Shown: positions 1-64,000 of the stretch, one piece after another
Layout of the letters: each line of letters starts with the position of its first letter
Numbering within the stretch: the stretch's first letter is position 1
IMG/VR virus record: IMGVR_UViG_3300010396_000037
DNA: 64,000 nucleotides
Reading direction: 5' to 3' (one strand)
From: a virus
Made by a program: the position numbers and the translations under genes
Notes under the pieces: model-generated
What the model saw: the letters and a program-made list of their open reading frames with translations, nothing else
Told to the model about the DNA's origin: nothing
Databases searched by the model: none

Positions 1-1035
1 AAAGCCATATGATGTTGCATGCAAGACAGTGTTGGTGTAAGGATAAATGAAATCATTACTGCATGTTACATTGAAAGTATTAGACAATGAACCAATTTGA
101 AATGTCGCTCCTGAACCAGGATCTGTATTAGACTGTGTGATAGTTATGCTCTGATCTGTGAAACCAATTGAATCAGTGGTGGTATTAACATATCCAACGC
201 CACCATCAACGATCTGAAAATTCACAACACCATTCTTAGGCTCAACTGCTGACACAACACCCACAGCATTAATTGCTGGATTGGTTTCTGTTGTAGCAAG
301 GAAGACGTTTAGATTATCACCAATATCAAAATCTAGACCACCTTGATAGACTAACACTCCACCTAGAGATCCTACTATGTAAGGTGTATTCAATGAATCC
401 ATCAGCATACTGCTAAATTTGATAGCTTCATTGGGAATGAATGTTCCTGATATATTGCTAACATATAGAAGATAAGAACTCTTGCTCTTTGAGAGCATCC
501 TTCTTTCAAACCGATACACATAAGCAGTTGCACCAGATTGTGCTCCAGTTACTATGCTTCCTTCAGTTTTCACCAATACAGGACTGTAAGACACTTCTAT
601 GTAATTCTCTTCATTCCAAATACCATCTGATGTTTTGAAAAGATCATTGCCTGGTCTATACACATCAACATCTTCGCCATAAAGAGCATTAAACAAATAT
701 TTTATGCCTTGGGTTGAACCTTTCATCCCGATGATTTGTTTGATGTTCTTAACCAGTGATCTTACATCAGCATCAGAGAAATTGGCAAGAGGTATACCCT
801 GTAGATATTTGGTTTCAAAGTGAGACAGATATTGAGGCAGAGTGGTGTCAATGTCTCTGTTAAGCATTAATGCTTGAGACTTTGCGTCAATGTTACCTTC
901 TAATCCAAGCCATGTGTAATAGGCCTGAAGGAAGGCAATGAACAAAGGACCATTCTGTCTATAGATAGAAGGTAATTGTTGAGGAATATATGGAGCTTGA
1001 TTTGTTTCTAGTGAAAATATATCAGGCGTTGACAT
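1..1035 (-). CDS. Baseplate wedge subunit, gp7-like (partial, runs off the window)
   Basis: Manual translation MSTPDIFSLETNQAPYIPQQLPSIYRQNGPLFIAFLQAYYTWL...KGSTQGIKYLFNALYGEDVDVYRPG...; start overlaps the gp6 stop; usual position after gp6. Confidence 0.75.
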   Translation of the reverse strand, partial: MSTPDIFSLETNQAPYIPQQLPSIYRQNGPLFIAFLQAYYTWLGLEGNIDAKSQALMLNRDIDTTLPQYLSHFETKYLQGIPLANFSDADVRSLVKNIKQIIGMKGSTQGIKYLFNALYGEDVDVYRPGNDLFKTSDGIWNEENYIEVSYSPVLVKTEGSIVTGAQSGATAYVYRFERRMLSKSKSSYLLYVSNISGTFIPNEAIKFSSMLMDSLNTPYIVGSLGGVLVYQGGLDFDIGDNLNVFLATTETNPAINAVGVVSAVEPKNGVVNFQIVDGGVGYVNTTTDSIGFTDQSITITQSNTDPGSGATFQIGSLSNTFNVTCSNDFIYPYTNTVLHATSYGF

Positions 1036-2839
1036 ATGGCACCACGTTGACGGTTACATTTTGTGGTGTAATAGAAAGAATCTGACTGCTCCCAGCTATA
1101 ATGTCTGAAGAGTGAAGTTGAGCTGTGAAAGATAAAACATTAGATGAGGAAGGCATCGCTTGAATAATAAATGGAACGATAGAAACTTGCCCTGTAGCAT
1201 AATCCACAGAACCAACAGATGGAGTCAAAACAATTTCTGTATTGCTGGCCATTACAACATTTAATACACCCAAACCATTATCCTGAATCAAAGCTTGTGT
1301 GTTTGAAGTGTAATAGAACACAGAACTAGAAAACACTGGGCTGAAACTAGAAGGATAAAGAGTTGGAGATGAAAATGGGTAGTACAGAGGATTCTGATAA
1401 TTGAAGGAATAACCTGTAACCACTCCAACAGGAGGTATGTAATTCTTAATTAAAGATGTTGTGAATTGCATACTGATTATTGAAGCGTCGATAGCAGTAA
1501 TGCTATTTGACAATGGTGTTTCCCAGAAACTTGCACCGAACTTCTCTAGACTCGTCTGATCATATGTTAGGATCGTGTCAACGATTTCTGCTGTCAACTC
1601 TTGTGGGGATGAAGAAGTCTTCAATGGATTGTAAGCAACAGTGCATTCAAGATTGATATTGTAGATATCTGGTTGTATGACTTTTGCTGTTAAACCCAAA
1701 GACATAATAGGTTGCAAGAATCCAATCACTTCATCCGCAAGATTTGAGGGAATGAAATCTAATCCTGCGAGTTTTCCACTTACCAACACGATTCCATATT
1801 GTTTTTGAGGTGTAGCATCCTCACCACCATAAGCTGCAACTGATTGAAATTGCGGGAAATTATCTTGGATTAATTCCTTATAATCATCTGGAGTAATAGC
1901 TTTTCCCTGGGTCTGGTAGTATCTAGGAGCTGAGAACTGGACGCTTTCACTTGTTTCTCGTTCAGATCCTCCAGCAGCGATTGTATTGGCGGCAGATATG
2001 TTGATAGTGACACCAACCAATCCTGTATTGGACATGGGGCTGAAGTTCCCAACACCATTGCCACCTGTCCCAGATGTTTCCCTGTAATTAACAGTGACTA
2101 TATTGCCAGGAGATAAAGCAGCTCCAATCCTACCATTTCCAAACACTATCTGATAATAATTGTCTCTATATCCTTGCAAGAACCAAACTTGACTGTTAGA
2201 TGTTACACCAGAGAATCCTGAAGAATAATTCCAAGTCGCGGTTGTTAGGTCAGAAACTGAATTCTGCACACTCACATAGATGGAAGTGGTGTCAACATTT
2301 GCAGACTCCAACCCGAACAGACTTGAATTACCAGCCATGGTGTTGGAAACGAAAGTTTCTGTAATCAGTCTGCCTTCATAGAAGTTGACATTGGCAGTCC
2401 AATTATTCTCAGAAGTTAATACAGTTGGAGTATCCGTGATAAATGTTAATGAGGAACCATTAGAACCAGTCGCTGAAACAGCAAATCCTGTTGGTAAAAC
2501 AACCACTCCTGGTATATCATTGCCTCCCAATTGAACCTCAAGATTAACAAATGCAGAGGTTCTAGAGCGAGGGGAATAGTTTAGTTCTTTTGCGTGAGAA
2601 ACAATAGACTCCCTCAACTGCGCTGAATCAAGAAACATCTCACTAGCAGCAAAGTTAAGATAAAATGCTTTCAGTGTGGTGTTGTATGTTAACAGGTCTA
2701 ACAATACAGAAATGTTTGAACCTTCATAATTCCAATCTTTAAACAAGTCTTGTTGACTCATGAAGAGTTTCAAGGACTGTTTAAGTGTCTGAAAGTCTAA
2801 TTCTGAACTCGTTAGATAACCTGGTGTTGTATTTGCCAT
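1022..2839 (-). CDS. gp6: Baseplate wedge subunit gp6
   Basis: LDFQTLKQSL..FKDWNYEGS..LLDLL..N..EMFLDSAQLRESIVSHAKELNYSPRS; APRYYQTQGKAITPDDY. Confidence 0.95.
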   Translation of the reverse strand: MANTTPGYLTSSELDFQTLKQSLKLFMSQQDLFKDWNYEGSNISVLLDLLTYNTTLKAFYLNFAASEMFLDSAQLRESIVSHAKELNYSPRSRTSAFVNLEVQLGGNDIPGVVVLPTGFAVSATGSNGSSLTFITDTPTVLTSENNWTANVNFYEGRLITETFVSNTMAGNSSLFGLESANVDTTSIYVSVQNSVSDLTTATWNYSSGFSGVTSNSQVWFLQGYRDNYYQIVFGNGRIGAALSPGNIVTVNYRETSGTGGNGVGNFSPMSNTGLVGVTINISAANTIAAGGSERETSESVQFSAPRYYQTQGKAITPDDYKELIQDNFPQFQSVAAYGGEDATPQKQYGIVLVSGKLAGLDFIPSNLADEVIGFLQPIMSLGLTAKVIQPDIYNINLECTVAYNPLKTSSSPQELTAEIVDTILTYDQTSLEKFGASFWETPLSNSITAIDASIISMQFTTSLIKNYIPPVGVVTGYSFNYQNPLYYPFSSPTLYPSSFSPVFSSSVFYYTSNTQALIQDNGLGVLNVVMASNTEIVLTPSVGSVDYATGQVSIVPFIIQAMPSSSNVLSFTAQLHSSDIIAGSSQILSITPQNVTVNVVPYVNA

Positions 2840-2840
2840 C

Positions 2841-3224
2841 TCAACGAACTCTCAACAAAGGGATAGATAAAGTTTGTACAGCAGGAAATTGTCCGACGGA
2901 GTAGATGATAGTTGCAGAATACCCAGTCTGTTGTGGATAAGCAACACATTTCACATCAATTAAATTAACTCTTGGTTCATAGTTCTGAATAGTGGTCTTG
3001 ATATATTCTTGAATCAACTTGGTCACACCACTATCTGGAGTTTCAAACAAAAGAGCTTGCAAGTCTGTACCAATATAAGGATCAAGCAATCTTTCATAAC
3101 GGTTGGTTAGAATCAAATTCTTTAGAGATGCTCTAACCGCATTCTCATTCACAACCATACCCAAATCTCTTGAAAGAGGATTCTGAAGGAAAGCTGTTGA
3201 GAAATCAGAGTAAATGGTATTCAT
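2841..3224 (-). CDS. gp25: Baseplate wedge subunit gp25
   Basis: YSD..NPLSRDL..NENAVRASLKNLILT..ER..P..G..LFE..IQNYEPRV. Confidence 0.93.
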   Translation of the reverse strand: MNTIYSDFSTAFLQNPLSRDLGMVVNENAVRASLKNLILTNRYERLLDPYIGTDLQALLFETPDSGVTKLIQEYIKTTIQNYEPRVNLIDVKCVAYPQQTGYSATIIYSVGQFPAVQTLSIPLLRVR

Positions 3225-3232
3225 CGTGTTAT

Positions 3233-4222
3233 TTATTGTACAAATCTTGGTATCTTAACAGCAGGCACGTCAGGAGGTTCAGCTGCTGCTGATGCAGGTT
3301 GACTTTCACCTGATTCAATTTCAATCGCATCTGCATCCACAGCAAAGAGAGGTCCACCACTCACACTCACGCCTTCACCCTGCACATTCAATTGCGCACC
3401 ACCCTTAATATCCATTTCTCCCTGAGAAGTAATTTTCAGGGATTCAGAAGCACTGATCACAATGTCTTTTCCGCCTAATGTTAAAGTTTTTCCAGCGAGC
3501 AAATTCATGTTGCCTGAAGACGTGATGTTACAATCTCCACCCACTATGACATTCTGCCCATTTGCCACCACTTCAAACTTATCTCCTACAGAACGATGTA
3601 CAATGCTACCATTTGGATGCACTTCCGTGAATGTTCCGGATGCATGAAATATCTGAATGCGTTCAACACCATCAGTGTCATCTAGTTCTATTACATTACC
3701 ACCATCTGTATGAATCACATGATTGTGAGGATATTTGGCATTGTACTCGCTCTTGGGTTCAGACCAATTACCACCAGAAGCAGTCGGCACATCAGAAGTA
3801 ATGCTGCCACGTGAGTACGAAATGGGGTTATTCGTTGATAGATCTGCCCGAGCCAATGGCGAAGTGGTAGGCTTGTTCACTACCTTGGGATAGATGCCTG
3901 ATGGGTCAGAAAATCCCCTAGATTTGTCTTGTGGTCCTGGGATACCATCCAGTTTGATAATGATGATGGGTTGCTGCGCTTGTTTACCATCTAAAAAAAT
4001 GCCAAAAACCCAGTCACCTGGCAAGACCATTGGAGCAGACATTGAAGCTGATCCATTTCCAAAAGTGGCCCAAGGAAGTTGTTCTGTTGGAAGAGATGCT
4101 CTGTCCTCTGTATGATACTGGAGGCATCGAACACGCACGCGATTCACACCTTCTGGATCATTGATATCTTCAACGACGCCAATGAACCATGACATTTGAT
4201 AGAAAGGATGTGCTGCGCTCAT
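3233..4222 (-). CDS. gp5: Baseplate hub/central spike gp5 (OB-fold plus beta-helix, no lysozyme domain)
   Basis: WFIGVVEDINDP..RVRVRC..H..LPWA; YPHNHV..GNVIELDDT.G.ERI...H.SGTFTE. Confidence 0.92.
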   Translation of the reverse strand: MSAAHPFYQMSWFIGVVEDINDPEGVNRVRVRCLQYHTEDRASLPTEQLPWATFGNGSASMSAPMVLPGDWVFGIFLDGKQAQQPIIIIKLDGIPGPQDKSRGFSDPSGIYPKVVNKPTTSPLARADLSTNNPISYSRGSITSDVPTASGGNWSEPKSEYNAKYPHNHVIHTDGGNVIELDDTDGVERIQIFHASGTFTEVHPNGSIVHRSVGDKFEVVANGQNVIVGGDCNITSSGNMNLLAGKTLTLGGKDIVISASESLKITSQGEMDIKGGAQLNVQGEGVSVSGGPLFAVDADAIEIESGESQPASAAAEPPDVPAVKIPRFVQ

Positions 4223-4818
4223 GCTATTGTCTCTCTTGCTCTTCTAATTTGTTGAGAAATTCTCATCTTGTTTTTGGTTTCTTCTGAAAATATTCTCCCT
4301 TGTCTGGCTTTCTTCAGATTTTCTTTATGCTTCTCCGAATGCGGTATCCCTTTATTCCAAGACGGTTTCCCTATATGAGAATCAGACATTTTTGCTCTCG
4401 TTGAATCATCAAAATGTTTTCCTTTATTCCAAGGTGTCCTTCCCTTATTATAAACCGACAATTTCTTTCTGGTAGACTTAGATACCACTCTACCCTTCGG
4501 ACATATAAACTTTGTGCCACCATTGTGTTTGTTATACCATCTGGGATTTCTAGCTGCATCGAAGAATGTTAAAATTTGCTCTTCCCAATATCTACATTGT
4601 TTGGTTGTTCCATACACCAAAATATCTCTACTAAAATCTTCTGACCTCTTTGAATATTCTTCAAACATATGATTTACGCGCACATCTCTGCCCATGTCCT
4701 TCCTGTAACATCCGTCACAAATATATCCATCATCTATAGATCCTTTATGATATCCTACATAATTCATATCTAATTTAGAATCATACCAATTATAGAGAAA
4801 TGCTTCTTGAATATTCAT
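4219..4818 (-). mobile_element. Free-standing Seg-like GIY-YIG homing endonuclease with NUMOD3-like repeats
   Basis: FLY..YVGYHKG..DDGY N-terminal domain, WYN motif, repeated KG..(P/S)WNKG / KMSDSH; likely start 4818 (GGAGG upstream, ATGA overlap). Confidence 0.8.
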
Positions 4819-6128
4819 ATTATCTGCGAACCGACCTCCGTGTAGATATCTTTGGAAGGACCATCTGATGCAACATCGCAAAATGTTTTATAGATCTCAC
4901 CTACTCTAACCGCATGATGCAGATTAATGATTAGATATTGACCACTCATCAAAGCATCTGGTCTTGGTTGCGTCACGCCTGATATTTCATTCGTTGAAAT
5001 CTTGATCAGATGACCTGCACGCATTTGCGCGTTGCCATTCAAATGCAAATGATAGTTGATCTGCTTAAACAATCCATGTTGTGCCATAGCCTTGTGGAAA
5101 TTATCTGCGAAGGTGTTTACAACTCCATAAGCACTTGGATCACCTTTCACCGCAACAAAGCTTCTCACTCCCATTATATTGTTGTTAGACTCTGTTACCC
5201 AATCATTGTAATTATGACTCAAATCAACAACAGGTTTTTTACCCAATAACTGCACAGATTGGTAGTTATCTTGATAGTTGAATGTCTTAGATTTAATGCT
5301 TCGATTCATATGATTGAACTGAATCAATTCATTCTCGAAGACACCTGACATTCTGCTTTTCTGGCTAGATATTCCATGATGCACATAATCTATGATACGA
5401 TAGAAATCAGTTTGATCGCCATTCTGATTCATATCTATGCTTAGATTGTAGTTCCAGACATTATTGGACTGCTGGGCATCTGATACGATCCCTTTCAGAC
5501 TCTTGAAATAGAATCCATCCACATCTTGATAGAAATAGAATTGTTGGCCTGCACCATTCTTTGATGATACAGCATGCGGACATACAGACTTGATACAATC
5601 ATAGGGAGCATGCATTGTGCTGATGTACTTCAAAGTCTCTGTTGTTTGTTCTATTGTCAAGTTTGCAGAATTGATTTCTAATAGATTGGTGGCTATATCC
5701 TTAATGATGTTGCTGGTCTTGTCATTGTAGGACTTTGCTACTGTTGCTTTCTTGTTTACCAGTGCGCTCTTATCAACAGCTGAAATGCTGTAAGTTCTTG
5801 CTTTGGAGTTATTGATTCGATTGCTGTTATGAATAGTCAATATATTCAAAGTGATATCTACTTTCTTGGAGTCCTTCTGTCTGTTAAACAACAAAAGATG
5901 TAATTGGTCTCCTGGTTGGATTCCATAATTGACGAAAGCATTAGCTGCATCAACAATTTCAACAACCATGCTTATCGACATATTATTCAAACTCTCATAC
6001 ACATCTATTGCTGTTGCCATGCTACCAATATCTATAACTCTGTCACTGCCATTCTTGATCAATTGTAGACCATAGGCGAACTCATCAACCTTGTTCTTGT
6101 TATGGTAGTAGAGAACAGGCGTGGTCAT
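4815..6128 (-). CDS. Baseplate hub protein (gp27-like)
   Basis: 437 aa between gp53 and gp5; IDVYESL..., FYFYQD..GFYFKSL, GN..MRAG..I, SGQYLI..LHH. Confidence 0.7.
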   Translation of the reverse strand: MTTPVLYYHNKNKVDEFAYGLQLIKNGSDRVIDIGSMATAIDVYESLNNMSISMVVEIVDAANAFVNYGIQPGDQLHLLLFNRQKDSKKVDITLNILTIHNSNRINNSKARTYSISAVDKSALVNKKATVAKSYNDKTSNIIKDIATNLLEINSANLTIEQTTETLKYISTMHAPYDCIKSVCPHAVSSKNGAGQQFYFYQDVDGFYFKSLKGIVSDAQQSNNVWNYNLSIDMNQNGDQTDFYRIIDYVHHGISSQKSRMSGVFENELIQFNHMNRSIKSKTFNYQDNYQSVQLLGKKPVVDLSHNYNDWVTESNNNIMGVRSFVAVKGDPSAYGVVNTFADNFHKAMAQHGLFKQINYHLHLNGNAQMRAGHLIKISTNEISGVTQPRPDALMSGQYLIINLHHAVRVGEIYKTFCDVASDGPSKDIYTEVGSQII

Positions 6129-6655
6129 TGTTGAAGAAGCGATTCAAGCTCAAAGAGCAGGTTGGGTGCTATGTTCTTGTCAATCAACTGTATGTTTCTC
6201 ATGCTCTCATTTGTATTCCATTCATCTTGATAAGCTGACACGGAATTGAATAAAGTTTGTTTCTGACCAGAGAAATGGCTATAACTCGTTGGGGTCACAA
6301 TAGGATAAGTTGAATCAGTTTTATGCTGATAATATAGAATGGTAGACTGAGCATTTGCTTGCGAACCATATTTGTCTGCAATGTATGCATCAAAGTCAGC
6401 TTGAGATTTGACCCATTGACTGGTGAAGTCAGTTATATCATTTGCAACAGCGATTAACCAAACATAGGAGATATCATTGTAATAATTGAAAGCTACGACT
6501 GTAGGCGTCTCACCTTCTTTTACAGTGTATGGATACAACAATGTATTGTTCTGAATGATATTGTCAGGGATCTTAACAGATAATGTAATATTTCTTAATT
6601 TTCTGTTCGTGTACTTATCAACCACCAATGGAAAGTTCTCGAAGAAATCTGTCAT
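6125..6655 (-). CDS. gp53: Baseplate wedge subunit gp53
   Basis: FFENFP, YTVKEGETP..VA..YY....VWLI...NDI.D (LysM-like), NE..R.I.LI. Confidence 0.9.
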   Translation of the reverse strand: MTDFFENFPLVVDKYTNRKLRNITLSVKIPDNIIQNNTLLYPYTVKEGETPTVVAFNYYNDISYVWLIAVANDITDFTSQWVKSQADFDAYIADKYGSQANAQSTILYYQHKTDSTYPIVTPTSYSHFSGQKQTLFNSVSAYQDEWNTNESMRNIQLIDKNIAPNLLFELESLLQQ

Positions 6656-6658
6656 CTT

Positions 6659-7675
6659 TTATTCCCCAAGAGTTGATGGTTGAAATATGCTATCCGTACC
6701 AGACTTAGACTCATCAACAGCTGGCGCACTGTCTTTATATCCAGAGTCATCAAAAGCTTCGCGTGTAAGTTGTTGAATTTCTTGAATTCCCAGATTCAGG
6801 GTCACGGCTGTTGGAGCTTTGCTGGTGCCGAAGAATGAAGCTTGTCCGAATGGAGCATAATCCATAGATACAGATGTGATCGCAGCTCTAGCGAACTGAT
6901 AGAGATACTGTGTTCCATAGTAGGAAATTTCAACTTCATCAGGCATATTCAAAAAGAAAGTCTGTCCTTGCACTTGTTGCGACCCTTGATTTTTGTAGGG
7001 AAGAGAATGATACATAAAGGCATCACAGATCTTCTTGATGGCATCAGATTCAGCTTGACTTGTCGCAACCATATAGAAAGATAGTTGATAGGATCGAGAT
7101 TGCACATTCCTGAAAGTTGCAACATTGAAAGGATTGATTACATTTCCTAACATCTGGTCAATAGCGGCTTCTCCAGATGCGCCACCTAGCAGTTTGCTGG
7201 CTGCTGCTTTTCTCAAAGCATATTGAGCTATGTTTCCTGCGTCATTCAATGCTTCGCCGAAATTCTCTATGGCACCACCAAGAGCTCCTTTATTATCAGC
7301 TGCTTTCTTCCAATCCTCCGCAAATTGTGCGCCAGCCTTCGCCGCGAATCCTAGAATACCAGTATCTACACCTGCATAATTCAATCCCAATTGCATCTGT
7401 AATTGAATAGGTAATGGAAGTGAAATTGATGCGCCATTCATGCTGCTAATGAATTTGGTGTTTGTTTTCTGACTCTGATAATCGTATTTCACGAAGCGAA
7501 ACAGAGTGCCAAATTGAATTGATTCTGAAGGAAAACGCAACATCTTGGAAGAAGGACTAACTCCATTCTGGGTCTCTGCCATTGCATTTTCTACAGGTGA
7601 TAATGATATTGGTTGTGACGTGCTTATGTTAGGCACATCATACGGAAGAGATGTGAATGGCGGAACAGACGACAT
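6659..7675 (-). CDS. gp48: Baseplate tail-tube cap gp48
   Basis: ISLPLP..L...Y; NP....F.....R.Y...F; P.....Y; L.IQEI..LTR. Confidence 0.85.
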   Translation of the reverse strand: MSSVPPFTSLPYDVPNISTSQPISLSPVENAMAETQNGVSPSSKMLRFPSESIQFGTLFRFVKYDYQSQKTNTKFISSMNGASISLPLPIQLQMQLGLNYAGVDTGILGFAAKAGAQFAEDWKKAADNKGALGGAIENFGEALNDAGNIAQYALRKAAASKLLGGASGEAAIDQMLGNVINPFNVATFRNVQSRSYQLSFYMVATSQAESDAIKKICDAFMYHSLPYKNQGSQQVQGQTFFLNMPDEVEISYYGTQYLYQFARAAITSVSMDYAPFGQASFFGTSKAPTAVTLNLGIQEIQQLTREAFDDSGYKDSAPAVDESKSGTDSIFQPSTLGE

Positions 7676-7687
7676 TAGAATGCCTGA

Positions 7688-7714
7688 CTAAATAGAGTTC
7701 TAGCGAATATTTAG
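7688..7714. promoter_or_regulatory. Pair of oppositely oriented late promoters (CTAAATA + at 7688-7694; - at 7708-7714)
   Basis: Variant of the T4 gp55 late box TATAAATA between divergent gp48 and gp4. Confidence 0.75.
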
Positions 7715-7727
7715 CTTAATTTCTCAG

Positions 7728-8174
7728 ATGCCCCAATATCTCCAAGGACGTTACAGCCCAATCAACACGAACAAATATCTAGGCAACCCAACCAAGATAT
7801 TCTACAGATCATCATTAGAACTGGCTTTCATGCGATATTGCGATTTACATGAAGGTATTGTAGGATGGTCGAGTGAAGAAATTATAGTTCCTTATCGTGA
7901 TCCATCTAGAGGGAACAAATTACATCGTTATTTTCCAGATTTTTTCATAAAAAAGAAAGATACAGATGGGTCGGTAAAATCAGTCATGGTTGAGATTAAA
8001 CCAAGCTCACAGCTGAAACCACCTATAAGGAAATCAAGATTGACAAAGAGATATATCAATGAAGCTGTTGAGTATGCTAGAAATGATGCAAAATGGGATG
8101 CGGCCAAAGCATATTGCAAACAAAGAAATTGGCAATTCATAGTTCTTACAGAAAAAGAGATCCTAGGGAAGTAA
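7728..8174 (+). CDS. gp4: Head completion protein gp4 (TnsA-like nuclease fold)
   Basis: GRYSP.N..KYLGNP..I.YRSSLE..FM..CD....W.SEE..VPY..HRYFPDF..VEIKP..N.AKW.AA. Confidence 0.95.
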   Translation: MPQYLQGRYSPINTNKYLGNPTKIFYRSSLELAFMRYCDLHEGIVGWSSEEIIVPYRDPSRGNKLHRYFPDFFIKKKDTDGSVKSVMVEIKPSSQLKPPIRKSRLTKRYINEAVEYARNDAKWDAAKAYCKQRNWQFIVLTEKEILGK

Positions 8175-8175
8175 C

Positions 8176-8811
8176 ATGCCAGGCATTCGTTTTACAGAGT
8201 CTGTTTTCGATAAAATATGGCGTGAAGCCTCTGCAACGAATGTCAATCTAGCAGAAAAGAACAAACAAGCTATTCAATGGTTGGCTGACACTGTTTCCAA
8301 TCGCCCAGGAAGAATTTCTGATCAACAGCTACATGGCAATTACAAAAATTATGCGCAGTCAGTGAATCAGAATGATGCTGGCAGATTGTATCTATTTCAC
8401 TACTATCCAAAATATCACCAAACACTTCCCTATTATGACACCTTCCCGCTGGTGATACCGATTGAATTCTACACAGGATCATCAGCAGGATTTCTAGGTC
8501 TGAATCTGCATTATCTTGAACCCATCAAACGTTTGAAATTGTTAGATGGCCTATTGGAGAGTTTTCAGACCACGAGCGGGAACAGAATGTTCCTGACTTA
8601 CAAACTTCTGAAAGGTGTTTCACAGACAGGACTTTACAAACCTTGTGTCAAACGTTATCTCACTAAACAATTGCGATCCAATTTCATCCCCATTGAAAGA
8701 AAGAATTGGGAAATAGCTCTGTTCTTGCCGGTTGCAAGATTTAAGAAACAATCACAACAGTTTGTATGGAGTCAATCTAACCAAGTTGCTGGATTGCATC
8801 ACAGGATATAG
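8176..8811 (+). CDS. gp2: DNA end protector protein gp2
   Basis: G.LYLF.Y.PK...LPYYDTFPLV..GFLGLNLHYL.P..R..LL; KPCVKRYL; W..ALFLPV..F. Confidence 0.95.
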   Translation: MPGIRFTESVFDKIWREASATNVNLAEKNKQAIQWLADTVSNRPGRISDQQLHGNYKNYAQSVNQNDAGRLYLFHYYPKYHQTLPYYDTFPLVIPIEFYTGSSAGFLGLNLHYLEPIKRLKLLDGLLESFQTTSGNRMFLTYKLLKGVSQTGLYKPCVKRYLTKQLRSNFIPIERKNWEIALFLPVARFKKQSQQFVWSQSNQVAGLHHRI

Positions 8812-8815
8812 AAGA

Positions 8816-9652
8816 ATGTTCAATATTGAAGATTTCAAAAGTCAGAACAGAATGGGGTTCAGTCGCAACTCCTACTTTTATATGTCTATCTATCCTCCAA
8901 GATTTTGGGCGGGACAAAATACATCCTTCTTGAGTTATCTATGTTCTGGAGCCCAGTTACCAGGAATAAGCATTCTTGCTCCTGATATTGCTAAATGGGG
9001 TTATGGACCCACCAGGAAATATCCTGTTGGCGTCTCACATCCTGATATTGCATTAACCATTTATTCTGATGGACAAGGCAACGCAATTGATTTCTTTGAT
9101 CAATGGACTAGGAACATTGTGGCATATGGTGATCCTCAAGGACAAGTAAATGGAACGCCATTCGGATTGGTTCAATATCCAGACAATTATCTAACAGATA
9201 TAGATCTATTCTACATGAGTGAATCTGGCAATGAGCAGGAATTAATTCGCTGTAGATTCATTGATGCTTTCCCCATCGGCATGGGTCAAATTAATGTTAA
9301 CTGGGCTGGTCGCTCGCAAATCTCACAGTTCCTTGCACCATTCAATTACAGAACTTTCTTCATAGTCAAGAATCAGGTAGACTGGGATAGTGGGTCAATC
9401 ATTCCTAATGGCATGTACTACAACAATATGTATTCCCCTCTTGATTCTGGAGACATATTCTCTGTTACATCAGGATTTGTTGGTTTGAATGGAATCACTT
9501 CTTCATTATCATCTTCACTACAGAATATTCTGTCGCCTCTAACCAACATCGCTCAAAAAGTTCAATTGGTGGGTGGTATTGTTCAGAGTGATGTAATGTC
9601 TCTGAATAGTATCATAAATAATTCGACATCTTCTTTGAATATAGGTTTTTGA
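8816..9652 (+). CDS. gp54: Baseplate tail-tube initiator gp54 (tube-like fold)
   Basis: C....LPG, GP.RKYP, FFDQW...I, YPDNY, DAFP.....W, F.Y; likely start MFNIEDFK at 8816. Confidence 0.8.
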   Translation: MFNIEDFKSQNRMGFSRNSYFYMSIYPPRFWAGQNTSFLSYLCSGAQLPGISILAPDIAKWGYGPTRKYPVGVSHPDIALTIYSDGQGNAIDFFDQWTRNIVAYGDPQGQVNGTPFGLVQYPDNYLTDIDLFYMSESGNEQELIRCRFIDAFPIGMGQINVNWAGRSQISQFLAPFNYRTFFIVKNQVDWDSGSIIPNGMYYNNMYSPLDSGDIFSVTSGFVGLNGITSSLSSSLQNILSPLTNIAQKVQLVGGIVQSDVMSLNSIINNSTSSLNIGF

Positions 9653-9653
9653 T

Positions 9654-10316
9654 ATGTCTCTACCGCAAATAAAACATCCTTTGGCTGAAATTACAGTCCC
9701 ATCATTGAAAAAGAAATTAAGATTCAGACCTTTCACGGTTGAAGAAGAAAAGATCATGTTGATGGCTGCTTCTTCAAAGAATGATTCACCTATCCTTGCA
9801 ACCAAACAAGTGTTAAACAATTGTTGCGCTGACACGTTGGATGTAGATAAGTTGGTGTCTTTTGACTTAGAATGGTTGTTTATTCAATTGCGTGCTATAT
9901 CTGTTTCTAATATTTTGGAAGTAACCATAGATGATGAAACAATTCAAGTTGATCTAAACAACGTAAAGATTGAATATCCAGCTTCAACAGACAATCGTAT
10001 TATGTTATCAGAAGAGGATAAGATTGGTGTTGTTTTGAAATATCCAACTTACAATGATTTAGAGCAATTCTCTGAATCTAAAGATGGTTCTTTAACCAAG
10101 GTTATCATAGAACAAATATTTCAGGGTGAACAAGTATTTGATCCTAAGGAATATACTGAAGAAGAGATTCAAACATTCTTAAATAGATTGTCTGTGGCAC
10201 AAATGAACAAGATAGAAACATGGATTGATAACATACCTTATGTTTATCTTGATGTTACCTTGAAAAATGGCACCACGCAGAGGCTCCGTGGTATCCGAGA
10301 TTTTTTCGCATTCTGA
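9654..10316 (+). CDS. gp26: Baseplate hub subunit gp26
   Basis: MSLPQI..P....PS....RFRPF.V.EEKI..MA; FDLE.LF.QLRA.SV; LKYPT; G..DFF. Confidence 0.93.
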   Translation: MSLPQIKHPLAEITVPSLKKKLRFRPFTVEEEKIMLMAASSKNDSPILATKQVLNNCCADTLDVDKLVSFDLEWLFIQLRAISVSNILEVTIDDETIQVDLNNVKIEYPASTDNRIMLSEEDKIGVVLKYPTYNDLEQFSESKDGSLTKVIIEQIFQGEQVFDPKEYTEEEIQTFLNRLSVAQMNKIETWIDNIPYVYLDVTLKNGTTQRLRGIRDFFAF

Positions 10317-10465
10317 TGGGATACAATAACATATCAAATTGGTATTCCACGACTAACCTACTAAGATTCCACCAAAAAATAGATGATCAGACCATTATGA
10401 ATTGGTTACCTTTTGAAAGAGATATCTATATGGATTTAATTGCAAAAGAGATAAAGAAGAGTTAA
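10316..10465 (+). CDS. gp51: Baseplate hub assembly protein gp51 (49 aa, missed by the ORF track)
   Basis: Manual translation MGYNNISNWYSTTNLLRFHQKIDDQTIMNWLPFERDIYMDLIAKEIKKS; P(F/W)ER.IY motif; between gp26 and tape measure. Confidence 0.85.
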   Translation: MGYNNISNWYSTTNLLRFHQKIDDQTIMNWLPFERDIYMDLIAKEIKKS

Positions 10466-10466
10466 C

Positions 10467-12638
10467 ATGCCCATCAATCCTGAAGAAATTGGAAAAGCAG
10501 CCCAAGGAATAGAAAAAGCTGTCGCTGCTATAGAAAAGAGTGGCGGTATAGGTAAAGCTGCGGAATCAATTGCTTCCAAAGGTGAGCAAGCTGTACAGAG
10601 TGCTAGCAAGTCTGCCAGAACATATGCGCGTGACGCCAGAGGTAGATTTATCAGTGTAACCAAGGGAGCTCTCAAGACCAGCGCAACAGCATCAGCAGGA
10701 GCCGCTGTAGAAAATCTCATAACATCTCCTAAAAATTCTAGTGATGATTCAAATCAGGACTCCTCTCAACAACCAGGAGCTTCAAGGAACAAAGTTGTTC
10801 CAAATCCGGGAGCAATATCACCAGTTGGTAGGATTGATTTACCCCATATAGATTCTGCGGAAAACATAGCCAGCACTGTGGATGAGTCTGCTTTTACTGA
10901 TACAAGAGGATTAAAAGGATCTTCAGATAAAGGTTCAGAAAACATTTCCAACAGAAAACTCAACAAAATCATTAATTTGCTTGAGTCTATATTATCTGTG
11001 GAAAAACGCAACACAGCCATAATGGGAACAGGTTTCAGAAATGTAGAAAATGCTTTCTTCATGTCACAAAATGCGATAGCTAATAGAATGCAAGCACAAG
11101 ACATGGAGAACACCACTTCCGGGAAAGGAGGAGGTTTTCTAGGTTCTGTGATGTCTAATCCACGTGCTGCTGTGATGGGCAGTCTGAAAAGTCTAGGGGT
11201 TGCTGCTTTAGGAGCATTTGCCGCAGGTGCTGCAATTGATGTAATAAAAAATCATGGTGACAAGAAGGACACGGAAACGCGCCAAGCAGTATCAAAGACG
11301 CAAAAAGATATCATTTCAAACTACAAAGATGAATATGGTAAACGTTGGGCGCAAAAACTGGTAGGGGATGACTTCAGTCAGCAACAACGTGATAACGGAT
11401 TCTTAGAAGAATTAGCTAATGGTCAAGGACCAGCTGCTCTGTATCTGCCTATCAAAGAAGCATTCGACAAAGCATCCAAGAAAGATAAACAAGACATAAT
11501 AGATGCCATCGCTGCACTTTTAAAAGTGGCTCCAGAAAAAGTTGAAAAACAAATTGCTCATGAAAATATCAGAGCAGTACAAGTAGCAAAAGCTGCAGAA
11601 ACAGGCGTCATGAATGCAGCAATACACGCTGCCGCCAGTACGGTTGGAGGTGGAATAAAGTATGGAGGAAAGGCTGTGGGATGGCTATCAACCACGGCAG
11701 GCTCTGCGTTTGACTTCTTCGGCAATCATAATATAGGTTCTTTCTTGAAAAAAGAAGGAAGCACTATATCAAAGAATGCTACAGCCAAAGGTGATGAGTT
11801 ATCAAGAAACATCAATAGTGGAACAGAATACATCCCATCAACTGGCAAATTGAACGCTTTCTACAATCCCAATTCTTATAAAGCAGGTGAGATGTCATTT
11901 GATATCGGCACTGCAGCATTCATGCCTGGTGGTAAGATAAGAACAGCTTCTATGTTCGCCGCTGGTGGTCTTGACTTACTAGGTAATGATTCAAAATATT
12001 TCGGACAGAATACATTTCAGATGGACAAAAAGTCAGGACAACAAAAAAAACTGACGTCCGAAGAAGAAGCAAGAGCCAAGAAAGCTATTGCGTTCTTTCA
12101 AAGCAAAGGATGGTCTAAAGATCAAGCATCAGCCATCGTAGGAAATCTATTACAGGAAAGCAATTTAGATCCGAATGCTGTTAATCCAAAAAGCAAAGCA
12201 AGAGGAATAGCACAATGGCTTGGATCAAGAGTAAAGGACTTTGAAAAACAAGAACATACCCCACTGGAAGGTTCAGGAATTGAACAACAATTAGATTTCG
12301 TTAATTGGGAACTGAATCATAGTGAAAAGAAAGCTGGTGATGCTATTAAAGCAACATCTAACATTCAAGATGCAACAACAGCAGTTGCGAATAAGTATGA
12401 ACGCATGGGTGCTGATGAAAGCATGATGGATAGAAGAATATCATATGCCGAGGCAGTTTCAAAACAATTTGATGTTGACTCAATCAAACCACGAACGCAA
12501 ATGGCTTCAACTGCTGGACCATCTTCGCCAATTACAGTCAGTCAGGGCGCAACCAACATTAGTCGTAACACAACCATTCAATCAGCATCAGCCGCTGCGC
12601 CATCTTATCTACAGGACAGTGTAGCTTCATCTATTTGA
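10467..12638 (+). CDS. Tape-measure/gp29-like protein with C-terminal tail-lysozyme (Phage_lysozyme2-type) domain
   Basis: Ala/Gly/Ser-rich, RDARGRF motif; C-terminal GWS..QA.AIVGNL.QES.LDP.AVN...GIAQW...R, QLDF...EL. Confidence 0.8.
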   Translation: MPINPEEIGKAAQGIEKAVAAIEKSGGIGKAAESIASKGEQAVQSASKSARTYARDARGRFISVTKGALKTSATASAGAAVENLITSPKNSSDDSNQDSSQQPGASRNKVVPNPGAISPVGRIDLPHIDSAENIASTVDESAFTDTRGLKGSSDKGSENISNRKLNKIINLLESILSVEKRNTAIMGTGFRNVENAFFMSQNAIANRMQAQDMENTTSGKGGGFLGSVMSNPRAAVMGSLKSLGVAALGAFAAGAAIDVIKNHGDKKDTETRQAVSKTQKDIISNYKDEYGKRWAQKLVGDDFSQQQRDNGFLEELANGQGPAALYLPIKEAFDKASKKDKQDIIDAIAALLKVAPEKVEKQIAHENIRAVQVAKAAETGVMNAAIHAAASTVGGGIKYGGKAVGWLSTTAGSAFDFFGNHNIGSFLKKEGSTISKNATAKGDELSRNINSGTEYIPSTGKLNAFYNPNSYKAGEMSFDIGTAAFMPGGKIRTASMFAAGGLDLLGNDSKYFGQNTFQMDKKSGQQKKLTSEEEARAKKAIAFFQSKGWSKDQASAIVGNLLQESNLDPNAVNPKSKARGIAQWLGSRVKDFEKQEHTPLEGSGIEQQLDFVNWELNHSEKKAGDAIKATSNIQDATTAVANKYERMGADESMMDRRISYAEAVSKQFDVDSIKPRTQMASTAGPSSPITVSQGATNISRNTTIQSASAAAPSYLQDSVASSI

Positions 12639-12646
12639 GAACAATC

Positions 12647-13057
12647 ATGGCAGATCCTAACTTCCCTAATCTAGACAGTATCACTGATCCAGTCATCAGA
12701 GCCAAGCTGGCTTATCTGATGGAAAAGTCTCTGCTGCAACTGGAAGCACAAAGATGGCAGGCTAGACGTCTGATGGCATGGGTAGCTTTGGGTGGGATAA
12801 TGCTTTTCACAGGATGCATGTTATTCTTTGTGAAGTCATCCATAATGGCATCACTGGCTGACGTGGTGACTTGGTTCTATCTTTCCACAACAGCTATCAT
12901 TGGTGCTTACATAGGCTCTAGTGCGATGACTTACATTGCGGCAGTCAAAGCTAAGGTGTACCCTGCATCACTTCCTGCTGACTTAGCCATCAAAGATGCA
13001 AAGACCCCATTTGATGAGCTAGAAAACGAAATTATGCGGTCTAAGAAACCTAGCTGA
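12647..13057 (+). CDS. Two-TM membrane protein (holin candidate)
   Basis: RRLMAWVALGGIMLFTGCMLFFV and VVTWFYLSTTAIIGAYIG hydrophobic helices; end of a late operon. Confidence 0.55.
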   Translation: MADPNFPNLDSITDPVIRAKLAYLMEKSLLQLEAQRWQARRLMAWVALGGIMLFTGCMLFFVKSSIMASLADVVTWFYLSTTAIIGAYIGSSAMTYIAAVKAKVYPASLPADLAIKDAKTPFDELENEIMRSKKPS

Positions 13058-13490
13058 TTCCGTTCTGGAATTTCATAAAGTTTACAGCCGTGCTTATTTG
13101 AAATGTTCTGTTGTTGATGATCTTGATGATGCTGTCCAGCGCACCAACCTTTTCTATCTGATAAGCCAGTTTGGACTTCATCAAAATACAGTCATCATCA
13201 GACTCTAACACTTCATCTACTTGACTCTTGAGTGGAGTCGCCTTGAGCCAAGGCTTCCAACCTTCAGCATCAAGTTCTTGTTTATTCATCTCACCCAAAA
13301 CCCAAGCACGCTTCTTTGACTTCAACTGAGCAAAGTCATTCTGCAATTTCTGCAATAAAAGTTTCTGTTGTGAGTAGAGCCTGAGATATTTGGAATGCAA
13401 GACAGATATTTCAATCGCGCAGTTATCCAAATGGTTCTTGTCTATCTTGGCATCCTTATCCCACTCATCTAGGAGTTGGTCAAGTGTCAT
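13050..13490 (-). CDS. uvsY: Recombination mediator UvsY
   Basis: W.KD.KID...LD......LHSKYL; D.D......K; I..R.FQI..A..F.KFQ.G. Confidence 0.93.
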   Translation of the reverse strand: MTLDQLLDEWDKDAKIDKNHLDNCAIEISVLHSKYLRLYSQQKLLLQKLQNDFAQLKSKKRAWVLGEMNKQELDAEGWKPWLKATPLKSQVDEVLESDDDCILMKSKLAYQIEKVGALDSIIKIINNRTFQISTAVNFMKFQNGIS

Positions 13491-13564
13491 TCATCATCTC
13501 TGTCATCACACCAACATATACATATAAACAACAATATCATAAAGAGTGGTATCATCCAGTACAT
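13487..13564 (-). CDS. Small hydrophobic peptide (25 aa)
   Basis: MYWMIPLFMILLFICICWCDDRDDE; fills the gp3-uvsY gap with an ATGA overlap. Confidence 0.45.
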   Translation of the reverse strand: MYWMIPLFMILLFICICWCDDRDDE

Positions 13565-13565
13565 A

Positions 13566-14093
13566 TCAATAGTTCTTTTTTATCTGTTCTATTGTAAATT
13601 GGCGATACACAAAACTTGCGGTTGATTCAATATACGTGACGTCTGTGTCTGCAACATTGGCAGTAAACCCAGATAAAGACTTCGGCAGCACATCTACAAA
13701 GTTTGCCTGTAATATAGGTTGTTTATGATAATCATGTATGACCAAAGTCAAATCAGAATATAAATCCATGATCTTACCAGATGGTTCAATTGATGCTCTG
13801 TCAAGGAAGGACTTAGGAAATCCAATTCCATAAATCCATTTGTAGATTTCAAGCCAGTTTTGCATCATGGCATCTACTTTGAATTTAATTGACAGTTCCT
13901 CAAATTGAAGTTTGTCAGCTGGCAAAGGAACAGGTGTGAAAGGAGTTGAAAGTTGAGGATTGCTCATAAACAATCCAGGAATCTGAACACCCGTCACCAT
14001 GAAAGAGACAGATGGTAATTTCTGAATTGACAACTCAAAATGGAGAGCAGCAAGAAAGTCCGCTGCTGGTGAATTAATTATTGGTTGGTTCAT
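13566..14093 (-). CDS. gp3: Tail tube terminator/tail completion gp3
   Basis: F...I.KLP.VSF......IPG; F..L.I.F.VD..MQNWLEIYKW..G; SD.TL; F....P.SL; F.Y; late box ATAAATA at 14117-14123 (-). Confidence 0.88.
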   Translation of the reverse strand: MNQPIINSPAADFLAALHFELSIQKLPSVSFMVTGVQIPGLFMSNPQLSTPFTPVPLPADKLQFEELSIKFKVDAMMQNWLEIYKWIYGIGFPKSFLDRASIEPSGKIMDLYSDLTLVIHDYHKQPILQANFVDVLPKSLSGFTANVADTDVTYIESTASFVYRQFTIEQIKKNY

Positions 14094-14252
14094 GCCATGG
14101 TCCCTTGCTAACCTTATATTTATCTTGAACCATGCAGGAATTACCCATGAGCCACATGTACAGGGGACACAAGAAAAACGCACATCTATTGTTCATTACT
14201 TTGCTGACTGCGTCACCAGCCCAATATAATCCCCAGCAAACACAATATGCTA

Positions 14253-14852
14253 TCATACCAATCCCAAAGACCTTAGAAACACGAAATCCCGGACGACATC
14301 ATATGCAGGATGGTGTGCTTTGTTCTTTTCATTCAACTTCATGAGCAAAATTGTTCCTTCATCAGAAACTTTATCAGCATCCATGTATCCATTCTGTTTC
14401 TTTGAAGCCCCCAGAACATCAATGGCTGTTCTGATTTCTCTAATTGACCACCAATTCAATTTCAAATCAGCATTGCATGGAAACAAATTAGTCAGCCATT
14501 CCAGATCTTTAGAACCACGTTGCCAAATGAAAGCTGCGGAGTCTTCATAGAATCCCTTCTCCAGCAGAAACTTCTTGAATTTATCATGGCACTCTGTAAG
14601 AGAAATGGAATTGGTCTGATCCATTACAAGATCACGGACATCATTTGATTGTTGTGCCCAGAACTGCAACGTTCCTGCCTCTCTCACTGATCCTCTCATT
14701 TCCTGTTCTTCAATCCTAGGATGAAGAATGATCAGGTTCTTGAGATTGTCTTTCATAGATAGCTGGTCATCTGTTACCAACGCGGCGAACATTGGAACGA
14801 TGGCATTATCTTTGGTACCAAGTGTTTCACAGTCTATGATTAAATTTTTCAT
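14253..14852 (-). CDS. dexA: DexA-like 3'-5' exonuclease
   Basis: IIDCETLG, TLQFWAQQS, WQRG..D, REIRT, H...YDV..D. Confidence 0.8.
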   Translation of the reverse strand: MKNLIIDCETLGTKDNAIVPMFAALVTDDQLSMKDNLKNLIILHPRIEEQEMRGSVREAGTLQFWAQQSNDVRDLVMDQTNSISLTECHDKFKKFLLEKGFYEDSAAFIWQRGSKDLEWLTNLFPCNADLKLNWWSIREIRTAIDVLGASKKQNGYMDADKVSDEGTILLMKLNEKNKAHHPAYDVVRDFVFLRSLGLV

Positions 14853-14858
14853 TCGGTA

Positions 14859-14883
14859 ATTCTAAGTGCAATTTGTTCAAAAA
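14859..14883 (-). promoter_or_regulatory. TTTTTGAA-N11-TAGAAT promoter-like motif, 6 nt before the dexA ATG
   Basis: Same architecture as sites before uvsW, gp47, 26069 and 39490. Confidence 0.6.
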
Positions 14884-15034
14884 AACCGAGCCATAAAATT
14901 AAGTCAGTGGACCCATGAAAATATCTGATTTTCCTGCTTTTTGCGCTAACATAATCAACTACTTCTAGACGCGACATTTCCTGTACATACAAACCTGTGG
15001 ACAGAAGCTTAAAGTGCTTAAATTTGACGTCTCT

Positions 15035-15361
15035 TCAGATCAGCACATGAAAACCATTTCTGATGTGTCCATAATTATCTTTCATCTTCTTTCTTTCCAA
15101 AAATCCTTTGTTAGTTAAAGACCTAATTGCGTCATACACTCTCTCAACAGGTATGTTGCACTTTTCAGACAGAGTGTTAGCACTCAACCAACATCTACTT
15201 TCATCCCCAAATTCATAGGCACGAATCATCAAATAGACTGAAATCTCGTTGAACCCAAGTTTCTTTTGCACTATCAAGGGACAAAGCTGATCACTGTAGA
15301 TTTTTGCGTAAGGGTTCGTCACGTAAAGACCTCTGAAAATGCATGATTGTATTCTACTCAT
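15035..15361 (-). CDS. Winged helix-turn-helix protein (replication-initiator/HTH_36-like)
   Basis: LGFNEISVYLMI....CWLSANTLSEKCNI....VYDAIRSL..KGFLER; start uncertain (15361 or 15397). Confidence 0.7.
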   Translation of the reverse strand: MSRIQSCIFRGLYVTNPYAKIYSDQLCPLIVQKKLGFNEISVYLMIRAYEFGDESRCWLSANTLSEKCNIPVERVYDAIRSLTNKGFLERKKMKDNYGHIRNGFHVLI

Positions 15362-15372
15362 GGCTCGTACAA

Positions 15373-15441
15373 ATATTGGTTTAAAGCAGGATGGCATATT
15401 GGTTTAAAGCAGGATGGCATCCCGGTTTAAAGCAACGTGGA
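15373..15441. repeat. Three tandem 23-bp repeats (two perfect, one degenerate)
   Basis: ATATTGGTTTAAAGCAGGATGGC x2 (15373-15418) then ATCCCGGTTTAAAGCAACGTGGA. Confidence 0.95.
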
Positions 15442-15606
15442 AATCAGTGATTTTTGATGAAATTGTTCTTCATGAACAACACCTTACATGTGATTTTAAT
15501 TTACCCTAACAGCTTATTGAACAACTAATTGAACAGAGTATTATAAGAATTATTAAATTTCTTCAAGAATCGGGACTTTGGCAAGAGAACGGAAAACTTC
15601 GGAATA

Positions 15607-15632
15607 TTTTTTGAATTTCAATCAGTTAATAT
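15607..15632 (+). promoter_or_regulatory. TTTTTGAA-N11-TAATAT promoter-like motif, 6 nt before the uvsW ATG
   Basis: Motif recurrence; no SD before uvsW. Confidence 0.6.
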
Positions 15633-15638
15633 AGCTGC

Positions 15639-17156
15639 ATGAGAGAAATAACAATTGTTCCTGTTTATCTAGAATCAGGGAAACAATCTTATGTTCACAT
15701 GAGGATCCTTTCAGATGATGAAGGAGTCTTTAGAGAAGTTTTAGAACACTTTACATTTGAAATTGAAAATGCACAATTTCATCCATTGGTTAAGGCTAAG
15801 CGCTGGGATGGCAAAATCAGATTGATGAAACCCAATGGTATTCTTTATAGAGGTCTTAAAGAAGAAATACAACATCTATGTAAAGAAAGAGATATCAATA
15901 TCATTGATGGATTGAAAGAACCTAAAATCATTCCTGATACAGAAAGAGTGAAGGATATTCTTTCAGAACTCAAAAAGAGTTTTCCTCATAATCTTTATCC
16001 TCACCAACTTCAGGCTTGGTATCAAGCAATCACAAAGAAAAGATACACATTGATATCACCAACATCATCAGGAAAGAGTCTAATTATCTATTTGATTTAT
16101 AAATATTTCAATCAAAGAACCCTTCTAATTGTTCCTAAGATCAACCTCGTGTCTCAAATGAAGGGAGACTTTCTTTCATATGGTTGTAAAGAATCTGAAA
16201 TTCAAATCTTGATGGCAGGAGAGTCTAAAGAACTCCGTCCTGAAACAAAGATTCTGATTTCAACTTGGCAATCACTCGCAACTCTTGATAAAGAATTCCT
16301 TCAGAACTTTTCAGTCTTGGTTTGTGATGAGGTGCATCATGCAGCTGCTAAGACTCTAACCAAACTCGCTGAATACATGCCAAATGCTGACATCAGGATT
16401 GGTACAACAGGTTCTTTAGATAGCATCAAGTCTAATCAGATGACAATTCAAGGATTGTTCGGACCCATTCGTCAATTCATTAAGACTCGGGAATTAATGG
16501 ATAAGGGCATGGTCAGTGATTTGATTGTTCATATGGTGTTTTTGAGTTACACTCAAGATGAGCGAAAGAGATTAATGAATGATTGTAAACAGTTGAGAAC
16601 GCTACCAGATTACAAAAAAGGTGATACTTACAGATATGAGATGGAATGGTTGATTGAACATCAAGCTCGTCGTAATCTCATCCAAGATTTTGTCATGGAT
16701 CTGAAGGGTAACACGATGGTTTTGTTTCATCGTGTTGAAAAAGATGGACTTAGAATGTTTGAAGAAGTCAAAGCAAAGTTCCCTGATCGAAGAGTGTTCT
16801 TGGTCTATGGTGCAACTTCTGTAGATGCCAGAGAAGAAATTAGAAGCATTCTTGAGAAAGAAACAGGCGCGGTTGTAATTGCTTCTACCAAAGTGTTCAG
16901 TGAAGGTGTGAGCATTAAGAATCTTCATAATGCTATTGTGATTGCTCCAACTAAATCTATTATTACTGTTCTTCAGTCTATTGGAAGAATTTTGCGTTTG
17001 AATGAAGGTAAGATAAACGCTCATTGGTTTGATATTGTTGATGATTTAAGAGTTGGTAAACATAAGAACTATGCGTTCCGTCATGCAGAGGAACGTTACA
17101 AGATTTATAAAAGTGAACAACATGTAATAAAAGTTGAGGAATGTCCAGTTAGATGA
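15639..17156 (+). CDS. uvsW: UvsW SF2 DNA/RNA helicase
   Basis: WDGKIRL, SPTSSGKS, DEVH, GTTGS, FSEGVSIKNLHN, LQSIGR.LR. Confidence 0.96.
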   Translation: MREITIVPVYLESGKQSYVHMRILSDDEGVFREVLEHFTFEIENAQFHPLVKAKRWDGKIRLMKPNGILYRGLKEEIQHLCKERDINIIDGLKEPKIIPDTERVKDILSELKKSFPHNLYPHQLQAWYQAITKKRYTLISPTSSGKSLIIYLIYKYFNQRTLLIVPKINLVSQMKGDFLSYGCKESEIQILMAGESKELRPETKILISTWQSLATLDKEFLQNFSVLVCDEVHHAAAKTLTKLAEYMPNADIRIGTTGSLDSIKSNQMTIQGLFGPIRQFIKTRELMDKGMVSDLIVHMVFLSYTQDERKRLMNDCKQLRTLPDYKKGDTYRYEMEWLIEHQARRNLIQDFVMDLKGNTMVLFHRVEKDGLRMFEEVKAKFPDRRVFLVYGATSVDAREEIRSILEKETGAVVIASTKVFSEGVSIKNLHNAIVIAPTKSIITVLQSIGRILRLNEGKINAHWFDIVDDLRVGKHKNYAFRHAEERYKIYKSEQHVIKVEECPVR

Positions 17157-17722
17157 CTTATAAGAAAAATAGTTTTGTGAAGGGAAAATCAGGGAAACCT
17201 AAGTCTTCCGTATATTATGTAGATAACCAAAAATTTTATGAAGCATGTTTAGAACATTACAACAGAGTTCAGGCAGCCAAAGAACATAGCAAACCAAATC
17301 CTCAGATATCCAATTACATCGGCGAGTGTTTAATGAAGATAGCTGAGAAGATGACCGAGAGTAGCCACTTCAGAGGATATGATTTCAAGGAAGACATGAT
17401 AGGCGACGCGATTGAAAATTGCATCATGTACTTCAACAATTTTGACCCCATCAAATATAAGAACCCATTTTCATATTTCAGTCAGATATGTTACTTTGCT
17501 TTTCTTAGAAGGATTGGCAAAGAACGTGATAGAATCTACAATCAATACAAGCTTTCAAAGAATGCCAGATTTGTAAATAATGATTCCATTCACAACATCT
17601 ATGATGAAGAGACAGATCAATTCATTCCTTATGAAGTTGAAGACACAGTAGCAATGCAGACGTTTGTTGAAAAATATGAAACTGCTGCAAAGAAGCGCAA
17701 GGAAAAGAAAGATGAAGTTTAG
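17153..17722 (+). CDS. gp55: Late transcription sigma factor gp55
   Basis: YVDN..F, YIGEC.MKIA.., F.GY...EDMI.D.IENC..Y..NFDP...NPF.YF.QI...AFLRRI.KE. Confidence 0.96.
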   Translation: MTYKKNSFVKGKSGKPKSSVYYVDNQKFYEACLEHYNRVQAAKEHSKPNPQISNYIGECLMKIAEKMTESSHFRGYDFKEDMIGDAIENCIMYFNNFDPIKYKNPFSYFSQICYFAFLRRIGKERDRIYNQYKLSKNARFVNNDSIHNIYDEETDQFIPYEVEDTVAMQTFVEKYETAAKKRKEKKDEV

Positions 17723-17969
17723 AAAACGACCTCTTGAAGTTGAAGCAATTCAACTTACTAAAGAAAATAGGGATGAATTTTTGGAGTGGTTAGAAACTCA
17801 CAAATGTCCATCTACATGGTATGTTGCTCAACAAGAGTTAGGCATTTACACTCTGGAAGGAACATTGACTGTTTCTGATGGTGATTGGGTGATCAAGGGC
17901 ATTAAAGGAGAATTCTATCCTTGCAAGCCAGACGTATTTGAAGAGACTTACGATAAGATTGAAGAATGA
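17712..17969 (+). CDS. Conserved phage hypothetical protein
   Basis: MKFRKRP.EVEAIQ...TLEG.....GDWVIKG.KGEFYPCKPDVF..TY. Confidence 0.75.
   Translation: MKFRKRPLEVEAIQLTKENRDEFLEWLETHKCPSTWYVAQQELGIYTLEGTLTVSDGDWVIKGIKGEFYPCKPDVFEETYDKIEE
17937..17959 (+). promoter_or_regulatory. TTTGAA-N11-TAAGAT promoter-like motif, 6 nt before the gp47 ATG
   Basis: Same spacing as the uvsW and dexA sites. Confidence 0.55.
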
Positions 17970-19027
17970 AAATTGCTATCATAACAGACTTGCACTTTGG
18001 TGCAAGAAACGATAATCCAGCTATACTGTTTCATCAGAAGAAATTCTTTACGAATCAGTTCATTCCTTTTGTTGCAGATAAAAGCAACGAAATTAGGGCT
18101 GTCTTTTGTCTGGGCGATACATTTGATAGACGCAAACAGAGTAACCATCTGTCAGTTTATGAAGCCAAGCAGGTATTGTTTGATGCCATACATAGGTTGA
18201 GTTTGCCTTTCTATGTCATCGTTGGTAATCATGATGCTTATTTCAAGAACACTAATGAAGTCAACACTCCAAGAATAGTCCTTCGTGACTACTCGAATCT
18301 GGCAGTGATTGATCAACCATCAGAAATTGTTTTGGATGGTAAGACATTTTGCATGCTTCCATGGATATGTCCTGATAATTGGACCAAGACCAAGGAGTTA
18401 CTAAAGTCAACGAAAGCCAAAATCTGTTGCGCGCACCTACAACTCCAAGGGTTTGAAATGCACCAAGGATCTCCTGTCTCCGAAGGCATGCCCGTATCAC
18501 TCTTTGAACAGTTCGACAAAGTGTTGACAGGACACTTTCATCATCGCTCTACCAAAGACAACATCTACTATCTCGGCACACCTTATGAAATGACTTGGGC
18601 TGATTATAATGATCCAAGAGGATTTCATGTACTTGACACAGACACCATGGAGTTGGAGTTTCATGAGAATCATAATCATTTATTCAAAGTAATTGAGTAT
18701 GATGATTCAAATCTTGTTATGGGCGATTATACTTGTAAAGATCAATACGTGAAAATCAAAGTAGTGCGCAAAAACAATCCAGCTTTGTTTGAAGAGTTTT
18801 TAGAAAGTGTAGAAGGGACTGCGCCTGTTGAATGTAAAGTTCTAGAGGAATACAAAGAAGTCAATATGGGTGATATTCAAGAATTAGAAGCAGGTGAAGA
18901 CACTTTGACCTTCTTGTTAGATACTATGAAGACTTATGCTGAATTTTCATCTGAAGAGGTTTTGTTGAGAGCTCAAGTTAAACTAAAGGAACTGTATCAA
19001 CAAGCGCACGACATGGTTGAAGATTAA
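17966..19027 (+). CDS. gp47: Recombination endonuclease subunit gp47 (Mre11-like)
   Basis: TDLHFG, LGDTFDRR, GNHD, GHFH. Confidence 0.96.
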   Translation: MKIAIITDLHFGARNDNPAILFHQKKFFTNQFIPFVADKSNEIRAVFCLGDTFDRRKQSNHLSVYEAKQVLFDAIHRLSLPFYVIVGNHDAYFKNTNEVNTPRIVLRDYSNLAVIDQPSEIVLDGKTFCMLPWICPDNWTKTKELLKSTKAKICCAHLQLQGFEMHQGSPVSEGMPVSLFEQFDKVLTGHFHHRSTKDNIYYLGTPYEMTWADYNDPRGFHVLDTDTMELEFHENHNHLFKVIEYDDSNLVMGDYTCKDQYVKIKVVRKNNPALFEEFLESVEGTAPVECKVLEEYKEVNMGDIQELEAGEDTLTFLLDTMKTYAEFSSEEVLLRAQVKLKELYQQAHDMVED

Positions 19028-20736
19028 TGCATATAGAATTTGAAGCTGTCCGATACAAAAATTTTTTGAGTACTGGAAATGATTTCCTAGAAGTTAATCT
19101 GTCAGCCAGCGGAAAGACGCTTGTGGTTGGTAGAAATGGTCATGGCAAGAGCACTTTGTTAGATGCAGTCTATTTTGCTCTATTTGGTCGACCATTCAGG
19201 AACATCAACAAAGGTAAACTAGTCAATTCAATCAACAAGAAACAGTGCGTGGTTGAGCTTAATTTCAAAGTTGGTTCTAACCAGTATCTTGTAAGACGTG
19301 GCATCAAACCAGACGTCTTTGAAGTGTACCAAGATGAAGTGCTGATTGATCAGAACGCGAGTGTGCGTGATGATCAGAAACAATTTGAGAAGAACATTCT
19401 TGGTGGTCTAACTCCAAACGTCTTCAGACAGCTGGTTGTTCTTGGATCAGCTAATTATGTTCCATTCATGCAATTGACGACTGCTCAACGTCGTGAAGTC
19501 ATTGAGAATTTGTTAGACATTAAAGTCTTCTCTGTGATGAACAGTTTGCTCAAAGATAATGTCTCTGAAAATAAGCGCAACATTCAAACCAACCAGAGAG
19601 ATGTTGATAATGTTGATAGTCTGATTACTGCACAAGAAGAACAATTGAGGCTGTCTAATGAAGGACAGCAAGAAAAGAAAGACAAACTTGAAGCAGAGAT
19701 TCAGCTGAAGATTGCAGAGCAAAATAGATTGTCTGATCTTTTCCTTGAATTGAAAGAACCAAGTGAATATGACTTCAGTCAAGAACAGAAGGTGATTGAT
19801 AAGTCATTAAAATTGCGTGACTTCAAGAGTAAAATTGTTGCCAAGATTCAGGGATTTAGCAGTATTGTTTCCTTCTTTGAAAATCATGATACATGCCCTA
19901 CTTGTTCCCAAACAATCACTGAAGAGTTGGCTCAGCAAAAGACGAAAGAAAATCAGACGGAAATTGATAAACTGAAAGATGGAATGGGACAGATTGAAAT
20001 TGAACAAAAAAAGACCAATGATAGACTTCAAGAACTAAAGAATGAAAAAGATGAAAATTCAAAACGAAAGTCTGCCATTGATAACAATACCAGAGCTGTC
20101 GCAGAGATTGAAAGAGAAATAAGATCACTGAGAAGGATGCAGGAAAACATCACGGAAGTTCAGCAACAACCTATCATTGATGCAATTGAGTCCTTGAAAG
20201 ATAAAAAGCGTGAGAGACAAGCGGTCCTGAAGAGTCTTATGGAAGACAAAGAAATCTGTTCCTTGATTGTTCCTATGCTCAAGGATGGTGGCGTGAAAGC
20301 AAAAGTTATTCAACGTTATATTCCTGTGATCAATCAACACATCAACCATTATCTTGAAGCACTTGATTTCTTCGCACAATTTACTTTGGATGAAGAATTC
20401 AATGAGAAGATCCTATCCCGTCATCGTGATGATTTTGAGTACAACTCTTTTTCAGAGGGCGAGAAGTTGAGGATTGATATTGCCATATTGTTCACATGGC
20501 GTGATGTTATGAAGATGCGTAATACCATCACAACCAACCTGTTAATCATGGATGAAATATTGGATCGTTCAATCGATCAACAAGGTGCTGATGAATTTTT
20601 GAAATTGTTAAATGAAGTATCATCCAGCTCAAATGTATTCGTGATATCACATCGTGGAGCTGAATTAGCTGAAAAATTCAACAGAGTTTTGAAATTTGAA
20701 AAGAATGGCAATTATACTACGTTGGTTAATGAGTGA
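19027..20736 (+). CDS. gp46: Recombination ATPase subunit gp46 (Rad50-like)
   Basis: YKNFLSTGN, GRNGHGKST, CPTC zinc hook, FSEGEK, MDE, ISH. Confidence 0.96.
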   Translation: MHIEFEAVRYKNFLSTGNDFLEVNLSASGKTLVVGRNGHGKSTLLDAVYFALFGRPFRNINKGKLVNSINKKQCVVELNFKVGSNQYLVRRGIKPDVFEVYQDEVLIDQNASVRDDQKQFEKNILGGLTPNVFRQLVVLGSANYVPFMQLTTAQRREVIENLLDIKVFSVMNSLLKDNVSENKRNIQTNQRDVDNVDSLITAQEEQLRLSNEGQQEKKDKLEAEIQLKIAEQNRLSDLFLELKEPSEYDFSQEQKVIDKSLKLRDFKSKIVAKIQGFSSIVSFFENHDTCPTCSQTITEELAQQKTKENQTEIDKLKDGMGQIEIEQKKTNDRLQELKNEKDENSKRKSAIDNNTRAVAEIEREIRSLRRMQENITEVQQQPIIDAIESLKDKKRERQAVLKSLMEDKEICSLIVPMLKDGGVKAKVIQRYIPVINQHINHYLEALDFFAQFTLDEEFNEKILSRHRDDFEYNSFSEGEKLRIDIAILFTWRDVMKMRNTITTNLLIMDEILDRSIDQQGADEFLKLLNEVSSSSNVFVISHRGAELAEKFNRVLKFEKNGNYTTLVNE

Positions 20737-20745
20737 GATCAAATA

Positions 20746-22101
20746 ATGCAATTGAATCAGAACGCTGAAAAGATAGTATTACCTGCTCCTTACAACATGG
20801 ATTATTTGTTGGGTGAATGGTTGGACAAAGAGCATTATGATCGTGTGATTGATAGTGATTGTGATGCTTATCAGAAACCATTATTTGGCGATGTGACTGA
20901 ACAGAATTGTTTGTTCCGTTTTAGAAAGAATGTCTTTTCAGAAAATGAACAATCTCAAGCCTATGAAGGACTGATTAACGCAGCTGGTCAGTCTCAAAAT
21001 AGAGGCATGGCGGCTGGCACACGTCATGAAAAATTGAATCAACGTGAGTGGGTCACAGATGCACAACAGGATCTTCTGGATTCTGTTTTTGCGCCTGCTA
21101 GATTAGATGGCAGAGACCCTGTTCAAGAAGCGCTGGACGCTTATCATCCTTCCACTGGTCAATCCCCTGGCAGCAGTGTGCGTGGAACCGTTTGGTTGAG
21201 GGAAAAGATCACTTCAACTTACAACAATTACAATGTGAATGATATCGTTGTTCAGTTTCTCAAGGAAAAAGTCAAGCCTGCTTCCTACCTGGAACGTCAA
21301 CAGCTGGTCAGAGAATTTATCGATCAATATCAATCAGATACAAATTATGCCAATCCTGTGAATTCAGGTGTTGCTGGCGCAATGGGTCGTTACCCAAGAA
21401 TCCCTTATGCACGATTGACTTCTTATAGTCGTGACTATCCAGAACTCTTTGCCAAGAGTTTCCCTTATTTGCATGACTTGAACCAATTTTTCAAGGAGCT
21501 GTTGCCAAATCGTTGGCAATTACAACGTGACGCAGCTGATAAGATTGATCCCAGATTTCTTGTGGCCGACACTGTCTTCAGTACAATCACGGTAAACAAA
21601 ACGTTTCGCACGGCTGCTCATCGTGATGCTGGAGACTTTGGTCCTGGCTTCTCTAATCTTGGAGTTGTTTCAGCTGGCAAATCCTACAAGGGTGGTTATC
21701 TTGTACTTCCTGAATTTAAAGTGGCTATCAATATTCGTCCGGGTGATTTGTTATTGATTGACAATCATGCGTGTATTCATGGTAACACTCCAATTGAACC
21801 TGAAGATTCAAATGATAGTCCTGAAGACATTATTCGTTGTAGTGTTGTTGCCTACTTGAGAGAAGATTTATTGGAAGCGGGTGTAAAGGAATATGAAGAT
21901 GCCCGTTATCAATTTATTGAAGAACGTCGCAATAACAAAAGTCATCCGCTTTGGCGTGAACGCTGGAATGGAGTTTCGCCATCATGGGACAGTTCTGAAG
22001 AGTGGTTCAACTGGCTGAAGAATAAATATGGAAGCCAAGGTGATGAGTGGATTCAAAAACATCACCATGTGCAAACTAATCTGGAAAGTTTCTTCGCATG
22101 A
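20746..22101 (+). CDS. 2OG-Fe(II) dioxygenase, TET/JBP family (5-methylpyrimidine oxidase)
   Basis: FSTITVNK.FRTAAHRDAGD (HxD), GGYLVLPE...PGDLLLID.H..IHGNT (distal H), RCSVVAY.RE (2OG-binding R). Confidence 0.85.
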   Translation: MQLNQNAEKIVLPAPYNMDYLLGEWLDKEHYDRVIDSDCDAYQKPLFGDVTEQNCLFRFRKNVFSENEQSQAYEGLINAAGQSQNRGMAAGTRHEKLNQREWVTDAQQDLLDSVFAPARLDGRDPVQEALDAYHPSTGQSPGSSVRGTVWLREKITSTYNNYNVNDIVVQFLKEKVKPASYLERQQLVREFIDQYQSDTNYANPVNSGVAGAMGRYPRIPYARLTSYSRDYPELFAKSFPYLHDLNQFFKELLPNRWQLQRDAADKIDPRFLVADTVFSTITVNKTFRTAAHRDAGDFGPGFSNLGVVSAGKSYKGGYLVLPEFKVAINIRPGDLLLIDNHACIHGNTPIEPEDSNDSPEDIIRCSVVAYLREDLLEAGVKEYEDARYQFIEERRNNKSHPLWRERWNGVSPSWDSSEEWFNWLKNKYGSQGDEWIQKHHHVQTNLESFFA

Positions 22102-22649
22102 ACAATGTTACAGGAACAGCTAAATTAACTGACCCGTTGGATAGAGATTTAATTCCTTCATCACACAAGTTGTTGCATGAAGTCATGCCTGTGTTTAATT
22201 TTATGAACCCAGACATGAGTCCTGTGGAGTTGTATAATATATTGGGTCATAACATGGTCCGTTACAATGGACTAGGACTATCCGCTAATCAATTAGGTAT
22301 CCGTGCTCGCTGTTTTGTTATGCGAGCCGAGGAAATAATTCCAGTGTTCAATCCTAGAATTATTTCTACTTCTACTGAAACAGTCATGATGAAGGAAGGT
22401 TGTTTGAGTTTCCCTAATCTTGCACTGTCGGTGGAACGTCCAAGACAAATCAAAGCTCGTTTTTTTGATCCTACTGGTCAAGCTAAAACTGTTGACTTGA
22501 TTGGATTATCTGCTCATGTATTCCTGCATGAAATGAATCATTTGGATGGTATAACTTTTGATCAACTTGCTAAACCATTCGCGTTGAAACTAGCCAAGGA
22601 GAAGGCTGCCAAACTTAACAAGAAATTAAACAGAGGACGTAAAGCATGA
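22098..22649 (+). CDS. def: Peptide deformylase
   Basis: GLGLSANQLG, EGCLS, HEMNHLDG. Confidence 0.95.
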   Translation: MNNVTGTAKLTDPLDRDLIPSSHKLLHEVMPVFNFMNPDMSPVELYNILGHNMVRYNGLGLSANQLGIRARCFVMRAEEIIPVFNPRIISTSTETVMMKEGCLSFPNLALSVERPRQIKARFFDPTGQAKTVDLIGLSAHVFLHEMNHLDGITFDQLAKPFALKLAKEKAAKLNKKLNRGRKA

Positions 22650-23356
22650 GTAAGATGCTCTTTTTGGATATAGAAACTGCGCCATCAGTTGCGTATGTTT
22701 GGTCATTATTTGGTAATGATGTCATTCCTATTGATAGAATTGTAAGTCCTGGCTACACTCTTTGCTTCAGTGCAAAATGGAAAAATAAAAGTAAGATGCA
22801 TTTCCATTCCGTACATACAGATGGCAAAAAGAAGATGCTTGAAGCTGCATGGAATTATCTTGACGAAGCTGATACAGTTTGCCACTACAATGGCGCTAGT
22901 TTTGATATTCCGACATTGCGTGGTGAGTTCATGACCAACCATATGATGCCTCCTTCTCCATTCGTACAGATTGATCTCTATAAGACAATCAAAACAGCGA
23001 AGTTGGCAAGCCGCAAACTTGATTATGTTTGCGACCAACTGGGTCTTGGAAATAAAGTAAGACATAAGGGAATGGGTCTGTGGAAAGGATGCATGGCAGG
23101 TAAAGCAGCAGACTGGAAAATCATGACACGCTACAACAAACATGATGTGGTACTGCTTGAAGACTTGTTCTATGAAATTGAACCTTGGGTGAATGGCATT
23201 CCTGCTAGCAAAGATGAATGCAAGCATGTCAACATTATCAAGAAAGGAACATATGCTACGAACAGTAGTGTATATCAGAGGCATTATTGCAAGGATTGCA
23301 ATCACTACATCAAAGGCCAATTATTGTATCGTGTTCCTATGAAATTGAGAGCGTAA
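22646..23356 (+). CDS. DnaQ/RNase H-like (DEDDy) exonuclease with C-terminal Zn ribbon
   Basis: LDIET, HYNG.SFD, KLDY, YNKHDV; C..H...HYCKDC. Confidence 0.8.
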   Translation: MSKMLFLDIETAPSVAYVWSLFGNDVIPIDRIVSPGYTLCFSAKWKNKSKMHFHSVHTDGKKKMLEAAWNYLDEADTVCHYNGASFDIPTLRGEFMTNHMMPPSPFVQIDLYKTIKTAKLASRKLDYVCDQLGLGNKVRHKGMGLWKGCMAGKAADWKIMTRYNKHDVVLLEDLFYEIEPWVNGIPASKDECKHVNIIKKGTYATNSSVYQRHYCKDCNHYIKGQLLYRVPMKLRA

Positions 23357-23357
23357 T

Positions 23358-23642
23358 ATGAGTGATGTTAAAGTAGTGAAATTGATTACAGGTGAAGAGC
23401 TTTTGGCTTCTGTGACAGATTATGTAGAGACAATGATGCTTGAAAAGCCATATGTCATGGTGATGGGTCCAGAAGGTGCTGGTATTATGCCTTGGATGCC
23501 TTACGCTGAGACTGATAATGTGGAAATTGATAAGAACAAAGTCATTGCTGTTTTAGAGCTTAAAGAGTCTGTTAAGCAGTCTTACAGTAAGATGGTTGGT
23601 AAGATCATTTTGAATGAGAGTAAAATTCATTTAGCGAGCTGA
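23358..23642 (+). CDS. Small conserved T4-like protein (Sm-like fold candidate)
   Basis: VKLITGEE..A....P......PW.PY pattern. Confidence 0.65.
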   Translation: MSDVKVVKLITGEELLASVTDYVETMMLEKPYVMVMGPEGAGIMPWMPYAETDNVEIDKNKVIAVLELKESVKQSYSKMVGKIILNESKIHLAS

Positions 23643-23647
23643 TTAAC

Positions 23648-23827
23648 ATGGATATTATTGATATTTTGGGATTGATATTATTTTTGTATGCGGTTACAAC
23701 TACAATAGCATTGTTAATTACTGATTTTATTGTGAAAGAAGATTTTGGTTGGTTTCAGGCATTTCTATGTTTCATTTGGCCTGTATCCTTGATTGCATAT
23801 TTGATAAACAGAATGTGGGAGAAATAA
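23648..23827 (+). CDS. Small membrane protein (59 aa)
   Basis: Manual translation MDIIDILGLILFLYAV...FIWPVSLIAYLINRMWEK. Confidence 0.55.
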   Translation: MDIIDILGLILFLYAVTTTIALLITDFIVKEDFGWFQAFLCFIWPVSLIAYLINRMWEK

Positions 23828-24118
23828 ATGAATAATCCTGTTAAGATTCGTGCGAAGTTCCGTGTAGCACAAGTTTTACCTTATAAGAATGAAAATGGTC
23901 AGACCACTCTAGAACATTGGGAAATGTATGCTGTTGGAGGTAATGGTGTACGTCATGGTTATCCTGAAGACGGTTCAGATGAAGATAATACTTTTTCTAA
24001 GTGGACACCTAATGCTCATCTGACTATGGATGTTCAGAATCCTAATTTGTTTGGAATGCTGAAAGTCAATGATAAGTATTATGTCGACTTCACTTTGGCT
24101 GAAGAAACAACTGTATGA
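23828..24118 (+). CDS. Hypothetical protein
   Basis: RAKF.V...E...F.KWTP......NP......YYVDFT; coupled to neighbours. Confidence 0.65.
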   Translation: MNNPVKIRAKFRVAQVLPYKNENGQTTLEHWEMYAVGGNGVRHGYPEDGSDEDNTFSKWTPNAHLTMDVQNPNLFGMLKVNDKYYVDFTLAEETTV

Positions 24119-24276
24119 TTACAGAAGAACAGGCTAGACTGTTGTGTGAAGCGTTTGGAGTTTTTGAGTTGCTCCAGGATGAAGAGGAAACTGGACTTCT
24201 AGAAGAACATAATCCTTCAATGCTGGATGCGTATATAGACTTGTACCAGATGGCTTATGGAGAAGGATGGTCATGA
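24115..24276 (+). CDS. Small acidic hypothetical protein
   Basis: Manual translation MITEEQARLLCEAFG...; ATGA overlaps on both sides. Confidence 0.5.
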   Translation: MITEEQARLLCEAFGVFELLQDEEETGLLEEHNPSMLDAYIDLYQMAYGEGWS

Positions 24277-24440
24277 AAACTTACGCTGTAATTGATGATT
24301 TTGGTGATGATTGGGAGGAAGGACGCATCGTCCATGAGGCAGATACTCTGGACAGAGTTTATGAATGGGCAGAAGAAAATAATTTTCATAGCGCGTCCAT
24401 AGTGTCCATCGAAGATGATATCAGAGAGATTGTAAGATGA
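24273..24440 (+). CDS. Small acidic hypothetical protein
   Basis: MKTYAVIDDFGDDWEEG...; SD-like GAAGGA upstream. Confidence 0.5.
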   Translation: MKTYAVIDDFGDDWEEGRIVHEADTLDRVYEWAEENNFHSASIVSIEDDIREIVR

Positions 24441-24491
24441 AGAGTGATAAGCTAATGGTACCAGTTGGCATTACAAAGGCTAAGAAATAAC

Positions 24492-25358
24492 ATGGAATTA
24501 AAGATCACCAGAGAAGAATTTTCAAAGAAGAAACTTATGATCTGCTGCCCTATGTATGGCGGCATGTGCACTGGCGTTTTCACACAATCAATGTTGAAAC
24601 TTCAAGGATTGTGCCAACAATATGGGATTGGATTTTCAATCAATTTCCTTTTCAATGAGTCTCTGATTCAGAGAGCTAGAACCTATTTGACTGATAGTTT
24701 TATGCGTTCTGATTGCACGCATCTTTTGTTTATTGACTCTGATATTCAATTTGAAGCCAATGATGTGCTCTTTCTTCTTGGTTTGCAGACTGATGAGTCA
24801 CCTTATGATATCATAGGTGGTGCATATCCAAAGAAGACCATCTCGTGGGAGAAGGTAAAGCAAGCGGTGGATGCAGGAGCTGCTGACAAGAATCCAGCTG
24901 ATCTTGAAAATTTCGTTGGAGACTTTGTCTTCAATCCAGTGATGCCAGATGAAGTAAAAGAAGGTCAAGCATACCAATTGCGTTTAGATGAGCCTGTAGA
25001 GATTATGGAGTTGGGCACAGGTTTTATGATGATCAGACGCTCTTCATTAAAGAAATGGGAAGACGCGCATTCTGACAGACTGTATTTGCCTGATCATGTA
25101 CGCACCAAAGATTTCGATGGGTCAAGAGAAATTTACGAATACTTCACGGTCAAGGTTGATCCTAAGAGCAAGAGACTCCTATCTGAAGACTATCAACTCT
25201 GTCATGAGTTCCGTGATCTTGGAATGAAAGTGTGGTTGTGCCCATGGATGCGATTGGGTCATCTTGGCAGTTATTTGTTTGGAGGATCATTACCAGCATT
25301 GGCTAGCGTAGGAGTTTCAGCCACTGCTGATCCTTCCAAGCTTGTTGATAAGAAATAA
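24492..25358 (+). CDS. GT-A fold glycosyltransferase
   Basis: PMYGG, NESLI.RAR, THLLFIDSDI (DxD), GGAYPKK, GTGFMMI.R, LSEDY..C, L.H.G. Confidence 0.85.
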   Translation: MELKITREEFSKKKLMICCPMYGGMCTGVFTQSMLKLQGLCQQYGIGFSINFLFNESLIQRARTYLTDSFMRSDCTHLLFIDSDIQFEANDVLFLLGLQTDESPYDIIGGAYPKKTISWEKVKQAVDAGAADKNPADLENFVGDFVFNPVMPDEVKEGQAYQLRLDEPVEIMELGTGFMMIRRSSLKKWEDAHSDRLYLPDHVRTKDFDGSREIYEYFTVKVDPKSKRLLSEDYQLCHEFRDLGMKVWLCPWMRLGHLGSYLFGGSLPALASVGVSATADPSKLVDKK

Positions 25359-25369
25359 GGAAGAACATT

Positions 25370-25792
25370 ATGTGTGTTGTATCATTCGTTGGCAAGCATT
25401 ATGAGGATGAATTCAGTAAGAAGCCGTACAGGCCATGGGAAGCTCCGACAGTTCCGGGTTGGCCACCAACATATTATCCAAAACCATCTGATGAAGAAGT
25501 GAAGAGGCAAATAGAGAAACTTCAAAATGGTGTTGTTTCTAACGAAGAAATCAAGAAACAGGTTGAAGAGCTTAGAAAGCAAGTAGAAGAGATGAAAAAG
25601 TTCTTGATTGAAGCTCTTGAATATGACAGACTTTACAAACAACCAGATTGTGAAAATGATCTCAAGATTGCATTCTTGAAGAAAGTTGCGGAGTCAGTTG
25701 GTCTAACCTTGGATGATATTTTTCCAAACAAACCAACTCCACCACCTTCCCGTTTGATAAAGGAACACCAGACTCCTAAAAAGAAGAAATAA
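25370..25792 (+). CDS. Hypothetical coiled-coil protein
   Basis: AGGA SD; MCVVS..., heptads, QPDCE. Confidence 0.6.
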   Translation: MCVVSFVGKHYEDEFSKKPYRPWEAPTVPGWPPTYYPKPSDEEVKRQIEKLQNGVVSNEEIKKQVEELRKQVEEMKKFLIEALEYDRLYKQPDCENDLKIAFLKKVAESVGLTLDDIFPNKPTPPPSRLIKEHQTPKKKK

Positions 25793-25795
25793 TAG

Positions 25796-26035
25796 ATGGA
25801 TTTTGAAGCTAATCTGACTTCCTTTTGTAGTGAAATACAATACTTGGTAAACAATGGCCACACTTATCTGGAGTCATTGACTTTGTATATTGATATGCAC
25901 AATTTGGATGTTGAAACTGTTTCACAGATGGTTAAAAAGAACAAAGCATTGATGGAGAATTTAGCAGCGGAATGCTCTGAAAACATGATGTTAAAAACCA
26001 AGAAAAAAGATTCATTGAAAAAGTTTTTGAAGTAA
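25796..26035 (+). CDS. gp33: Late transcription coactivator gp33
   Basis: F..EI..LV.....YLE....Y......E.......L...L..E......LK; C-terminal SLKKFL. Confidence 0.75.
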   Translation: MDFEANLTSFCSEIQYLVNNGHTYLESLTLYIDMHNLDVETVSQMVKKNKALMENLAAECSENMMLKTKKKDSLKKFLK

Positions 26036-26048
26036 AGCGATATACAAT
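26024..26048 (+). promoter_or_regulatory. TTTTTGAA-N11-TACAAT promoter-like motif upstream of the gp45-44-62-regA operon
   Basis: Motif recurrence. Confidence 0.6.
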
Positions 26049-26068
26049 AATTGAATTGGAGATAGTCT

Positions 26069-26269
26069 ATGTCTGAAAATAATAATACTAACTATGGTGG
26101 AATCGGTTTCACTGGATTGTTAACCATAGTGTTCATCGTTTTGAAGCTGACGCATGTTATTAATTGGTCATGGTGGTGGGTTCTAGCACCTACTTTAATC
26201 CCATTAGGATTGATTGTAATTATTTTGTTGATAGCGACGTTTGTCTTTTATATTAACAGTAGGAGTTGA
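26069..26269 (+). CDS. Small membrane protein
   Basis: GGIGF.GLLTIVFIVLKL..VI.WSWWWVLAP. Confidence 0.7.
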   Translation: MSENNNTNYGGIGFTGLLTIVFIVLKLTHVINWSWWWVLAPTLIPLGLIVIILLIATFVFYINSRS

Positions 26270-26271
26270 TT

Positions 26272-26952
26272 ATGAAGTTGTCTGAACGCACTGTTTCATT
26301 ATTGAAAAATTTCGCTGGTATCAATCCCAGCATCCTGATCAAACCAGGAAATGTTTTGCAAACTATCAATCCAATGAGTAGCGTGATTGCGACTGCCACG
26401 ATTGAAGAGTCTTTCCCTAAAGAATTTGCGATCTATGACTTGAATCAGTTCTTGTCTGCAATTTCTATGTTCAAGGATTGCAACATTGAATTTGGTGAAG
26501 GATATCTAGAGTTGAAGGGTGAGGGAAGTGCGACGATTCGCTATTGGTGCGCTGAACCATCTTTGATTAAGTCAAAGGTGTCTGAAGTTAAGTTGCCAAG
26601 CGAAGATGTTCAATTCAATTTATCTGAAACAGCATTGTCTAAGGTTCTGAAAGCTGCTTCAATTCTTGCTTTGCCGGAGCTTGCTTTTGCATCTAATGGT
26701 GATACACTATCTGTTAAGGCAATTGATAGTCGCTCTAGTTCAAGCAATTCAATGGATGTTGAATTGTGCAAGAATGAAAGTGGTAGCAAATTCAATATTA
26801 TCTTCCAGGTTGATAACTTGAAGATGCTTGTTCAAGACTATGCTGTGACAGTTTGCGCCAAGGGTATTACCAAGTTTCATAGCACAGGCAAGAATGAATA
26901 TGAATTGACATATTATGTAGCTTCATCTGTTCACTCAACATTCGCGAAGTAA
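26272..26952 (+). CDS. gp45: Sliding clamp gp45
   Basis: MKLS..T..LLKNF..IN.SI, F.IYDL..FL, NLKM....Y.V, Y.VA. Confidence 0.96.
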   Translation: MKLSERTVSLLKNFAGINPSILIKPGNVLQTINPMSSVIATATIEESFPKEFAIYDLNQFLSAISMFKDCNIEFGEGYLELKGEGSATIRYWCAEPSLIKSKVSEVKLPSEDVQFNLSETALSKVLKAASILALPELAFASNGDTLSVKAIDSRSSSSNSMDVELCKNESGSKFNIIFQVDNLKMLVQDYAVTVCAKGITKFHSTGKNEYELTYYVASSVHSTFAK

Positions 26953-26963
26953 GAGGCAATAAA

Positions 26964-27911
26964 GTGATTTCTACTAATACTAATGAATTTTTGTGGGTCG
27001 AAAAATTTCGTCCCAAGACAGTTTCAGAAACTATTCTTCCAACAACATTGAAGAAAACATTTCAGACGTTTGTTGATCAGAAGAATATTCCTAACTTGTT
27101 GTTGAATGGTGGCGCAGGGATTGGCAAGACTACCGTAGCTAAAGCTATGTGCAGTGAGTTGGACTGTGATGTTCTATCAATCAACGCAAGTCTAAATGGT
27201 AATGTTGATACACTAAGGAATGAAATAGCACAATTCGCTTCTACTATGTCTTTCAAGACTGGTAGAAAGATTGTATTCCTGGATGAAGCTGATGCGTTGA
27301 CTGATGCAACTCAAAAGGGTTTGCGTGGCTTCATGGAAGAGTTTGCATCAAACTGTGGATTCATTCTGACTTGTAATTTCAAAAACAGGATCATTGATCC
27401 TCTTCATTCAAGACTTTCTATCATTGAGTTCTCCATTCCAAAAGAAGAACAACCAAAGCTAGCTATGGAATTCTTCAAGAGAATGGAAGAAATCTTGGAG
27501 ACTGAAGGAGTTGGTTATGATAAGGAAGCTGTGGTTGCTCTAATCAAACAGCATTTTCCAGATTGGAGGAGAGTGATCGGTGAGCTTCAACGCTACAGTG
27601 CTACAGGGTACATAAATACAGGTGTACTGGCAACTGTAAAAGATGAAGATTTTGACGAATTGGTTGGGTTGTTGAAGAACAAGAAGTGGAATGAGATGAG
27701 AAAGTGGGTGGGTGAACACACTGATGTTGAACCAAACGCATTACTCCGCAGGTTCTATGATCAATCCAAGTCGGTTGTTAAACCTGCGTCAATTCCAACG
27801 TTGGTGTTATTGCTAGCTGAAACTCAATACAAGTTGCAGTTTTCAGCTGATTCAGAAATTTGTATCGCTGCATTTCTAACTCAAGTTATGAGTGAAGTTT
27901 CATTTACTTAA
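26964..27911 (+). CDS. gp44: Clamp loader large subunit gp44
   Basis: LWVEKFRP, G.AGIGKTT, DEAD, LRGFMEEF, PLHSR, FPDWRR. Confidence 0.96.
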   Translation: MISTNTNEFLWVEKFRPKTVSETILPTTLKKTFQTFVDQKNIPNLLLNGGAGIGKTTVAKAMCSELDCDVLSINASLNGNVDTLRNEIAQFASTMSFKTGRKIVFLDEADALTDATQKGLRGFMEEFASNCGFILTCNFKNRIIDPLHSRLSIIEFSIPKEEQPKLAMEFFKRMEEILETEGVGYDKEAVVALIKQHFPDWRRVIGELQRYSATGYINTGVLATVKDEDFDELVGLLKNKKWNEMRKWVGEHTDVEPNALLRRFYDQSKSVVKPASIPTLVLLLAETQYKLQFSADSEICIAAFLTQVMSEVSFT

Positions 27912-27922
27912 ACAGGTGATTT

Positions 27923-28123
27923 ATGGTATTCAAGAAGAAAGTTAAACCAACATTTGAACAGTGGTCTCAACTAAAGGAAACAATTACACAATTTCCGTTG
28001 ACTCCAGCTGTTATTGTTTCGGAGTTTCAAAAGAGTCGTGGTGTAGACTTGAATCGTGTGCGTATTGATGCTATGCGCGAAGAATATGAGAAAATTTATG
28101 GCGAAGGCGAAGAAAACTTGTGA
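27923..28123 (+). CDS. Hypothetical protein between gp44 and gp62
   Basis: AGGTG SD; 66 aa. Confidence 0.6.
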   Translation: MVFKKKVKPTFEQWSQLKETITQFPLTPAVIVSEFQKSRGVDLNRVRIDAMREEYEKIYGEGEENL

Positions 28124-28565
28124 GGTTGCAGAACTAACAGATGGTACAAAAGTAGGACTGTTTGATCTAATATCAGACGTATCTTACAACAAGACTGACT
28201 TGTTGCATGACAAACGTACTGGACTGGTCAAGACAAATGTTCTAAGAGTCTATGTTCCTTACATGGTTAACAGAGCATTTTCATTAGACCTGTCGTCTAT
28301 TCTTGATGCTCAGATTATGAATGAGTCCTACTTCCTGAATCCTGATATTCAGCATGATTTTTATCTACATGCATTGCGTAAGGCAAAACGATTCAACAAA
28401 TGGCCCAAAACAGTTATTGAAGATGAAATCAAGATCATTTCTGAAGAATATCAAGTTAATGTCAAGCAGGCCAGAGAAATTGCCAGAACTTTGACTAAAG
28501 AACAAAAAAACATCATTCTAACAAAACAACAAAGCAAGGGTGGCAAAGATGGAAGAAAACAATGA
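28098..28565 (+). CDS. gp62: Clamp loader small subunit gp62
   Basis: Y.PYMVNRAFS...D......MN....Q.DF....LRK.KRF.KW; C-terminal KGG. Confidence 0.9.
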   Translation: MAKAKKTCEVAELTDGTKVGLFDLISDVSYNKTDLLHDKRTGLVKTNVLRVYVPYMVNRAFSLDLSSILDAQIMNESYFLNPDIQHDFYLHALRKAKRFNKWPKTVIEDEIKIISEEYQVNVKQAREIARTLTKEQKNIILTKQQSKGGKDGRKQ

Positions 28566-28968
28566 TCCGTTTGATGGAGTTGGTCTGAGGATCACCCTTC
28601 CGAGCACTGATGGTGCCTTTTTAAAGATCAAGGAAACTTTGACCCGTGTAGGGTTATATTCAAAGTCTGATGGTCGTCAAGTGTTGGTGCAGTCATGCCA
28701 TATTCTTCACAAGCGTGGCGAATATGCAATTGTACATTTCAAGGAAATGTTTTCTCTGGATCATAGGGATTCAACTTTTACTTATCAAGACGAGGCAAGA
28801 CGAGACGCTATCGCAATTTTGCTTCAAGAGTGGGGTTTGTTAACTCTGCTCGACCAACCTGCCACTTTAGAGGCTGATCGAAAGGCAGCGAAGTTCAAAG
28901 TTGTGTCCTACAAAGATAAATCTAATTGGTTGTTGAAGAGTAAGTACACGTTTTCGCAGAGAAAGTAA
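28549..28968 (+). CDS. regA: Translational repressor RegA
   Basis: FLKIKETLTR.G, L.QSCHILHKRG.Y.IVHFKEMF.LD, LL.EWGL, W.L..KY. Confidence 0.96.
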   Translation: MEENNDPFDGVGLRITLPSTDGAFLKIKETLTRVGLYSKSDGRQVLVQSCHILHKRGEYAIVHFKEMFSLDHRDSTFTYQDEARRDAIAILLQEWGLLTLLDQPATLEADRKAAKFKVVSYKDKSNWLLKSKYTFSQRK

Positions 28969-28977
28969 GAGCAGAGA

Positions 28978-29082
28978 ATGAAATTAGACATGTGCGTCTA
29001 CATTCTTTACAGTTTAGGGTCATGCTGTTTTCTGGCAGGGTCGCTATTAACCATTTGGTTGAAACTGAGAGGAATACAATGA
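28978..29082 (+). CDS. Small hydrophobic peptide (34 aa)
   Basis: MKLDMCVYILYSLGSCCFLAGSLLTIWLKLRGIQ; ATGA overlap with next gene. Confidence 0.45.
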   Translation: MKLDMCVYILYSLGSCCFLAGSLLTIWLKLRGIQ

Positions 29083-29339
29083 CTGTTGATGTGGGAAGAC
29101 CTCCAATGATTGGATTTCCTAATTGTGATAAAATTGTTGAAGACATTCGCAAAAAAGAAGATGAAGATATTATTTCAAGAACTTTAGATGGAACCGATGT
29201 ATTTTATGGTGGTGGTTATGTAGAAGGTGTAAATGTTCCCACACCAGCTTGTATAAATGATGTAATTTGGTATGGTGTCACGGAACAAGAAGAATCAAAG
29301 TTTGAGCATAATGAGTTTTACAATAGACCTATCTGTTGA
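29079..29339 (+). CDS. Hypothetical protein
   Basis: Probable start MTVDVG with GAGG SD. Confidence 0.55.
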   Translation: MTVDVGRPPMIGFPNCDKIVEDIRKKEDEDIISRTLDGTDVFYGGGYVEGVNVPTPACINDVIWYGVTEQEESKFEHNEFYNRPIC

Positions 29340-29350
29340 GGATAAATACA

Positions 29351-29764
29351 ATGGCAAACAAGAAGAAAGACGTGATAGTTTCAGATGTTACTGTTTCTAA
29401 GAAGAAGAACAAAGCAGTTAAGAAAGTTGTGAAGAAAACTGCAACCAAAAAGACCGTGGCGAAGAAGGTCAAGAAAAGTCAAGCGGTGAGTCAGAGCCCA
29501 GTGTCTAGGACTAAAACACTGAAGGGGCAATTGACGACTACTGTGTCTAAAGTAGATACTAATACACCAGTTAACAGATGGGCCGCCCCTATTGATCCTC
29601 TTTTGGCAGATAAGTTGGAACTGATTGATGATATACAATGCTCTAATACTTTTGAAATGAGAGAGCACAAGATGCTTGAAGCTGCTAGAATTGAACAACA
29701 GGATAAAGTCGAACTCAAGATTCCGTTTTGGGCTCGCATTTTGTGGTGGTTTGTTAAGAAGTGA
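29351..29764 (+). CDS. Lys-rich (histone H1-like) protein with hydrophobic C-terminus
   Basis: KKKNKAVKKVVKKTATKKTVAKKVKK; ends FWARILWWFVKK. Confidence 0.6.
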   Translation: MANKKKDVIVSDVTVSKKKNKAVKKVVKKTATKKTVAKKVKKSQAVSQSPVSRTKTLKGQLTTTVSKVDTNTPVNRWAAPIDPLLADKLELIDDIQCSNTFEMREHKMLEAARIEQQDKVELKIPFWARILWWFVKK

Positions 29765-30066
29765 ATGAGAGAGAAAAGCAAGCCTTTCTGACCTATGCTG
29801 ATGCTATTATAGCTGAATGCCACAAAGTCAGATTCGAAGAAGGTGTACCTGGTTCAGCTCGCTATTCTAATATGGAAGAGAAATTGACTGAACCACGACA
29901 GTTTTATGTCTTGGGTCATAGTGATGGCCGTGAAAAGATGGCTAAAGAAATATTGAACATCATGAAAGCCTTGCAGACAGTTGAACAAAAATATAGTGAT
30001 GAGATTGTTAAGCAATCATTAACAAAAATTGCAAAGGATCCAAGATGGAAATTGAAAAAGAATTGA
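29761..30066 (+). CDS. Hypothetical protein
   Basis: Coupled ORF. Confidence 0.5.
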   Translation: MNEREKQAFLTYADAIIAECHKVRFEEGVPGSARYSNMEEKLTEPRQFYVLGHSDGREKMAKEILNIMKALQTVEQKYSDEIVKQSLTKIAKDPRWKLKKN

Positions 30067-30317
30067 TTGCAAAGGAATTGCGCAAACATTCTCAAGAGCT
30101 TCGAGCAAAAATAGATAACAATCTGACGAATGCAACATGTACAAAAAATTTTGAACGTGATAGTGAAATCATCAATTGCGAATGTCACGCTATCTTTAAA
30201 TTAGAGCAAAAATACAAGAAGAAGCATGATAAGCTTGTAAGAAAATATAGCAAACGTTCCACATGTTTGCGTGGATGTAAAATTTGTAACAGAATCCGAA
30301 ATTGGCTGCATATTTGA
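30045..30317 (+). CDS. Hypothetical Cys-containing basic protein
   Basis: Overlapping ORF; CEC, C..GCKIC. Confidence 0.5.
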   Translation: MEIEKELIAKELRKHSQELRAKIDNNLTNATCTKNFERDSEIINCECHAIFKLEQKYKKKHDKLVRKYSKRSTCLRGCKICNRIRNWLHI

Positions 30318-30325
30318 GGTGATTC

Positions 30326-30910
30326 ATGGCACAGAAGAAAGAAGTGGTAAGTGGATCATTGGATGATCTGAGGATAGAACGCAGCGGTGTTGGTGATGTT
30401 AATGGTAAAGGTCGTGGTTCAGCTGCTCGTTTCAACGCAGGTAAGATGAGGTATGATTTGCTTGATATTGGAGTGTTAATAGAGTCACTTAAAATTGAGT
30501 TGGAGGATTCCCTGTACTTGCCTGTTTTGGAAAGTCTTTCCAAATGGCAACATGGTGGCACGTCTGAAGATTTATTGCAATCTGCACTGACTCTTTCTAT
30601 ATTGACTTCCAGCAACTGGAGTGAGAATCCAGCTTGTATAGGTTATGTTCCCTGGGATCAATGTGCTGAAGTTTTTGAATATGGTGCCAAGAAATATTCA
30701 GAATGGAATTGGTTGCGTGGCCAGTCTTGGTCTATTCCATTTGCTTGTTGTTTAAGGCATTTGGCTAAGATTTCTAGAGACGAATGGATTGATCCAGAAT
30801 CTGGCAAAACACATCTTGGCCATTTTCTTTGTAATGTAATGATGCTATGCTACTTTGAGAAGGAATACACGGAAGGCGATGATCGTCCTCCATTCCTGAA
30901 TAAAGAATGA
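30326..30910 (+). CDS. dATP/dGTP diphosphohydrolase-like protein (DUF5664 family)
   Basis: RFNAGK.RYDLL...AEVFEYGAKKY..WNW..G......LRHL......DPESG..HL.H..CN..ML. Confidence 0.8.
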   Translation: MAQKKEVVSGSLDDLRIERSGVGDVNGKGRGSAARFNAGKMRYDLLDIGVLIESLKIELEDSLYLPVLESLSKWQHGGTSEDLLQSALTLSILTSSNWSENPACIGYVPWDQCAEVFEYGAKKYSEWNWLRGQSWSIPFACCLRHLAKISRDEWIDPESGKTHLGHFLCNVMMLCYFEKEYTEGDDRPPFLNKE

Positions 30911-30917
30911 GGATCCA

Positions 30918-33428
30918 ATGCGTTTCTATACTAATGTTGTCAATCGTGGAAAGAACATCTATGTTCGAGGTTGGGCTGAAGGCAAACGTTGGGCTGAAGT
31001 AATACCATACAAACCACGTCTTTATATCGAGAACAATAAACAACTCACGGCAGGTAAGTGGGTTGATATGATGTCCGGTAAAGCACTGGCACAAGTTGAT
31101 TTTGATAATATCTATGAAGCTAAAGACTTCATCAAACAATATGATGGGTTGAATGATTTTCATATCTATGGATCAACTGATTGGACTGGTCAATACATAT
31201 TTGATGTTTTCCCAGGAGAGGTGCATTCTGACCTGAACAGGATCAATGTGCTGTTTATGGATATTGAAGTAGATTCTAAGAATGGATATGCTTCTGTAAA
31301 CAGTGCTGAGAATGAAGTCATCTCAATTACGATCTGCACGCGTGGTAAGTATTATGTATTGGGTTTGGTTGACTTCAAAGTGCCAGAAGGCAAGAATGTT
31401 CAATATCACAAGTGTAGCAGTGAACGTGAACTCCTTGTTATCTTTCTACAATGCTGGGAGAAGGCCGATCCTGACGTTGTAACAGGATGGAACACCAATG
31501 GCTACGACTTACCTTATCTGATCAATCGCATTTCTCGAGTCTTTGGAGAGGAAGAATGCAAGAAGCTTTCTCCATGGAGAAAAATGCCAGTCTTGAAGGA
31601 CGCAATTGGTAAAGCTGGTCGCAAAACGATCAAACCTTACATTGATGGCATCGCTTGTCTTGATTATTATGATCTCTACACCAATGGTAAATTCGTTCAA
31701 AGTCAACGTGAAGAATACACACTTGACTATATTTCTAGATATGAACTTGGTTCTGAAAAGACAGATTACAGCCAGTATGGATCACTTGCGAAATTTTATG
31801 AACAGAATCCACAGCTCTTCATAGAATACAACATCCATGACGTTGAATTGGTTGTTGCTCTGGATGCCAAGTTGAAGTTTCTTGAGCTGGTCTATTCGAT
31901 GGCTTATGATGCCAAAGTCAACTATCAAGATACTTTAGGATCAGTGTTCATCTGGGAAAACATCATCCGTAATCACCAGATGTCTAAGGGAATGGTTCCG
32001 CCATTAAAGAAAGACGTGGGCGAGAAGAACCAATCTATTGTAGGTGGTTATGTCAAAAACCCAAATCCTGGTATGTATCATTGGGTTGTAACCTTTGACG
32101 CGTCATCCCTGTACCCTTCTTTGATTCGACAATTGAATATCAGTCCAGAGACACTTCAGGGTGTAATGTATTCTGTCGACAGGTCTGACTTAGATGGTAG
32201 TGGTTGGGAAGAAGCGAGGGCGTTGGCTCAAGAAAACAATTGGACGATTGCTTCTAATGGCGCAGCTTTTGATGTTGAAAGAAGTGGATGTCTACCAGAA
32301 TTGATGTACATCTATTATCAGAAAAAGAATGATGCGTCAAAACTTCAAATTGAAGCAGAAAAAGAGTTACAGCTGAAACCTGGTGATAAGGAATTAGAAC
32401 TTCGCATTCAGAATCTGAAGTCAAAGATATTCGCAACCAAGGTGCTACTCAATTCTTGTTTCGGTGCAACATCTAATCCTTACTTCCAGTTCTCTGACGA
32501 TAGAATCGCGGAAGCAATTACAACTTCAGGTCAGACGTTGATTCAGACCGCTGCAAAAAGAGTCAATGCACAATTTTGCAAGATCATGAAAAGCAATCGT
32601 GATTACATTATTGCTTCTGATACAGACTCAATTATTGTGGATTGTTCTTCAATTGTTGAAGCTGCCAAATGGAATGGTTCTTTGAATCCAACTGCGTCTG
32701 TTGAAGAAACAACCAAGTTCCTCAATAGATTGTGCGAAGCTAAACTGAACCCATTGCTTGATGAAATCATGGATGAGATAGTTAGCAAGACTCATGCTCG
32801 TGAAAAAGCAGTGTTCATGGTGCGTGAAGCAATTTGCGACACAGTAGTTTGGGTGGCTGCTAAGAATTACATGATGCGCATTTGGAACAACAAAGGCGTC
32901 ACATACAAGAATCCTAAATACAAGATCATGGGTCTTGAAGCTGTTCGTTCTACCACTCCAACTGCTTGTAGAAAAGCTTTGAAGCATTCAATTGAATTGA
33001 TACTAGATGAAAATCAACAGGGATTGTTAGATTACATAGAGGAATTCAAGAAAGTATTTTGGAACTCTGATTATTCTGAAGTCAGTAAGAACATTAGCGT
33101 GAGATTTGGTTCACCTGTTGTTACTCAACAGATCAGAGCAGCAACAGTGTATAACAATGCCATCAAAGAAAGAAATTTGGAAAATCTCTATTCTTTGATA
33201 TCACATGGTAGTAAAATACGCCTCTTGCATCTAAAGAAACCAAATCCATTGGGGTCTGATATTATTGGATTCCCAGAAGGCAAGCTTCCAAAGGAATTTG
33301 GAATTGACAAGTATATTGACAAAGAACAAATGTTTGAAAAGACATTCATGGTTCCGCTTGAAAAGATGGTTAAAGCAGGTGGAATGAGTATTAAGCAAGA
33401 AGATTCATTGTCTGCATTTTTTGTTTGA
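30918..33428 (+). CDS. gp43: Family B DNA polymerase gp43
   Basis: DIEV (ExoI), GWN..GYD, YNIHDV, D.SSLYPS, K...NS.FG, SDTDS. Confidence 0.97.
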   Translation: MRFYTNVVNRGKNIYVRGWAEGKRWAEVIPYKPRLYIENNKQLTAGKWVDMMSGKALAQVDFDNIYEAKDFIKQYDGLNDFHIYGSTDWTGQYIFDVFPGEVHSDLNRINVLFMDIEVDSKNGYASVNSAENEVISITICTRGKYYVLGLVDFKVPEGKNVQYHKCSSERELLVIFLQCWEKADPDVVTGWNTNGYDLPYLINRISRVFGEEECKKLSPWRKMPVLKDAIGKAGRKTIKPYIDGIACLDYYDLYTNGKFVQSQREEYTLDYISRYELGSEKTDYSQYGSLAKFYEQNPQLFIEYNIHDVELVVALDAKLKFLELVYSMAYDAKVNYQDTLGSVFIWENIIRNHQMSKGMVPPLKKDVGEKNQSIVGGYVKNPNPGMYHWVVTFDASSLYPSLIRQLNISPETLQGVMYSVDRSDLDGSGWEEARALAQENNWTIASNGAAFDVERSGCLPELMYIYYQKKNDASKLQIEAEKELQLKPGDKELELRIQNLKSKIFATKVLLNSCFGATSNPYFQFSDDRIAEAITTSGQTLIQTAAKRVNAQFCKIMKSNRDYIIASDTDSIIVDCSSIVEAAKWNGSLNPTASVEETTKFLNRLCEAKLNPLLDEIMDEIVSKTHAREKAVFMVREAICDTVVWVAAKNYMMRIWNNKGVTYKNPKYKIMGLEAVRSTTPTACRKALKHSIELILDENQQGLLDYIEEFKKVFWNSDYSEVSKNISVRFGSPVVTQQIRAATVYNNAIKERNLENLYSLISHGSKIRLLHLKKPNPLGSDIIGFPEGKLPKEFGIDKYIDKEQMFEKTFMVPLEKMVKAGGMSIKQEDSLSAFFV

Positions 33429-33437
33429 GGATTAGAT

Positions 33438-34484
33438 ATGGCAAATGTTGAATTACTGAAAAGATTAAAAGCAGCATCAACTATTGATGAAACATCAATG
33501 CTGGAAGATTCAGTGGTGTTTCAGAAAAAGGATTTGGTTCAGACTCCTGTTCCAATGTTGAATGTTGCATTATCAGGCATGCTGGATGGCGGATTTGCTT
33601 CTGGCTTGACGGTATTTGCGGGTGAGAGCAAAAGGTTCAAGACTATGTATGTCTTGATTTGTGCTGCTGCTTATCTGAAGAAATATCCTGATTCTGTTCT
33701 TTTGTTTTATGATTCTGAATTTGGTACTCCACAATCATATTTCAGTTCACTTGGTATTCCTCTGGATAGAGTGATTCATACACCTATTACAACTGTTGAA
33801 CAATTGCGTTCAGATATAGCCAATCAGTTGAATGCTATCAAGAAAGGAGACAGAATTTTCATTGCAGTTGATTCTGTAGGAAATCTTGCGTCTGCAAAAG
33901 AAGTCAATGATGCCTTAGACGAGAAGTCCGTAGCAGATATGACACGCGCCAAACAATTGAAGTCTCTCTTTCGTATTATCACTCCACAGTTGACATTGAA
34001 AGATGTTCCATGTTTTGTTGTTAATCATACTTACAAAACCATGGAGCTTTATTCCAAAGATGTTGTATCTGGCGGAACAGGTGTTTATTATAGCTCTGAT
34101 AACATCTTTATTATTGGTCGACAACAAGAAAAAGAAAAAGATAAATTGTCTGGTTTTAATTTCATTATTAATGTAGAGAAGTCACGTTTTGTAAAGGAAA
34201 AGAGTAAAATACCGATTAGTGTTTCTTTTGAGCATGGTATGCAAAAGAATTCTGGATTGCTTGAATTGGCTCTTGAGTTGAATTATGTAACTTCGCCAAA
34301 ATTGGGACAATATGCTTTCGTGAATCGCAAGACTGGTGAAGTAGAAGATAAGACATTCAAAAAGACCGAAACCACTAAACCAGAATTTTCCAAACGTTTG
34401 TTGGATGATGTTGATTTTCAAGAAGCTGTTAAGGATAAGTTTCAGATTGCTAGGACAGCTCTGTTTAAGAATGATGAGGAATAA
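33438..34484 (+). CDS. uvsX: RecA-like recombinase UvsX
   Basis: NVALSG, AG.SK.FKT, FYDSEFG, DSVGNLAS.KE, ADMTRAK, VNHTY, VSGGTG. Confidence 0.96.
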   Translation: MANVELLKRLKAASTIDETSMLEDSVVFQKKDLVQTPVPMLNVALSGMLDGGFASGLTVFAGESKRFKTMYVLICAAAYLKKYPDSVLLFYDSEFGTPQSYFSSLGIPLDRVIHTPITTVEQLRSDIANQLNAIKKGDRIFIAVDSVGNLASAKEVNDALDEKSVADMTRAKQLKSLFRIITPQLTLKDVPCFVVNHTYKTMELYSKDVVSGGTGVYYSSDNIFIIGRQQEKEKDKLSGFNFIINVEKSRFVKEKSKIPISVSFEHGMQKNSGLLELALELNYVTSPKLGQYAFVNRKTGEVEDKTFKKTETTKPEFSKRLLDDVDFQEAVKDKFQIARTALFKNDEE

Positions 34485-34486
34485 GA

Positions 34487-35902
34487 ATGCCACAACCAAT
34501 CGAAGTTGAAATTTTAAACGGTTTGGTGTTTGATTCGGAGTTTGCTAAGCTTGCTTTGCCGCACTTTGAAGATGAATATTTTTCTGATGATGGTACAAGA
34601 ACAGTTTTGAGCCTTGCTCGTGATTATATTGGTAAGTACGGAAGTCAACCAACGATTGATGCTTTAGCAATTGATCTGCAATCTGTAAAAGAGTTGACAC
34701 AGGACCAGTTTGAAGGTGCTAAGAATGTTATTCAAGAATTGAAACCGAGTGAAACTGACTACAAATGGCTGGTAGATAAAGCTGAAGGATTCTGCCAAGA
34801 TCGTGCTTTGTATCTTGGTATCATGCAAGCCATTCACATTGTTGATGGTAAGGAAACCAAGCATGGTATCTCTAAAGGAGCAATTCCTGACTTACTGCAA
34901 AAGGCATTGGCTGTCAATTTTGATCGTTCCATAGGTCATGATTACTTTTCTCAAGCTGATGCTCGTTTTGCATTCTATCATAATGATGAAGAACACATAC
35001 CATTTGATCTGGAGATGCTCAACCGCATCACCAAAGGTGGTTTGTACCGCAAGACTTTAAATGTTTTCACCGCTGCACCAGGAGTTGGTAAAACTCTGAC
35101 AATGTGCCATATGGCTGCATCATATGTTGCATCTGGTTTGAAAGTTCTATACATCACAATGGAAATGTCTGAAGAAAGGATTGCTCAGAGAATTGACGCG
35201 AACTTACTTGATGTATCCTTGAATGAGATAGAAAATATTTCTAGAGCGGATTTTGATTCCAGAGTGCAAAGAGCACGTTCCAGAATGACGGGTGATATAG
35301 TCATCAAAGAATTCCCGACTGGTGGTGGAAACGTCAATCATTTCAGACATTTACTTTCTGAATTGGACCAGAAGAAGAGATTCAAACCGGATGTTATCTT
35401 CGTTGACTATATGAATATTTGTTCATCAGCCCGTTACCGTAATGGCGATGGAGCAAATAGTTATTCTGTCGTGAAAGCTATTGCTGAAGAGTTGAGAGGC
35501 ATGGCGGTTGAATTCAATGTTCCCGTTGTTACAGCAACACAGTTTAACCGTGAAGGAGCGGGTTCGTCTGATCCTGAAATGACGAATACATCAGACAGCT
35601 TCGGAACACCCATGACGGCTGACTTGCAATTGGCAATCTACTCTACTCCAGACCTGGATGAACAGGGTAAGTTGGTTATCAAGCAATTGAAGAATCGCTA
35701 CAATGATAAGACAGAATACAAGAAGTTTCTGTTAAGAGTGGATAAGAGCAAAATGCGTTTGATGGATGATGATGTGCTGGAAGGATACTCAACTTCTTTG
35801 TCTGATAAGGAAAAGAAGAACATTGAAGAAATGTCTAATGCTCGCAAACCAACACATGATGAAAAATCATTTGGTGGGTTTGATTTTGGAGAGGATGAAT
35901 AA
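34487..35902 (+). CDS. gp41: Replicative DNA helicase gp41
   Basis: GHDYF, A.PGVGKT, TMEMSEERI..RIDAN, IKEFPT, VDY, ATQ.NR, KQLKNRY.D. Confidence 0.96.
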   Translation: MPQPIEVEILNGLVFDSEFAKLALPHFEDEYFSDDGTRTVLSLARDYIGKYGSQPTIDALAIDLQSVKELTQDQFEGAKNVIQELKPSETDYKWLVDKAEGFCQDRALYLGIMQAIHIVDGKETKHGISKGAIPDLLQKALAVNFDRSIGHDYFSQADARFAFYHNDEEHIPFDLEMLNRITKGGLYRKTLNVFTAAPGVGKTLTMCHMAASYVASGLKVLYITMEMSEERIAQRIDANLLDVSLNEIENISRADFDSRVQRARSRMTGDIVIKEFPTGGGNVNHFRHLLSELDQKKRFKPDVIFVDYMNICSSARYRNGDGANSYSVVKAIAEELRGMAVEFNVPVVTATQFNREGAGSSDPEMTNTSDSFGTPMTADLQLAIYSTPDLDEQGKLVIKQLKNRYNDKTEYKKFLLRVDKSKMRLMDDDVLEGYSTSLSDKEKKNIEEMSNARKPTHDEKSFGGFDFGEDE

Positions 35903-35903
35903 T

Positions 35904-37085
35904 ATGCGCGTATGTGTACTCTATTGGCCTATCAGTGGTGTGGGTGGTATCTCAACTTTCATGAAGCATATGAAAGCAGTCGCAGATGATCGTGGAGATA
36001 CATTCCATGTTCTCTGTTCGCCAAATCAGAAAGGTAAAGAAGTTGGGTTATTGCCAGAAGCAACTGAAGTGGCTGGTGGTTCATCTAACATCTTGATTGA
36101 TGGATATGTGCCGCATCATCCATCTAACTTCGAGAAGTCCGCTGATTTCATCGCCAAGAATTATGACGTGGTTCTAACAGCCCATTTATGTCCAAGACCT
36201 AACAAGTCTTATGGTGAAGAACCCGTTTTCTTAAATCTTCTGAATGAATTGCATGCAAAAAATGTTAGAATGATTGGATTCATTCATGATGGGTATTGGG
36301 ACACTTACAAGGAGTTCGGCATTCCAACTCTTGAGTTAATGCAGAAAACAATTATTGCGCAGCCAACTTATGCCAAACCAATTCTAACAGAAAAACACTA
36401 TCCAATTGAACCAACTTATCTGGCCATTCATCCACGAATTCTAGAAGCCAATAAACTTGAAGGCGATCAAAGAAATCGTAAGCGCGTTGTCTGGTTGCCA
36501 CAATGGAAGCGCATCAAAGGTACACACCTGATGCTACAAGGACTTCCTGAGGCAGAACAGATAGGATATGATGTACATCTTTATGGATGCGGCATTGATT
36601 ATTACAACGCATGTTTGGAAGATAGCTGGAAGAAGATGATTGGTAAAGATCTATTCCGTCCAGATTGTTCTGGCCAAGGAACAGCAACTTATTTCGGTAC
36701 AAGACCATACAACGAAGTTTCTGTTGCTTTACAACAAGCAACTTTCTCACTAGATTTCCAAGGTCACAGTGCAAAATATAAGACTGCATATGAAACTGGT
36801 TCTTACAATTATACTCATCTTGAAAGTCTATATTGGGGATGCGTACCTGTTGTGCATAAAAATTTCTTGAAGAATGACATACCAGATGATTTGGTTCTTG
36901 CTCTTGACCACCCTGAAATGTGGGCAAACGCCATCAAGAAGTATTGTAGCTTTAATTACCCAACCGAAAAAGCCAGGGAGTATGTATTGGAACATCATTC
37001 TGCTACAAGGCATTATGACCAGACATTTTCAATGGAATGTAAAGAGATTAAGGAAGAAGGTGGTCTTTCGGCATTCTTTGTATGA
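35904..37085 (+). CDS. GT-B fold glycosyltransferase (T4 alpha-glucosyltransferase-like DNA glycosyltransferase candidate)
   Basis: MRVCVL....GVGGI N-terminal loop, FIHD, W..IKG, NYTHLE..YWGCVPV; in the replication operon after gp41. Confidence 0.75.
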   Translation: MRVCVLYWPISGVGGISTFMKHMKAVADDRGDTFHVLCSPNQKGKEVGLLPEATEVAGGSSNILIDGYVPHHPSNFEKSADFIAKNYDVVLTAHLCPRPNKSYGEEPVFLNLLNELHAKNVRMIGFIHDGYWDTYKEFGIPTLELMQKTIIAQPTYAKPILTEKHYPIEPTYLAIHPRILEANKLEGDQRNRKRVVWLPQWKRIKGTHLMLQGLPEAEQIGYDVHLYGCGIDYYNACLEDSWKKMIGKDLFRPDCSGQGTATYFGTRPYNEVSVALQQATFSLDFQGHSAKYKTAYETGSYNYTHLESLYWGCVPVVHKNFLKNDIPDDLVLALDHPEMWANAIKKYCSFNYPTEKAREYVLEHHSATRHYDQTFSMECKEIKEEGGLSAFFV

Positions 37086-37462
37086 ATCGTTGGACTTACA
37101 ATGGTTTTGACTATGATGAATCTAAAGGAGCATTCGGATTCATCTATTTGATTACAAATCTTGAAACAGGCAAAATGTACGTCGGTAAGAAAAGTTTCAA
37201 GAGATGGGATGGAGAAGAGAGCGATTGGAGAACATATCATGGCTCATGTAAGAGTCTGAATGAAGACCTGCGTGAAAAGAACTCTTTGAAGAGAGAGATT
37301 CTCTACATTTGTGAAACTGAAGAAGAAATGGATAAACTGGAAATTGAAGAGCAATTAAAGCGTGATGTTGTGAATGATCCTAGATATTACAATCGCAGAG
37401 TTGGGGATAGATTTCTAGGCATGAAACGTGTGAATGGTAGGCTACAGAAGAAAACAGCATGA
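37082..37462 (+). CDS. Stand-alone GIY-YIG nuclease (EndoII/DenA-like)
   Basis: FGFIY.ITN..TGK.YVGKK, W..Y.GS, REIL, E..E, YYN; 126 aa with no DNA-binding tail. Confidence 0.7.
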   Translation: MNRWTYNGFDYDESKGAFGFIYLITNLETGKMYVGKKSFKRWDGEESDWRTYHGSCKSLNEDLREKNSLKREILYICETEEEMDKLEIEEQLKRDVVNDPRYYNRRVGDRFLGMKRVNGRLQKKTA

Positions 37463-37524
37463 AACGTGTGGTAGATAACACTAAACCAGTGAAGATTGTT
37501 ATAGAGCCTCATGCAGACAATTAG
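37459..37524 (+). pseudogene. Orphaned 5' end of the PIG-L deacetylase gene
   Basis: MKRVVDNTKPVKIVIEPHADN*; ATGA-coupled to upstream gene; ends at the PHxD motif. Confidence 0.7.
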
Positions 37525-37530
37525 AGAAAG

Positions 37531-37538
37531 TATAAATA
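37531..37538 (+). promoter_or_regulatory. Late promoter TATAAATA of the homing endonuclease
   Basis: Perfect T4 late consensus 26 nt before the ATG. Confidence 0.75.
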
Positions 37539-37563
37539 TCTTCAATTGAATAGAGGATATTTT

Positions 37564-38322
37564 ATGAAGGAGTGGATATATAAAGGCGAAGAATTAGCAC
37601 AAGTTCCTGGCAATGCATTTGGATTTATCTATTGCATAACTAATGTTAATTCTGGGCAGAAATATATAGGCCGAAAACAATTTGTCACCCAAAAAGGAGT
37701 AGAAACAAATTGGAAAACTTATTTTGGGTCTAGTATGCATTTGTCTAAAGATGTAGAAAAATTAGGCAAAAAATGTTTTCTTAGGGAAATTATTAGCGTT
37801 CACTCATCTAATTCAGAATTGTGTGAAGCGGAAGTGACGGAACAAGAGAATAGAAATGTTCTGTATGAAATTTTACCCAATGGCGAAAGAGCATATTACA
37901 ACAGATGTATAAAAGGCAAAGAATTTTATATCAATATGTTGGAGAAATGGCAAGACCCAGAGTACAGGAAGCATCAAGAAGAAATGCATAAAGAAACATG
38001 GAAAAATCCAGACTATAGGAAGAGGATGTCTGATGCTCATAAAGGACAAGTCCAATGGAATTTAGGATTAAAAGGAACGCAACCTGTTACAGAAGAATTA
38101 AGAGCAAAGAGAAGAAAGTTATCCAGACAACTGTGGAATGATCCAGTTTATAGAGAAAATTGTTTGAATGCCTGTAAATCAGAGGATCGAAGAAAGAAGT
38201 TGTCTGATGCCCATAAGGGTAAAAAATGGATAACTAATGGCAGCAGAAGCGTTCTGTTTAGAGGAGAAAATCTCCCAGAAGGTTACAGATATGGCAGGAA
38301 ATATTCCCCAAATAGTTTGTGA
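37564..38322 (+). mobile_element. GIY-YIG homing endonuclease with NUMOD3-like repeats
   Basis: FGFIYCITN...GQKYIGRK, YYN; W.(D/N)P.YR x3, (M/L)SDAHKG x2, WITNG, GYRYGR; GAGG SD. Confidence 0.85.
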
Positions 38323-38857
38323 AACCCATGCCGATGATGCCTTTTTGAGTATGGGGCAGCATTTAGAAGATTGGCATAAACAAAGGATTCCTACAGCTAT
38401 TGTTACAGTTTTCAGTGGTACTAGAAAGAGAGCTGTAGATGCACAGAAATACGCAGATGCTGTAGGAGCAAAATGGGAAGGTTGGGGGTTTGTAGAAGGG
38501 GAACCATTACCCAATGATCTTTCTATGTATTTGCAAAATTCAAAAATATCTTTATTTCCTTTCTCGGAAAGTGTTGAATGGTATATAAATCTTGCTCTAA
38601 CACACCCGGAACATAAGAGGGTAAGAGAGTTGCTGGAACCTGCGGCAGCTGGAATGTATGTTGATCAGCCTTATGCTATCACACAAAAGAATGCTCCTAT
38701 TGTAACAGAACTCATGAAAGGAAGAACAGTTCTGAGTTACAAACATCCTGGGAAGCGTAAGTATCGCCACATTCCTCTGTTCAAAGACCAATCAAAGTTC
38801 TTTTATTTCAACAATGAAGAGAAACTTCTTCAGACCTTTGAAATGATCGTCCAATAA
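38291..38857 (+). CDS. PIG-L/LmbE-family N-acetylhexosamine deacetylase
   Basis: E.HADD...S.G, VTVFSG, R.......A..VG, HPEH, Y.DQPY. Confidence 0.75.
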   Translation: MAGNIPQIVCETHADDAFLSMGQHLEDWHKQRIPTAIVTVFSGTRKRAVDAQKYADAVGAKWEGWGFVEGEPLPNDLSMYLQNSKISLFPFSESVEWYINLALTHPEHKRVRELLEPAAAGMYVDQPYAITQKNAPIVTELMKGRTVLSYKHPGKRKYRHIPLFKDQSKFFYFNNEEKLLQTFEMIVQ

Positions 38858-38885
38858 ATAAAATAGTTATTTACATAGAGACAGA

Positions 38886-39440
38886 ATGATGAAGACTTTC
38901 ACTGAATTCTTGGTAGAATCTTCCTTCACCCACGATAGGAAAGAATATGAAAGTCATCCTTTCCTGAAATCTAAAGGACTAACCAGATTGCGCAATGGCG
39001 CAAAAATTGTCGACAGTGATGATGGATCAATCTATCATGATCATTCTTCTAAAAATCCTCATGTAGTATATGCGTTCAAACAAGATGGCGAACATCATGT
39101 GCATGTTTATCCTGGAGATCCTAGATCAACAGAACCCACACATGCTGGAGTCGGCAAAACTCCAACCGAAGCAATGAATAATTTGAAACCTTTCAAACAG
39201 TATGCCAAGAAATATTTAGATGAGTCTGTTCTGAAGGAATTCCATCCAACGCCTGCTGGAAAGGAAGTTCCTGGGGCCGAGAGTGATCAAGGCGCTGAGA
39301 AATATGTCAAACAAGTGAATGGCAAGTGGGCACTGGTTTCACGTCATACTGGTCGTCCATTGAAATATTTTGATAGCAAACCTTCTCGTGAAGAGGCTGG
39401 CAAAGCTCTCCGCACGGTTGAATACTTCAAACACTCTTAA
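38886..39440 (+). CDS. Internal head protein with T4-type capsid-targeting sequence
   Basis: N-terminus MKTFTEFLVE resembles T4 IP CTS MKTYQEFIAE; late box ATAAATA at 38854-38860. Confidence 0.75.
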   Translation: MMKTFTEFLVESSFTHDRKEYESHPFLKSKGLTRLRNGAKIVDSDDGSIYHDHSSKNPHVVYAFKQDGEHHVHVYPGDPRSTEPTHAGVGKTPTEAMNNLKPFKQYAKKYLDESVLKEFHPTPAGKEVPGAESDQGAEKYVKQVNGKWALVSRHTGRPLKYFDSKPSREEAGKALRTVEYFKHS

Positions 39441-39464
39441 TTTTGAATCAAACTGGCTTACACT
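39441..39464 (+). promoter_or_regulatory. TTTTGAA-N11-TACACT promoter-like motif
   Basis: Intergenic; motif recurrence. Confidence 0.6.
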
Positions 39465-39489
39465 AAACTTTTCCTAGTTGGAGGAGTTT

Positions 39490-39711
39490 ATGAGTCTGCC
39501 CAAAATTGAATTATGGAATCAGTCTCCAACTGAATTCAGTTATACAACTGAAAATAATGTAAGATATATGATAATCCCACTCCAACATACTGGAAAGCGG
39601 AGTTTAAGGATTTTTGATCCGCATGTATTGGGATGGAAATCTTTTGGACCATATGATACTACTAAGCAAGCTTATCAGGCAGCTTGCGAGTATGACAACA
39701 CACATGCCTGA
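39490..39711 (+). CDS. Hypothetical protein
   Basis: GGAGGAG SD. Confidence 0.6.
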   Translation: MSLPKIELWNQSPTEFSYTTENNVRYMIIPLQHTGKRSLRIFDPHVLGWKSFGPYDTTKQAYQAACEYDNTHA

Positions 39712-39733
39712 AACACACACATAGGAGAAACAA

Positions 39734-40009
39734 ATGAATAGTAAATCACAAACGCCGTATGAACTTAGAGCAGAACTTCTGAAGCGCGCCATTGACTTGG
39801 TCACTTATCAGACAGATGCAAATTATCAATATGCATTGGAGAATTTCAATAATGTTGCTCGTCTCATTGAATATTCCAATCAATTGAAGGATGAAGGATT
39901 TGTTGAAGCCAAGAAGCAGTTAGAAATGGCTAAAGATGGTTACAAGAGCATTATGTCTGCAGCGTTGGAAATGGCCGAATCCATGAATGCGTTCGTTTCC
40001 AAGAACTAA
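39734..40009 (+). CDS. Hypothetical helical protein
   Basis: PYELR.ELL..A.....A.....FV pattern; AGGAG SD. Confidence 0.65.
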   Translation: MNSKSQTPYELRAELLKRAIDLVTYQTDANYQYALENFNNVARLIEYSNQLKDEGFVEAKKQLEMAKDGYKSIMSAALEMAESMNAFVSKN

Positions 40010-40560
40010 TGAACATAGCTGGAATTGATTGGAGTATGACTTCACCCGCTATCTGCATTGCAGATAGCGGTTATCCTTTTTGTTATGAGGATTGTAGATT
40101 TCATTTTTTCAGCAAGAAGGCTGATGATACAATCCAGCTTTTGCCTTATGATCCAATCCCAGCTTGGGACTCGCAGGAAGAAAGATTTCATTGGTATTCT
40201 AATTGGGCTCTAGATATTCTTTGGTTCTACAGAGTCAAGAAAGTAGTGATAGAAGGATATGCGTTTGGTTCTTCATCTGGTCTTGTCTTCAATATCGGGG
40301 AATCAACAGGTGCTTTGAAACAGATGATGTGGAAGAAGGGAATAGAATTTGAGACTGTTCCACCAACTGTTGTAAAGAAATTTGCGACAGGCAAAGGAAA
40401 CGCCAACAAGGACAAATTAAGAGAGCAGTTTGAAACAGAAAGTGGTTACACGCAGCTCAAAGCAGTGTTACATGAAACTGAAAAGCAGAACAATCCGTCA
40501 TCAGATATAGTGGATTCATATTTCATTTGTAAATATCTGTGGACACAGGTAAATTCTTGA
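40009..40560 (+). CDS. RuvC-like nuclease/resolvase
   Basis: IAGID.S.TSPAIC, IEGYAF, IGE.TG.LK, P..VKKFATGKGNA.K, DIVDSY. Confidence 0.85.
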   Translation: MNIAGIDWSMTSPAICIADSGYPFCYEDCRFHFFSKKADDTIQLLPYDPIPAWDSQEERFHWYSNWALDILWFYRVKKVVIEGYAFGSSSGLVFNIGESTGALKQMMWKKGIEFETVPPTVVKKFATGKGNANKDKLREQFETESGYTQLKAVLHETEKQNNPSSDIVDSYFICKYLWTQVNS

Positions 40561-40664
40561 TTTTGTGGGTTTCTAATTCAATAAAATTAATGACTTAGGG
40601 ACGCTGTAAACTCTAACCCACACTACCCTACATTTCGTTCCTAAATCAACTGAATTTGACGTTT

Positions 40665-40925
40665 ATGACAGTCTATGTAGACAATATGCAGGCACAGTTC
40701 AAAAGAATGACAATGTGTCATATGTTGGCTGATACTACAGAAGAACTGTTAGAAATGGCTGATAAGATTGGAGTTGCTAGGAAGTGGTTACAGAAAGCTG
40801 GCACTTTGCATGAGCATTTTGATATTTGTATATCTAAGCGTAAACTAGCTGTTCAAGCAGGAGCCAGAGAAATAACATTGAGGCAGACTGGCGAACTGAT
40901 TCATAAAAAACGTGAACAGTTGTGA
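40665..40925 (+). CDS. DUF4031-like protein
   Basis: MTVYVD....M.HM.ADT.EEL..MA..IG..RKW.Q....HFDI...KR..A...GA. Confidence 0.75.
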   Translation: MTVYVDNMQAQFKRMTMCHMLADTTEELLEMADKIGVARKWLQKAGTLHEHFDICISKRKLAVQAGAREITLRQTGELIHKKREQL

Positions 40926-40999
40926 TTTAACAATCGTTAAGGTTAGAGTGATGAAAATGAGTTATACTAAGTCGTTCCCCACTTTGAGAGGCTATCATA

Positions 41000-42049
41000 A
41001 TGGCTAACCGTGCTGCGGTTATGGATAGGCTGTATGGTTCTGAACCTCTTGTCATCAATGCGCAAGGCATTGAACTGATCAAGCTGATGAACTGGTACAA
41101 TATGAATGCTGAACCAGAAGATCGTCGCAAGTGGATCGTTGACTATGCTAAGAACAGACTGCACTACAGTGATACTGATTTGTCTTTGTTGTCAGGAGCT
41201 GCTTTGCAGATGGTTCAAACCATTCCATATTGCGCTCGCGCTATATTGAAAGGTAGCACATTTCATGATCAATTGAATGTGGTCAATTTGATTGACAATA
41301 CTTGTAAGGAAGTGGTTCAGAAAGCTCGCGCCAGTTACAATGAAAACCATTCTCAACGTGAGCAAAATAGAATCCGTTCTGAAATGGTCAGGAAAGTTAT
41401 TGTCTCAAACGCCTACTGGAACATTTTCGATCAGTTGGAAAATGGCAAGGGTGATGTTAAGCTGACTGCGCTGTCAGAACTGACGATACCTGAAATGGAG
41501 CGCATCAAAACTCACATTGAGTCTTCTTTGAATGAATACAAAGAAGCCAAGAATGATCCAGAAGGTTATGAGTGCATCAATTTTAGGGCCATGATCAAAC
41601 GTCTTGAAAAGACGCTCGATGATATCAATCAACAGACCAGCACTGTAAAGGCTCGCAAGAAAGTCACAGTGATCAGGAAGCATAAGCCTATCAGTGCGGC
41701 AAAGCAAGTCTCCAAGTTGCGGTATGCCAAGGAGATAGATGGCTTCAAGTCTGTGAATCCGGAAGCCATACTGACTGCCAGCTTGTTGTTTGTTTATGAT
41801 GAAAAGACCAGGAAACTGGTTAAGTTTCAGAATCCTGACGGCACGAAACTGGCGATCGCCAGCAGCAAGGTTAAGGCCCACACTATTACAGCCAGGACAG
41901 TTCGCAAGCCTTCGCTCGTGCTTACAGAGATGCGTAAAGGCACTATCAAGACAGCTGAAAGAGTGTATGAAACACTTACCACCAAAGAACAAGTTCACAG
42001 TGGGCGTCTGACTGACAAATGCTTAATTTTGCGGGTCAATGCGGTATAA
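41000..42049 (+). CDS. Conserved hypothetical protein of T4-like phages
   Basis: NWYN; C-terminal VSKL.Y...SVNP..I..A..L.VY..KTRKL, RKP, GRL....LIL. Confidence 0.7.
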   Translation: MANRAAVMDRLYGSEPLVINAQGIELIKLMNWYNMNAEPEDRRKWIVDYAKNRLHYSDTDLSLLSGAALQMVQTIPYCARAILKGSTFHDQLNVVNLIDNTCKEVVQKARASYNENHSQREQNRIRSEMVRKVIVSNAYWNIFDQLENGKGDVKLTALSELTIPEMERIKTHIESSLNEYKEAKNDPEGYECINFRAMIKRLEKTLDDINQQTSTVKARKKVTVIRKHKPISAAKQVSKLRYAKEIDGFKSVNPEAILTASLLFVYDEKTRKLVKFQNPDGTKLAIASSKVKAHTITARTVRKPSLVLTEMRKGTIKTAERVYETLTTKEQVHSGRLTDKCLILRVNAV

Positions 42050-42230
42050 TCATGATATTGTGATCGGGAACATTAACATGAAAATTAGAAACCAGTACAT
42101 TTGTTTGATCATTGGATGGTTGTTTTATTTCTTTGGTCTGGTGTTTCATACTTTTTGGCTTGGCACCGTATGCTATGGATTGGCTTGTTTCTTCTTTATC
42201 ACATCAATCGTGAGTGCTTTCTACGAGTAG
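42039..42230 (+). CDS. Small membrane protein
   Basis: Two hydrophobic segments. Confidence 0.5.
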   Translation: MRYNHDIVIGNINMKIRNQYICLIIGWLFYFFGLVFHTFWLGTVCYGLACFFFITSIVSAFYE

Positions 42231-42239
42231 AGGTATTAA

Positions 42240-42401
42240 ATGAAAGTTTGGTATAAGGACTGGCACTACTGGGCAGGTGCGTTGTCTATCTGGCTTGGAT
42301 TTTTTGCAGACAGACCTCACTTGAACATTATTAGTTATAGCTTCGTGATTGGTTACATATTCACACTCTTGGGCATTGGCCTTTTGTACAGAGAACAATG
42401 A
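42240..42401 (+). CDS. Small membrane protein (53 aa)
   Basis: MKVWYKDWHYWAGALSIWLGFF...; GAGG SD, ATGA overlap with rnh. Confidence 0.5.
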   Translation: MKVWYKDWHYWAGALSIWLGFFADRPHLNIISYSFVIGYIFTLLGIGLLYREQ

Positions 42402-43318
42402 TACTTGTAGACTTCTCCCAGATAGCTTATGCGGCGATACACGCAACTACGAAATCAGGCAGAGTTGATGAAAGTTTCTTACGTCATCTTGTCCTGAATT
42501 CTGTACTGCACATCCAGCGTAAGCATTCGCATAAGTATGGTAAGGAGATCGTTCTTGCCTGCGACAACCGTCATTGCTGGCGTGTTGACAGTTTCCCCCC
42601 ATACAAATGGGAACGCCGTAACAACGAGACGAAGGACGAACTTGACTGGGATTCTATACACGCATCATTAAACAATATTCAACAGGAAATCAGAAACCAT
42701 TTTAGATATTCTGTTGTGAATGTTGATGGCGCTGAAGGCGATGATGTGATAGGTGTATTGGCTAATCATGCTTGGGTTCAAGAACGAGAAATCGGTCCTG
42801 CAGAATTTGGTGGATTGATATTGGAAAGCGATCGACCAAGACTGGAAAGTTATCCAACTCTAATTGTCTCTTCTGATAAGGATTATGGCCAATTAGGGTA
42901 CATAGCTGATCAGTATGACCCCAAGAAGAAAGTGTTCATCACTTCTCCTGATCCAGATGGAGCACTGCGTTACTTAGTATTGAAAGGGGATTCATGTGAT
43001 GGTATCCCCAACATATTGAGTGATGATGATGTGTTCATGGACAAGAATAAGAAACAGAAGCCTGTTGGTCAAAAGAAATTGATGGAATGGGCTGCACTCA
43101 CGGATCAACAGTTGAAAGATTCTAATCCTGCTATTGCAAAGAATTGGGAACGCAACAACACGTTAATCAATTTGAGAAATAAAACACCAACAGATATTGC
43201 TTCCAAGATCGTGTATGAATATCAACAACAGATTGGCAAGAATTCTAATGGCCTGATGGATTACTTCTTTAAGAATCACTTACACAAATTGATGCAAGAC
43301 ATTCAGGAGTTTCAATGA
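42398..43318 (+). CDS. rnh: RNase H / 5'-3' exonuclease
   Basis: MILVDFSQI, ACD...WR...P.YK..R, EGDDVI, SSDKD..QL, KGD..DGIPN, RN..LI. Confidence 0.93.
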   Translation: MILVDFSQIAYAAIHATTKSGRVDESFLRHLVLNSVLHIQRKHSHKYGKEIVLACDNRHCWRVDSFPPYKWERRNNETKDELDWDSIHASLNNIQQEIRNHFRYSVVNVDGAEGDDVIGVLANHAWVQEREIGPAEFGGLILESDRPRLESYPTLIVSSDKDYGQLGYIADQYDPKKKVFITSPDPDGALRYLVLKGDSCDGIPNILSDDDVFMDKNKKQKPVGQKKLMEWAALTDQQLKDSNPAIAKNWERNNTLINLRNKTPTDIASKIVYEYQQQIGKNSNGLMDYFFKNHLHKLMQDIQEFQ

Positions 43319-43761
43319 TTAGAAAAGCAATGGGCTCTATTATCAAACAAGTTTGTGGCTTGAAGAATGACGCTGAAAAGATTTCATTTCTAAGACAGAA
43401 TTGTAGTGCACCCCAATTCAAGACAGTCTTGTGGCTATGGACTACAGACAAAGTTCATTTTAATCTCCCTGAAGGCAAACCCCCCTATGACCACAAGAAT
43501 GATGGTTATGATGAAGGAGCCGAAGAAGAAATTTTGTACATGGAGGCACGTAAACTAATAAACGTGACTGACCATGGTGTGATGAAACACCAGCACAAAT
43601 TTAAGCGTGAACAGTGGTTTATTGATTTGATAAAGGATGTTCATCCGGATGATGCTGACTTGTTGTGTTGGGTCAAGGATAAGACATTTCCTGATGGTCT
43701 CAATAGAAATATCATTATGAAAGCGATTCCCTCCCTTAAGAGCATGGATAATTCATGTTGA
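43315..43761 (+). CDS. Conserved hypothetical protein downstream of rnh
   Basis: LPEG.PPY, L..E.RKL, KRE..FI.L...VHP.DA.LL...KDK. Confidence 0.7.
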   Translation: MIRKAMGSIIKQVCGLKNDAEKISFLRQNCSAPQFKTVLWLWTTDKVHFNLPEGKPPYDHKNDGYDEGAEEEILYMEARKLINVTDHGVMKHQHKFKREQWFIDLIKDVHPDDADLLCWVKDKTFPDGLNRNIIMKAIPSLKSMDNSC

Positions 43762-44612
43762 AAATAATTACTGATGTTGATGGTGTGTTGTTAGACTGGT
43801 TTAATGGATTTGAAAAGTGGATCACTGAAGTCAAGGGCGTGAAGCCCACTCATGATGCCACACCGTCAATGTATAAATTGACGGATAAATATCCGTTCAC
43901 AAGTAAGGAAATAGTTAAACTGATTGAAGAGTTTAATAGCAGTCCTTATTTCGGTGAATTGAAGCCAATTGATGGCTCTGTAGAGTTTCTCAAAAAGCTT
44001 CTTGAAGATAATACCAAAGAAGTAGCTTGGCTTTCTGCTGGTTCAGTTGCAGGTCAAGAAGAATTATGTTTTGATATGCGCGCTAATAACCTAAAGGAAT
44101 GCTTTGGAACTGATATTACAGGCACCCTTTTAGTCATGGACACACCCAAAGACGCTTACCTAGAAAAATACAAAGAAGAAATGGGTGATAGTCTGGTTTT
44201 CATAGAAGATTCTTTGAGTCATGCTGAAACTGCGATTAAACTTGGTATCAGAACCATTCTGCTTGGAACCACTTACAATAACACCAAGAACAAATCAAAG
44301 CTGTTGTACAGAGCTGAAAGCTGGGAAAACATTTACAATATTATTGATAAAATTGAGAAGGAAATAGAGTATATGAACACGCATGTATCTCGTACTGGAC
44401 AAACTGCAAAACACTGGAAATATTTGAAAGAAAAGAAAGCAACCAATCCAACATACAAACATGTGAGTGCTGAAGTTTCAATGATTCCAAATCCATTGGG
44501 TGAAATGTTGCCGCCTATTCCAATGGTGTCTAGGCCAGGGAACACTTACAACATTGGGCGCAACAAGGCAAAACGTGAAAAGAAAGCGATGAGGAGAATC
44601 CAGAATGGATAA
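43755..44612 (+). CDS. HAD-superfamily 5'(3')-deoxyribonucleotidase-like protein with basic C-terminal extension
   Basis: DVDGVLLDW, K...L, FIEDS, YN, W..I. Confidence 0.8.
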   Translation: MLKIITDVDGVLLDWFNGFEKWITEVKGVKPTHDATPSMYKLTDKYPFTSKEIVKLIEEFNSSPYFGELKPIDGSVEFLKKLLEDNTKEVAWLSAGSVAGQEELCFDMRANNLKECFGTDITGTLLVMDTPKDAYLEKYKEEMGDSLVFIEDSLSHAETAIKLGIRTILLGTTYNNTKNKSKLLYRAESWENIYNIIDKIEKEIEYMNTHVSRTGQTAKHWKYLKEKKATNPTYKHVSAEVSMIPNPLGEMLPPIPMVSRPGNTYNIGRNKAKREKKAMRRIQNG

Positions 44613-44913
44613 TTATGCGGCTAAAAGTGAAGTACAGGAAGATATTTCAGCAGAAGCTGATAAGCATCAAGTGTTGAATAAACAACTTGATGAAGCTATT
44701 AGTTATCTGGAAAGTTCTCTTGATAGAGTTCTTATTCCAGAGAAGGAAAAGGCAATACTGGGCGATTCAAGTGTAAGCTACGCTATCAATGCAGCTCCAG
44801 CTCCTTCGCAACCAAGGAGTAAATTGAGTGTCTGGATGAGTCGCAGAAATGATGTATTAGAGCGTGCCATTGAAAGGATCAATAATCTGCGCACAAGATT
44901 GGATATAATTTGA
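44605..44913 (+). CDS. Hypothetical coiled-coil protein
   Basis: GAGGAG SD, overlapping start. Confidence 0.6.
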   Translation: MDNYAAKSEVQEDISAEADKHQVLNKQLDEAISYLESSLDRVLIPEKEKAILGDSSVSYAINAAPAPSQPRSKLSVWMSRRNDVLERAIERINNLRTRLDII

Positions 44914-45956
44914 TGCGAACAGTTTTTAATACAAACAAGAAATCCAGGAAGCCATCACTTTTCTTTGGTGATGGTTTGTCTGTTGCTAGATTCGATGAAC
45001 AGAATTTTGAAATCTTTGAAAAGTTGACCAAACGGCAGCTGGGTTATTTCTGGAAGCCAGATGAAGTAGATGTTTCTAAGGATATCAAGGACTTCCGTGC
45101 GTTGAATGAAGCTGAACAACATATTTTCACTTCAAACATCAAACGTCAGGTGATGCTGGATTCTATCCAAGGTCGAAGTCCTGCATTGGTCTTGTTACCT
45201 ATCTGTTCATCTACAGAACTCGAGAATTGGATTCTAACTTGGTCTTTCATGGAGACCATTCATTCTCGTTCTTATTCCTACATCATACAGAATGTATATT
45301 CTGATCCTAGTATTGTACTAGATGATGTGAGTTCTAATCAATATATCAAAGAATGTGCGAATGAAATCAGTTATTACTATGACAGATTGGTAGCAGTGCC
45401 AGCCAAAGAAGAGTTGATTATGCTGCTATATGCAATTGCGGCATTAGAAGGCGTGCGATTCTATGTTTCTTTTGCTTGTTCTTGGGCATTTACAGAACAA
45501 AAAAAATCAATGGAAGGGAATGCTAAACTGATCAAGCTGATTGCTCGCGATGAGAATTTGCATCTTGGAGCAGTACAACATATGATTAAGATACTTCAGA
45601 CCGATCCTTCTTACAAGAAAGCATTTGAAGAAACTCGCCAAGTGGGTATTGATATCTTTGAATCTGTCGCGAAACAAGAAAAAGATTGGACGGATTATTT
45701 GTTCAGGCATGGCGCCATGATAGGTCTGAATACAGACATGTTGAAGAGTTATGTAGATTGGTTGGTGTCCAAGCGTCTATTATCCTTGGGTCTGCCTTCC
45801 TCTTATGTAGGAACCAATCCTCTACCTTGGACCAACAAATGGATCAGTGGTAAGGAAGTCCAGTCCGCTCCCCAGGAGACCACACTGGTCAATTACATAG
45901 CAGGTGACATTAAACAAGACGTGAATGAGAAGACTTTCTCAGGATTTTCACTGTGA
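44910..45956 (+). CDS. nrdB: Ribonucleotide reductase class Ia beta subunit
   Basis: FWKPDEVD..KD, LDSIQGR, ETIHSRSY, LEGVRFYVSFAC, IARDENLH, APQET. Confidence 0.96.
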   Translation: MMRTVFNTNKKSRKPSLFFGDGLSVARFDEQNFEIFEKLTKRQLGYFWKPDEVDVSKDIKDFRALNEAEQHIFTSNIKRQVMLDSIQGRSPALVLLPICSSTELENWILTWSFMETIHSRSYSYIIQNVYSDPSIVLDDVSSNQYIKECANEISYYYDRLVAVPAKEELIMLLYAIAALEGVRFYVSFACSWAFTEQKKSMEGNAKLIKLIARDENLHLGAVQHMIKILQTDPSYKKAFEETRQVGIDIFESVAKQEKDWTDYLFRHGAMIGLNTDMLKSYVDWLVSKRLLSLGLPSSYVGTNPLPWTNKWISGKEVQSAPQETTLVNYIAGDIKQDVNEKTFSGFSL

Positions 45957-45992
45957 GCAATTTGTTGCGGTTAACAAATGAAAGAATAAATC

Positions 45993-46235
45993 ATGAATGA
46001 CTTTGCAAAAATATTTCACACGCCAAAATATGGCCAAGTCCTAATGTTGTTGAAAGCAGATGAGGAAGGCAAGCCTAGATTATGTTTCTTTATGAAGCCT
46101 AATGGACTTGACGTTTGTAACATTGCTCTTGGATTTGATGAATGGGATGATGCAGAAAAAGCATTCGAAGAAGCAAACGATGATATTGCTAGTCAATTGG
46201 CTGAAGCATTGTTCTTATCCATACATTCCCGATAA
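45993..46235 (+). CDS. Hypothetical protein
   Basis: FAK.F....GQVL pattern. Confidence 0.55.
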   Translation: MNDFAKIFHTPKYGQVLMLLKADEEGKPRLCFFMKPNGLDVCNIALGFDEWDDAEKAFEEANDDIASQLAEALFLSIHSR

Positions 46236-46256
46236 GACGGATATAAGGAAGGAACA

Positions 46257-46454
46257 ATGAATGATGTCATAGCTATTCATAGAGCTTGGTATCGAGTTGA
46301 TCCAGCTTACCGAAATGAAAAAAGCTATAGAGTCATGGTATTGAAACCAGAAACAACAGTGTCCGAAATCATTAATTGGTACGAAACTGGAATAAATGTT
46401 ATTGGCAAAGGTGACTTAATTATTTGCGAAGCTCAATTGGAGAAGGGAGAATGA
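46257..46454 (+). CDS. Hypothetical protein
   Basis: AAGGA SD. Confidence 0.55.
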   Translation: MNDVIAIHRAWYRVDPAYRNEKSYRVMVLKPETTVSEIINWYETGINVIGKGDLIICEAQLEKGE

Positions 46455-46741
46455 ATTATGTCAAAAGAGATCAAGTCGTTCAGGATGTTCTGACAGAACT
46501 TGAAAAAGCGGTGCAGAAATATCCTTCATGGCCAACTGATGCTATGCATGCGATTGGTCCATTCAATGAAGAAGCTGGAGAACTGAATCAAGCTCTTTTG
46601 CAGAGAGTATATGAACCCTGGAAAAATGCTGATTGTGATCAAGTTAGAAAGGAAGCGATTCAAGCAGCTGCCATGGCAATTCGCTTCCTGATGAGTGTAG
46701 AAGTGTACAGCTATAATCAATCTGTACAACATAGCCAGTGA
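46451..46741 (+). CDS. MazG-like nucleotide pyrophosphohydrolase
   Basis: EEAGEL..A and RKEAIQ.AAMAIRF. Confidence 0.7.
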   Translation: MNYVKRDQVVQDVLTELEKAVQKYPSWPTDAMHAIGPFNEEAGELNQALLQRVYEPWKNADCDQVRKEAIQAAAMAIRFLMSVEVYSYNQSVQHSQ

Positions 46742-46751
46742 GTATATAATT

Positions 46752-46913
46752 ATGTTTGATAGGATATTATTTTCGATTGCGATGTTGTGTTCAATATCTG
46801 TAATTCTTATTGACGCAATTGTTCCTGGTCAATATAATGGTGGTGAAATGTTGTGGGCTGGAGTAGCAACATTGTGGTGTATCAGTTGGTATATTAATCA
46901 TGAACAAAAATGA
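46752..46913 (+). CDS. Small membrane protein
   Basis: Manual translation MFDRILFSIAMLCSISVILID... Confidence 0.45.
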   Translation: MFDRILFSIAMLCSISVILIDAIVPGQYNGGEMLWAGVATLWCISWYINHEQK

Positions 46914-47112
46914 ACGACAGTCTTTGATGGAATTACTTGAGCGTTTGAAACATATTGAGGGAGCACGAGACGGAGATGAAGCATGTTTAAGATGTGCTCG
47001 TCGTCATCTTGCAGAAGTTCTTGGATTGGATCTTACCCACTATCGCCTAATGTATGAAGAGATTCCTGTTACACGTAAGATGTTCTACAAGCATTACAAG
47101 AAAGTAGAATGA
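46900..47112 (+). CDS. Hypothetical protein
   Basis: ORF in operon. Confidence 0.5.
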   Translation: MNKNERQSLMELLERLKHIEGARDGDEACLRCARRHLAEVLGLDLTHYRLMYEEIPVTRKMFYKHYKKVE

Positions 47113-47315
47113 CGAAGTGGCCATACACGCAAGTAGACCATGATGGCTTCAAATGTGGAGTTTGTGGAAAAGTAGTTGTAACAGACTGCATGATAATAGA
47201 CCAATATGGACACCAGGTGTATTTCCCTGCATCCTTATATTGGAATTTTGAAAAGTCAGAAGTTTACTGTGGATCTGAACATTCCTTAGAAGGTCACAAG
47301 AAATCAGCTAGATGA
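47109..47315 (+). CDS. Small Zn-finger-like protein
   Basis: C..CGK ... YC...H. Confidence 0.5.
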   Translation: MTKWPYTQVDHDGFKCGVCGKVVVTDCMIIDQYGHQVYFPASLYWNFEKSEVYCGSEHSLEGHKKSAR

Positions 47316-47486
47316 TTTCTTCTTTGAGAATATACTCTTAGCACGCTTGATTAGGTCCCACCACTTCCCAAGCAAGAAGTCTCTTGCTACAAGACTATAA
47401 TGACGAACTAAACCGCCTGCAACGAAACAGGCGATATAGGGGACCCAAGACCAATGTACAGTTGGTAGGAAAGAAAGGATTGACAT
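47304..47486 (-). CDS. Small membrane protein downstream of gp19
   Basis: TAATG coupling to gp19; hydrophobic N-terminal half, basic tail. Confidence 0.5.
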   Translation of the reverse strand: MSILSFLPTVHWSWVPYIACFVAGGLVRHYSLVARDFLLGKWWDLIKRAKSIFSKKKSSS

Positions 47487-48019
47487 TATTCAATCTCACC
47501 CACGATGGTGAATTCATCAAGAACGAATGTAACAGGGAAGATTTCAATTTGACTACCAGCTTGCCAAGACAACTGAATTCCGCCCACTTGTACAGGAAAT
47601 AGTCCCTCAAAGTTATAAGTCTTGATGACTTGACCTGTTTGTGAATACTGCAGAACTTGTCCACGGCTCTTGTATGCTGCAGGTGCTGATGTACCTGTAG
47701 CACGAATGTTAGTTACAGGTGTATTAATCTTTCCAACCCATGCTTCAAAACCAGCACGTACCAAGAAGTCTTCATCGTTTATTACTTCAACTTGCCATTG
47801 CTGATATTGACGAACACCAGCAACGTTTATCGTACGACCAAAATAAGGTACAGGTATGGAAGTGACGGATGAATCTGGTATCGAAGCAGCCATGATCATA
47901 AATGGCTGTTTGATTTGACCACGCCCATCCAATGGGTTAAAGATGTTGACTTGGAACAGACTAGGGCGAGCGCCACCATATTGGAGTTGGCTCTGGATGT
48001 CTGAAATTGCAAATGCCAT
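47486..48019 (-). CDS. gp19: Tail tube protein gp19
   Basis: GGARPSLF.V, AASIP, VPYFGR...AG.R....W...VINDEDF..R..FE.W. Confidence 0.95.
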   Translation of the reverse strand: MAFAISDIQSQLQYGGARPSLFQVNIFNPLDGRGQIKQPFMIMAASIPDSSVTSIPVPYFGRTINVAGVRQYQQWQVEVINDEDFLVRAGFEAWVGKINTPVTNIRATGTSAPAAYKSRGQVLQYSQTGQVIKTYNFEGLFPVQVGGIQLSWQAGSQIEIFPVTFVLDEFTIVGEIE

Positions 48020-48034
48020 GTTAGTTATTCCTTA

Positions 48035-50059
48035 TCAAGAAGAAATTGGACCAGTTGTTTGTTGTTCTGAGAAGCTGACTGATCCATTAACTGCTGTAAA
48101 TGTCAAATTGATGAAGTTGATTGAGAAGTTTGGCTGCACATAAATGCTACCAACGAACTCATTACTATCAACAACCTGTTGTGTATTGTTGGTTGAATCG
48201 CAGATGACCTGGAACCAAGTCAAACCACGACGACCCTGAACATCACGCAAGTACGGGTTGACCATATTTACGAACTGGGCTTGTGTGATTGTATCATTGA
48301 ATTCAAACAATTCATATTTAGCAGCAATAGCAATCGCCTTTTCAATCACAACAAACAGTGAACGCACGTTGATGCGACTGAATGCGCTTGGCTTAGACAA
48401 CAAGGTCTTATCACCAAACAATACAGTACCCTGTCCAGGGAATGTCACAACTGGGTTGATTGAAGACTGATACAACAAGTCTCTATCAGTCTGTTGTGGA
48501 CTGTAAGCCAACTTGATGCAATTCTTGATGTTGCCACGGTTGTAACCGGCTGGAGACCACCATGGGTCTGGAAGGGAAGCATACAAACCAGCGATATCAG
48601 CATTCAATGGAACATAGATGTACTGAGAGTTGTATGGGTCATACATGTACTTGTAACCAGAATCCAAGAAAGCATAGCTGCTAGATGGAAGTTGATTACG
48701 ATAAGACACAAGACCAGCAGCTTGACCAGCAGTCACACCAACAACAGTAGAACGTGGTGGGCTCACGAATGCGATACAATCCTTGCGTCCTTCAGCCAAT
48801 TGACTGATCAAGAAAACAGGAATAGTTGAATTTAGAGTTGGACCCTGAATAATTGCATTGATGGTGTATGTATCAGCATTCTGGTACAAAGCCCATGCGT
48901 TTTGCAATGAACCTGTTGAGATGGTGCCTTCTCCAGCAGAACCAACACCACCAGCAAATGTAACTTCAAGAGGAGTGTAATTGGTAGAAGCTGTGATAGA
49001 TGAAGCGTTACCAGATGGCGCACCAGCACGATCACCAGTCCACCATGCATAAGCACTTTGTGTGTTGATCACTGAAGCATAGTAGTTGCTTCCGCCAGAC
49101 TCTGCCTGAGAATCTTTCGCACGTGACAAACCTTGGTACACTTCCAATACGGAACCAGGGATGCCTGTAAATGCACCACCAGCGTCAACAAACACTACGT
49201 GCAATTCATCACCAGCGCCACCCAACTTAGATACATAATCAGATGTACCAGGAGCGGTTGTTACGAGGTTGTAGAATTCCCAGTAGCGAGTCACAGTGGC
49301 TGAAGTTGCGTTAGCAGTCAAGAACAGAGTGTTTGCCAATGAGATAACAGCAGTGGCCACACCATTGGCAGTCGTTACAGGTGTACCAACAGAAGAAATC
49401 TGAACATACTGCGTACCAATGGAGGTGTTGCCTAGAGCCAACCAGTCACCTGCATTCAAACTTCCAACAATTGTGGTAGCATCTCCCAATGAAGCGGTGT
49501 TAGCTGTATTGCCAGATGGGTTTGAGTTAGTAACAGTCAAAACACCACTGTTAGCACCAGGCTGGAAAGTGAATTGCGCAGTGTTATTAGCATTGGAAGG
49601 AGCAGGAGAAGAACTGGTGTAAGCATTTGCAGAGTCGCAAACAGAGACTTGCAAACTGTTACCTAGTGATCCAGGATACTTCGCCATGTACAAACTATTC
49701 GTAGGAAGTGAGGTCAGAGCTTCATATGCGTCGCTGTTGTTGACCTGAATTGGGGTAGCAGTGCCTGTATTTGCAAGTGAGTTTACAGCATTTGCGTCTA
49801 CAGCACGACAAACATACAATGAAGAACTGTAAGACAAGAAGTTGTAAGCACTGAACCAAGATTCAATGTTGTAATCATTGATTGGTTTACCAAAAGTTTG
49901 GATCAACTGCGATACAGAACCAATCAGAGTTGGTTGCATAGCAGGACCCCATACGAACGGAGCAGCAGTCGCTCCCACTGTTGTAGGAACAGCAGGAATC
50001 GTAAGAGTTTGGTCTTGTTCCTGTACAGTTACACCAGGAGAGATAGAAAACATCGCCAT
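48035..50059 (-). CDS. gp18: Tail sheath protein gp18
   Basis: SPGV...E.D.T, F.WGP, FGKP, KYPG.LGN, RKDCIAFVSP, PWWSPAG.NRG, GDKT...SAF.RINVR.LF. Confidence 0.96.
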   Translation of the reverse strand: MAMFSISPGVTVQEQDQTLTIPAVPTTVGATAAPFVWGPAMQPTLIGSVSQLIQTFGKPINDYNIESWFSAYNFLSYSSSLYVCRAVDANAVNSLANTGTATPIQVNNSDAYEALTSLPTNSLYMAKYPGSLGNSLQVSVCDSANAYTSSSPAPSNANNTAQFTFQPGANSGVLTVTNSNPSGNTANTASLGDATTIVGSLNAGDWLALGNTSIGTQYVQISSVGTPVTTANGVATAVISLANTLFLTANATSATVTRYWEFYNLVTTAPGTSDYVSKLGGAGDELHVVFVDAGGAFTGIPGSVLEVYQGLSRAKDSQAESGGSNYYASVINTQSAYAWWTGDRAGAPSGNASSITASTNYTPLEVTFAGGVGSAGEGTISTGSLQNAWALYQNADTYTINAIIQGPTLNSTIPVFLISQLAEGRKDCIAFVSPPRSTVVGVTAGQAAGLVSYRNQLPSSSYAFLDSGYKYMYDPYNSQYIYVPLNADIAGLYASLPDPWWSPAGYNRGNIKNCIKLAYSPQQTDRDLLYQSSINPVVTFPGQGTVLFGDKTLLSKPSAFSRINVRSLFVVIEKAIAIAAKYELFEFNDTITQAQFVNMVNPYLRDVQGRRGLTWFQVICDSTNNTQQVVDSNEFVGSIYVQPNFSINFINLTFTAVNGSVSFSEQQTTGPISS

Positions 50060-50102
50060 GTTGTTGGCTCCTACAGAAAATTAGTGATATTTCATCAGAA
50101 TG

Positions 50103-50109
50103 TATTTAG
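50103..50109 (-). promoter_or_regulatory. Late promoter CTAAATA for gp18/gp19
   Basis: Intergenic gp17-gp18. Confidence 0.7.
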
Positions 50110-50126
50110 TTTTTGGACAGCCTGTG

Positions 50127-51809
50127 TTACCAATTGCCTACTTGATATTCAGCTTGTTCAATCACATCAGAGAGGGCAGGAGTAAAATCAAAAGGTTTTT
50201 CTTCCTCAATTTCACCTTCATCAATGATTCCAAACAACAACTGGTCTTCTTCATGTTTTTCACGTTTCTGTTCCTGAATCTTCTTCCATGCTGAATCTGC
50301 AGGTTCTGTAATATCTAAGAATGCAATCTGTGTAGTCGCCCAACAGAATAGAACAAGGCACATCACGAGATCATCATGCCTACCTTCCTGCGCCTCAAAA
50401 CTCTTGCCAGCCTTGATGAAGGATATCAATTCATTTACCAGTTCTTCGCTGTTTAGAATGATCTGATCATTTTCAAGAATGCTCTTCAACGCGAAACATC
50501 CAATACGTTTTACAGGTGTTGTTGTTCTTATTCCATGTTTTGGATTGTTACCACCATTCAGCATTATTCCAGCTCTACCTGCTGAACCTGTTTGCATGAT
50601 GTTTTCGCATTCTAGATCATAAAGCAATATGCTGATGACTTGCGCGCCAATGTCATTCTCTTCTGCTAGAATATATGCGTCATTGTACACCTTAGCTGCA
50701 TGCGCAATGTAGTTGGGATAAGTTTCTGCTTTAATGGTATTTTCTCTAAATTGTGCTACCACTTCATAAGGCGCAGAAGTTACATCAATTACAAGGAATG
50801 CAGAATAATCTCCTCCTACTCCACGAGCAGTGTCAGCTACAACCATGTAGATATGATTATCAATTGGTTCCTTGTAGATAGCAATATCTTCAGATTTTCT
50901 GAGAGAATCAATATGTGGTAGTCGTGCAAGAACGATTGGATCAATCAGAGTATCAGTACTGCCGATAAATTCTGTATCATATTCTTGCCTAAATTGTTCT
51001 TTAGACGTGTTCTTGATGGTTTCTTCTTTCCACTTTTCATCACGACCAGGAGTTTCAGACCAATGTATATCTATGGGCTTGTAAGCGTTCTTTTTAGTAA
51101 TCGCGCCTTTCCATAGATTGAAGAACAACTCCATTCCATTTGGAGTGCTGATGATAATAACCTTGGTCTTTGTACCAGAAGTAATAACAGGATAAGTAGA
51201 AGTAAAGAACTTGGTCTGAATGTTATAAGGCACGTGAGCGAACTCATCTAATACGACGCAGTTCAAGCTCTTTGAACGCAAACCACCTGCTGTGGTTGCT
51301 GATGCGAAAACAGATGAATTGTTCTCAAGAGCAATGGAACGCAGATTCCAAGTCACTACACCCTGTTGAATCCATTTTGGTAAATTTTCATATGCTAAAC
51401 GAACACGACCCAGAAGTTCTTGGGCGTTCTCCATTTTGTTAGCCATCAAACCTATAGCATAAGATGGTTGAAAGATTATGCTCCAGATGATGAATCCACT
51501 GACGGATGTGGATTTACCGCACTGACGTGGAGCTTTTACAATTGAGAATCTTCCTCTAATAAATTGTTTGATCATCTTCTTCTGATATTTCCAAGGTTTG
51601 AATGGAACCAAACCTTCATCTAAGTTGATGATCTTAATGTAATTTTCTATGAAATAGATAGGGTCTTCAGAACATTTGACATATTCCTCCATCTGTGAGG
51701 GAGTCAAACGCACTGGGATACCAGCAGGTCTTAGACGAGGATTACCATCAAAACTGCTGCGTTCTAGATCTATATGTTCAGCTAAAACTAATTCTTCACT
51801 CTGATTCAT
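50127..51809 (-). CDS. gp17: Terminase large subunit gp17
   Basis: DPIYF..NY.KI, PRQCGKST, LDEFA, STPNG, FRQEY, D.ARG.GGDYS, HDDLVM. Confidence 0.97.
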   Translation of the reverse strand: MNQSEELVLAEHIDLERSSFDGNPRLRPAGIPVRLTPSQMEEYVKCSEDPIYFIENYIKIINLDEGLVPFKPWKYQKKMIKQFIRGRFSIVKAPRQCGKSTSVSGFIIWSIIFQPSYAIGLMANKMENAQELLGRVRLAYENLPKWIQQGVVTWNLRSIALENNSSVFASATTAGGLRSKSLNCVVLDEFAHVPYNIQTKFFTSTYPVITSGTKTKVIIISTPNGMELFFNLWKGAITKKNAYKPIDIHWSETPGRDEKWKEETIKNTSKEQFRQEYDTEFIGSTDTLIDPIVLARLPHIDSLRKSEDIAIYKEPIDNHIYMVVADTARGVGGDYSAFLVIDVTSAPYEVVAQFRENTIKAETYPNYIAHAAKVYNDAYILAEENDIGAQVISILLYDLECENIMQTGSAGRAGIMLNGGNNPKHGIRTTTPVKRIGCFALKSILENDQIILNSEELVNELISFIKAGKSFEAQEGRHDDLVMCLVLFCWATTQIAFLDITEPADSAWKKIQEQKREKHEEDQLLFGIIDEGEIEEEKPFDFTPALSDVIEQAEYQVGNW

Positions 51810-52278
51810 GATCTAGTTTTTCTTGCATCTTGCGTTTCTGGTACACCATGTCTAACAGTTCTGCAGGAGAACTCACAATGATTGTATTATTATTGATGGT
51901 GTTAGCTGATTCTTTTGCAGCTTCCTTAGAGGGAGTTAATGCTCTCCTAGATTCATGTAATGCTAATAATCCTTGGTTGGCTTCTGCCACTTCCTTAATG
52001 ATCTTGCTTACAATTTCATAAGCATGAGGTTGTTGTGAACCTGTAGCAACAGCCATTATTCCCTGTAATGCCTCTGTTCCTTGTTCAATGATATTAATCA
52101 GAGTCTGCCTAGATCTTTCAAAATCTTCCTCAGCTTGTTTCTCTTGTTCTGTCAATTCAATCTTTTCTGGAATCTGTTGTGTCACTATGGGTGGCATGGG
52201 ATGCGCATTATCCACAACAAGTGGAGACATATCCAATGCTTGCGACAATGATTTTAAGATCGTAGTGTTGTTTGACAT
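51796..52278 (-). CDS. gp16: Terminase small subunit gp16
   Basis: DFE.SR..L...IEQG..AL.....A.....P.AYE, NN.I.V.S.AEL. Confidence 0.9.
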   Translation of the reverse strand: MSNNTTILKSLSQALDMSPLVVDNAHPMPPIVTQQIPEKIELTEQEKQAEEDFERSRQTLINIIEQGTEALQGIMAVATGSQQPHAYEIVSKIIKEVAEANQGLLALHESRRALTPSKEAAKESANTINNNTIIVSSPAELLDMVYQKRKMQEKLDHESE

Positions 52279-52279
52279 A

Positions 52280-53134
52280 TCAGTTTGTATCATCTATGAT
52301 TTGTACGCAATAAGACCAATCATCATCAAAATTGATCAATAATGGACTGATAGAGGCTGCTGCGTTTGTGGTGGGTGACCCATTGGCCAACATTCCTGGG
52401 GAAGTGTTAGCTTCTGTAGACCAGGTGGGAATAGATGTATTGTTACCAATATATGCATCTGCCTTAGATACTTTAATAATCTTTCTTGTATGCGGTGGTC
52501 CAATGAAATAAGCTTTCATAGTGAACATCAAAGACCAAACCATAATGCGTCTAGAATTATTGTCTCCATCCTTGTAACTGTCATAGAGACTAGCATTATT
52601 AAACACAATAGGCATATTAAATTCAATTCCTAATTCATCAACCAGTCTGACACGGTTGACCCATTCTGGTGTAAAGAATGGCAGGATTTGTTCAAGTATC
52701 TGTGAATTATCATCAGTGGTGTTCGTCATTATATCCAATCGCCATTGTATATCCATTGGAATTGGAACGAATACAAAAGAAGCATTGGAGGGATCGCCAT
52801 GCGCTGTATTTGCGGCTATAACATTGTTCGCCAAAGAATAAGGGGCAACCATTTTTTTGGTTGAACTTAATTTTCTGTCAGCAGCATAATTCATACTGAC
52901 CATTTCAGCCGCCATTCGAGGCAAACTGATTCCCACTGGTTTGTTTAGATCAGGATTACCATCAAGACGACCTAACCATTTTTGGCGTGGACCATATGCG
53001 ATTGGAATTTTGATAGTTTCTTGAACTTCACCATTACCATCAAATTTCTGAACATAGATGTCCGTGAACAAGCTCATGAACGCTGCAGCGCATCTTCTGA
53101 AAGATTGACGATAGAAAGGAGGATTAGATAGCAT
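52280..53134 (-). CDS. gp15: Tail sheath stabilizer/terminator gp15
   Basis: FY..S.R....F..LF, IPIAYGP..KW, LPRM, QILEQILPFFTP, W.L.FT.K.Y..GP. Confidence 0.94.
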   Translation of the reverse strand: MLSNPPFYRQSFRRCAAAFMSLFTDIYVQKFDGNGEVQETIKIPIAYGPRQKWLGRLDGNPDLNKPVGISLPRMAAEMVSMNYAADRKLSSTKKMVAPYSLANNVIAANTAHGDPSNASFVFVPIPMDIQWRLDIMTNTTDDNSQILEQILPFFTPEWVNRVRLVDELGIEFNMPIVFNNASLYDSYKDGDNNSRRIMVWSLMFTMKAYFIGPPHTRKIIKVSKADAYIGNNTSIPTWSTEANTSPGMLANGSPTTNAAASISPLLINFDDDWSYCVQIIDDTN

Positions 53135-53139
53135 AATGA

Positions 53140-53913
53140 TTAGACCTGATTATCACCGAAAGGATCATCATTTGAGAAGTCTATAAAAGTGTTTGCTTCC
53201 TGATTTATGTCTTCACTATGGTCTTCAGTTGAACCCGAGTTAGGATCAATTCCTGGTCCATCAAACTTGATTGCAAACTGGTCATCAGCAGACACTAACA
53301 TATCACCACCTGTTGCATCAGACAAGGTGTTGTTGGTCTGTTGTGATAATCCATATTTGGCGAATATAGCATCAATTTCTGGAACTCCTGTATTATACAA
53401 TTCATTATTTGGAGAATACAACTCGCTTTGTAGATCAAATGCTTGAAGTTTTCCAAATTGATAGAAGGGAACTTCATGTTCAACGAACCTTATAGAATAC
53501 ATCTTTTGGTTCATTGGTAAATAGATTATATCACCTTCACGTGGTCTGAGGATAGGTTCTCCAGACCATGTTTGTCCTGTAAATTGAAATAGAGGATCCT
53601 TGTCAAATACATTTTTCTTGAATTCATTTCTAGATATCGTAAATGTAATCTGATCACGGAGCTCCAAACCGAACTGTGTTAGGAAGTCTCCTTGGCCACC
53701 AAAGCCTTCAACATTCTTAAGATACACAGTTACAGGATAAGCATTATAAAACTTGGACAACTTATCATCAGGCATGATGGTGTCAGTGTTAAGTTGCATT
53801 CTAGGAATGTAGAACACTTCAACGCCATGTATCTGTATAACTTCATCCACAAGGTCATTGGCGAGTTGTTGTTCGCCTTGGGTTGAATAGTTGCGGAAGA
53901 ATTGAGTCGTCAT
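53140..53913 (-). CDS. gp14: Neck protein gp14
   Basis: EQ.L..DLV.E.I...G....YIPR, GF.G..DF...FG....D, RPREGD.IY.P, FVEHE.PFYQ.GK, PFG. Confidence 0.94.
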   Translation of the reverse strand: MTTQFFRNYSTQGEQQLANDLVDEVIQIHGVEVFYIPRMQLNTDTIMPDDKLSKFYNAYPVTVYLKNVEGFGGQGDFLTQFGLELRDQITFTISRNEFKKNVFDKDPLFQFTGQTWSGEPILRPREGDIIYLPMNQKMYSIRFVEHEVPFYQFGKLQAFDLQSELYSPNNELYNTGVPEIDAIFAKYGLSQQTNNTLSDATGGDMLVSADDQFAIKFDGPGIDPNSGSTEDHSEDINQEANTFIDFSNDDPFGDNQV

Positions 53914-54206
53914 GTAGTGATATCATGTTTCAAAGCATTGGTGCAATGGTCTTTCTGAATTGCGTCTAATATCTTGCATAGCACGCAACCCCACTTCTTG
54001 CCAGCTATCTGCGCCTTCGCTGCCCGAGCGCTGATTGTCTCATCAACTCTACCATTTGCACTGACATTTGATGCCTCGTCAATCATCAATGCTATATTTA
54101 GAGCCTTTTCAGGATTCAGGAAGGTGAACAAGAAATAAAGTATTGCGATATAGACCAATCCTAATGCAAGAATTGGCGAAAGAACAATGAGTGCTAGTCT
54201 TTTCAT
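53910..54206 (-). CDS. Membrane-anchored conserved phage protein
   Basis: N-terminal TM; G..DETIS.R....W...LC..LD....HC. Confidence 0.65.
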   Translation of the reverse strand: MKRLALIVLSPILALGLVYIAILYFLFTFLNPEKALNIALMIDEASNVSANGRVDETISARAAKAQIAGKKWGCVLCKILDAIQKDHCTNALKHDITT

Positions 54207-54949
54207 CCCACAAATCCTTCTATTGGCCAACCATATTTGCCTGTCATCTCTTCTTCCATTCTTTCTTTCTGAATCATATATCTCTGTAATATTTGTTGGC
54301 CATTAAACATTACACCACCAGGCATTTGAATACCAGTGAATTTGCTAAGATTGGTTCCCCATTGAATACCAAGTAACGCTTCAGCATACTCCTGGAGCCA
54401 ACGATCACCCCAGATGGTTGGGAATTGATTTGGGTCTAATGCTTGGTAGCATTTAACGATAACATATGTTCCAACTTGAATATATGTCGTGTCCATGTCT
54501 AGATACAGATTGCCTTCATGGCGATTCCAACGGATAGGCTTCTGACCAACAAGCAATTCTTCTAACAGTTGGATATGTTGAAACGCCATGAAATATGGAA
54601 CGATTGATTGAGACGTCAGAGTATAAAGGTCATTCAAAGCGATCTGATACTGAATGTTGAAGAAATTACCTGTTGAATAAATCGCACCTAGAGGGAACAC
54701 TTCAACTGCACCGATAACATTTTGTGGCATAGGAAATACAACGCCACCATTAGCAGACATCATCTCTGGAGTGATCCGTTGTTTGTAATATACCAATTGG
54801 CTGCCATCAAAATGGTAGTCTGCGAAATATTCTAGAGCAGTGTCAATTCTGTCTTCAATCTGCGTTTCTTCAACGTTGATTTGAATAACAGGTGCACCCA
54901 ATTTACGAAGAATGTATTCTTTGAATTGTTGGCGGTTGGCAGGTACCAT
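54203..54949 (-). CDS. gp13: Neck protein gp13
   Basis: YILRKLG.PV..INV...QI.D.ID.AL.YF..YH.DG; WL..YA.AL...QWG.NL.KF....PGGV..NG. Confidence 0.95.
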   Translation of the reverse strand: MVPANRQQFKEYILRKLGAPVIQINVEETQIEDRIDTALEYFADYHFDGSQLVYYKQRITPEMMSANGGVVFPMPQNVIGAVEVFPLGAIYSTGNFFNIQYQIALNDLYTLTSQSIVPYFMAFQHIQLLEELLVGQKPIRWNRHEGNLYLDMDTTYIQVGTYVIVKCYQALDPNQFPTIWGDRWLQEYAEALLGIQWGTNLSKFTGIQMPGGVMFNGQQILQRYMIQKERMEEEMTGKYGWPIEGFVG

Positions 54950-54973
54950 TGTATCACCTATAGATAGCACTTC

Positions 54974-54993
54974 TATTTAGTGTGACCTAAATA
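54974..54993. promoter_or_regulatory. Back-to-back late promoters (CTAAATA - at 54974-54980; + at 54987-54993)
   Basis: Between divergent gp13 and the 55000 ORF. Confidence 0.75.
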
Positions 54994-54999
54994 TTCTGC

Positions 55000-55827
55000 A
55001 TGCGAACTCTACATGCAGAAATTCTTTTTCATCCAACAGAAAAGCCTTTAATCAAGCTCTATCATGATTTAAATGAGGAGTTAGAAGGTTTAGATGGTCC
55101 ACATGTTTATAAAGTCCTGAGTAAGTTTAAGCCATCATCCTTGGATCATGAAACAATTCAGAGGGAATTACATCATCATCTCTTTAAACATGGTTATATG
55201 TCGGACTCTCCAAGGCATCCACTTGTCAGAAGTCCTGAAGAAAATAAACACGCATTAGAATGGGATAGAATTACAAAAAATCGTGAAGCACGACATGCAG
55301 GTTGGCACTCTGACCAAGCATCTGAAATGAATCATAAGAATCAGAAGACGAATGTATTTGGAGTTTGGAGCACTAGTCATCCTACACAGATTCGTAACAG
55401 ATATACCAAGGGATCAACAACTCCAAGGAAAGGTGGTGTTGATAAGGATGCACAAGGTGGTGAAATTAAGGATGCTCAGAAACCAGGTCATGTTGTACTG
55501 ATTGATGATGCCAGAGCACAACACAAAGCTGGCACTTCTCCTGATCGCTGGTTCTCAAGGATCCCTAACATCAGAAAGATACCTAAGTCCGGACTACAAA
55601 TAGATTCTAAACGCTTTGGAAACAACATTGATAAGTATATTGACGCTAAAAAGAAACATGTCTTCCGTTATGATCCAGCAACAGTCGCTAGAAATTGGTT
55701 AAAGACCAACAAGAAACATCCTAATTATAAGCGTGCCAAAGAATATGTCAAGAGTCAATTTGGATTGAGAAGAGAAAGTTTCATACTAGATGATGTAATG
55801 CATGTATTATTCGAGGAAAGAATATGA
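55000..55827 (+). CDS. His/Lys-rich late protein (internal head protein candidate)
   Basis: Late promoter 6 nt upstream; L-N-E site near the N-terminus; about 20 His in 275 aa. Confidence 0.6.
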   Translation: MRTLHAEILFHPTEKPLIKLYHDLNEELEGLDGPHVYKVLSKFKPSSLDHETIQRELHHHLFKHGYMSDSPRHPLVRSPEENKHALEWDRITKNREARHAGWHSDQASEMNHKNQKTNVFGVWSTSHPTQIRNRYTKGSTTPRKGGVDKDAQGGEIKDAQKPGHVVLIDDARAQHKAGTSPDRWFSRIPNIRKIPKSGLQIDSKRFGNNIDKYIDAKKKHVFRYDPATVARNWLKTNKKHPNYKRAKEYVKSQFGLRRESFILDDVMHVLFEERI

Positions 55828-56342
55828 GCGTTGGCGATTTACATACGAAATATGATGTTAATCACAAAGAGTTTGATTTAGCTATCAAAATGCTTGATGA
55901 TAAGGACGTGGTATTCAATGTCCAATATGATATTCCTTATCTGGCAGGAACAAGCATAGATGGTAAAACAATTTACAGAGACAGACAAACTCCATCTAGT
56001 TATCAATCTTCTTCTGGACACACAGTTGATACAGATAAATATTTTAAAGTGCATGAAAGAGTTGAAAAGGCATTCTTAGATCAAGGATTCCCGTATATAT
56101 TAGCCCATCAAATTGCAGAACAGATAGAAAGAGCTGCTGTGATCAATGATGGATATGATTATGATGAATATGATAGAATTACAGAAACATGGGTTGGAAA
56201 AGTTGGAGATAGAGCAATCTATAATGTTCCTTATGATTTATGCTTGATACCCTATCGAGATTGCGATGATTGGAAAACACTCAATAAAATGCATGGGTTG
56301 CCTGATACAGGAATAGAAACTGTAGCAAAGAAAATCCGCTAA
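55824..56342 (+). CDS. Hypothetical protein with HExxE...Y..AH..A metal-binding motif
   Basis: VHERVEKAFLDQGFPYILAHQIA..IE. Confidence 0.6.
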   Translation: MSVGDLHTKYDVNHKEFDLAIKMLDDKDVVFNVQYDIPYLAGTSIDGKTIYRDRQTPSSYQSSSGHTVDTDKYFKVHERVEKAFLDQGFPYILAHQIAEQIERAAVINDGYDYDEYDRITETWVGKVGDRAIYNVPYDLCLIPYRDCDDWKTLNKMHGLPDTGIETVAKKIR

Positions 56343-56370
56343 ATACATTTGTTACCAGAGGTCAAACGCT

Positions 56371-56691
56371 ATGTCCATTAAAACTGAAATTGAAGCTGAA
56401 AAGACAAAATTGCTCACAGAATTGAAGAGCATCGAAGATAAAGCCAAGGCTGATCTCGCTGCACTGAAAGACAAGATTGATTTGGTTCCAGAATTGGAAT
56501 CAGAAATCAAGACTGTAGAAACGAAAATTAAAGCTGAAGTACAGAAGGTTGAGAAGTGGTTTGTATCTCACTTCAAGTCACAAGCTCAAACAGCTCCTGT
56601 TGCAGTCGTTGAACCATCTACCAACACCACAACTGTTCAGACTGAATCTACTGTGACTGTTCAGCCCGCTGCTAATACTGTAGGAGAGTAA
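56371..56691 (+). CDS. Coiled-coil late protein
   Basis: CTAAATA at 56339-56345; GAGG SD. Confidence 0.65.
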   Translation: MSIKTEIEAEKTKLLTELKSIEDKAKADLAALKDKIDLVPELESEIKTVETKIKAEVQKVEKWFVSHFKSQAQTAPVAVVEPSTNTTTVQTESTVTVQPAANTVGE

Positions 56692-56692
56692 C

Positions 56693-57148
56693 ATGCCTCT
56701 TTGGAAAAAGAATTCGCAGACAGCGAACAACAAACCAAAATTCTTGAATCCTAACACTGCTTCATTTTATCCTGCGTCTAGATGCGAAGGTGTAACTGTT
56801 TCAGATGCTCATGCAGCTAATGGAACATTGACTTCTGGATGGGTACAATTTCATCCTATCAAAGCAGGAAATATAGTTTCTATCTCTGTTACTGCTGGTG
56901 GAACAGGATATGCTTCTGGAGCGAATGTAACAATCACTTCAGCAGATGGTAATGGCACAGGAGCTACAGCTACTGCAACTGTTACTGCTAACGTGGTAAC
57001 TGCCATAACTGTAACTGCTAATGGCTCTGGTTACACTGTTCCTCCTATCGTAACTGTTGCGGGTGGAACAGGTGCAGAGTTTATTGCTAGAACAAATGCA
57101 AAGTTCCGTGCAGAACCATTGGTGCCAATGTCTTCAATGAATTCTTAA
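56693..57148 (+). CDS. Virion structural protein with I.VT..G.GY repeats
   Basis: ISVTAGGTGY / ITVTANGSGY; MPLW N-terminus. Confidence 0.7.
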   Translation: MPLWKKNSQTANNKPKFLNPNTASFYPASRCEGVTVSDAHAANGTLTSGWVQFHPIKAGNIVSISVTAGGTGYASGANVTITSADGNGTGATATATVTANVVTAITVTANGSGYTVPPIVTVAGGTGAEFIARTNAKFRAEPLVPMSSMNS

Positions 57149-57186
57149 TAGATTGTTTGCGAAACGAGGCTCGCGTTATGAGCTAC

Positions 57187-57214
57187 AAGACCAGCTGAAA
57201 GGCTGGTCTTTTTT
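57187..57214 (+). terminator. Rho-independent terminator
   Basis: AAGACCAGCT-GAAA-GGCTGGTCTT followed by a T run. Confidence 0.85.
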
Positions 57215-57256
57215 ATTGGCGCCTAAATATTCTAGAATAACAAAACCTTATTTCTA

Positions 57257-57754
57257 ATGATTACTCTTCCTGCCTCTCTCCAAGCAGTACATACGCAAAT
57301 TTTGATTCCTGCACTGCATGAATTACCCAGCAAGATGACTTCATTGCCAGCCATTACACAGTTATTGGCAACAGGTGGACAAGAATCTGGTTACATGTCA
57401 AGACTACAATTGGGGAATGGTCCAGCTCATGGATTATGGCAGTATGAATTCAATGGCGTTTCTGCTGTTTTAAAAAATCCCAAGTCTCATGGTTATCTTG
57501 TAGGATATTTGCAATCACAGACTTCTATTCCAGTATCAGCTGTAAGCATCTATGAAACTATTGATACAGATGATATTACAGCTTGCGTTATCGCTCGCTT
57601 GATGTATTGGACTGACCCAACTCCACTTCCTAAATTTAATGATGAAGAAACAGCATGGCAATATTATGTAAGGAACTGGAGACCAGGCAAACCTGATCGC
57701 ACTCGTTGGACCTATTGGTATGGTAAGACTGTTCAATATCTGAAAGGAGCCTGA
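57257..57754 (+). CDS. Lysozyme-like endolysin (transglycosylase-type)
   Basis: QES catalytic Glu, GPAHGLWQYE, AW.YY.RNWRPGKP; late promoter CTAAATA at 57223-57229. Confidence 0.75.
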   Translation: MITLPASLQAVHTQILIPALHELPSKMTSLPAITQLLATGGQESGYMSRLQLGNGPAHGLWQYEFNGVSAVLKNPKSHGYLVGYLQSQTSIPVSAVSIYETIDTDDITACVIARLMYWTDPTPLPKFNDEETAWQYYVRNWRPGKPDRTRWTYWYGKTVQYLKGA

Positions 57755-57755
57755 A

Positions 57756-58694
57756 ATGAGTGATCTCCTTAAACGTATATTTGAACTGTTGCACAGAGAA
57801 CACGAACAAGAATCCAAGAAACAATATAGACATAATTTCTTACATAATGATCCAGAACAAATCAAGAGGTCTAGATTTGCTCTATATGATGGTGATATTG
57901 AGATGCATAAGCCGGATCTGAAAGAAGATGTTAGTTTTGCAAAACCAGAATTGGGTAGTGATTTTATACATGCTAGGATAGACAAGAAAGATCTGTCTAA
58001 AAGCAACCTTTCACCTAAATTGGTTGAACATTACAAGAATCACCAAGCTTCTTTAACAGGTGTTCAGAAAGCTGCGATTGAAGACTACAAGAAGAACCAG
58101 ATGGGTCCATCTCCTATTCATTCCTTGTTGAATGATAATCTTAGGAAAGGTCATCCGCATGATTCTGACTATTTCAAAGCATTAGACCATCATCTTTCAT
58201 CTGCGCTGAAACCCATACCTGCTCCACATGTTGTGTATAGAGGCATTGGCGATGTTCCTTTAACTCGCCAAATCAGAAACATGAAGCCAGGTGACACATT
58301 TACAGACAAAGGATATGGCAGTGCCAGTCTATCTCCCAAAAAAGCACAGAGCTTTTCAATGGGAACCTATGCTGATAGAGCGCATGATAATTTTGAACAT
58401 CTGCCAGTAATTCAGAGACAACATCCTAAGGATGCACACTATTACAATACCATCATGAAGATTCATCTTCCTGCTGGCACCAAAGCACATTATCTTGATA
58501 TTAACCATCATGATGTTAATGATAAATCAATAATGAGGAACCGTGCTGGTGTTAAAGAATATGGAGATGAGAGAGAAGTATTGCTTCATAAAGGAATGAA
58601 ATATCAAGTTATGGGGCATAGCATTCAGAAAGATGCATTCGGTCCTGCAGAGCATTTACACCTTGTACATGTTCGTGCGGTTCCTACTGATTAA
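57756..58694 (+). CDS. Alt/VIP2-like ADP-ribosyltransferase
   Basis: R-S-E triad: VYRG, DKGYGSASL, EREVLL..G..Y.V. Confidence 0.85.
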   Translation: MSDLLKRIFELLHREHEQESKKQYRHNFLHNDPEQIKRSRFALYDGDIEMHKPDLKEDVSFAKPELGSDFIHARIDKKDLSKSNLSPKLVEHYKNHQASLTGVQKAAIEDYKKNQMGPSPIHSLLNDNLRKGHPHDSDYFKALDHHLSSALKPIPAPHVVYRGIGDVPLTRQIRNMKPGDTFTDKGYGSASLSPKKAQSFSMGTYADRAHDNFEHLPVIQRQHPKDAHYYNTIMKIHLPAGTKAHYLDINHHDVNDKSIMRNRAGVKEYGDEREVLLHKGMKYQVMGHSIQKDAFGPAEHLHLVHVRAVPTD

Positions 58695-58721
58695 ATACGT
58701 TATCACAAATGAGATTTTAAC

Positions 58722-60296
58722 ATGGCGAAGATTTTTGGTTGGTCCATAAAAAGAAACGACACTCAGGATGATGACAGCAAACAGCAATTTGCTCCACCTA
58801 CGACGGATGATGGTGCTGTTCAACTTGTAGACTCCGGAATCAGAAACACCTTCTTAGACATTGATGGCGCGGTAAAAACAGAAGCAGAACTGATCACACG
58901 CTATCGTGAATTATCTCTACAACCTGAGATCAACTCTGCAATTGATGATATTATCAACGAATGCGTAGCTTATGATGAAAAAGCTGATTTGGTTGCGTTG
59001 AATCTGGACATGTTGCCTGTTCAATACAATGATCGCATCAAGGAATTGATTTCAAATGAATTTGAAACAATCTTAAAGCTTTATGATTTTAACAACTCTG
59101 CATATGAAATCATTAGACGTTGGTATGTTGATGGAAGAATGTATTATTATGCTTTGATTGATAAGAAGCATCCTGAAGCTGGTATTCAAGAATTGCGTTA
59201 CATTGACCCTCGCCAGATGCGTAAGGTTCGAGTGGTTAAGCAGGAAGTGTCTAAGGATGGATCCCAGCAGACACTCGTAAAGAAAGTGACTGAATATTTC
59301 TTGTACAGTGAGAAAGGTTTCGCAGTGAAACCCATGTCATCTACTGGATATCAGAGCAATAAAGCAATCAAGATCAGCAAAGATGCCATAGTGCATGCAA
59401 CAAGTGGCTTGATGGACCCAACCAATACGACCGTGTTGAGTTATCTGCATAAAGCCAGCAAACCTTTGAACCAATTGCGTGCTATTGAAGATGCTTCTGT
59501 AATCAATCGTCTCGTCCGCGCTCCTATGCGTCGCATATTTACTGTTGAAGTTGGATCATTACCCAAGGCCAAGGGTGAACAGTATCTAAAAGACCAGATG
59601 ACGAAGTATAAGAACAAGTTGACTTATGATTCATCAACAGGCGCGATTAAGGATAATCGCCATTTCATGACAATGCTTGAAGATTTCTGGTTCCCAAGTC
59701 GTCAGGGCAACCAAACAACCAAAGTTGATACTCTCCAAGGCGCAAGTGATTGGCATGATCTTGATGATTTGACTTACTTCCGTGAACAATTGTTGAGTGC
59801 GTTGAATGTTCCTGTAAGTCGTCTTCAACCAGGAGCTCCATTCAATATAGGCCGTGCTTCAGAAATTACACGTGATGAATTGAAATTCTCCAAATTCATC
59901 GCTCGCCTGCGTCTGCGTTTTGCTATCATCTTCAAGAGTGCATTGACCAAGCAATTGATCTTGAAAAAGATATTGACTGAAGAAGAATGCAAAGAAGTTA
60001 TGTCTCTTGTTGCATTTGACTTCAAACGCGATAACTTCTTCTCTGAATTGAAAGATGCTGAAATCCTTCAAAACCGTGTAGGAACACTACAGCTTGTTCA
60101 GCCATTCGTTGGCATATACTACTCAATGCAATGGGTTAAGAAGAACGTGTTACATCAGGATGAAGAAGAAATTAAACAACAAGCCAGGGAAATGGCTTCA
60201 GAGCCACCACCTATGCAGTTAGATCAGATGATGGGTGCCCCTCCGCAACAAGTGCCCGATCAGTCCCAGCAACAAAACCAACCTACAGCTAAATAA
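58722..60296 (+). CDS. gp20: Portal vertex protein gp20
   Basis: LI.RYR....PEI..AIDDI.NE, RWYVDGR, ELRYIDP, NQLR.IEDA.VI.R..RAP.RR.F, EDFW.P, EITRDELKF.KFI.RLR. Confidence 0.97.
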   Translation: MAKIFGWSIKRNDTQDDDSKQQFAPPTTDDGAVQLVDSGIRNTFLDIDGAVKTEAELITRYRELSLQPEINSAIDDIINECVAYDEKADLVALNLDMLPVQYNDRIKELISNEFETILKLYDFNNSAYEIIRRWYVDGRMYYYALIDKKHPEAGIQELRYIDPRQMRKVRVVKQEVSKDGSQQTLVKKVTEYFLYSEKGFAVKPMSSTGYQSNKAIKISKDAIVHATSGLMDPTNTTVLSYLHKASKPLNQLRAIEDASVINRLVRAPMRRIFTVEVGSLPKAKGEQYLKDQMTKYKNKLTYDSSTGAIKDNRHFMTMLEDFWFPSRQGNQTTKVDTLQGASDWHDLDDLTYFREQLLSALNVPVSRLQPGAPFNIGRASEITRDELKFSKFIARLRLRFAIIFKSALTKQLILKKILTEEECKEVMSLVAFDFKRDNFFSELKDAEILQNRVGTLQLVQPFVGIYYSMQWVKKNVLHQDEEEIKQQAREMASEPPPMQLDQMMGAPPQQVPDQSQQQNQPTAK

Positions 60297-60322
60297 AGTT
60301 GAATCAAATTAGGACGTTTCAC

Positions 60323-60739
60323 ATGACAGACGAAGAATTATTGGAGCTTGAAAGTCTTCTTGAAAGCCCCGAACTTATTGATGATCTAACAGAATCTGAT
60401 TTCCATCAGTTGGCAGGTGTTTATCATCGTGGCCAAATGACAAAGATCACAAAGAAGATTCTTGAAGATTTGAACGCCCAGCATGATTTATCTGAAAAGG
60501 CAATCAAGTCTCATAAAGATTATCCATTGTATCGTCATCATGCTGATGAAGCTGTTCGTCACCATGAAGCATGTACAACTGAAGACGTGAATGAAGAAAT
60601 TGTAGAAATGCCGGATGCAAAAGAAAGATTCACAAGACAAATGAGTCCACGTCTAGATGATGTGTTGCGTTCCGCATCGAAAGCATTGGCTGGAAAACTA
60701 TTAGCACCTGAGGAGCGTCTCCATGGCACGTTTGACTGA
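60323..60739 (+). CDS. Prohead core protein, gp67-like C-terminal helix
   Basis: Immediately after gp20; CTAAATA at 60289-60295; AKERF...M..R....L.....LA..L resembles T4 gp67 as recalled. Confidence 0.55.
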   Translation: MTDEELLELESLLESPELIDDLTESDFHQLAGVYHRGQMTKITKKILEDLNAQHDLSEKAIKSHKDYPLYRHHADEAVRHHEACTTEDVNEEIVEMPDAKERFTRQMSPRLDDVLRSASKALAGKLLAPEERLHGTFD

Positions 60740-62984
60740 TAAGAAGAACAATATAACTGAAGCATTGGTTAGCAAGAAACCAGCAACTGCTGCTAAGGCT
60801 TTCAATGAAGCGATGGAGCAGAGGATTGATGAGCTCAGCAAGGACACGCTGATGAGGTATATTCCGACGGCTGCGCGTAGGTCACAGGACCTTGCAACAC
60901 GCAACGCCAAAATCAGTGATGCGGTTGACACACTTCCGAGTGGGGCGGTTACGCGTTCACGATCCGCGGAAGATGCAACACGCAACCTGCGGGATGCACT
61001 TCACCGTGACTATCGAGTAATCGATGACAAGATTGACAACCGGATGCATGGAATCCGTACAGCTGCACGCAAGCTCGGCGGCACAGCACGTGTACCGGCA
61101 ACCGACAAGCTGACCAAGGAAGATGTCGAAGAGCAGCGTCTGGACGAGCTGTCGAAAAATACGCTCAAGAATTACGCGAAGAAAGCGTCGTCCACACTGT
61201 TCGGGCTTGGTGCAGCGTCGGCTCTCGACCGTCGAGACGCAGATGCCCTGAGTAAGGAGGGTGACAAGTGGGGATATACCGCCGCGACCGCTGACAAACG
61301 ATTGGAGTTATTTCGCCGATCACGTCATCGCGCGGATCGATCCGTCAAGGATAGACAGAAGGCCGTCAATCGTGTTGCAGGTATTACACGCGCAACCGAT
61401 CGCCTGACCAAGGAAGAAGAACAGATTGGTGAATCTACAGATCATAGAGAACTAGCAATTAAAGGATTCGTGCACCCAGATCATGCCAAGCATTGCAAAG
61501 TTGGGACATATTGTGATTTTTATAGTAAAAGAAATGGGGATAAACTCTATGGCAAGGTGATAAAAAACGATGGCAAAGAAATACACTTTGATATAAAGGG
61601 AGCTCATCATCGTTTTAAGATTGGAGGGGGATTAACTGAAGTAGAAGCCCCTGCAAACTTTTGGAATGCAGGCATGTCAAAGATGAATCCAATTCAAGTA
61701 TCACAGAAACAGCCTGCTGAACCCGGCCAATTCAAAGCCACTCTTGGCAAGACTCCAACTCGTTTGGCTGACCGTGATTCCTCTTTAGAAGGTGCTCCAA
61801 AGGCTGCTCGTGAAGCAACCAATGATGCTGCTACATCCCGCGCCCCAAAAGAGATTGAATTGACAGGTGATTGGCAAGCCGATCTTCCAGATCATCAGTT
61901 TGACCCAAAACTTGATTCTGAAGCTGAATATTATCCTCTATTCAGCCAATTCAAAGCTATGGGTGCAATTCCATCTGGTCCAGCAATGGCTTGGGAAGAA
62001 ACTGAAATCAATGAGTCTACAGCTTTTGATAAATCTTATCAAAAGCATCCAGTGTTTAAGAATAATTTTGGGTCTGTTACGCATGCAGCTGTTTATGGCA
62101 AGGGGGAAAGATTTCATTCCTATAAAAAGGGAGACACGGAGCATAGCTTGAGAATATTGCATCATCCAGAGAACAACGATTATTCTGCTGAACTGAATTC
62201 AACAGCGCATGGATATCGCCGTGCTGGTTGGGCAACGGGTAAAACTTCTCATGAAGCTCTTGATGCAGCTCATAAAAAATACAAAGAAAATATGAAAATG
62301 CCTGAATACATGAAGGAAGACGAGTTATCTGAAATCTCAAAGGAAACTGTCGGCAAGTACATTCATGGCGTTTCCAACAGTTTGTATCAGCTTGGTCAAA
62401 AGCGCAAAGAGCAGGAAATTCAGCGCAGAGATATGAATGACGCACATAACACCTTGTCTAAACTTCATGGTGGCGTCAGCATGGATATGATCAATAATAA
62501 TGAAAAAGACAATAAGAAGATGAATGATATTGAAAATCATAACAGACGCAAAGAATATAATCGCATCAAGGGTCTGGAGAAAGCAGTTGGTAAATTAACA
62601 GGTACAGCGAAAATTCCTGCCGGTGAAAAGCAGCATCCAATTGAGATGATGAAAAGGATCTCAGAAGCGGAAGATAAAAAAAAAGTTGATTTTGTAACTG
62701 AAGAAACTCTGGATGAGGGTCTCTTTGATCCGGCCAAGCATGAGTTACTAGGCCTGTGGGATGAACATGCTCGCCGTGCCGATGCCCACGGATCAGGCTC
62801 TCGCAATGAAATCTTAAAGCGCATTGAAGATCACGTCGCTAAGAAACATGGTCAAGAAGGTCTGAAGAAAATGCGTCTTCATACAGACTTAACAAACGCA
62901 TTGAAGCGTTCTGTAACAGGTGATAAAGGTCATCTGCAAGCATTGCTTGGAAATATGAGAGCGAAATGCGCTCTTGAGGGATAA
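60723..62984 (+). CDS. Modular prohead-core/internal-head polyprotein (gp67-like N-terminus, repeated modules, many (I/L)-x-E sites)
   Basis: ITEAL....A.KAF.EAM..R leader; three E(L/I)SK.T...Y ... NR..G...A..(K/R)L modules. Confidence 0.7.
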   Translation: MARLTDKKNNITEALVSKKPATAAKAFNEAMEQRIDELSKDTLMRYIPTAARRSQDLATRNAKISDAVDTLPSGAVTRSRSAEDATRNLRDALHRDYRVIDDKIDNRMHGIRTAARKLGGTARVPATDKLTKEDVEEQRLDELSKNTLKNYAKKASSTLFGLGAASALDRRDADALSKEGDKWGYTAATADKRLELFRRSRHRADRSVKDRQKAVNRVAGITRATDRLTKEEEQIGESTDHRELAIKGFVHPDHAKHCKVGTYCDFYSKRNGDKLYGKVIKNDGKEIHFDIKGAHHRFKIGGGLTEVEAPANFWNAGMSKMNPIQVSQKQPAEPGQFKATLGKTPTRLADRDSSLEGAPKAAREATNDAATSRAPKEIELTGDWQADLPDHQFDPKLDSEAEYYPLFSQFKAMGAIPSGPAMAWEETEINESTAFDKSYQKHPVFKNNFGSVTHAAVYGKGERFHSYKKGDTEHSLRILHHPENNDYSAELNSTAHGYRRAGWATGKTSHEALDAAHKKYKENMKMPEYMKEDELSEISKETVGKYIHGVSNSLYQLGQKRKEQEIQRRDMNDAHNTLSKLHGGVSMDMINNNEKDNKKMNDIENHNRRKEYNRIKGLEKAVGKLTGTAKIPAGEKQHPIEMMKRISEAEDKKKVDFVTEETLDEGLFDPAKHELLGLWDEHARRADAHGSGSRNEILKRIEDHVAKKHGQEGLKKMRLHTDLTNALKRSVTGDKGHLQALLGNMRAKCALEG

Positions 62985-62987
62985 GTA

Positions 62988-63554
62988 ATGGCTCTTGTAA
63001 AAACAAAAGAAGGTGAAGACGCAATGAAGGGATATGACTATTCTCGTCATAGCTCTCCAGACAGAAATTATGTACCAGGATATGGCATAAAAAGTCCGCC
63101 ATCTGCTCCTTCTACTATTCCAGACTCTAACGCCAAGTCTTCATCCAAAAGAGACTCATTATCTACCATGTGGCATATCTATGCCAAGAATCATAGTGCC
63201 AATCCTTACACAGAATATCACAAAGCGCATAATGCTAATATCTTCAATCATGTTAAAGAGCATTATGGGATTGAAGTTGCTAAGGCAATGCATGGACATG
63301 CGGAAGCACTTCGCCAAGGTGGTATCTATGCTATCCGCAAGAAATACAACATCATGGAAGACCTTAAGAACAAGGACAAAGTGTTGTCATCTAAGAAACT
63401 TGCTCGCAGATTGATCACAAACTTCAGAGAAAAACAACTCCGCAATCGTAAGAGATTGAAGAAAGTATCACGTGTGTATGCCGATCAATTAAAAGAAGAC
63501 ACATCAAATTCACGTCAATTATTAGAACGTGTGTTTAAGTGTGTTGTCAGATAA
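62988..63554 (+). CDS. Prohead core/internal protein candidate (basic, gp68 position)
   Basis: Shares a W...A...I..HV...G.E....M..H module with the preceding ORF; Arg/Lys-rich C-terminal part. Confidence 0.55.
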   Translation: MALVKTKEGEDAMKGYDYSRHSSPDRNYVPGYGIKSPPSAPSTIPDSNAKSSSKRDSLSTMWHIYAKNHSANPYTEYHKAHNANIFNHVKEHYGIEVAKAMHGHAEALRQGGIYAIRKKYNIMEDLKNKDKVLSSKKLARRLITNFREKQLRNRKRLKKVSRVYADQLKEDTSNSRQLLERVFKCVVR

Positions 63555-63610
63555 ATGATCTAGAACACTAACCCATAACTAAATACATTTGAATTCAAGG
63601 ACTTACGATA

Positions 63611-63961
63611 ATGATTCAGAGCAACCAATTGAAAGGAAGAGTAGTGATTCTTGCTAACACCAGCGAGACACATACTGTTGCCTCATTAGCAAACACTTAT
63701 GAAACTATCCGTGGTGCGAAATTAACACGTGTGTTCTTCAGTGGTAATGTTAGCATCGGAAATAGTAGTGCAACTCTTCTGACGCTTTCCGGAGTAGATC
63801 ATTGGTTGTTAGATGAGAGTGGTGCATCCATTCCTTTTGCTAACACAGATTCTATTGTTTTGACAGTAGCTGCTGGTTCATCAGCTGTTGTGGTAATTGA
63901 TAAGAATGTTACAATCAATGCAAATGCTGCAAGTGCAACTGGCTACATTGCAAACCCATAA
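63611..63961 (+). CDS. Small beta-rich structural protein upstream of the putative prohead protease
   Basis: CTAAATA at 63579-63585; AAGGA SD. Confidence 0.6.
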   Translation: MIQSNQLKGRVVILANTSETHTVASLANTYETIRGAKLTRVFFSGNVSIGNSSATLLTLSGVDHWLLDESGASIPFANTDSIVLTVAAGSSAVVVIDKNVTINANAASATGYIANP

Positions 63962-63975
63962 GACTAGGAATAGAA

Positions 63976-64000
63976 ATGTCAGATTTTGAACTTATCAATA
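63976..64000 (+). CDS. Start of next gene (possibly prohead protease gp21), truncated by window
   Basis: AGGA SD plus MSDFELIN; identity inferred from synteny only. Confidence 0.3.

Follow-up and report, generated by a model that had tools for sequence, protein, structure and literature searches.

Why would a phage's DNA polymerase, a DNA oxidase, and a sugar transferase end in similar short peptides? The window (the whole 64-kb stretch of DNA that we analyzed) comes from an uncultured T4-like phage and constitutes its replication module. A sequence-only reading of this DNA had proposed that the oxidase and the sugar transferase use polymerase-like tails to ride on the sliding clamp. We asked whether the tails are real, which other proteins carry them, and what they might bind.

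Similar tails on the polymerase and on two modifying enzymes

The window encodes the DNA polymerase (gp43), the sliding clamp (gp45), and the clamp loader (gp44 and gp62); these and all other genes discussed here are on the + strand. The family-B polymerase gp43 (30918..33428; 836 amino acids) matches PHROG 262 (2e-243) and Pfam's DNA_pol_B and exonuclease domains. The clamp (26266..26952, with a probable ATG start at 26272) matches gp45-slide_C from Pfam and PHROG 223 (1e-67), and its sequence also matches the clamps of T4 (1CZD/6DRT) and RB69 (1B77/1B8H). The loader unit (26964..28565) comprises gp44 (26964-27911; PHROG 168, 8e-112) and gp62 (28056-28565; Pfam Phage_clamp_A). Among isolate phages (INPHARED), we found no close relative by megablast with the whole region or by tblastn with the glycosyltransferase.

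The oxidase is a TET/JBP-type (5mYOX) DNA dioxygenase of 451 amino acids (20746..22101), with the catalytic domain at about residues 227-373. It matches Tet_JBP (PF12851, 5e-20) with a score of 71.7 bits, well above the cut-off of 34.9, which confirms its original identification, and it also matches PHROG 24024. The 2OG-Fe(II) jelly-roll residues (HxD...H...R) are H292, D294, H345, and R364, and these are invariant in 35 homologs. The closest folds to its AF2 model (pLDDT 83) are CcTet, TET2, and NgTET1 (E about 2e-8). We found no C5-methyltransferase among the scanned ORFs of the window, and PF00145 was absent from 10 related records (4 of which are complete or nearly so). Because no C5-methyltransferase gene was found, thymine is likelier than 5-methylcytosine as the oxidized base. 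The product would then most likely be 5-hydroxymethyluracil.

The sugar transferase (GT; 393 amino acids) lies at 35904..37085. Its open reading frame is longer (35766-37085), and the true start at 35904 was taken from an alignment of homologs. Just 12 homologs of it were found among 5.8 billion proteins, and no match in Pfam or PHROG places it in a curated glycosyltransferase family. Its earlier assignment as a GT-B enzyme holds by fold only: the AF2 model (pLDDT 86, pTM 0.84) has the two Rossmann domains of a GT-B fold, and the top fold in PDB is T4 alpha-glucosyltransferase (AGT; 1Y6F, E = 2e-13, TM 0.69). Entries for T4 AGT (1Y6F, 1YA6, and 1Y8Z, with TM of 0.65-0.69) rank first, followed by GT4 enzymes.

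The translations of all four tails are as the sequence-only reading had described. gp43 ends with EDSLSAFFV, and the last eight residues (DSLSAFFV, 33402..33425) are the counterpart of the clamp-binding SLDFLFG of T4 gp43 (PMC6212786, PMC2988020). GT ends with EGGLSAFFV (GGLSAFFV, 37059..37082), and the dioxygenase ends with TNLESFFA (22075..22098), a putative clamp-binding peptide. The late-transcription coactivator gp33 (25796..26035; 79 amino acids; Pfam Trans_coact, 47.5 bits) ends with DSLKKFLK (26009-26032). In the AF2 models, the tails of both enzymes are part of disordered extensions: pLDDT is low from residue 441 to 451 of the dioxygenase and is under 50 for residues 383-393 of GT. 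The late sigma factor gp55 (17153..17722; by BLASTP, 8e-50 to gp55 of DLP6 and 5e-25 to gp55 of T4) has no hydrophobic tail at the C-terminal end of its translation.

As had also been pointed out, gp43 and GT have identical last six residues with different codons. The codons differ at 4 of the 6 positions, so this is not a recent copy of DNA, and the DNA downstream of the two tails is unrelated. By chance, this hexapeptide would be expected to end another protein of the window just 4e-6 times. More broadly, among the 92 called genes that we used for chance estimates, L-x-x-F-F-x is found at the C-terminus 3 times, versus 0.014 expected (P = 5e-7, binomial test).

Conservation, specificity, and co-variation

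We compared the window to relatives from IMG/VR and from metagenome scans. Among 120 homologs of the dioxygenase (45-90% identity), 106 have [ST]-L-[ED]-x-F-F behind a variable linker. In the alignment, the columns of the L and of both F residues have an entropy of 0.4-0.6 bits, versus 2.9-3.8 bits in the 8 preceding residues of the linker. Across the TET loci, the motif occurs at the C-terminus 108 times, versus 2.3 times expected from its internal frequency. This pattern of sequence conservation indicates that the tail is under selection. A lack of conservation among close homologs, which had been put forward as evidence against the proposal, was not what we found: about 90% of TET homologs keep the tail, and so do the close homologs of GT (94% and 64% identical). 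The consensus over related loci is [ST]-L-[ED]-x-[FL]-F, and the tails of the window itself have S/A or E/S where the consensus has D/E-x.

To see which proteins carry the tail, we assigned protein families in the T4-like TET loci using Pfam. The tail is present on 79 of 83 TET proteins, on 20-22 of 22 gp43 proteins, on all 17 GT-B proteins (from three families), and on 12-15 of 15 TAGT glycosyltransferases. At least 12 of 30 amino-acid:DNA transferases (ADDT), 7 of 17 GNAT acetyltransferases, and all 3 copies of an unnamed 191-amino-acid protein have it as well. About a third or more of the ADDT proteins lack the tail, as do 10 of the 17 GNAT proteins, and both families have tails with flavors of their own (GLEALW, FLL). 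For eight other families from the TET loci, none of 234 copies has the tail: gp45 (0/36), gp44 (0/28), deformylase (0/29), UvsX (0/22), gp41 (0/18), gp46 (0/34), gp47 (0/29), and a conserved 297-amino-acid protein (0/38). So within the TET loci, the pattern reaches further families of DNA-modifying enzymes, yet not other replication proteins.

There are exceptions among the dioxygenases. The tail is missing from TET of G017 (one of the related records) and from TET of S-CBWM1. Also, an FF end alone is not diagnostic, because a family of baseplate proteins terminates in ...DFF(x) too. We found no homologs of gp33 in the related loci with phmmer. A small protein encoded upstream of gp45 in other loci was considered as a candidate for gp33 and was rejected; it has a DsbA-like end (...LYE...).

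The tails of the modifying enzymes also track the tail of the cognate gp43, which is the co-variation that the sequence-only reading had suggested looking for. TET and gp43 can be paired in at least 20 related contigs, and the variants of the tail (FF, LF, MF, FL, and VSLF) follow gp43 within genomes. For example, TET and gp43 both have LF in loci L050 and L082, three enzymes have MF in L056, and two have FL in L062. In G017, gp43 ends with ...QVSLF and TAGT ends with ...SVSLF. In Caulobacter phage Cr30, the corresponding ends are ADLSSLFD (gp43) and SDLSKLF (TAGT). Overall, 41 of 72 within-genome pairs share the same aromatic dipeptide, versus 19.6 on permutation; 41 was reached in 0 of 5000 permutations, and the resulting P value is too small because this test takes no account of how the genomes are related. 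Cr30 and Stenotrophomonas phage DLP6 are cultured phages with the same arrangement. (Their dioxygenases are annotated as "SNF2 DNA repair protein".)

The homologs of GT that lack the tail are from records with no match to gp43 or gp45, and one of these records is a complete genome. These tail-less homologs are adjacent to genes from the thymidylate synthase family (likely a hydroxymethylase). In HTVC112P and P12024L, the TET/JBP protein is tail-less. Another record (G001) has GT with the tail, yet it has no TET (by local tblastn) and no gene from the thymidylate synthase family. The predicted fold of GT, its co-occurrence with TET in the window, and the thymidylate-synthase-family genes beside its tail-less homologs all suggest that GT transfers a sugar to a hydroxymethyl-pyrimidine of DNA. 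As for the tails themselves, our comparisons show that they are real and under selection, that gp43 and DNA-modifying enzymes are their specific carriers, that their variants go together within a genome, and that they are missing where gp45 is absent.

The sliding clamp as the probable partner

In T4 and RB69, the tails of gp43, gp33, and gp55 are interchangeable epitopes for binding gp45 (PMC2988020), and LDFLF has been crystallized within the hydrophobic pocket of gp45 (PMC6212786). The ends of these proteins in the T4 genome (NC_000866) are SLDFLFG for gp43, SLDFLY... for gp55, and TLDFLL for gp33, and all of them fit our motif. This agrees with the earlier statement that these three proteins carry a class of clamp-docking peptides. 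Because the oxidase and the sugar-adding enzyme end in the polymerase's tail, which holds the clamp in T4, the chemical masking of the phage's DNA probably takes place at the clamp, on freshly replicated DNA. We infer that the partner is gp45 and that docking is at or behind the fork, and likewise the identity of the modified base and the preference for phage DNA over host DNA. Altogether, the sequences make it fairly likely that TET and GT dock on gp45 by their polymerase-type tails and modify newly made phage DNA.

This might work as follows. The TET/JBP-type dioxygenase would make a hydroxymethyl-pyrimidine on finished DNA, and GT would then put a sugar on the hydroxyl. Both enzymes would present a flexible linker followed by x-L-x-x-F-F-x, which belongs to the class of peptides that can dock in gp45's hydrophobic pocket. 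gp44/62 would load gp45 at primer ends of the replicating phage DNA, and free pockets could be offered by the trimeric clamp or by clamps that remain on finished Okazaki fragments. The oxidase and the sugar transferase would dock via their tails and travel along the new duplex. Docking would raise the local concentration of the enzymes, let them scan in one dimension, and make them selective for DNA fresh from the phage replisome.

Alternatively, the polymerase and the modifying enzymes might be gathered by a common hub other than gp45, such as the single-strand-binding protein, a helicase loader, or a host protein. The lack of a tail on this phage's gp55 fits with another hub, as does the binding of gp45 by a T4 glycosyltransferase that lacks the motif (see below). 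But the gp43 tail of T4/RB69 has been shown to bind gp45, and the T4 tail fits the motif. gp33 has a tail in this phage, and the published partner of the gp33 tail is gp45 (PMC2988020). The gp33 and gp43 tails of T4 are reported to have gp45 as their common partner. Also, where homologs of GT are tail-less, both gp45 and gp43 are missing as well. We consider another hub to be unlikely.

It is more improbable still that the tail is a tag for turnover, timing, or solubility (a degron or a chaperone signal) on co-controlled proteins, with no tethering to DNA. Degrons are commonly short, disordered, hydrophobic peptides at the C-terminus, but this tail is on the essential replicative polymerase, where it matches a T4 peptide with demonstrated binding to the clamp. 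It is confined to enzymes that act on DNA, it co-varies with the polymerase's tail, and phages that lack a T4-type replisome have lost it. Finally, although this is a short motif of low complexity, a functionless likeness (from chance, a copied segment of DNA, or a common 3' regulatory sequence mistaken for coding sequence) is hardly credible given the tiny expected count of the hexapeptide, the differing codons and unrelated downstream DNA, the enrichment at the C-terminus, and the conservation of the motif over 120 homologs despite the variable linker.

If docking on gp45 is correct, then a more speculative idea is that, beyond being tethered to it, this whole clade of phage thymine dioxygenases and the downstream transferases need gp45 for their activation or processivity. 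This would parallel the activation of another subclass of 5mYOX by a ParB-like protein, which is related to CTP-gated DNA clamps. We view a required role for gp45 as possible and rather doubtful. If true, it could explain why the ParB-less clade C1 5mYOXs were reported to be inactive in heterologous assays (PMC13229309), and it would explain how post-replicative hypermodification could become complete and remain confined to the phage's DNA.

Hypermodification of phage DNA after replication is being actively studied, and why it follows replication instead of preceding it has been called a mystery in recent work (PMC13229309). If the oxidase and at least four families of downstream transferases carry a polymerase-type clamp-binding tail, this suggests a concrete and testable answer: the clamp would mark the DNA that the phage replisome has newly synthesized and would carry the enzymes along it. 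If so, these enzymes would be a new class of client for the sliding-clamp "toolbelt", and the targeting and completeness of the modification would be explained. In-vitro assays of these enzymes might then be better with gp45 and its loader included, and the C-terminal His-tags used in the 5mYOX studies cited below may mask the motif.

Comparison to known systems

The tails that we describe resemble the T4/RB69 epitopes (PDB 1B8H, 6DRT) in being short peptides, hydrophobic and acidic, at the extreme C-terminus, with a variable linker ahead. SLDFLFG from T4 matches the consensus of the present phages, [ST]-L-[DE]-x-[LF]-F-(x), and the cognate gp43 and gp33 have the peptide here too. In contrast to T4/RB69, the carriers include a dioxygenase, glycosyltransferases, an amino-acid:DNA transferase, and an acetyltransferase, which are not known clients of the clamp. 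Furthermore, gp55 has the tail in T4 but not in this phage, so the arrangement matches that of T4 only in part. In T4's DNA ligase, LDFLF sits in an internal loop (PMC2988020, PMC6212786) instead of at the C-terminus.

T4 alpha-GT glycosylates the DNA of a T4-type phage, it has the same GT-B fold, and it contacts the clamp: it co-purifies with gp45 (PMC13216743). According to PMC13216743, which repeated the pull-down, the interaction was described by Sommer et al. 2004. Nothing like LDFLF was found in the whole sequence of T4 alpha-GT, so contact with the clamp is possible without such a tail. It is only about 14% identical to GT of the window, and it acts on 5hmC that is incorporated before replication. 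The alpha/beta ratio in T4 was concluded not to depend on contact with the clamp (PMC13216743).

Phage hypermodification pathways with 5mYOX and with GTs, TAGT, or AADT (PMC8256090; 10.1101/2023.12.21.572611; PMC8989533; PMC13229309) have the same enzyme families and gene neighborhoods. They share the post-replicative chemistry, with a missing C5-methyltransferase that points to thymine. These papers mention nearby genes for the clamp and the clamp loader, and term searches within them found no description of a clamp-binding tail. We found no paper that claims clamp-binding tails on these enzymes, in a search that covered work other than the original TET/TAGT prediction (Iyer et al. 2013). One published subclass of 5mYOX needs a ParB-like activator, whereas the clade described here has no ParB and has the polymerase's tail.

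In eukaryotes, the PCNA-interacting PIP-box tethers DNA-modifying enzymes such as DNMT1 to the replication clamp. The clamp, the motif, and the chemistry are different, and we do not imply homology, but in both systems a DNA-modifying enzyme would be coupled to the clamp, and new DNA would be marked promptly.

Clamp-type tails in the replication module

The window's T4-like phage replication module lies at 15.6-47 kb (GC 39%), and we found no close relative among sequenced isolates (megablast of the region, or tblastn of the glycosyltransferase, against INPHARED phages). On the plus strand, it encodes UvsW (15639-17156), gp55 (17153-17722; 46% identical to gp55 of phage DLP6 and 36% to that of T4), gp47 (17966-19027), gp46 (19027-20736), a TET/JBP dioxygenase (TET; 20746-22101; by Pfam), a peptide deformylase (22098-22649), an exonuclease (22646-23356), gp33 (25796-26035), the gp45 clamp (26266-26952; clearly homologous to the clamps of T4 and RB69), gp44 (26964-27911), gp62 (28056-28565), RegA (28540-28968), gp43 (30918-33428), UvsX (33438-34484), gp41 (34487-35902), a 393-aa glycosyltransferase without prior annotation (GT; 35904-37085; GT-B by AF2 fold), two GIY-YIG ORFs (37082-37462 and 37546-38322), RNase H (42398-43318), and the RNR small subunit (44910-45956). 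We assigned gp47, gp46, and UvsX by position and synteny with DLP6.

Translation reproduced the C-terminal tails described by the sequence-only reading for gp43, GT, TET, and gp33. As it also stated, gp43 and GT share their last six residues but with different codons (4/6 differ); the DNA downstream of the two genes is unrelated. The expected number of other window proteins ending in this hexapeptide is 4e-6, and among 92 genes, three end in L-x-x-F-F-x, versus 0.014 expected. In the AF2 models of TET and GT, the last ~10 residues are low-confidence extensions that end in a short helix. While gp33 keeps its tail, the window's gp55 ends in a basic stretch without a hydrophobic tail, unlike T4 gp55 (SLDFLY...).

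TET scores above the Pfam cut-off, its HxD...H...R residues are kept in 35/35 aligned homologs, and its model has the fold of CcTet, TET2, and NgTET1. GT matches no family in Pfam or PHROG; the label of GT-B stands by fold (AF2 pLDDT 86) and not by family. Its best PDB matches are T4 alpha-glucosyltransferase entries, some of them DNA-bound (TM 0.65-0.69).

Several neighboring genes deserve mention. The deformylase directly follows TET, with its start overlapping the TET stop (as annotated in DLP6 as well), and 29 related loci also have a homolog. The GIY-YIG ORFs directly 3' of GT are SegE-type homing endonucleases; the first is 126 aa, has only the nuclease domain, and its start overlaps the stop of GT. 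Between TET and gp45 lies a conserved 297-aa protein (24465-25358, +; PHROG 1574; no Pfam match) with a basic conserved end. Its single lead, from a protein atlas, is a nucleotide-diphospho-sugar transferase cluster; by tblastn, it also occurs in the Sinorhizobium and Synechococcus ACG-2014f phage groups, which were absent among the tblastn matches of TET. The ORF at 38237-38857 (+) lacks a tail and has a weak, sub-threshold match to PIG-L (sugar de-N-acetylase; E = 0.0035); it could be part of an amino-sugar branch of the modification.

Conservation and co-variation of the tails

If the tails bind the clamp, then close homologs should keep them and tails should vary together within a genome, and both expectations were borne out. 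The motif ends 106 of the 120 best TET homologs (45-100% identity), and the entropy of its L, F, and F positions is 0.4-0.6 bits, versus 2.9-3.8 bits in the eight preceding residues. The GT family is small (12 homologs). Homologs that are 94% and 64% identical keep the tail (...GLSAFFV and ...SLTSFFA), those of the 42-47% clade mostly end right after the catalytic domain, and those of the 33% clade have a different extension, ...(L)DMF(S/N)MF(G/V).

Within genomes, tail variants agree. L-F replaces F-F on both TET and gp43 in loci L050 and L082; M-F is found on TET, a GT-B, and a 191-aa protein in L056-L059; F-L is found on TET and TAGT in L062; and all carriers in L065, L066, and L112 stop at F-F, with no trailing residues. 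In DLP6, gp43 ends in ATLDSFFA, TET in ATLGDFFV, and TAGT in SDLSSFFN; in Cr30, gp43 ends in ADLSSLFD and a TAGT-like protein in SDLSKLF. In genome G017, gp43 ends quite differently (...QVSLF), and TAGT ends in ...SVSLF. (At 66898-69113 of G017, also known as L111, the TET homolog ends in Cys-rich ...CNGCNKICNGRGE in place of a tail, and the adjoining TAGT has the polymerase-type ...VSLF.) In a test of 46 distinct loci, 41 of 72 pairs share the aromatic dipeptide, versus 19.6 when tails were permuted among genomes within each family (0/5000 shuffles reached 41), and 49 pairs have equal numbers of trailing residues, versus 41.2 (P = 0.03), although these P values are too small because the genomes are related. 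As the carriers belong to unrelated families, the agreement was not inherited within one protein.

Protein families and genomes with the tail

We scanned every stop-delimited ORF in the window, in 80 IMG/VR loci with a TET homolog, and in loci added around them. The motif is C-terminal 108 times, versus 2.3 expected from its internal frequency. Among families named by Pfam, the tail is present in 79/83 TET, 20-22/22 gp43, 17/17 members of three GT-B families, 12-15/15 TAGT (PF20691), 12/30 amino acid:DNA transferases (ADDT, PF18724; counted with a strict pattern, versus ~20/30 by eye), 7/17 GNAT acetyltransferases, and 3/3 of the unnamed 191-aa protein. It is absent from gp45 (0/36), gp44 (0/28), deformylase (0/29), UvsX (0/22), gp41 (0/18), gp46 (0/34), gp47 (0/29), and the 297-aa protein (0/38). 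It is thus a mark of the polymerase and of DNA-base enzymes rather than of replication proteins generally; some ADDTs and GNATs and a few TETs lack it. Among L040, L072, L103, and other loci, ADDTs mostly end in G-L-E-A-(L/F)-(W/L/Y) and GNATs in ...F-L-(L/I); each of the two families has its own form of the tail, nearer to that of T4 gp33 (TLDFLL).

A baseplate protein in the window (9654-10316, +; Pfam T4_baseplate, PHROG 150) ends in ...RGIRDFFAF. Candidate counterparts, similar in size (233-261 aa) and ending in G-x-x-D/N-F-F-x, are found in G014, G015, Cr30, and DLP6. Here a structural protein has a conserved aromatic tail that shows no obvious connection with the clamp.

Records with a tailed GT (the window, L010, G001, and G002) are T4-like and encode gp45. 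G001 and G002 have gp43 ending in ...VMDWF(A/S) and GT ending in ...(M/F)DMFNMF(V/G). Four IMG/VR records with a tail-less GT homolog, one of them a complete 47-kb genome, had no match for gp43 or gp45. They have a thymidylate-synthase-family gene near GT, which suggests a pre-replicative hydroxymethylase route. In G001 (L004), a complete 171-kb T4-like genome with its tailed GT homolog at 108272-109549, we found neither TET nor a thymidylate-synthase-family gene. Two small phages, HTVC112P and P12024L, have TET/JBP proteins without the tail, and the divergent S-CBWM1 homolog lacks it as well; TET/JBP of the T4-like phage C48C1 has it. DLP6 and Cr30 are cultured and have tailed TET and TAGT, so they are ready experimental systems. 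(GenBank labels the TET/JBP homologs of DLP6 (L123, KU682439), Cr30 (L124, KF301602), and S-CBWM1 (L180) as "SNF2 DNA repair protein," apparently in error.)

Predicted chemistry and comparison with T4

We found no C5-cytosine methyltransferase (PF00145) among the window ORFs scanned. A search of 10 related records, among them complete genomes and the DLP6 and Cr30 isolates, gave none either, while control genomes gave matches. Thymidine hypermodification is known to involve amino acid:DNA transferases (PMC8989533), and many tailed neighbors are of this kind; 5mYOXs without a nearby methyltransferase have been argued to be thymine dioxygenases (PMC13229309). For these reasons, conversion of thymine to 5-hydroxymethyluracil and then to a glycosylated base is the likelier predicted chemistry.

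This type of pathway is already published (PMC8256090, a 2023 bioRxiv preprint, PMC8989533, PMC13229309). All of these except PMC8989533, which mentions neither, noted nearby clamp or clamp-loader genes. Term searches within the four found no description of a clamp-binding tail, and full-text searches of the literature found no claim of one on phage DNA-modifying enzymes.

The putative docking partner of the tails is gp45. T4 alpha-glucosyltransferase, the closest fold to GT, co-purifies with gp45 (PMC13216743), and we found no LDFLF-like motif in it. The gp43, gp55, and gp33 tails of T4 are described as similar, interchangeable clamp-binding epitopes behind variable linkers (PMC2988020), and LDFLF, named the T4 gp45-interaction motif, sits in a hydrophobic pocket of gp45 (PMC6212786). 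The T4 tails (NC_000866; gp43 SLDFLFG, gp55 SLDFLY..., gp33 TLDFLL) fit the consensus of the related loci, where some gp43 tails (TLEDLFG) are nearly the same as that of T4 gp43.

Follow-up and report, generated by a model that had tools for sequence, protein, structure and literature searches.

The 64,000-nucleotide stretch of phage DNA analysed here (the window; IMG/VR record IMGVR_UViG_3300010396_000037) appears to encode a pathway that would hypermodify DNA after its replication. We consider it reasonably probable that a TET/JBP dioxygenase, a GT-B glycosyltransferase resembling the T4 DNA alpha-glucosyltransferase (AGT) and a PIG-L deacetylase constitute this pathway, that it is tethered to the sliding clamp and acts on thymine, and that a GT-A-fold protein encoded nearby has no part in it. 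In newly synthesized phage DNA, TET would oxidize thymine at its C5-methyl group, giving 5hmU (alternatively, its substrate would be 5mC), GT-B would glycosylate the hydroxymethyl group with an N-acetylhexosamine (probably GlcNAc, drawn from UDP-GlcNAc of the host), and PIG-L would take the acetyl group off, leaving a cationic hexosaminyl-5hmU. gp45 would hold TET and GT-B on freshly replicated DNA through C-terminal peptides that mimic that of the polymerase, and the modification would make the DNA resistant to nucleases of the host. The fold of GT-B and its partnership with PIG-L suggest HexNAc transfer, and the chemistry of the PIG-L family suggests deacetylation; the identity of the sugar and of the base is what we infer from the evidence below. 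The literature already covers phage thymine dioxygenases and DNA glycosyltransferases, but we found no paper describing a deacetylase step in DNA hypermodification, and hydroxymethylated thymine that bears a positively charged amino sugar has so far been measured in no DNA.

The four genes named in the initial annotation, beginning at 20746, 24492, 35904 and 38291, are real, as judged by folds, profiles and conserved residues. These and the associated features are as follows.

20746..22101, plus strand: TET/JBP (5mYOX) Fe(II)/2OG dioxygenase, 451 aa, PF12851
22078..22098, plus strand: putative gp45-binding tail of TET, NLESFFA, from the C-terminal sequence
24492..25358, plus strand: GT-A-fold protein (phrog_1574), from an AlphaFold model
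26266..26952, plus strand: gp45 sliding clamp, PF09116 (gp45-slide_C), 2.3e-9
30918..33428, plus strand: gp43 DNA polymerase, PF00136 and PF03104; its C-terminus, ...EDSLSAFFV, is the reference tail
35904..37085, plus strand: GT-B glycosyltransferase, 393 aa, T4 AGT-like model, C-terminus ...EGGLSAFFV
37082..37462, plus strand: GIY-YIG (SegE-like) homing endonuclease gene 1, PF19835, 2.3e-23
37459..37524, plus strand: relic of the original PIG-L 5' end, from its translation compared with the intact PIG-L N-terminus of relative L002
37546..38322, plus strand: GIY-YIG/NUMOD3 homing endonuclease gene 2, PF19835, 8.4e-28
38291..38857, plus strand: PIG-L/LmbE-family zinc de-N-acetylase, 188 aa, PF02585 in most homologues
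38886..39440, plus strand: ORF of 184 aa directly 3' of PIG-L, syntenic in L002

TET is a true PF12851 member (Pfam E 5.3e-20; 71.7 bits against a cut-off of 34.9), and its catalytic residues are intact, with H292, D294, H345 and R364 (HxD...H...R) invariant across 20 homologues. It is a probable hydroxylase of thymine (or 5mC) on DNA. Its closest relatives, at 42-51% identity, are found in phages DLP6 and Cr30, which carry different glycosyltransferases and have neither GT-B nor PIG-L. TET lies 14 kb from the GT-B and PIG-L genes.

GT-B, the start of which at 35904 is consistent with its homologues, has no match in Pfam. Its model (pLDDT 83) has a complete GT-B fold followed by a disordered tail, and T4 AGT was its top match among solved structures (Foldseek E 1e-13), with 345 residues aligned over the full length at Z 26.8 and an rmsd of 3.7 Å. 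The next family was represented by the best GT4 or BshA structure at Z 23.4; the GT-B fold is a common one, with BshA and MshA just ~3 Z units below T4 AGT. Sequence similarity between the GT-B family and T4 AGT is undetectable (~14% identity). The top named viral models matching GT-B were annotated as DNA alpha-glucosyltransferases and as phage SP-15 glycosyltransferases. An additional glycosyltransferase (PF00534, GT4) is encoded elsewhere in the genome, outside the window.

The PIG-L query by itself scores under the Pfam cut-off (18.3 versus 28.2 bits), while PF02585 is found on most of its 82 homologues, and the family profile matches solved LmbE-type GlcNAc deacetylases, including Dbv21, teicoplanin Orf2* and BshB, with E values down to 1e-9. 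Four residues, H13, D15, D16 and H108, are invariant; at least 90% of the sequences keep H105. Judged by its sequence, PIG-L belongs to the LmbE-type deacetylases of GlcNAc conjugates and retains every metal and catalytic residue. Two homing endonuclease genes now separate it from GT-B. Gene 1, shared with L002, is a selfish element lodged between GT-B and PIG-L; gene 2, missing in L002, has inserted into PIG-L itself, at the 5' end. The relic of the original 5' end encodes 21 residues and ends within the H-A-D-D motif, and the current N-terminus is a replacement that begins within the 3' end of homing endonuclease gene 2 and has T where the nearly invariant P12 is expected. The splitting of the gene and the substitute N-terminus make the activity of PIG-L less certain. 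The 184-aa ORF that follows, which gave no Pfam, PHROG or Atlas lead, might be part of the module.

As had been annotated, gp43 directly precedes uvsX (33438-34484), which is directly followed by gp41 (34487-35902) and then GT-B. Elsewhere, homologues of GT-B and PIG-L lie in DNA-modification clusters of unrelated phages. One of these (L006) has the order GT-B, PIG-L, one ORF, a PF18723 5-hmdU DNA kinase (5-HMUDK), a PF00303 thymidylate-synthase homologue and an HD phosphohydrolase; an NCBI contig repeats this order with a methyltransferase replacing PIG-L. Another (L010) has GT-B, a protein like TAGT (TET-associated glycosyltransferase), PIG-L, an NTP-transferase and TAGT. As the siphophage clusters also encode the 5hmU kinase, plain 5hmU may not be the acceptor in them.

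GT-B and gp43 have the same last six residues, LSAFFV, encoded by codons that differ at four of the six positions. L-x-x-F-F-x is the C-terminal ending of gp43, GT-B and TET and of no other among the 86 ORFs of the window that reach 100 aa, against 0.05 such endings expected by chance. A similar tail (e.g. SLESLFG, SLEDFF) is present on 22 of the 31 closest TET representatives. The tails of modification enzymes in relatives track, by sequence, those of their own polymerase: L002 has LAAFFVEG on gp43 and LSEFFV on GT-B; DLP6 has TLDSFFA on gp43, TLGDFFV on TET and DLSSFFN on TAGT; and Cr30 has DLSSLFD on gp43 and DLSKLF on a TAGT-like protein. We propose gp45 as the docking platform for TET and GT-B, which are probably held on fresh DNA by these polymerase-like tails. 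Prediction of a complex between the gp45 trimer and GT-B residues 390-439 gave a score of 0.43 (best control, 0.00), in a range, up to 0.60, that holds just 5 of 78 solved complexes at the mark used, yet all 4 passing mismatches; of the solved complexes, 51 of 78 reach the mark itself, and of the mismatched pairs, 2 of 108 do. The runs shared at least 46% of contacts, with a partner pLDDT of at least 35. Since a similar clamp-peptide complex has already been solved, this result may reflect memory, and it lends weak support to docking. We found no paper describing clamp tails on DNA-modification enzymes.

GT-B and PIG-L could instead act off DNA, on a small molecule as BshA/BshB and MshA/MshB do, on a host envelope glycan or on a protein, with TET working alone or with another glycosyltransferase. 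In textbook accounts, a GT4 and an LmbE enzyme carry out the opening two steps of both bacillithiol and mycothiol synthesis. GT-B matches BshA and MshA strongly in fold, a further GT4 gene is available in the genome, and the C-terminus of PIG-L carries no clamp tail. However, T4 AGT ranks above all GT4 enzymes over the full length of GT-B, the polymerase hexapeptide ends GT-B and T4-like GT-B orthologues end likewise, the two genes come after gp43-uvsX-gp41, and three other phage contexts place the pair amid genes dedicated to DNA modification; no ligase of the BshC or MshC type was seen. We regard action off DNA as unlikely. The succession of TET oxidation, HexNAc addition and de-N-acetylation on DNA, already suggested in the initial annotation, is supported by the AGT-like fold, the clamp tails of TET and GT-B, and the homologues in 5hmU clusters.

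Thymine is the likelier target of TET, rather than cytosine, because neither the ~86% of this genome that was surveyed nor the complete DLP6 and Cr30 genomes showed a C5-methyltransferase, and because ThyX is encoded in the same ~86%. The window had been described as free of C5-methyltransferases, and indeed no methyltransferase family was found on any window gene examined; extending the search, as had been advised, to gene tables of ~86% of the genome yielded no C5-methyltransferase, PF00303 or PF18723. What had been put forward as a thymine fallback is the better-supported branch. The TET homologue of Cr30 also points to thymine, as it adjoins a PF18724 amino acid:DNA transferase (AADT), a thymidine-hypermodification enzyme. 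The same three enzymes would act on cytosine if a C5-methyltransferase, from the host or the unseen 21 kb, supplied 5mC for oxidation to 5hmC, glycosylation and deacetylation. Consistent with this, the characterised phage TET clades A and B use 5mC (PMC8256090), phage glycosyltransferases transfer HexNAc to 5hmC (bioRxiv 10.1101/2023.12.21.572611), T4 AGT, the best fold match of GT-B, uses 5hmC, and ~14% of the genome (about 21 kb) lies outside the survey. Against it, neither DLP6 nor Cr30, the closest TET-bearing relatives, has PF00145 anywhere in its complete genome, none was seen in ~86% of this one, and homologues accompany AADT (TET, in Cr30) or the 5-hmdU kinase and thymidylate-synthase homologue (GT-B and PIG-L). 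Moreover, phage 5mYOX enzymes oxidize T, most without a C5-methyltransferase, which occurs in just 6% of phage 5mYOX pathways (PMC13229309). The cytosine version seems to us quite unlikely.

The initial annotation also had the GT-A protein extend the amino sugar, in which case all four enzymes would cooperate to build a disaccharide. The model of this protein (pLDDT 84) has a GT-A fold with an invariant FIDSD DxD motif, its gene lies 2.4 kb from TET with the same spacing in DLP6, and known phage DNA glycans include chains of two or three sugars. However, its family, with at least 6,704 homologues, is near-universal in non-T-even T4-like phages, including Sinorhizobium phiM12-type phages, cyanophages and pelagiphages, groups absent among the TET matches. 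The protein has no clamp tail, matches neither Pfam in general nor the TAGT family PF20691, and is nearest in fold to protein-glycosylating enzymes among its matches (STIV A197, the LH3 glycosyltransferase domain, mimivirus R699 and ppGalNAc-Ts). It is most likely unrelated to the TET/GT-B/PIG-L pathway, and its cooperation is very unlikely. Of the original interpretation, the core DNA pathway and the thymine branch are supported, and the GT-A extension is not.

The proposed TET/GT-B/PIG-L pathway shares features with several known systems. T4 AGT (PDB 1xv5, 1y8z, 1y6f), the best full-length structural match of GT-B, is likewise a retaining-type GT-B enzyme, and its acceptor is a hydroxymethylpyrimidine flipped out of duplex DNA; in T4, unlike our proposal, 5hmC is made before replication by gp42 and glucose is transferred. 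BshA/BshB and MshA/MshB follow the same logic, a retaining GT-B enzyme adding GlcNAc that a zinc LmbE enzyme deacetylates, and BshA and BshB are among the matches of GT-B and PIG-L. The acceptors of BshA and MshA are malate and inositol phosphate, whereas context, tails and top fold match here favour DNA as the acceptor, and a downstream cysteine ligase was not seen. Base J synthesis by kinetoplastid JBP1/2 and JGT also begins with hydroxylation of DNA thymine by a TET/JBP enzyme, followed by O-glycosylation, but JGT is a GT-A enzyme transferring glucose, and that eukaryotic epigenetic system has neither deacetylase nor clamp tethering. Thymidine hypermodification clusters with 5-HMUDK and amino acid:DNA transferase (PF18723, PF18724) were reportedly described by Lee in 2018. 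Our siphophage homologues of GT-B and PIG-L, adjoining PF18723 and a thymidylate-synthase homologue, and the Cr30 TET, adjoining PF18724, resemble these; PF18723, PF18724 and PF00303 were not seen in the examined part of this genome, where TET would instead supply 5hmU after replication.

T4 gp43 ends in S-L-D-F-L-F-G, and the motif in this phage is S/T-L-x-x-F-F-x. T4 gp43, gp55 and gp33 bind gp45 via such C-termini, and the T4/RB69 epitopes are, as here, short hydrophobic/acidic peptides at the extreme C-terminus behind a disordered linker (PMC2988020). Unlike those epitopes, the tails here sit on DNA-modifying enzymes, and gp55 of this phage, in contrast to T4 gp55, ends in ...KKDEV without the motif. 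A close parallel in enzymology is with phage 5mYOX and glycosyltransferase pathways (Burke 2021, PMC8256090; O'Toole 2026, PMC13229309; bioRxiv 10.1101/2023.12.21.572611), in which a PF12851 dioxygenase acts on finished DNA ahead of glycosyltransferases; as in the thymine-oxidising clades, no C5-methyltransferase is adjacent here. These papers do not mention a PIG-L de-N-acetylase step. Unlike the known 5mYOX pathways, the genes of this phage are dispersed in a T4-like myovirus replication module and, in place of a ParB activator, TET and GT-B bear gp45-type clamp tails.

The window phage is a T4-like myovirus; among isolates, Stenotrophomonas phage DLP6 and Caulobacter phage Cr30 come closest to it in protein identity. 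Its genes run in the order gp47, gp46, TET, peptide deformylase, DexA-like exonuclease, GT-A-like protein, gp45 (sliding clamp), gp44, gp62, regA, gp43 (DNA polymerase), uvsX and gp41, with uvsX directly after gp43 as the initial annotation had it; gp47, gp46, TET, peptide deformylase, the GT-A-like gene and gp45 through gp41 are common to DLP6. Tests of profile, fold and motif confirmed all four enzyme genes that had been claimed:

20746–22101, plus strand: TET/JBP dioxygenase
24492–25358, plus strand: GT-A protein
35904–37085, plus strand: GT-B glycosyltransferase (393 aa)
38291–38857, plus strand: PIG-L deacetylase (188 aa)

GT-B and PIG-L had also been placed in one operon after gp41. The GT-B start does follow the gp41 stop directly; the case for an operon is one of strand and spacing, since a promoter and terminator scan of 33–41 kb gave results no better than shuffles. 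Searched singly against PDB sequences, none of the four proteins returned anything useful, and no match was found among 50,697 phage records either with both gene regions by megablast or with GT-B or PIG-L by tblastn. The genome beyond the window was read from JGI metagenome contig 3300010373, Ga0134128_10000055 (152,197 nt; window position equals record position minus 40,067), for which gene tables with Pfam assignments covered ~86% of the contig, leaving out ~21 kb at record positions about 1.3–22.2 kb.

The GT-B protein had no Pfam match, and its model (pLDDT 83, pTM 0.83) showed a complete GT-B fold. The best solved-structure match to this model was T4 DNA alpha-glucosyltransferase (AGT) in its DNA complexes (Foldseek E 1e-13). 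VIA-align placed AGT at the top of 998 chains, with Z 26.8 and rmsd 3.7 Å for 345 of the 393 residues, the alignment running the full length of the chain; GT4/BshA, the family that came next, reached Z 23.4. Among viral predicted structures, the top named matches were proteins annotated as DNA alpha-glucosyltransferases (from cyanophage S-TIM5 and a siphovirus) and glycosyltransferases of phage SP-15, in which thymine is hypermodified. The GT-B family profile found no match in the T4 genome and, because no relation to T4 AGT was detected at the level of sequence, the likeness is one of modelled fold and GT-B is not an AGT family member. The GT4 profiles PF13439 and PF00534 did not match the query, two of ten homologues carried PF13439 (the one that was read being marked weak), and the family profile gave a weak match to the GT47 exostosin-like domain (E 6.6e-4).

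The C-terminus of GT-B resembles that of the phage's own polymerase. The gp43 tail reads SLSAFFV, the GT-B tail GLSAFFV and the TET tail NLESFFA; the last eleven residues of GT-B are disordered in the model, and its last six, LSAFFV, are identical to the gp43 end. Four of these six codons differ between the two genes, which argues that it is the protein sequence that is kept the same. The window has 86 ORFs of 100 aa or more, and just three of them, gp43, GT-B and TET, end in L-x-x-F-F-x, against a chance expectation of 0.05 per window; no other called gene in the readable parts of the genome has such an end. In T4, gp43, gp55 and gp33 bind gp45 through hydrophobic and acidic C-termini that are very much alike and can replace one another (PMC2988020). 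The tails vary together with the polymerase in related phages: LAAFFVEG (gp43) and LSEFFV (GT-B) in L002, a T4-like relative; TLDSFFA (gp43), TLGDFFV (TET) and DLSSFFN (the PF20691 TET-associated glycosyltransferase, TAGT) in DLP6; DLSSLFD (gp43) and DLSKLF (a TAGT-like protein) in Cr30. In an exhaustive search of representatives, the 31 TET homologues closest to the window protein included 22 with clamp-like tails (SLESLFG, SLEDFF, TLEDFFA and others), whereas most of the short TET forms from other types of phage had none. Fold, tail, the clamp-tail literature and co-variation with the polymerase, which we regard as four independent lines, indicate that GT-B is probably a DNA enzyme.

When the gp45 trimer was modelled together with GT-B residues 390–439, the predicted complex scored 0.43, compared with 0.00 for the best control, and lends weak support to clamp binding. 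At least 46% of contacts agreed between runs, and partner pLDDT was at least 35. Of 78 solved complexes 51 attained the mark used, as did 2 of 108 mismatched pairs; only 5 of the 78 passed with scores of 0.60 or below, the range that contained all 4 passing mismatches. A pass at this level is more often wrong than right unless a strong prior exists. A similar clamp–peptide complex has already been solved, and the pass may reflect the predictor's memory of it.

Several other termini were noted. The ORF at 9654–10316, ending RDFFAF, was rejected as a clamp ligand, being a baseplate hub protein. The late sigma factor gp55 (17153–17722) ends in KKDEV, a basic and acidic tail that lacks the hydrophobic clamp epitope of T4 gp55, and the epitope is likewise missing from gp55 of DLP6 and Cr30. 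Some distant GT-B homologues (P0010, P0011 and P0013) have no FF tail; they end in TLDDF, DTDEW and DSDEWFS, acidic-aromatic termini that resemble the T7-type tails docking on family A polymerases and that may represent a parallel form of replisome tethering.

The TET/JBP protein matched PF12851, the 5mYOX family, with 71.7 bits against a gathering score of 34.9 (E 5.3e-20), and the HxD...H Fe(II) triad and the 2-oxoglutarate-binding arginine (H292, D294, H345, R364) were invariant in 20 homologues.

The PIG-L protein by itself scored 18.3 bits against PF02585, below the 28.2 cut-off, and we assign it to this family by its 82 homologues, most of which carry PF02585. The family profile matched solved LmbE-type deacetylases: Dbv21 (1.1e-9), teicoplanin Orf2*, BshB and diacetylchitobiose deacetylase; LmbE-related proteins were matched as well. 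In the zinc and catalytic motifs H-x-D-D and H-P-x-H, which read THADD and HPEH in the window, H13, D15, D16 and H108 were invariant and H105 was present in at least 90% of sequences. Since these solved relatives all remove acetyl from GlcNAc conjugates, we infer by analogy that PIG-L would de-N-acetylate a GlcNAc conjugate.

Only two GIY-YIG homing-endonuclease genes lie between GT-B and PIG-L in the window, and L002 has one. Comparison with the intact L002 protein showed that 37459–37524 is a relic of the original PIG-L N-terminus, 21 residues long, which stops inside the H-A-D-D motif. The second endonuclease gene, of the GIY-YIG/NUMOD3 type and missing in L002, is inserted exactly at the H-A-D-D coding sequence, relic and insert together spanning 37459–38322, and the working PIG-L ORF restarts in another frame at 38291, within the 3' end of the endonuclease gene. 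The substitute first strand restores E11, H13, D15 and D16. Judged from these residues, PIG-L with its substitute N-terminus is probably active, with less certainty than applies to the uninterrupted orthologues. The 184-aa ORF that follows PIG-L gave no lead in Atlas.

The GT-A protein, modelled from its true start at 24492 (pLDDT 84), has a GT-A fold, with STIV A197 matched by Foldseek at E 1.7e-7 and further matches to LH3, R699 and ppGalNAc-Ts, and its FIDSD motif contains the DxD aspartates D82 and D84, both invariant. A search of 24465–25358 against Pfam found no match, either to TAGT family PF20691 or to any other. The initial annotation had it possibly extending the amino sugar, but we see nothing that ties the protein to the pathway: its C-terminus carries no clamp tail, and its family of at least 6,704 members extends to phages for which no TET match was obtained, namely Sinorhizobium phiM12-type phages, many cyanophages and pelagiphages. 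The solved folds that come nearest to it are those of enzymes glycosylating proteins.

The GT-B/PIG-L pair was also found in phages unrelated to the window phage, within gene clusters devoted to DNA modification. In L006, a Pam3-like siphophage whose polymerase is of family A, GT-B and PIG-L are followed by a 156-aa ORF, a PF18723 5-hmdU DNA kinase (5.8e-54), a homologue of thymidylate synthase (PF00303) and an HD phosphohydrolase; a 99.8-kb NCBI contig has the same order with a methyltransferase replacing PIG-L. In L010, a 168.5-kb phage, a TAGT-like protein lies between GT-B (42% identity) and PIG-L, an NTP-transferase and a TAGT come next, and the cluster adjoins DnaB and RecA. The pair thus turns up repeatedly in the company of enzymes by which 5-hydroxymethyluracil in DNA is made or decorated. 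The L010 GT-B, PIG-L and TAGT proteins (7968–13218) have hydrophobic-aromatic ends (DDFFG, NLLF, SSFFD), and even the deacetylase may be tethered there.

As the base oxidized by TET, genomic context favors thymine, which had been the fallback, over 5-methylcytosine. The latter would call for a C5-methyltransferase, and in line with the earlier statement that the window has none, no methyltransferase family was found on any window gene examined. PF00145 was also missing from the gene tables covering ~86% of the contig and from the complete DLP6 and Cr30 genomes, the same search having matched 9 of 14 control genomes. In Cr30 the gene after the TET homologue encodes an amino acid:DNA transferase (PF18724, 1.3e-52), a thymidine-hypermodification enzyme. 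Neither PF00303, PF18723 nor PF18724 was seen in the window or the gene tables, the last two occurring only beside homologues in other phages. The tables do list ThyX, NrdA/B, a dUTPase/DCD-family protein and gp32, and the presence of ThyX implies that ordinary dTTP is made. Phage 5mYOX enzymes oxidize T after replication, and a C5-methyltransferase is found in only 6% of such pathways (PMC13229309). If the pathway acts on DNA, thymine is quite likely to be its target; a methyltransferase gene may yet lie in the other ~21 kb of the contig.

Directly upstream of the DLP6 TET gene lie a PF20691 TAGT (AAY80_028, 9.9e-10), with its DLSSFFN tail, and a 563-aa sugar nucleotidyltransferase (L005 17045–19953), both annotated hypothetical, and TET itself is annotated as an SNF2 DNA repair protein. 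In Cr30 (L008 19989–26462) the TET and PF18724 genes are followed by that for a TAGT-like protein with a tail similar to the one on Cr30 gp43 and by a gene annotated as inositol-1-phosphate synthase, an arrangement that hints at a different, unexplored thymine hypermodification. The DLP6 TAGT and NTP-transferase and the Cr30 TAGT-like protein and amino acid:DNA transferase had no tblastn match in the window. A third glycosyltransferase of the window phage (321 aa, PF00534/PF13692) is encoded beyond the window, some 2.5 kb past record position 143.5 kb, near a glutaredoxin, a dUTPase/DCD-family gene and gp32. Just upstream of gp43, a 194-aa ORF (30326–30910) matches PF18909 (2.7e-24), the N-terminal domain of dATP/dGTP diphosphohydrolase; this ORF is kept in L002, has homologous stretches in DLP6 and Cr30, and may have a role in shaping the purine dNTP pool. 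The 312-aa ORF adjoining the portal gene (57756–58694) matches PF03496, the ADP-ribosyltransferase exotoxin family, and is probably an Alt-like packaged host-modifying enzyme. On L014 (11316–17873), RNA ligase 1, polynucleotide kinase-phosphatase and RNA ligase 2 surround ThyX in what looks like a tRNA-repair set.

Of the route originally proposed, oxidation, HexNAc addition and deacetylation on DNA with possible extension by GT-A, the TET/GT-B/PIG-L core finds support and the extension does not. T would be converted to 5hmU by clamp-tethered, post-replicative oxidation, 5hmU to HexNAc-5hmU, and HexNAc-5hmU to hexosaminyl-5hmU. By calculation, hexosaminyl-5hmdU would have a monoisotopic mass of 419.15 Da and HexNAc-5hmdU one of 461.16 Da, against 418.17 and 460.18 Da for their cytosine counterparts. 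We judge the chances somewhat better than even that the three enzymes act on DNA in this way, all of the chemistry being deduced, and, if they do, a deacetylated HexNAc is to a similar degree the more probable modification. The full proposal is more tentative, with a little less than an even chance of being right: in replicated DNA, T4-like phages of this clade would form O-hexosaminyl-5-hydroxymethyluracil, a cationic "amino base J", by means of a dioxygenase acting on thymine and a HexNAc transferase of AGT-like fold, both held on gp45 by borrowed polymerase tails, with PIG-L de-N-acetylating the sugar on DNA. It would be the first case of an enzyme deacetylating a sugar bound to DNA, and the first of base hypermodification tethered to the replisome clamp. 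A free amino sugar, positive at neutral pH and lying in the major groove, would be a new chemical class in natural DNA, with a bearing on nuclease and CRISPR resistance, packaging charge, sequencing artefacts and tool-enzyme design. A polymerase-like C-terminal tail would provide a simple sequence marker that separates DNA-acting glycosyltransferases of phages from those acting on envelopes or proteins. Phage TET/5mYOX enzymes, their thymine-oxidizing subclasses, and DNA glycosyltransferases adding hexose, HexNAc or heptose have been published (PMC8256090, PMC13229309, bioRxiv 10.1101/2023.12.21.572611). Searches of the available literature turned up no mention of a deacetylase in DNA hypermodification, or of gp45-type clamp tails on TET/5mYOX enzymes or DNA glycosyltransferases.

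A GT-B enzyme paired with an LmbE-type deacetylase is the classic unit that adds GlcNAc and then deacetylates it, as in BshA/BshB and MshA/MshB, and the window phage has the same kind of pair. It is from this logic, together with the solved PIG-L relatives, that we propose a donor carrying an N-acetylhexosamine and, as product, an amino sugar freed of its acetyl group. Why and how phages modify DNA after rather than before replication has been called a mystery (PMC13229309), to which the proposal, if correct, offers an answer: the sliding clamp would carry the enzymes along new DNA. Such carriage in the window phage would parallel the role suggested for ParB, which has been proposed to stabilize the association of ParB-dependent 5mYOXs with DNA (PMC13229309).

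Follow-up and report, generated by a model that had tools for sequence, protein, structure and literature searches.

A free-standing homing endonuclease gene (HEG) interrupts a deacetylase-like gene of an uncultured T4-like myovirus at the codons of the conserved HAD motif, and is followed by a second, complete and mosaic version of the same gene. We think that this locus is probably the fossil of an intronless homing event with co-conversion, carried out by a GIY-YIG endonuclease in a T4-like soil phage. Both boundaries of the event can be placed by comparison with relatives that lack the HEG. The locus is consistent with known T4 homing biology; it reads as a clean natural homing fossil and calls for no new mechanism.

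The source of the window (the whole stretch of DNA analysed, 64,000 nt) came from soil metagenomes and has the gene order gp43, UvsX, gp41. In a blastn search of the region, the nearest cultured match was gp41 alone, of Pelagibacter phage HTVC008M and of cyanophages; beyond gp41 of T4-like phages the region matched no cultured phage, and the 188-aa protein encoded at its end had no match in 50,697 phage records (tblastn). On the + strand, gp41 is followed by a 393-aa gene, a 126-aa gene, a 21-codon ORF that we call the stub, a 46-nt AT-rich spacer, a 252-aa ORF (the HEG) and a 188-aa ORF (Table 1). The positions and peptides named in the sequence-only reading were all borne out.

Table 1. Features of the interrupted locus, with positions numbered along the window
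Feature	Position	Strand	Description
393-aa gene	downstream of gp41	+	no Pfam match
126-aa gene	37082..37462	+	GIY-YIG domain only; Pfam SegE_GIY-YIG, E 2.3e-23
Stub ORF, 21 codons	37459..37524	+	the resident gene's first 20 codons; Asn + TAG from inserted DNA
Left junction	37516..37521	.	blastn end points and base-by-base alignment
HEG leader	37518..37563	+	AT-rich (22% GC); late-promoter-like box, predicted hairpin, Shine-Dalgarno sequence
HEG, 252 aa	37564..38322	+	intact, free-standing; SegE-type GIY-YIG domain (residues 1-116) and NUMOD3 repeats
HEG/deacetylase overlap, 32 nt	38291..38322	+	last 10 codons and stop of the HEG = MAGNIPQIVC codons in another frame
Deacetylase-like gene, 188 aa	38291..38857	+	full-length family member
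Foreign 5' two-thirds, codons 1-121	38291..38654	+	no blastn match to L001-L003; own start, ETHADD motif
Resident-type 3' third, codons 122-188	38655..38857	+	91.5% nt and 97% aa identity to L001/P0002

Three related contigs, L001 (135 kb) and the short contigs L002 and L003, lack the HEG and otherwise show identical synteny: gp41, the 393-aa gene, the 126-aa GIY-YIG gene and then one contiguous 195-aa gene, where the window adds the stub, the HEG and the 188-aa gene. The HEG was likewise missing from L004 and L008. The insertion is therefore polymorphic among close relatives, and a foreign tract flanks the HEG from 38323 to 38654. The 126-aa gene is kept in the HEG-less relatives, with 81-87% aa identity in L001-L003, L008 and L009, and its product is 36% identical to the catalytic domain of the HEG. 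The region upstream of the deacetylase-like gene varies among other relatives (TAGT in L004, DUF4031 in L008). A scan of 36900-39000 for sigma-70 promoters and terminators returned nothing relevant.

The HEG-bearing arrangement was present, without any difference, on nine contigs, which came from at least three soil samples. These may stem from one campaign and include the likely source sample, and we did not count them as independent events; as only identical contigs were found, with no population variation, a single event is observed. A related phage without the HEG, whose gene starts MIRIVVEP..., was present in the same soil samples (452 nt against the window's 1,290), so potential recipients co-occur with the HEG-bearing phage. 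A scan of IMG/VR yielded 10 loci of the family, none with a HEG or a stub.

The stub reads MKRVVDNTKPVKIVIEPHADN and stops at TAG 37522-37524; its ATG at 37459 and the TGA that ends the upstream 126-aa gene share bases as ATGA (37459-37462). The contiguous 195-aa gene of L001 begins MKYVIDNTKPVKIVIEPHADD, with an ATG that overlaps the stop of its 126-aa neighbour in exactly the same way, and P0002, the closest family member (195 aa; on L001, L002 and L003), starts MKYVIDNTKPVKIVIEPHADDAFLSMG. Such an uninterrupted gene, opening with the stub's sequence, was what the sequence-only reading had predicted for relatives without the HEG. The stub matches the start of the L001 gene at 18 of 20 residues and 49 of 60 nt (81.7%), a divergence equal to that of the adjacent 126-aa gene (82.5% nt identity). 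Judged from these alignments, the 21-codon ORF is evidently the true N-terminus of the resident PIG-L/LmbE-like gene and no chance match. Homology to all three HEG-less relatives ends at 37517 (CATGCAGA), within the Asp codon of HAD; blastn end points and alignment thus bear out the earlier placement of the left junction at these codons. Because this junction falls inside the target gene, the window holds the stub and has the IV-x-E-x-HAD codons (9-10 codons) twice, the second time as a diverged duplicate; the two copies are identical at 16 of 27 nt.

The right-hand boundary lies well inside the 188-aa gene. In blastn comparisons with L001, L002 and L003, homology resumed at 38655, with the same two end points each time, so that the gap from 37517 to 38655 amounts to 1,137 nt in the window against 326 nt in L001. 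A codon-level alignment of codons 17-121 with L001 gave 57.2% nt identity. Along codons 11-121, windows of 10 codons were 40-77% identical to L001, with a few peaks of 77-83% where motifs are conserved; such windows rose to 83-100% identity between the YVDQPY codons and the end of the gene. In the protein, residues 11-121 share 54% identity with P0002, and no database entry exceeds 60%. The right crossover is in the YVDQPYAITQKN codons, the most conserved stretch of the target gene. By these comparisons, what came in was two-thirds of a divergent deacetylase-like allele together with the HEG and the HEG leader. The sequence-only reading had proposed that the HEG inserted at the HAD codons without an intron and that its own last codons supplied a short, recoded 5' end to rescue the host gene. 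The first part holds, and the second gives way to a much longer replacement, in which all of the first 121 codons are foreign. Since these codons are foreign and the last 67 are resident-type, joining stub and body does not rebuild the old gene.

Profile matches confidently assign the HEG product to the SegE-type GIY-YIG endonucleases. It starts at ATG 37564 and stops at TGA 38320-38322 (the listed 258-aa ORF begins at an upstream TTG). Residues 4-116 cover the whole of profile PF19835 (SegE_GIY-YIG) at 97.5 bits (cut-off 25), and the DNA-binding module NUMOD3 scored 25.8 bits (cut-off 20.4), with repeats of the form W-x-D/N-P-x-Y-R...SDAHKG in residues 125-225. The protein also matches several PHROG homing endonuclease families. 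When searched against 15 billion proteins through their 1.84 billion cluster representatives, it had no relative above 50% identity, and a hunt for the donor by word-based search and exhaustive phmmer with the HEG returned distant relatives only, with at most 45-50% identity on the catalytic domain.

The HEG leader contains TATAAATA at 37531-37538 and the Shine-Dalgarno sequence GAGGA at 37553-37557. A hairpin of 10-13 bp is predicted here, in which 37534-37543 pair with 37553-37562, so that GAGGA would be buried and the 5' arm contains TATAAATA (dG -7.9 kcal/mol, z -2.3; 5 of 200 shuffled sequences folded equally well). In T4, a promoter-in-hairpin layout limits the translation of I-TevI, SegB and MobE to late transcripts (PMC2988022), and the layout of the HEG leader appears to match this control. 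The box that the sequence-only reading had assigned to the HEG as its own is present, and its value as a promoter signal proved weaker: TATAAATA occurs twice in the 64 kb against 2.8 occurrences expected by chance, and by the same counting ATAAATA is not enriched in the window either. Because the box is not enriched, we take the match to the T4 layout as a hint.

Modelling and alignment indicate that the 188-aa ORF is a complete, well-folding member of the PIG-L/LmbE-like family. Its signals are GAAGG at 38278-38282, ATG at 38291, HADD codons at 38327-38338 and a stop at 38857, and its length is normal for the family (82 hits, 170-202 aa). An AF2 model built on the family alignment (pLDDT 91.9) places a strand at residues 7-11 (QIVCE) directly before H13-A-D-D16. 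The predicted fold is LmbE Rossmann-like, and its best Foldseek matches in the PDB were all LmbE/PIG-L deacetylases (Dbv21, Orf2*, BC1534, diacetylchitobiose deacetylase, BshB, MshB and TT1542; E to 3e-7, probability 1.0). The protein has the family's metal and catalytic motifs, HxDD after strand 1 and a later HxxH. In an alignment of 32 sequences, E11, H13, D15, D16 and H108 are invariant and H105 is nearly so, and all six are present in the window protein; H13, D15, D16, H105 and H108 we take to be the zinc-binding residues. Fold and motifs thus agree with the deacetylase identity proposed earlier. The Pfam match is weaker than that reading had it: the window protein reaches 18.5 bits with PIG-L (PF02585) against a curated cut-off of 28.2; 31 of the 32 aligned relatives match the profile at E <= 0.01 (best 1.2e-7). 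Gene context suggests that the family may belong to a pathway of DNA-base sugar modification.

The start of the new gene is also ordinary. Family N-termini carry variable leaders of 0-20 residues before [IVL]V-x-E-P-HADD, and the window's start, MAGNIPQIVCETHADD, has the length and pattern of such starts. A start of the same 16-residue length occurs without a HEG (MNASSPIIVIEPHADD; P0007 has 16 residues), and others read MSASSILLVEPHADD and MIKIVCEPHADD. One HEG-less start, MKICVETHADD, shares with the window the unusual Thr and the next 19 residues; P0009, which lacks a HEG, has ETHADD, and the motif ETHADDAFLSMGQHLEDWHKQ is common to it and the window. According to the sequence-only reading, MAGNIP-like starts in relatives lacking the HEG would speak against a rescue of the host gene by the HEG; what the HEG-less members have comes close to this, with leaders of like kind and length. 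An upstream start at ATG 38237 (206-aa ORF) was rejected: no Shine-Dalgarno sequence precedes it, the overlap with the HEG would grow to 86 nt, and the resulting leader would exceed all others of the family in length. The gene callers applied to the public contigs also picked 38291. In L006 and L007 an unrelated upstream gene overlaps the start of the family gene by 29 nt, so the 32-nt overlap in the window, over poorly conserved codons, is not special.

The pattern expected from homing is an intact HEG at one edge of the foreign tract, the other edge in the target's most conserved stretch and resident-type sequence outside both. This is what the window shows, with boundaries at 37517 and 38655 that are sharp in three independent HEG-less contigs. 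One-sided homing, illegitimate junctions, long co-conversion tracts and late-promoter/hairpin control are all established for T4 endonucleases (review PMC2988022). We envisage an unsampled donor phage in which the HEG lay immediately upstream of a divergent PIG-L/LmbE-like gene and the last 32 nt of the HEG ORF covered the start of that gene. In a mixed infection, the enzyme would have cleaved the resident, HEG-less allele at some point within its first ~120 codons. At the right-hand end, repair would have proceeded by homologous recombination; a crossover in the most conserved stretch would have copied the donor's first 121 codons in with the HEG (co-conversion). At the left-hand end, the donor would have offered no partner upstream of the HEG, and one-sided joining at the HAD codons would have followed, probably by illegitimate or microhomology repair. 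In T4, homology on one side only leads to one-sided homing that is finished by illegitimate repair at microhomologies (PMC2988022). The first 20 codons of the resident gene would have been left behind as the 21-codon stub, still translationally coupled, and the working gene would be a chimera read from ATG 38291, in which the donor's native N-terminus supplies strand beta-1 and the HxDD metal site. Such a locus should in turn serve well as a homing donor towards L001-type phages, since the stub offers homology that is flush with the junction.

The cut and its position, the layout of the donor and the route of repair are what we infer for this event, the layout because no donor came to light in searches whose best HEG relatives stayed at or below 50% identity. 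A cut at the HxDD codons, as the sequence-only reading had it, is plausible, and so is one anywhere within the replaced 326 nt; the HADD codons would be a reasonable guess, and the ends may have been resected before joining. Illegitimate repair in T4 usually follows resection, and a junction lying exactly at a conserved motif is mildly surprising. This position may reflect a short homology with a stub in the donor.

A donor that already bore a stub would give an identical picture. The HEG and a cleavage-immune 5' segment would then form a dedicated mobile unit that homes into the HxDD codons, with both junctions homologous. We consider this version of the sequence-only reading's model unlikely for the present locus, if still worth weighing: the most conserved motif is exactly where the left junction falls, the HEG-borne copy differs from the target at many positions (over the duplicated codons, as given above), the stub would serve as a flush homology arm, and the C-terminal gene hybrids of fungal mitochondria are a documented case of this logic (PMC3630166). 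Several observations argue against it. Of the 82 proteins and 20 fetched loci that were compared, this lineage alone has a second E[PT]HAD[DN] motif or a HEG next to the gene, and at 50% identity the HEG stands alone in 15 billion proteins, with no spread visible, an argument that sampling limits. The imported piece, 121 codons long, belongs to an ordinary divergent allele and starts with an N-terminus usual for the family; it is no minimal recoded patch. Moreover, the stub is as diverged from L001 as its flank is, to the last base, so the left crossover would need to fall in the final ~8 nt. That the HEG and an immune 5' segment make up a mobile unit homing into active-site codons, as a phage N-terminal counterpart of the fungal mORF hybrids, is in our view possible but doubtful; if true, the start signals of the rescued gene would be written into the last codons of the HEG.

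Alternatively, co-infecting phages could have exchanged the tract by ordinary or illegitimate recombination, with the HEG as a passenger and no endonuclease cut. T4-like genomes are mosaic, and the variable region upstream of the deacetylase-like gene in the relatives would fit such exchange. We nevertheless find this improbable, since the patch starts with an intact HEG and ends in the most conserved codons, the shape expected of a co-conversion tract, and HEGs are known at the boundaries of genetic exchange between phages (PMC10055350; PMC2988022). Expression across the insertion, by an intron, translational bypass or a two-piece enzyme complemented by the 21-aa peptide, might be entertained, as the stub retains its translationally coupled start and HEG-split genes work in Aeh1 nrdA and T4 gene 60/39 (PMC2988022), but it is highly improbable and, given a complete downstream ORF, unnecessary, with only 46 nt before the HEG ORF and 4 nt from the HEG stop to the second HADD, and a full-length body that has its own beta-1 strand and HxDD, which the stub duplicates and does not complete. 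A group I or group II intron carrying the HEG was rejected: no Rfam family, these introns included, matched 36800-39200 at E <= 1, and the 46 nt and 4 nt outside the ORFs leave no space for a ribozyme core, in agreement with the earlier claim that no intron is involved.

Homing with co-conversion, which we favour, places the locus closest to the Seg and Mob endonucleases of T-even phages (SegA-G, MobE; PMC2988022). Like these, the window HEG is a free-standing GIY-YIG gene present or absent between close T4-like relatives, it sits at the edge of a foreign tract in a neighbouring gene, as in co-conversion, and its leader has a late-promoter-like box in a predicted hairpin that would hide the ribosome-binding site. 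It differs in that the left junction lies inside the target gene, leaving a stub and a diverged duplicate of 9-10 codons, whereas the sites at which Seg and Mob genes naturally occur are described as intergenic, with no stubs of this sort (PMC2988022). It also differs in that its cleavage activity is putative.

The mORF gene hybrids of fungal mitochondria (Allomyces macrogynus atp6; Glomus atp6, atp9, cox2 and nad3; PMC3630166) resemble the window in that the host gene receives a foreign end along with an endonuclease gene, while the native end is displaced and left behind. As expected of such a hybrid, the displaced native end of the window gene is 81.7% and the inserted part 57.2% identical to L001 in nucleotides. 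The window is the mirror image, in a phage instead of an organelle: the 5' end is replaced and not the 3' end, so a new start codon and ribosome-binding site are needed, and both lie inside the last codons of the HEG. The window also differs in showing one event without documented spread; a unit of HEG and gene end did not recur as mORFs do, appearing in one lineage across all searches, which may reflect sampling. Genes in pieces split by a HEG (mobE in Aeh1 nrdA, mobA in T4 gene 60/39, seg43(25) in gene 43; PMC2988022; PMC3045599) share with the window a free-standing HEG within a conserved, functionally critical part of a coding sequence in a T4-like phage. Their halves are complementary and must assemble, whereas the downstream ORF of the window spans the full family length and repeats the beta-1/HxDD segment of the stub, which makes the upstream piece redundant.

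The locus offers a homing event that can be read to the base at both boundaries, beside a sister genome without the HEG. Literature searches turned up no description for phages of a replaced 5' gene end with a new translation start inside a nuclease gene. The L001-type allele and the window's own allele together form a ready test substrate for the target of a SegE-like enzyme. As the sequences suggest, a free-standing endonuclease may replace the first two-thirds of an adjacent enzyme gene, together with its active site, and leave a working-looking chimera. Selfish nucleases would thereby have a concrete means of shuffling the alleles of phage auxiliary genes.

The 126-aa GIY-YIG protein encoded just upstream of the stub (the 21-codon resident start of the PIG-L/LmbE-like gene) consists of the GIY-YIG domain alone, with no DNA-binding module. 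It retains 81-87% amino acid identity across HEG-less relatives, and its gene is translationally coupled at both ends. The gene appears to have been retained, and not to be a HEG in decay; its product is perhaps a T4 endonuclease II-like nuclease. The 14-nt sequence GCATGAAACGTGTG is present twice at a spacing of 38 nt, and both positions differ in bases in L001, the HEG-less relative with a contiguous 195-aa gene. The duplication could be due to chance or to a small conversion.

The HEG ribosome-binding site is buried in a hairpin, and a ribosome stopping at the stub TAG would be within a few bases of the hairpin's 5' arm. Stub translation might thus affect HEG translation on read-through transcripts.

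The same soil metagenomes hold a related HEG-less phage at about half the depth, and its PIG-L-like gene begins MIRIVVEP... In L008 and L009, two further fetched loci, a DUF4031 gene immediately precedes the deacetylase-like gene; in the window's phage it is found ~2 kb downstream. The position just ahead of the deacetylase-like gene is a site of variation.

Coordinates of the features discussed
Feature	Location	Remark
393-aa gene through deacetylase-like gene	window 35904-38857	
126-aa GIY-YIG gene	window 37082-37462	
GCATGAAACGTGTG, first copy	window 37419-37432	codes MKRV close to 126-aa gene's end
GCATGAAACGTGTG, second copy	window 37457-37470	codes MKRV at stub start
Stub TAG and hairpin	window 37522-37565	
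HEG-less phage contigs	window 37340-38847	runs X2-X4
DUF4031 gene	L005:6375-6635	window's phage
DUF4031 gene	L008:3248-3508	
Family neighbourhood	L006:2405-7408	
Family neighbourhood	L007:2405-6763	
TAGT and short PIG-L-like genes	L004:4189-5555	
HMUDK_hel		5-hmdU DNA kinase domain; L006 and L007

In unrelated phage types (L006 and L007), the same short PIG-L-like family adjoins HMUDK_hel, Nmad5 and a thymidylate-synthase-like gene, and in L004 a TAGT glycosyltransferase gene precedes the family member. Because of these neighbours, gene context suggests a putative role for the window's 393-aa gene and deacetylase-like gene in a DNA-base sugar hypermodification pathway.
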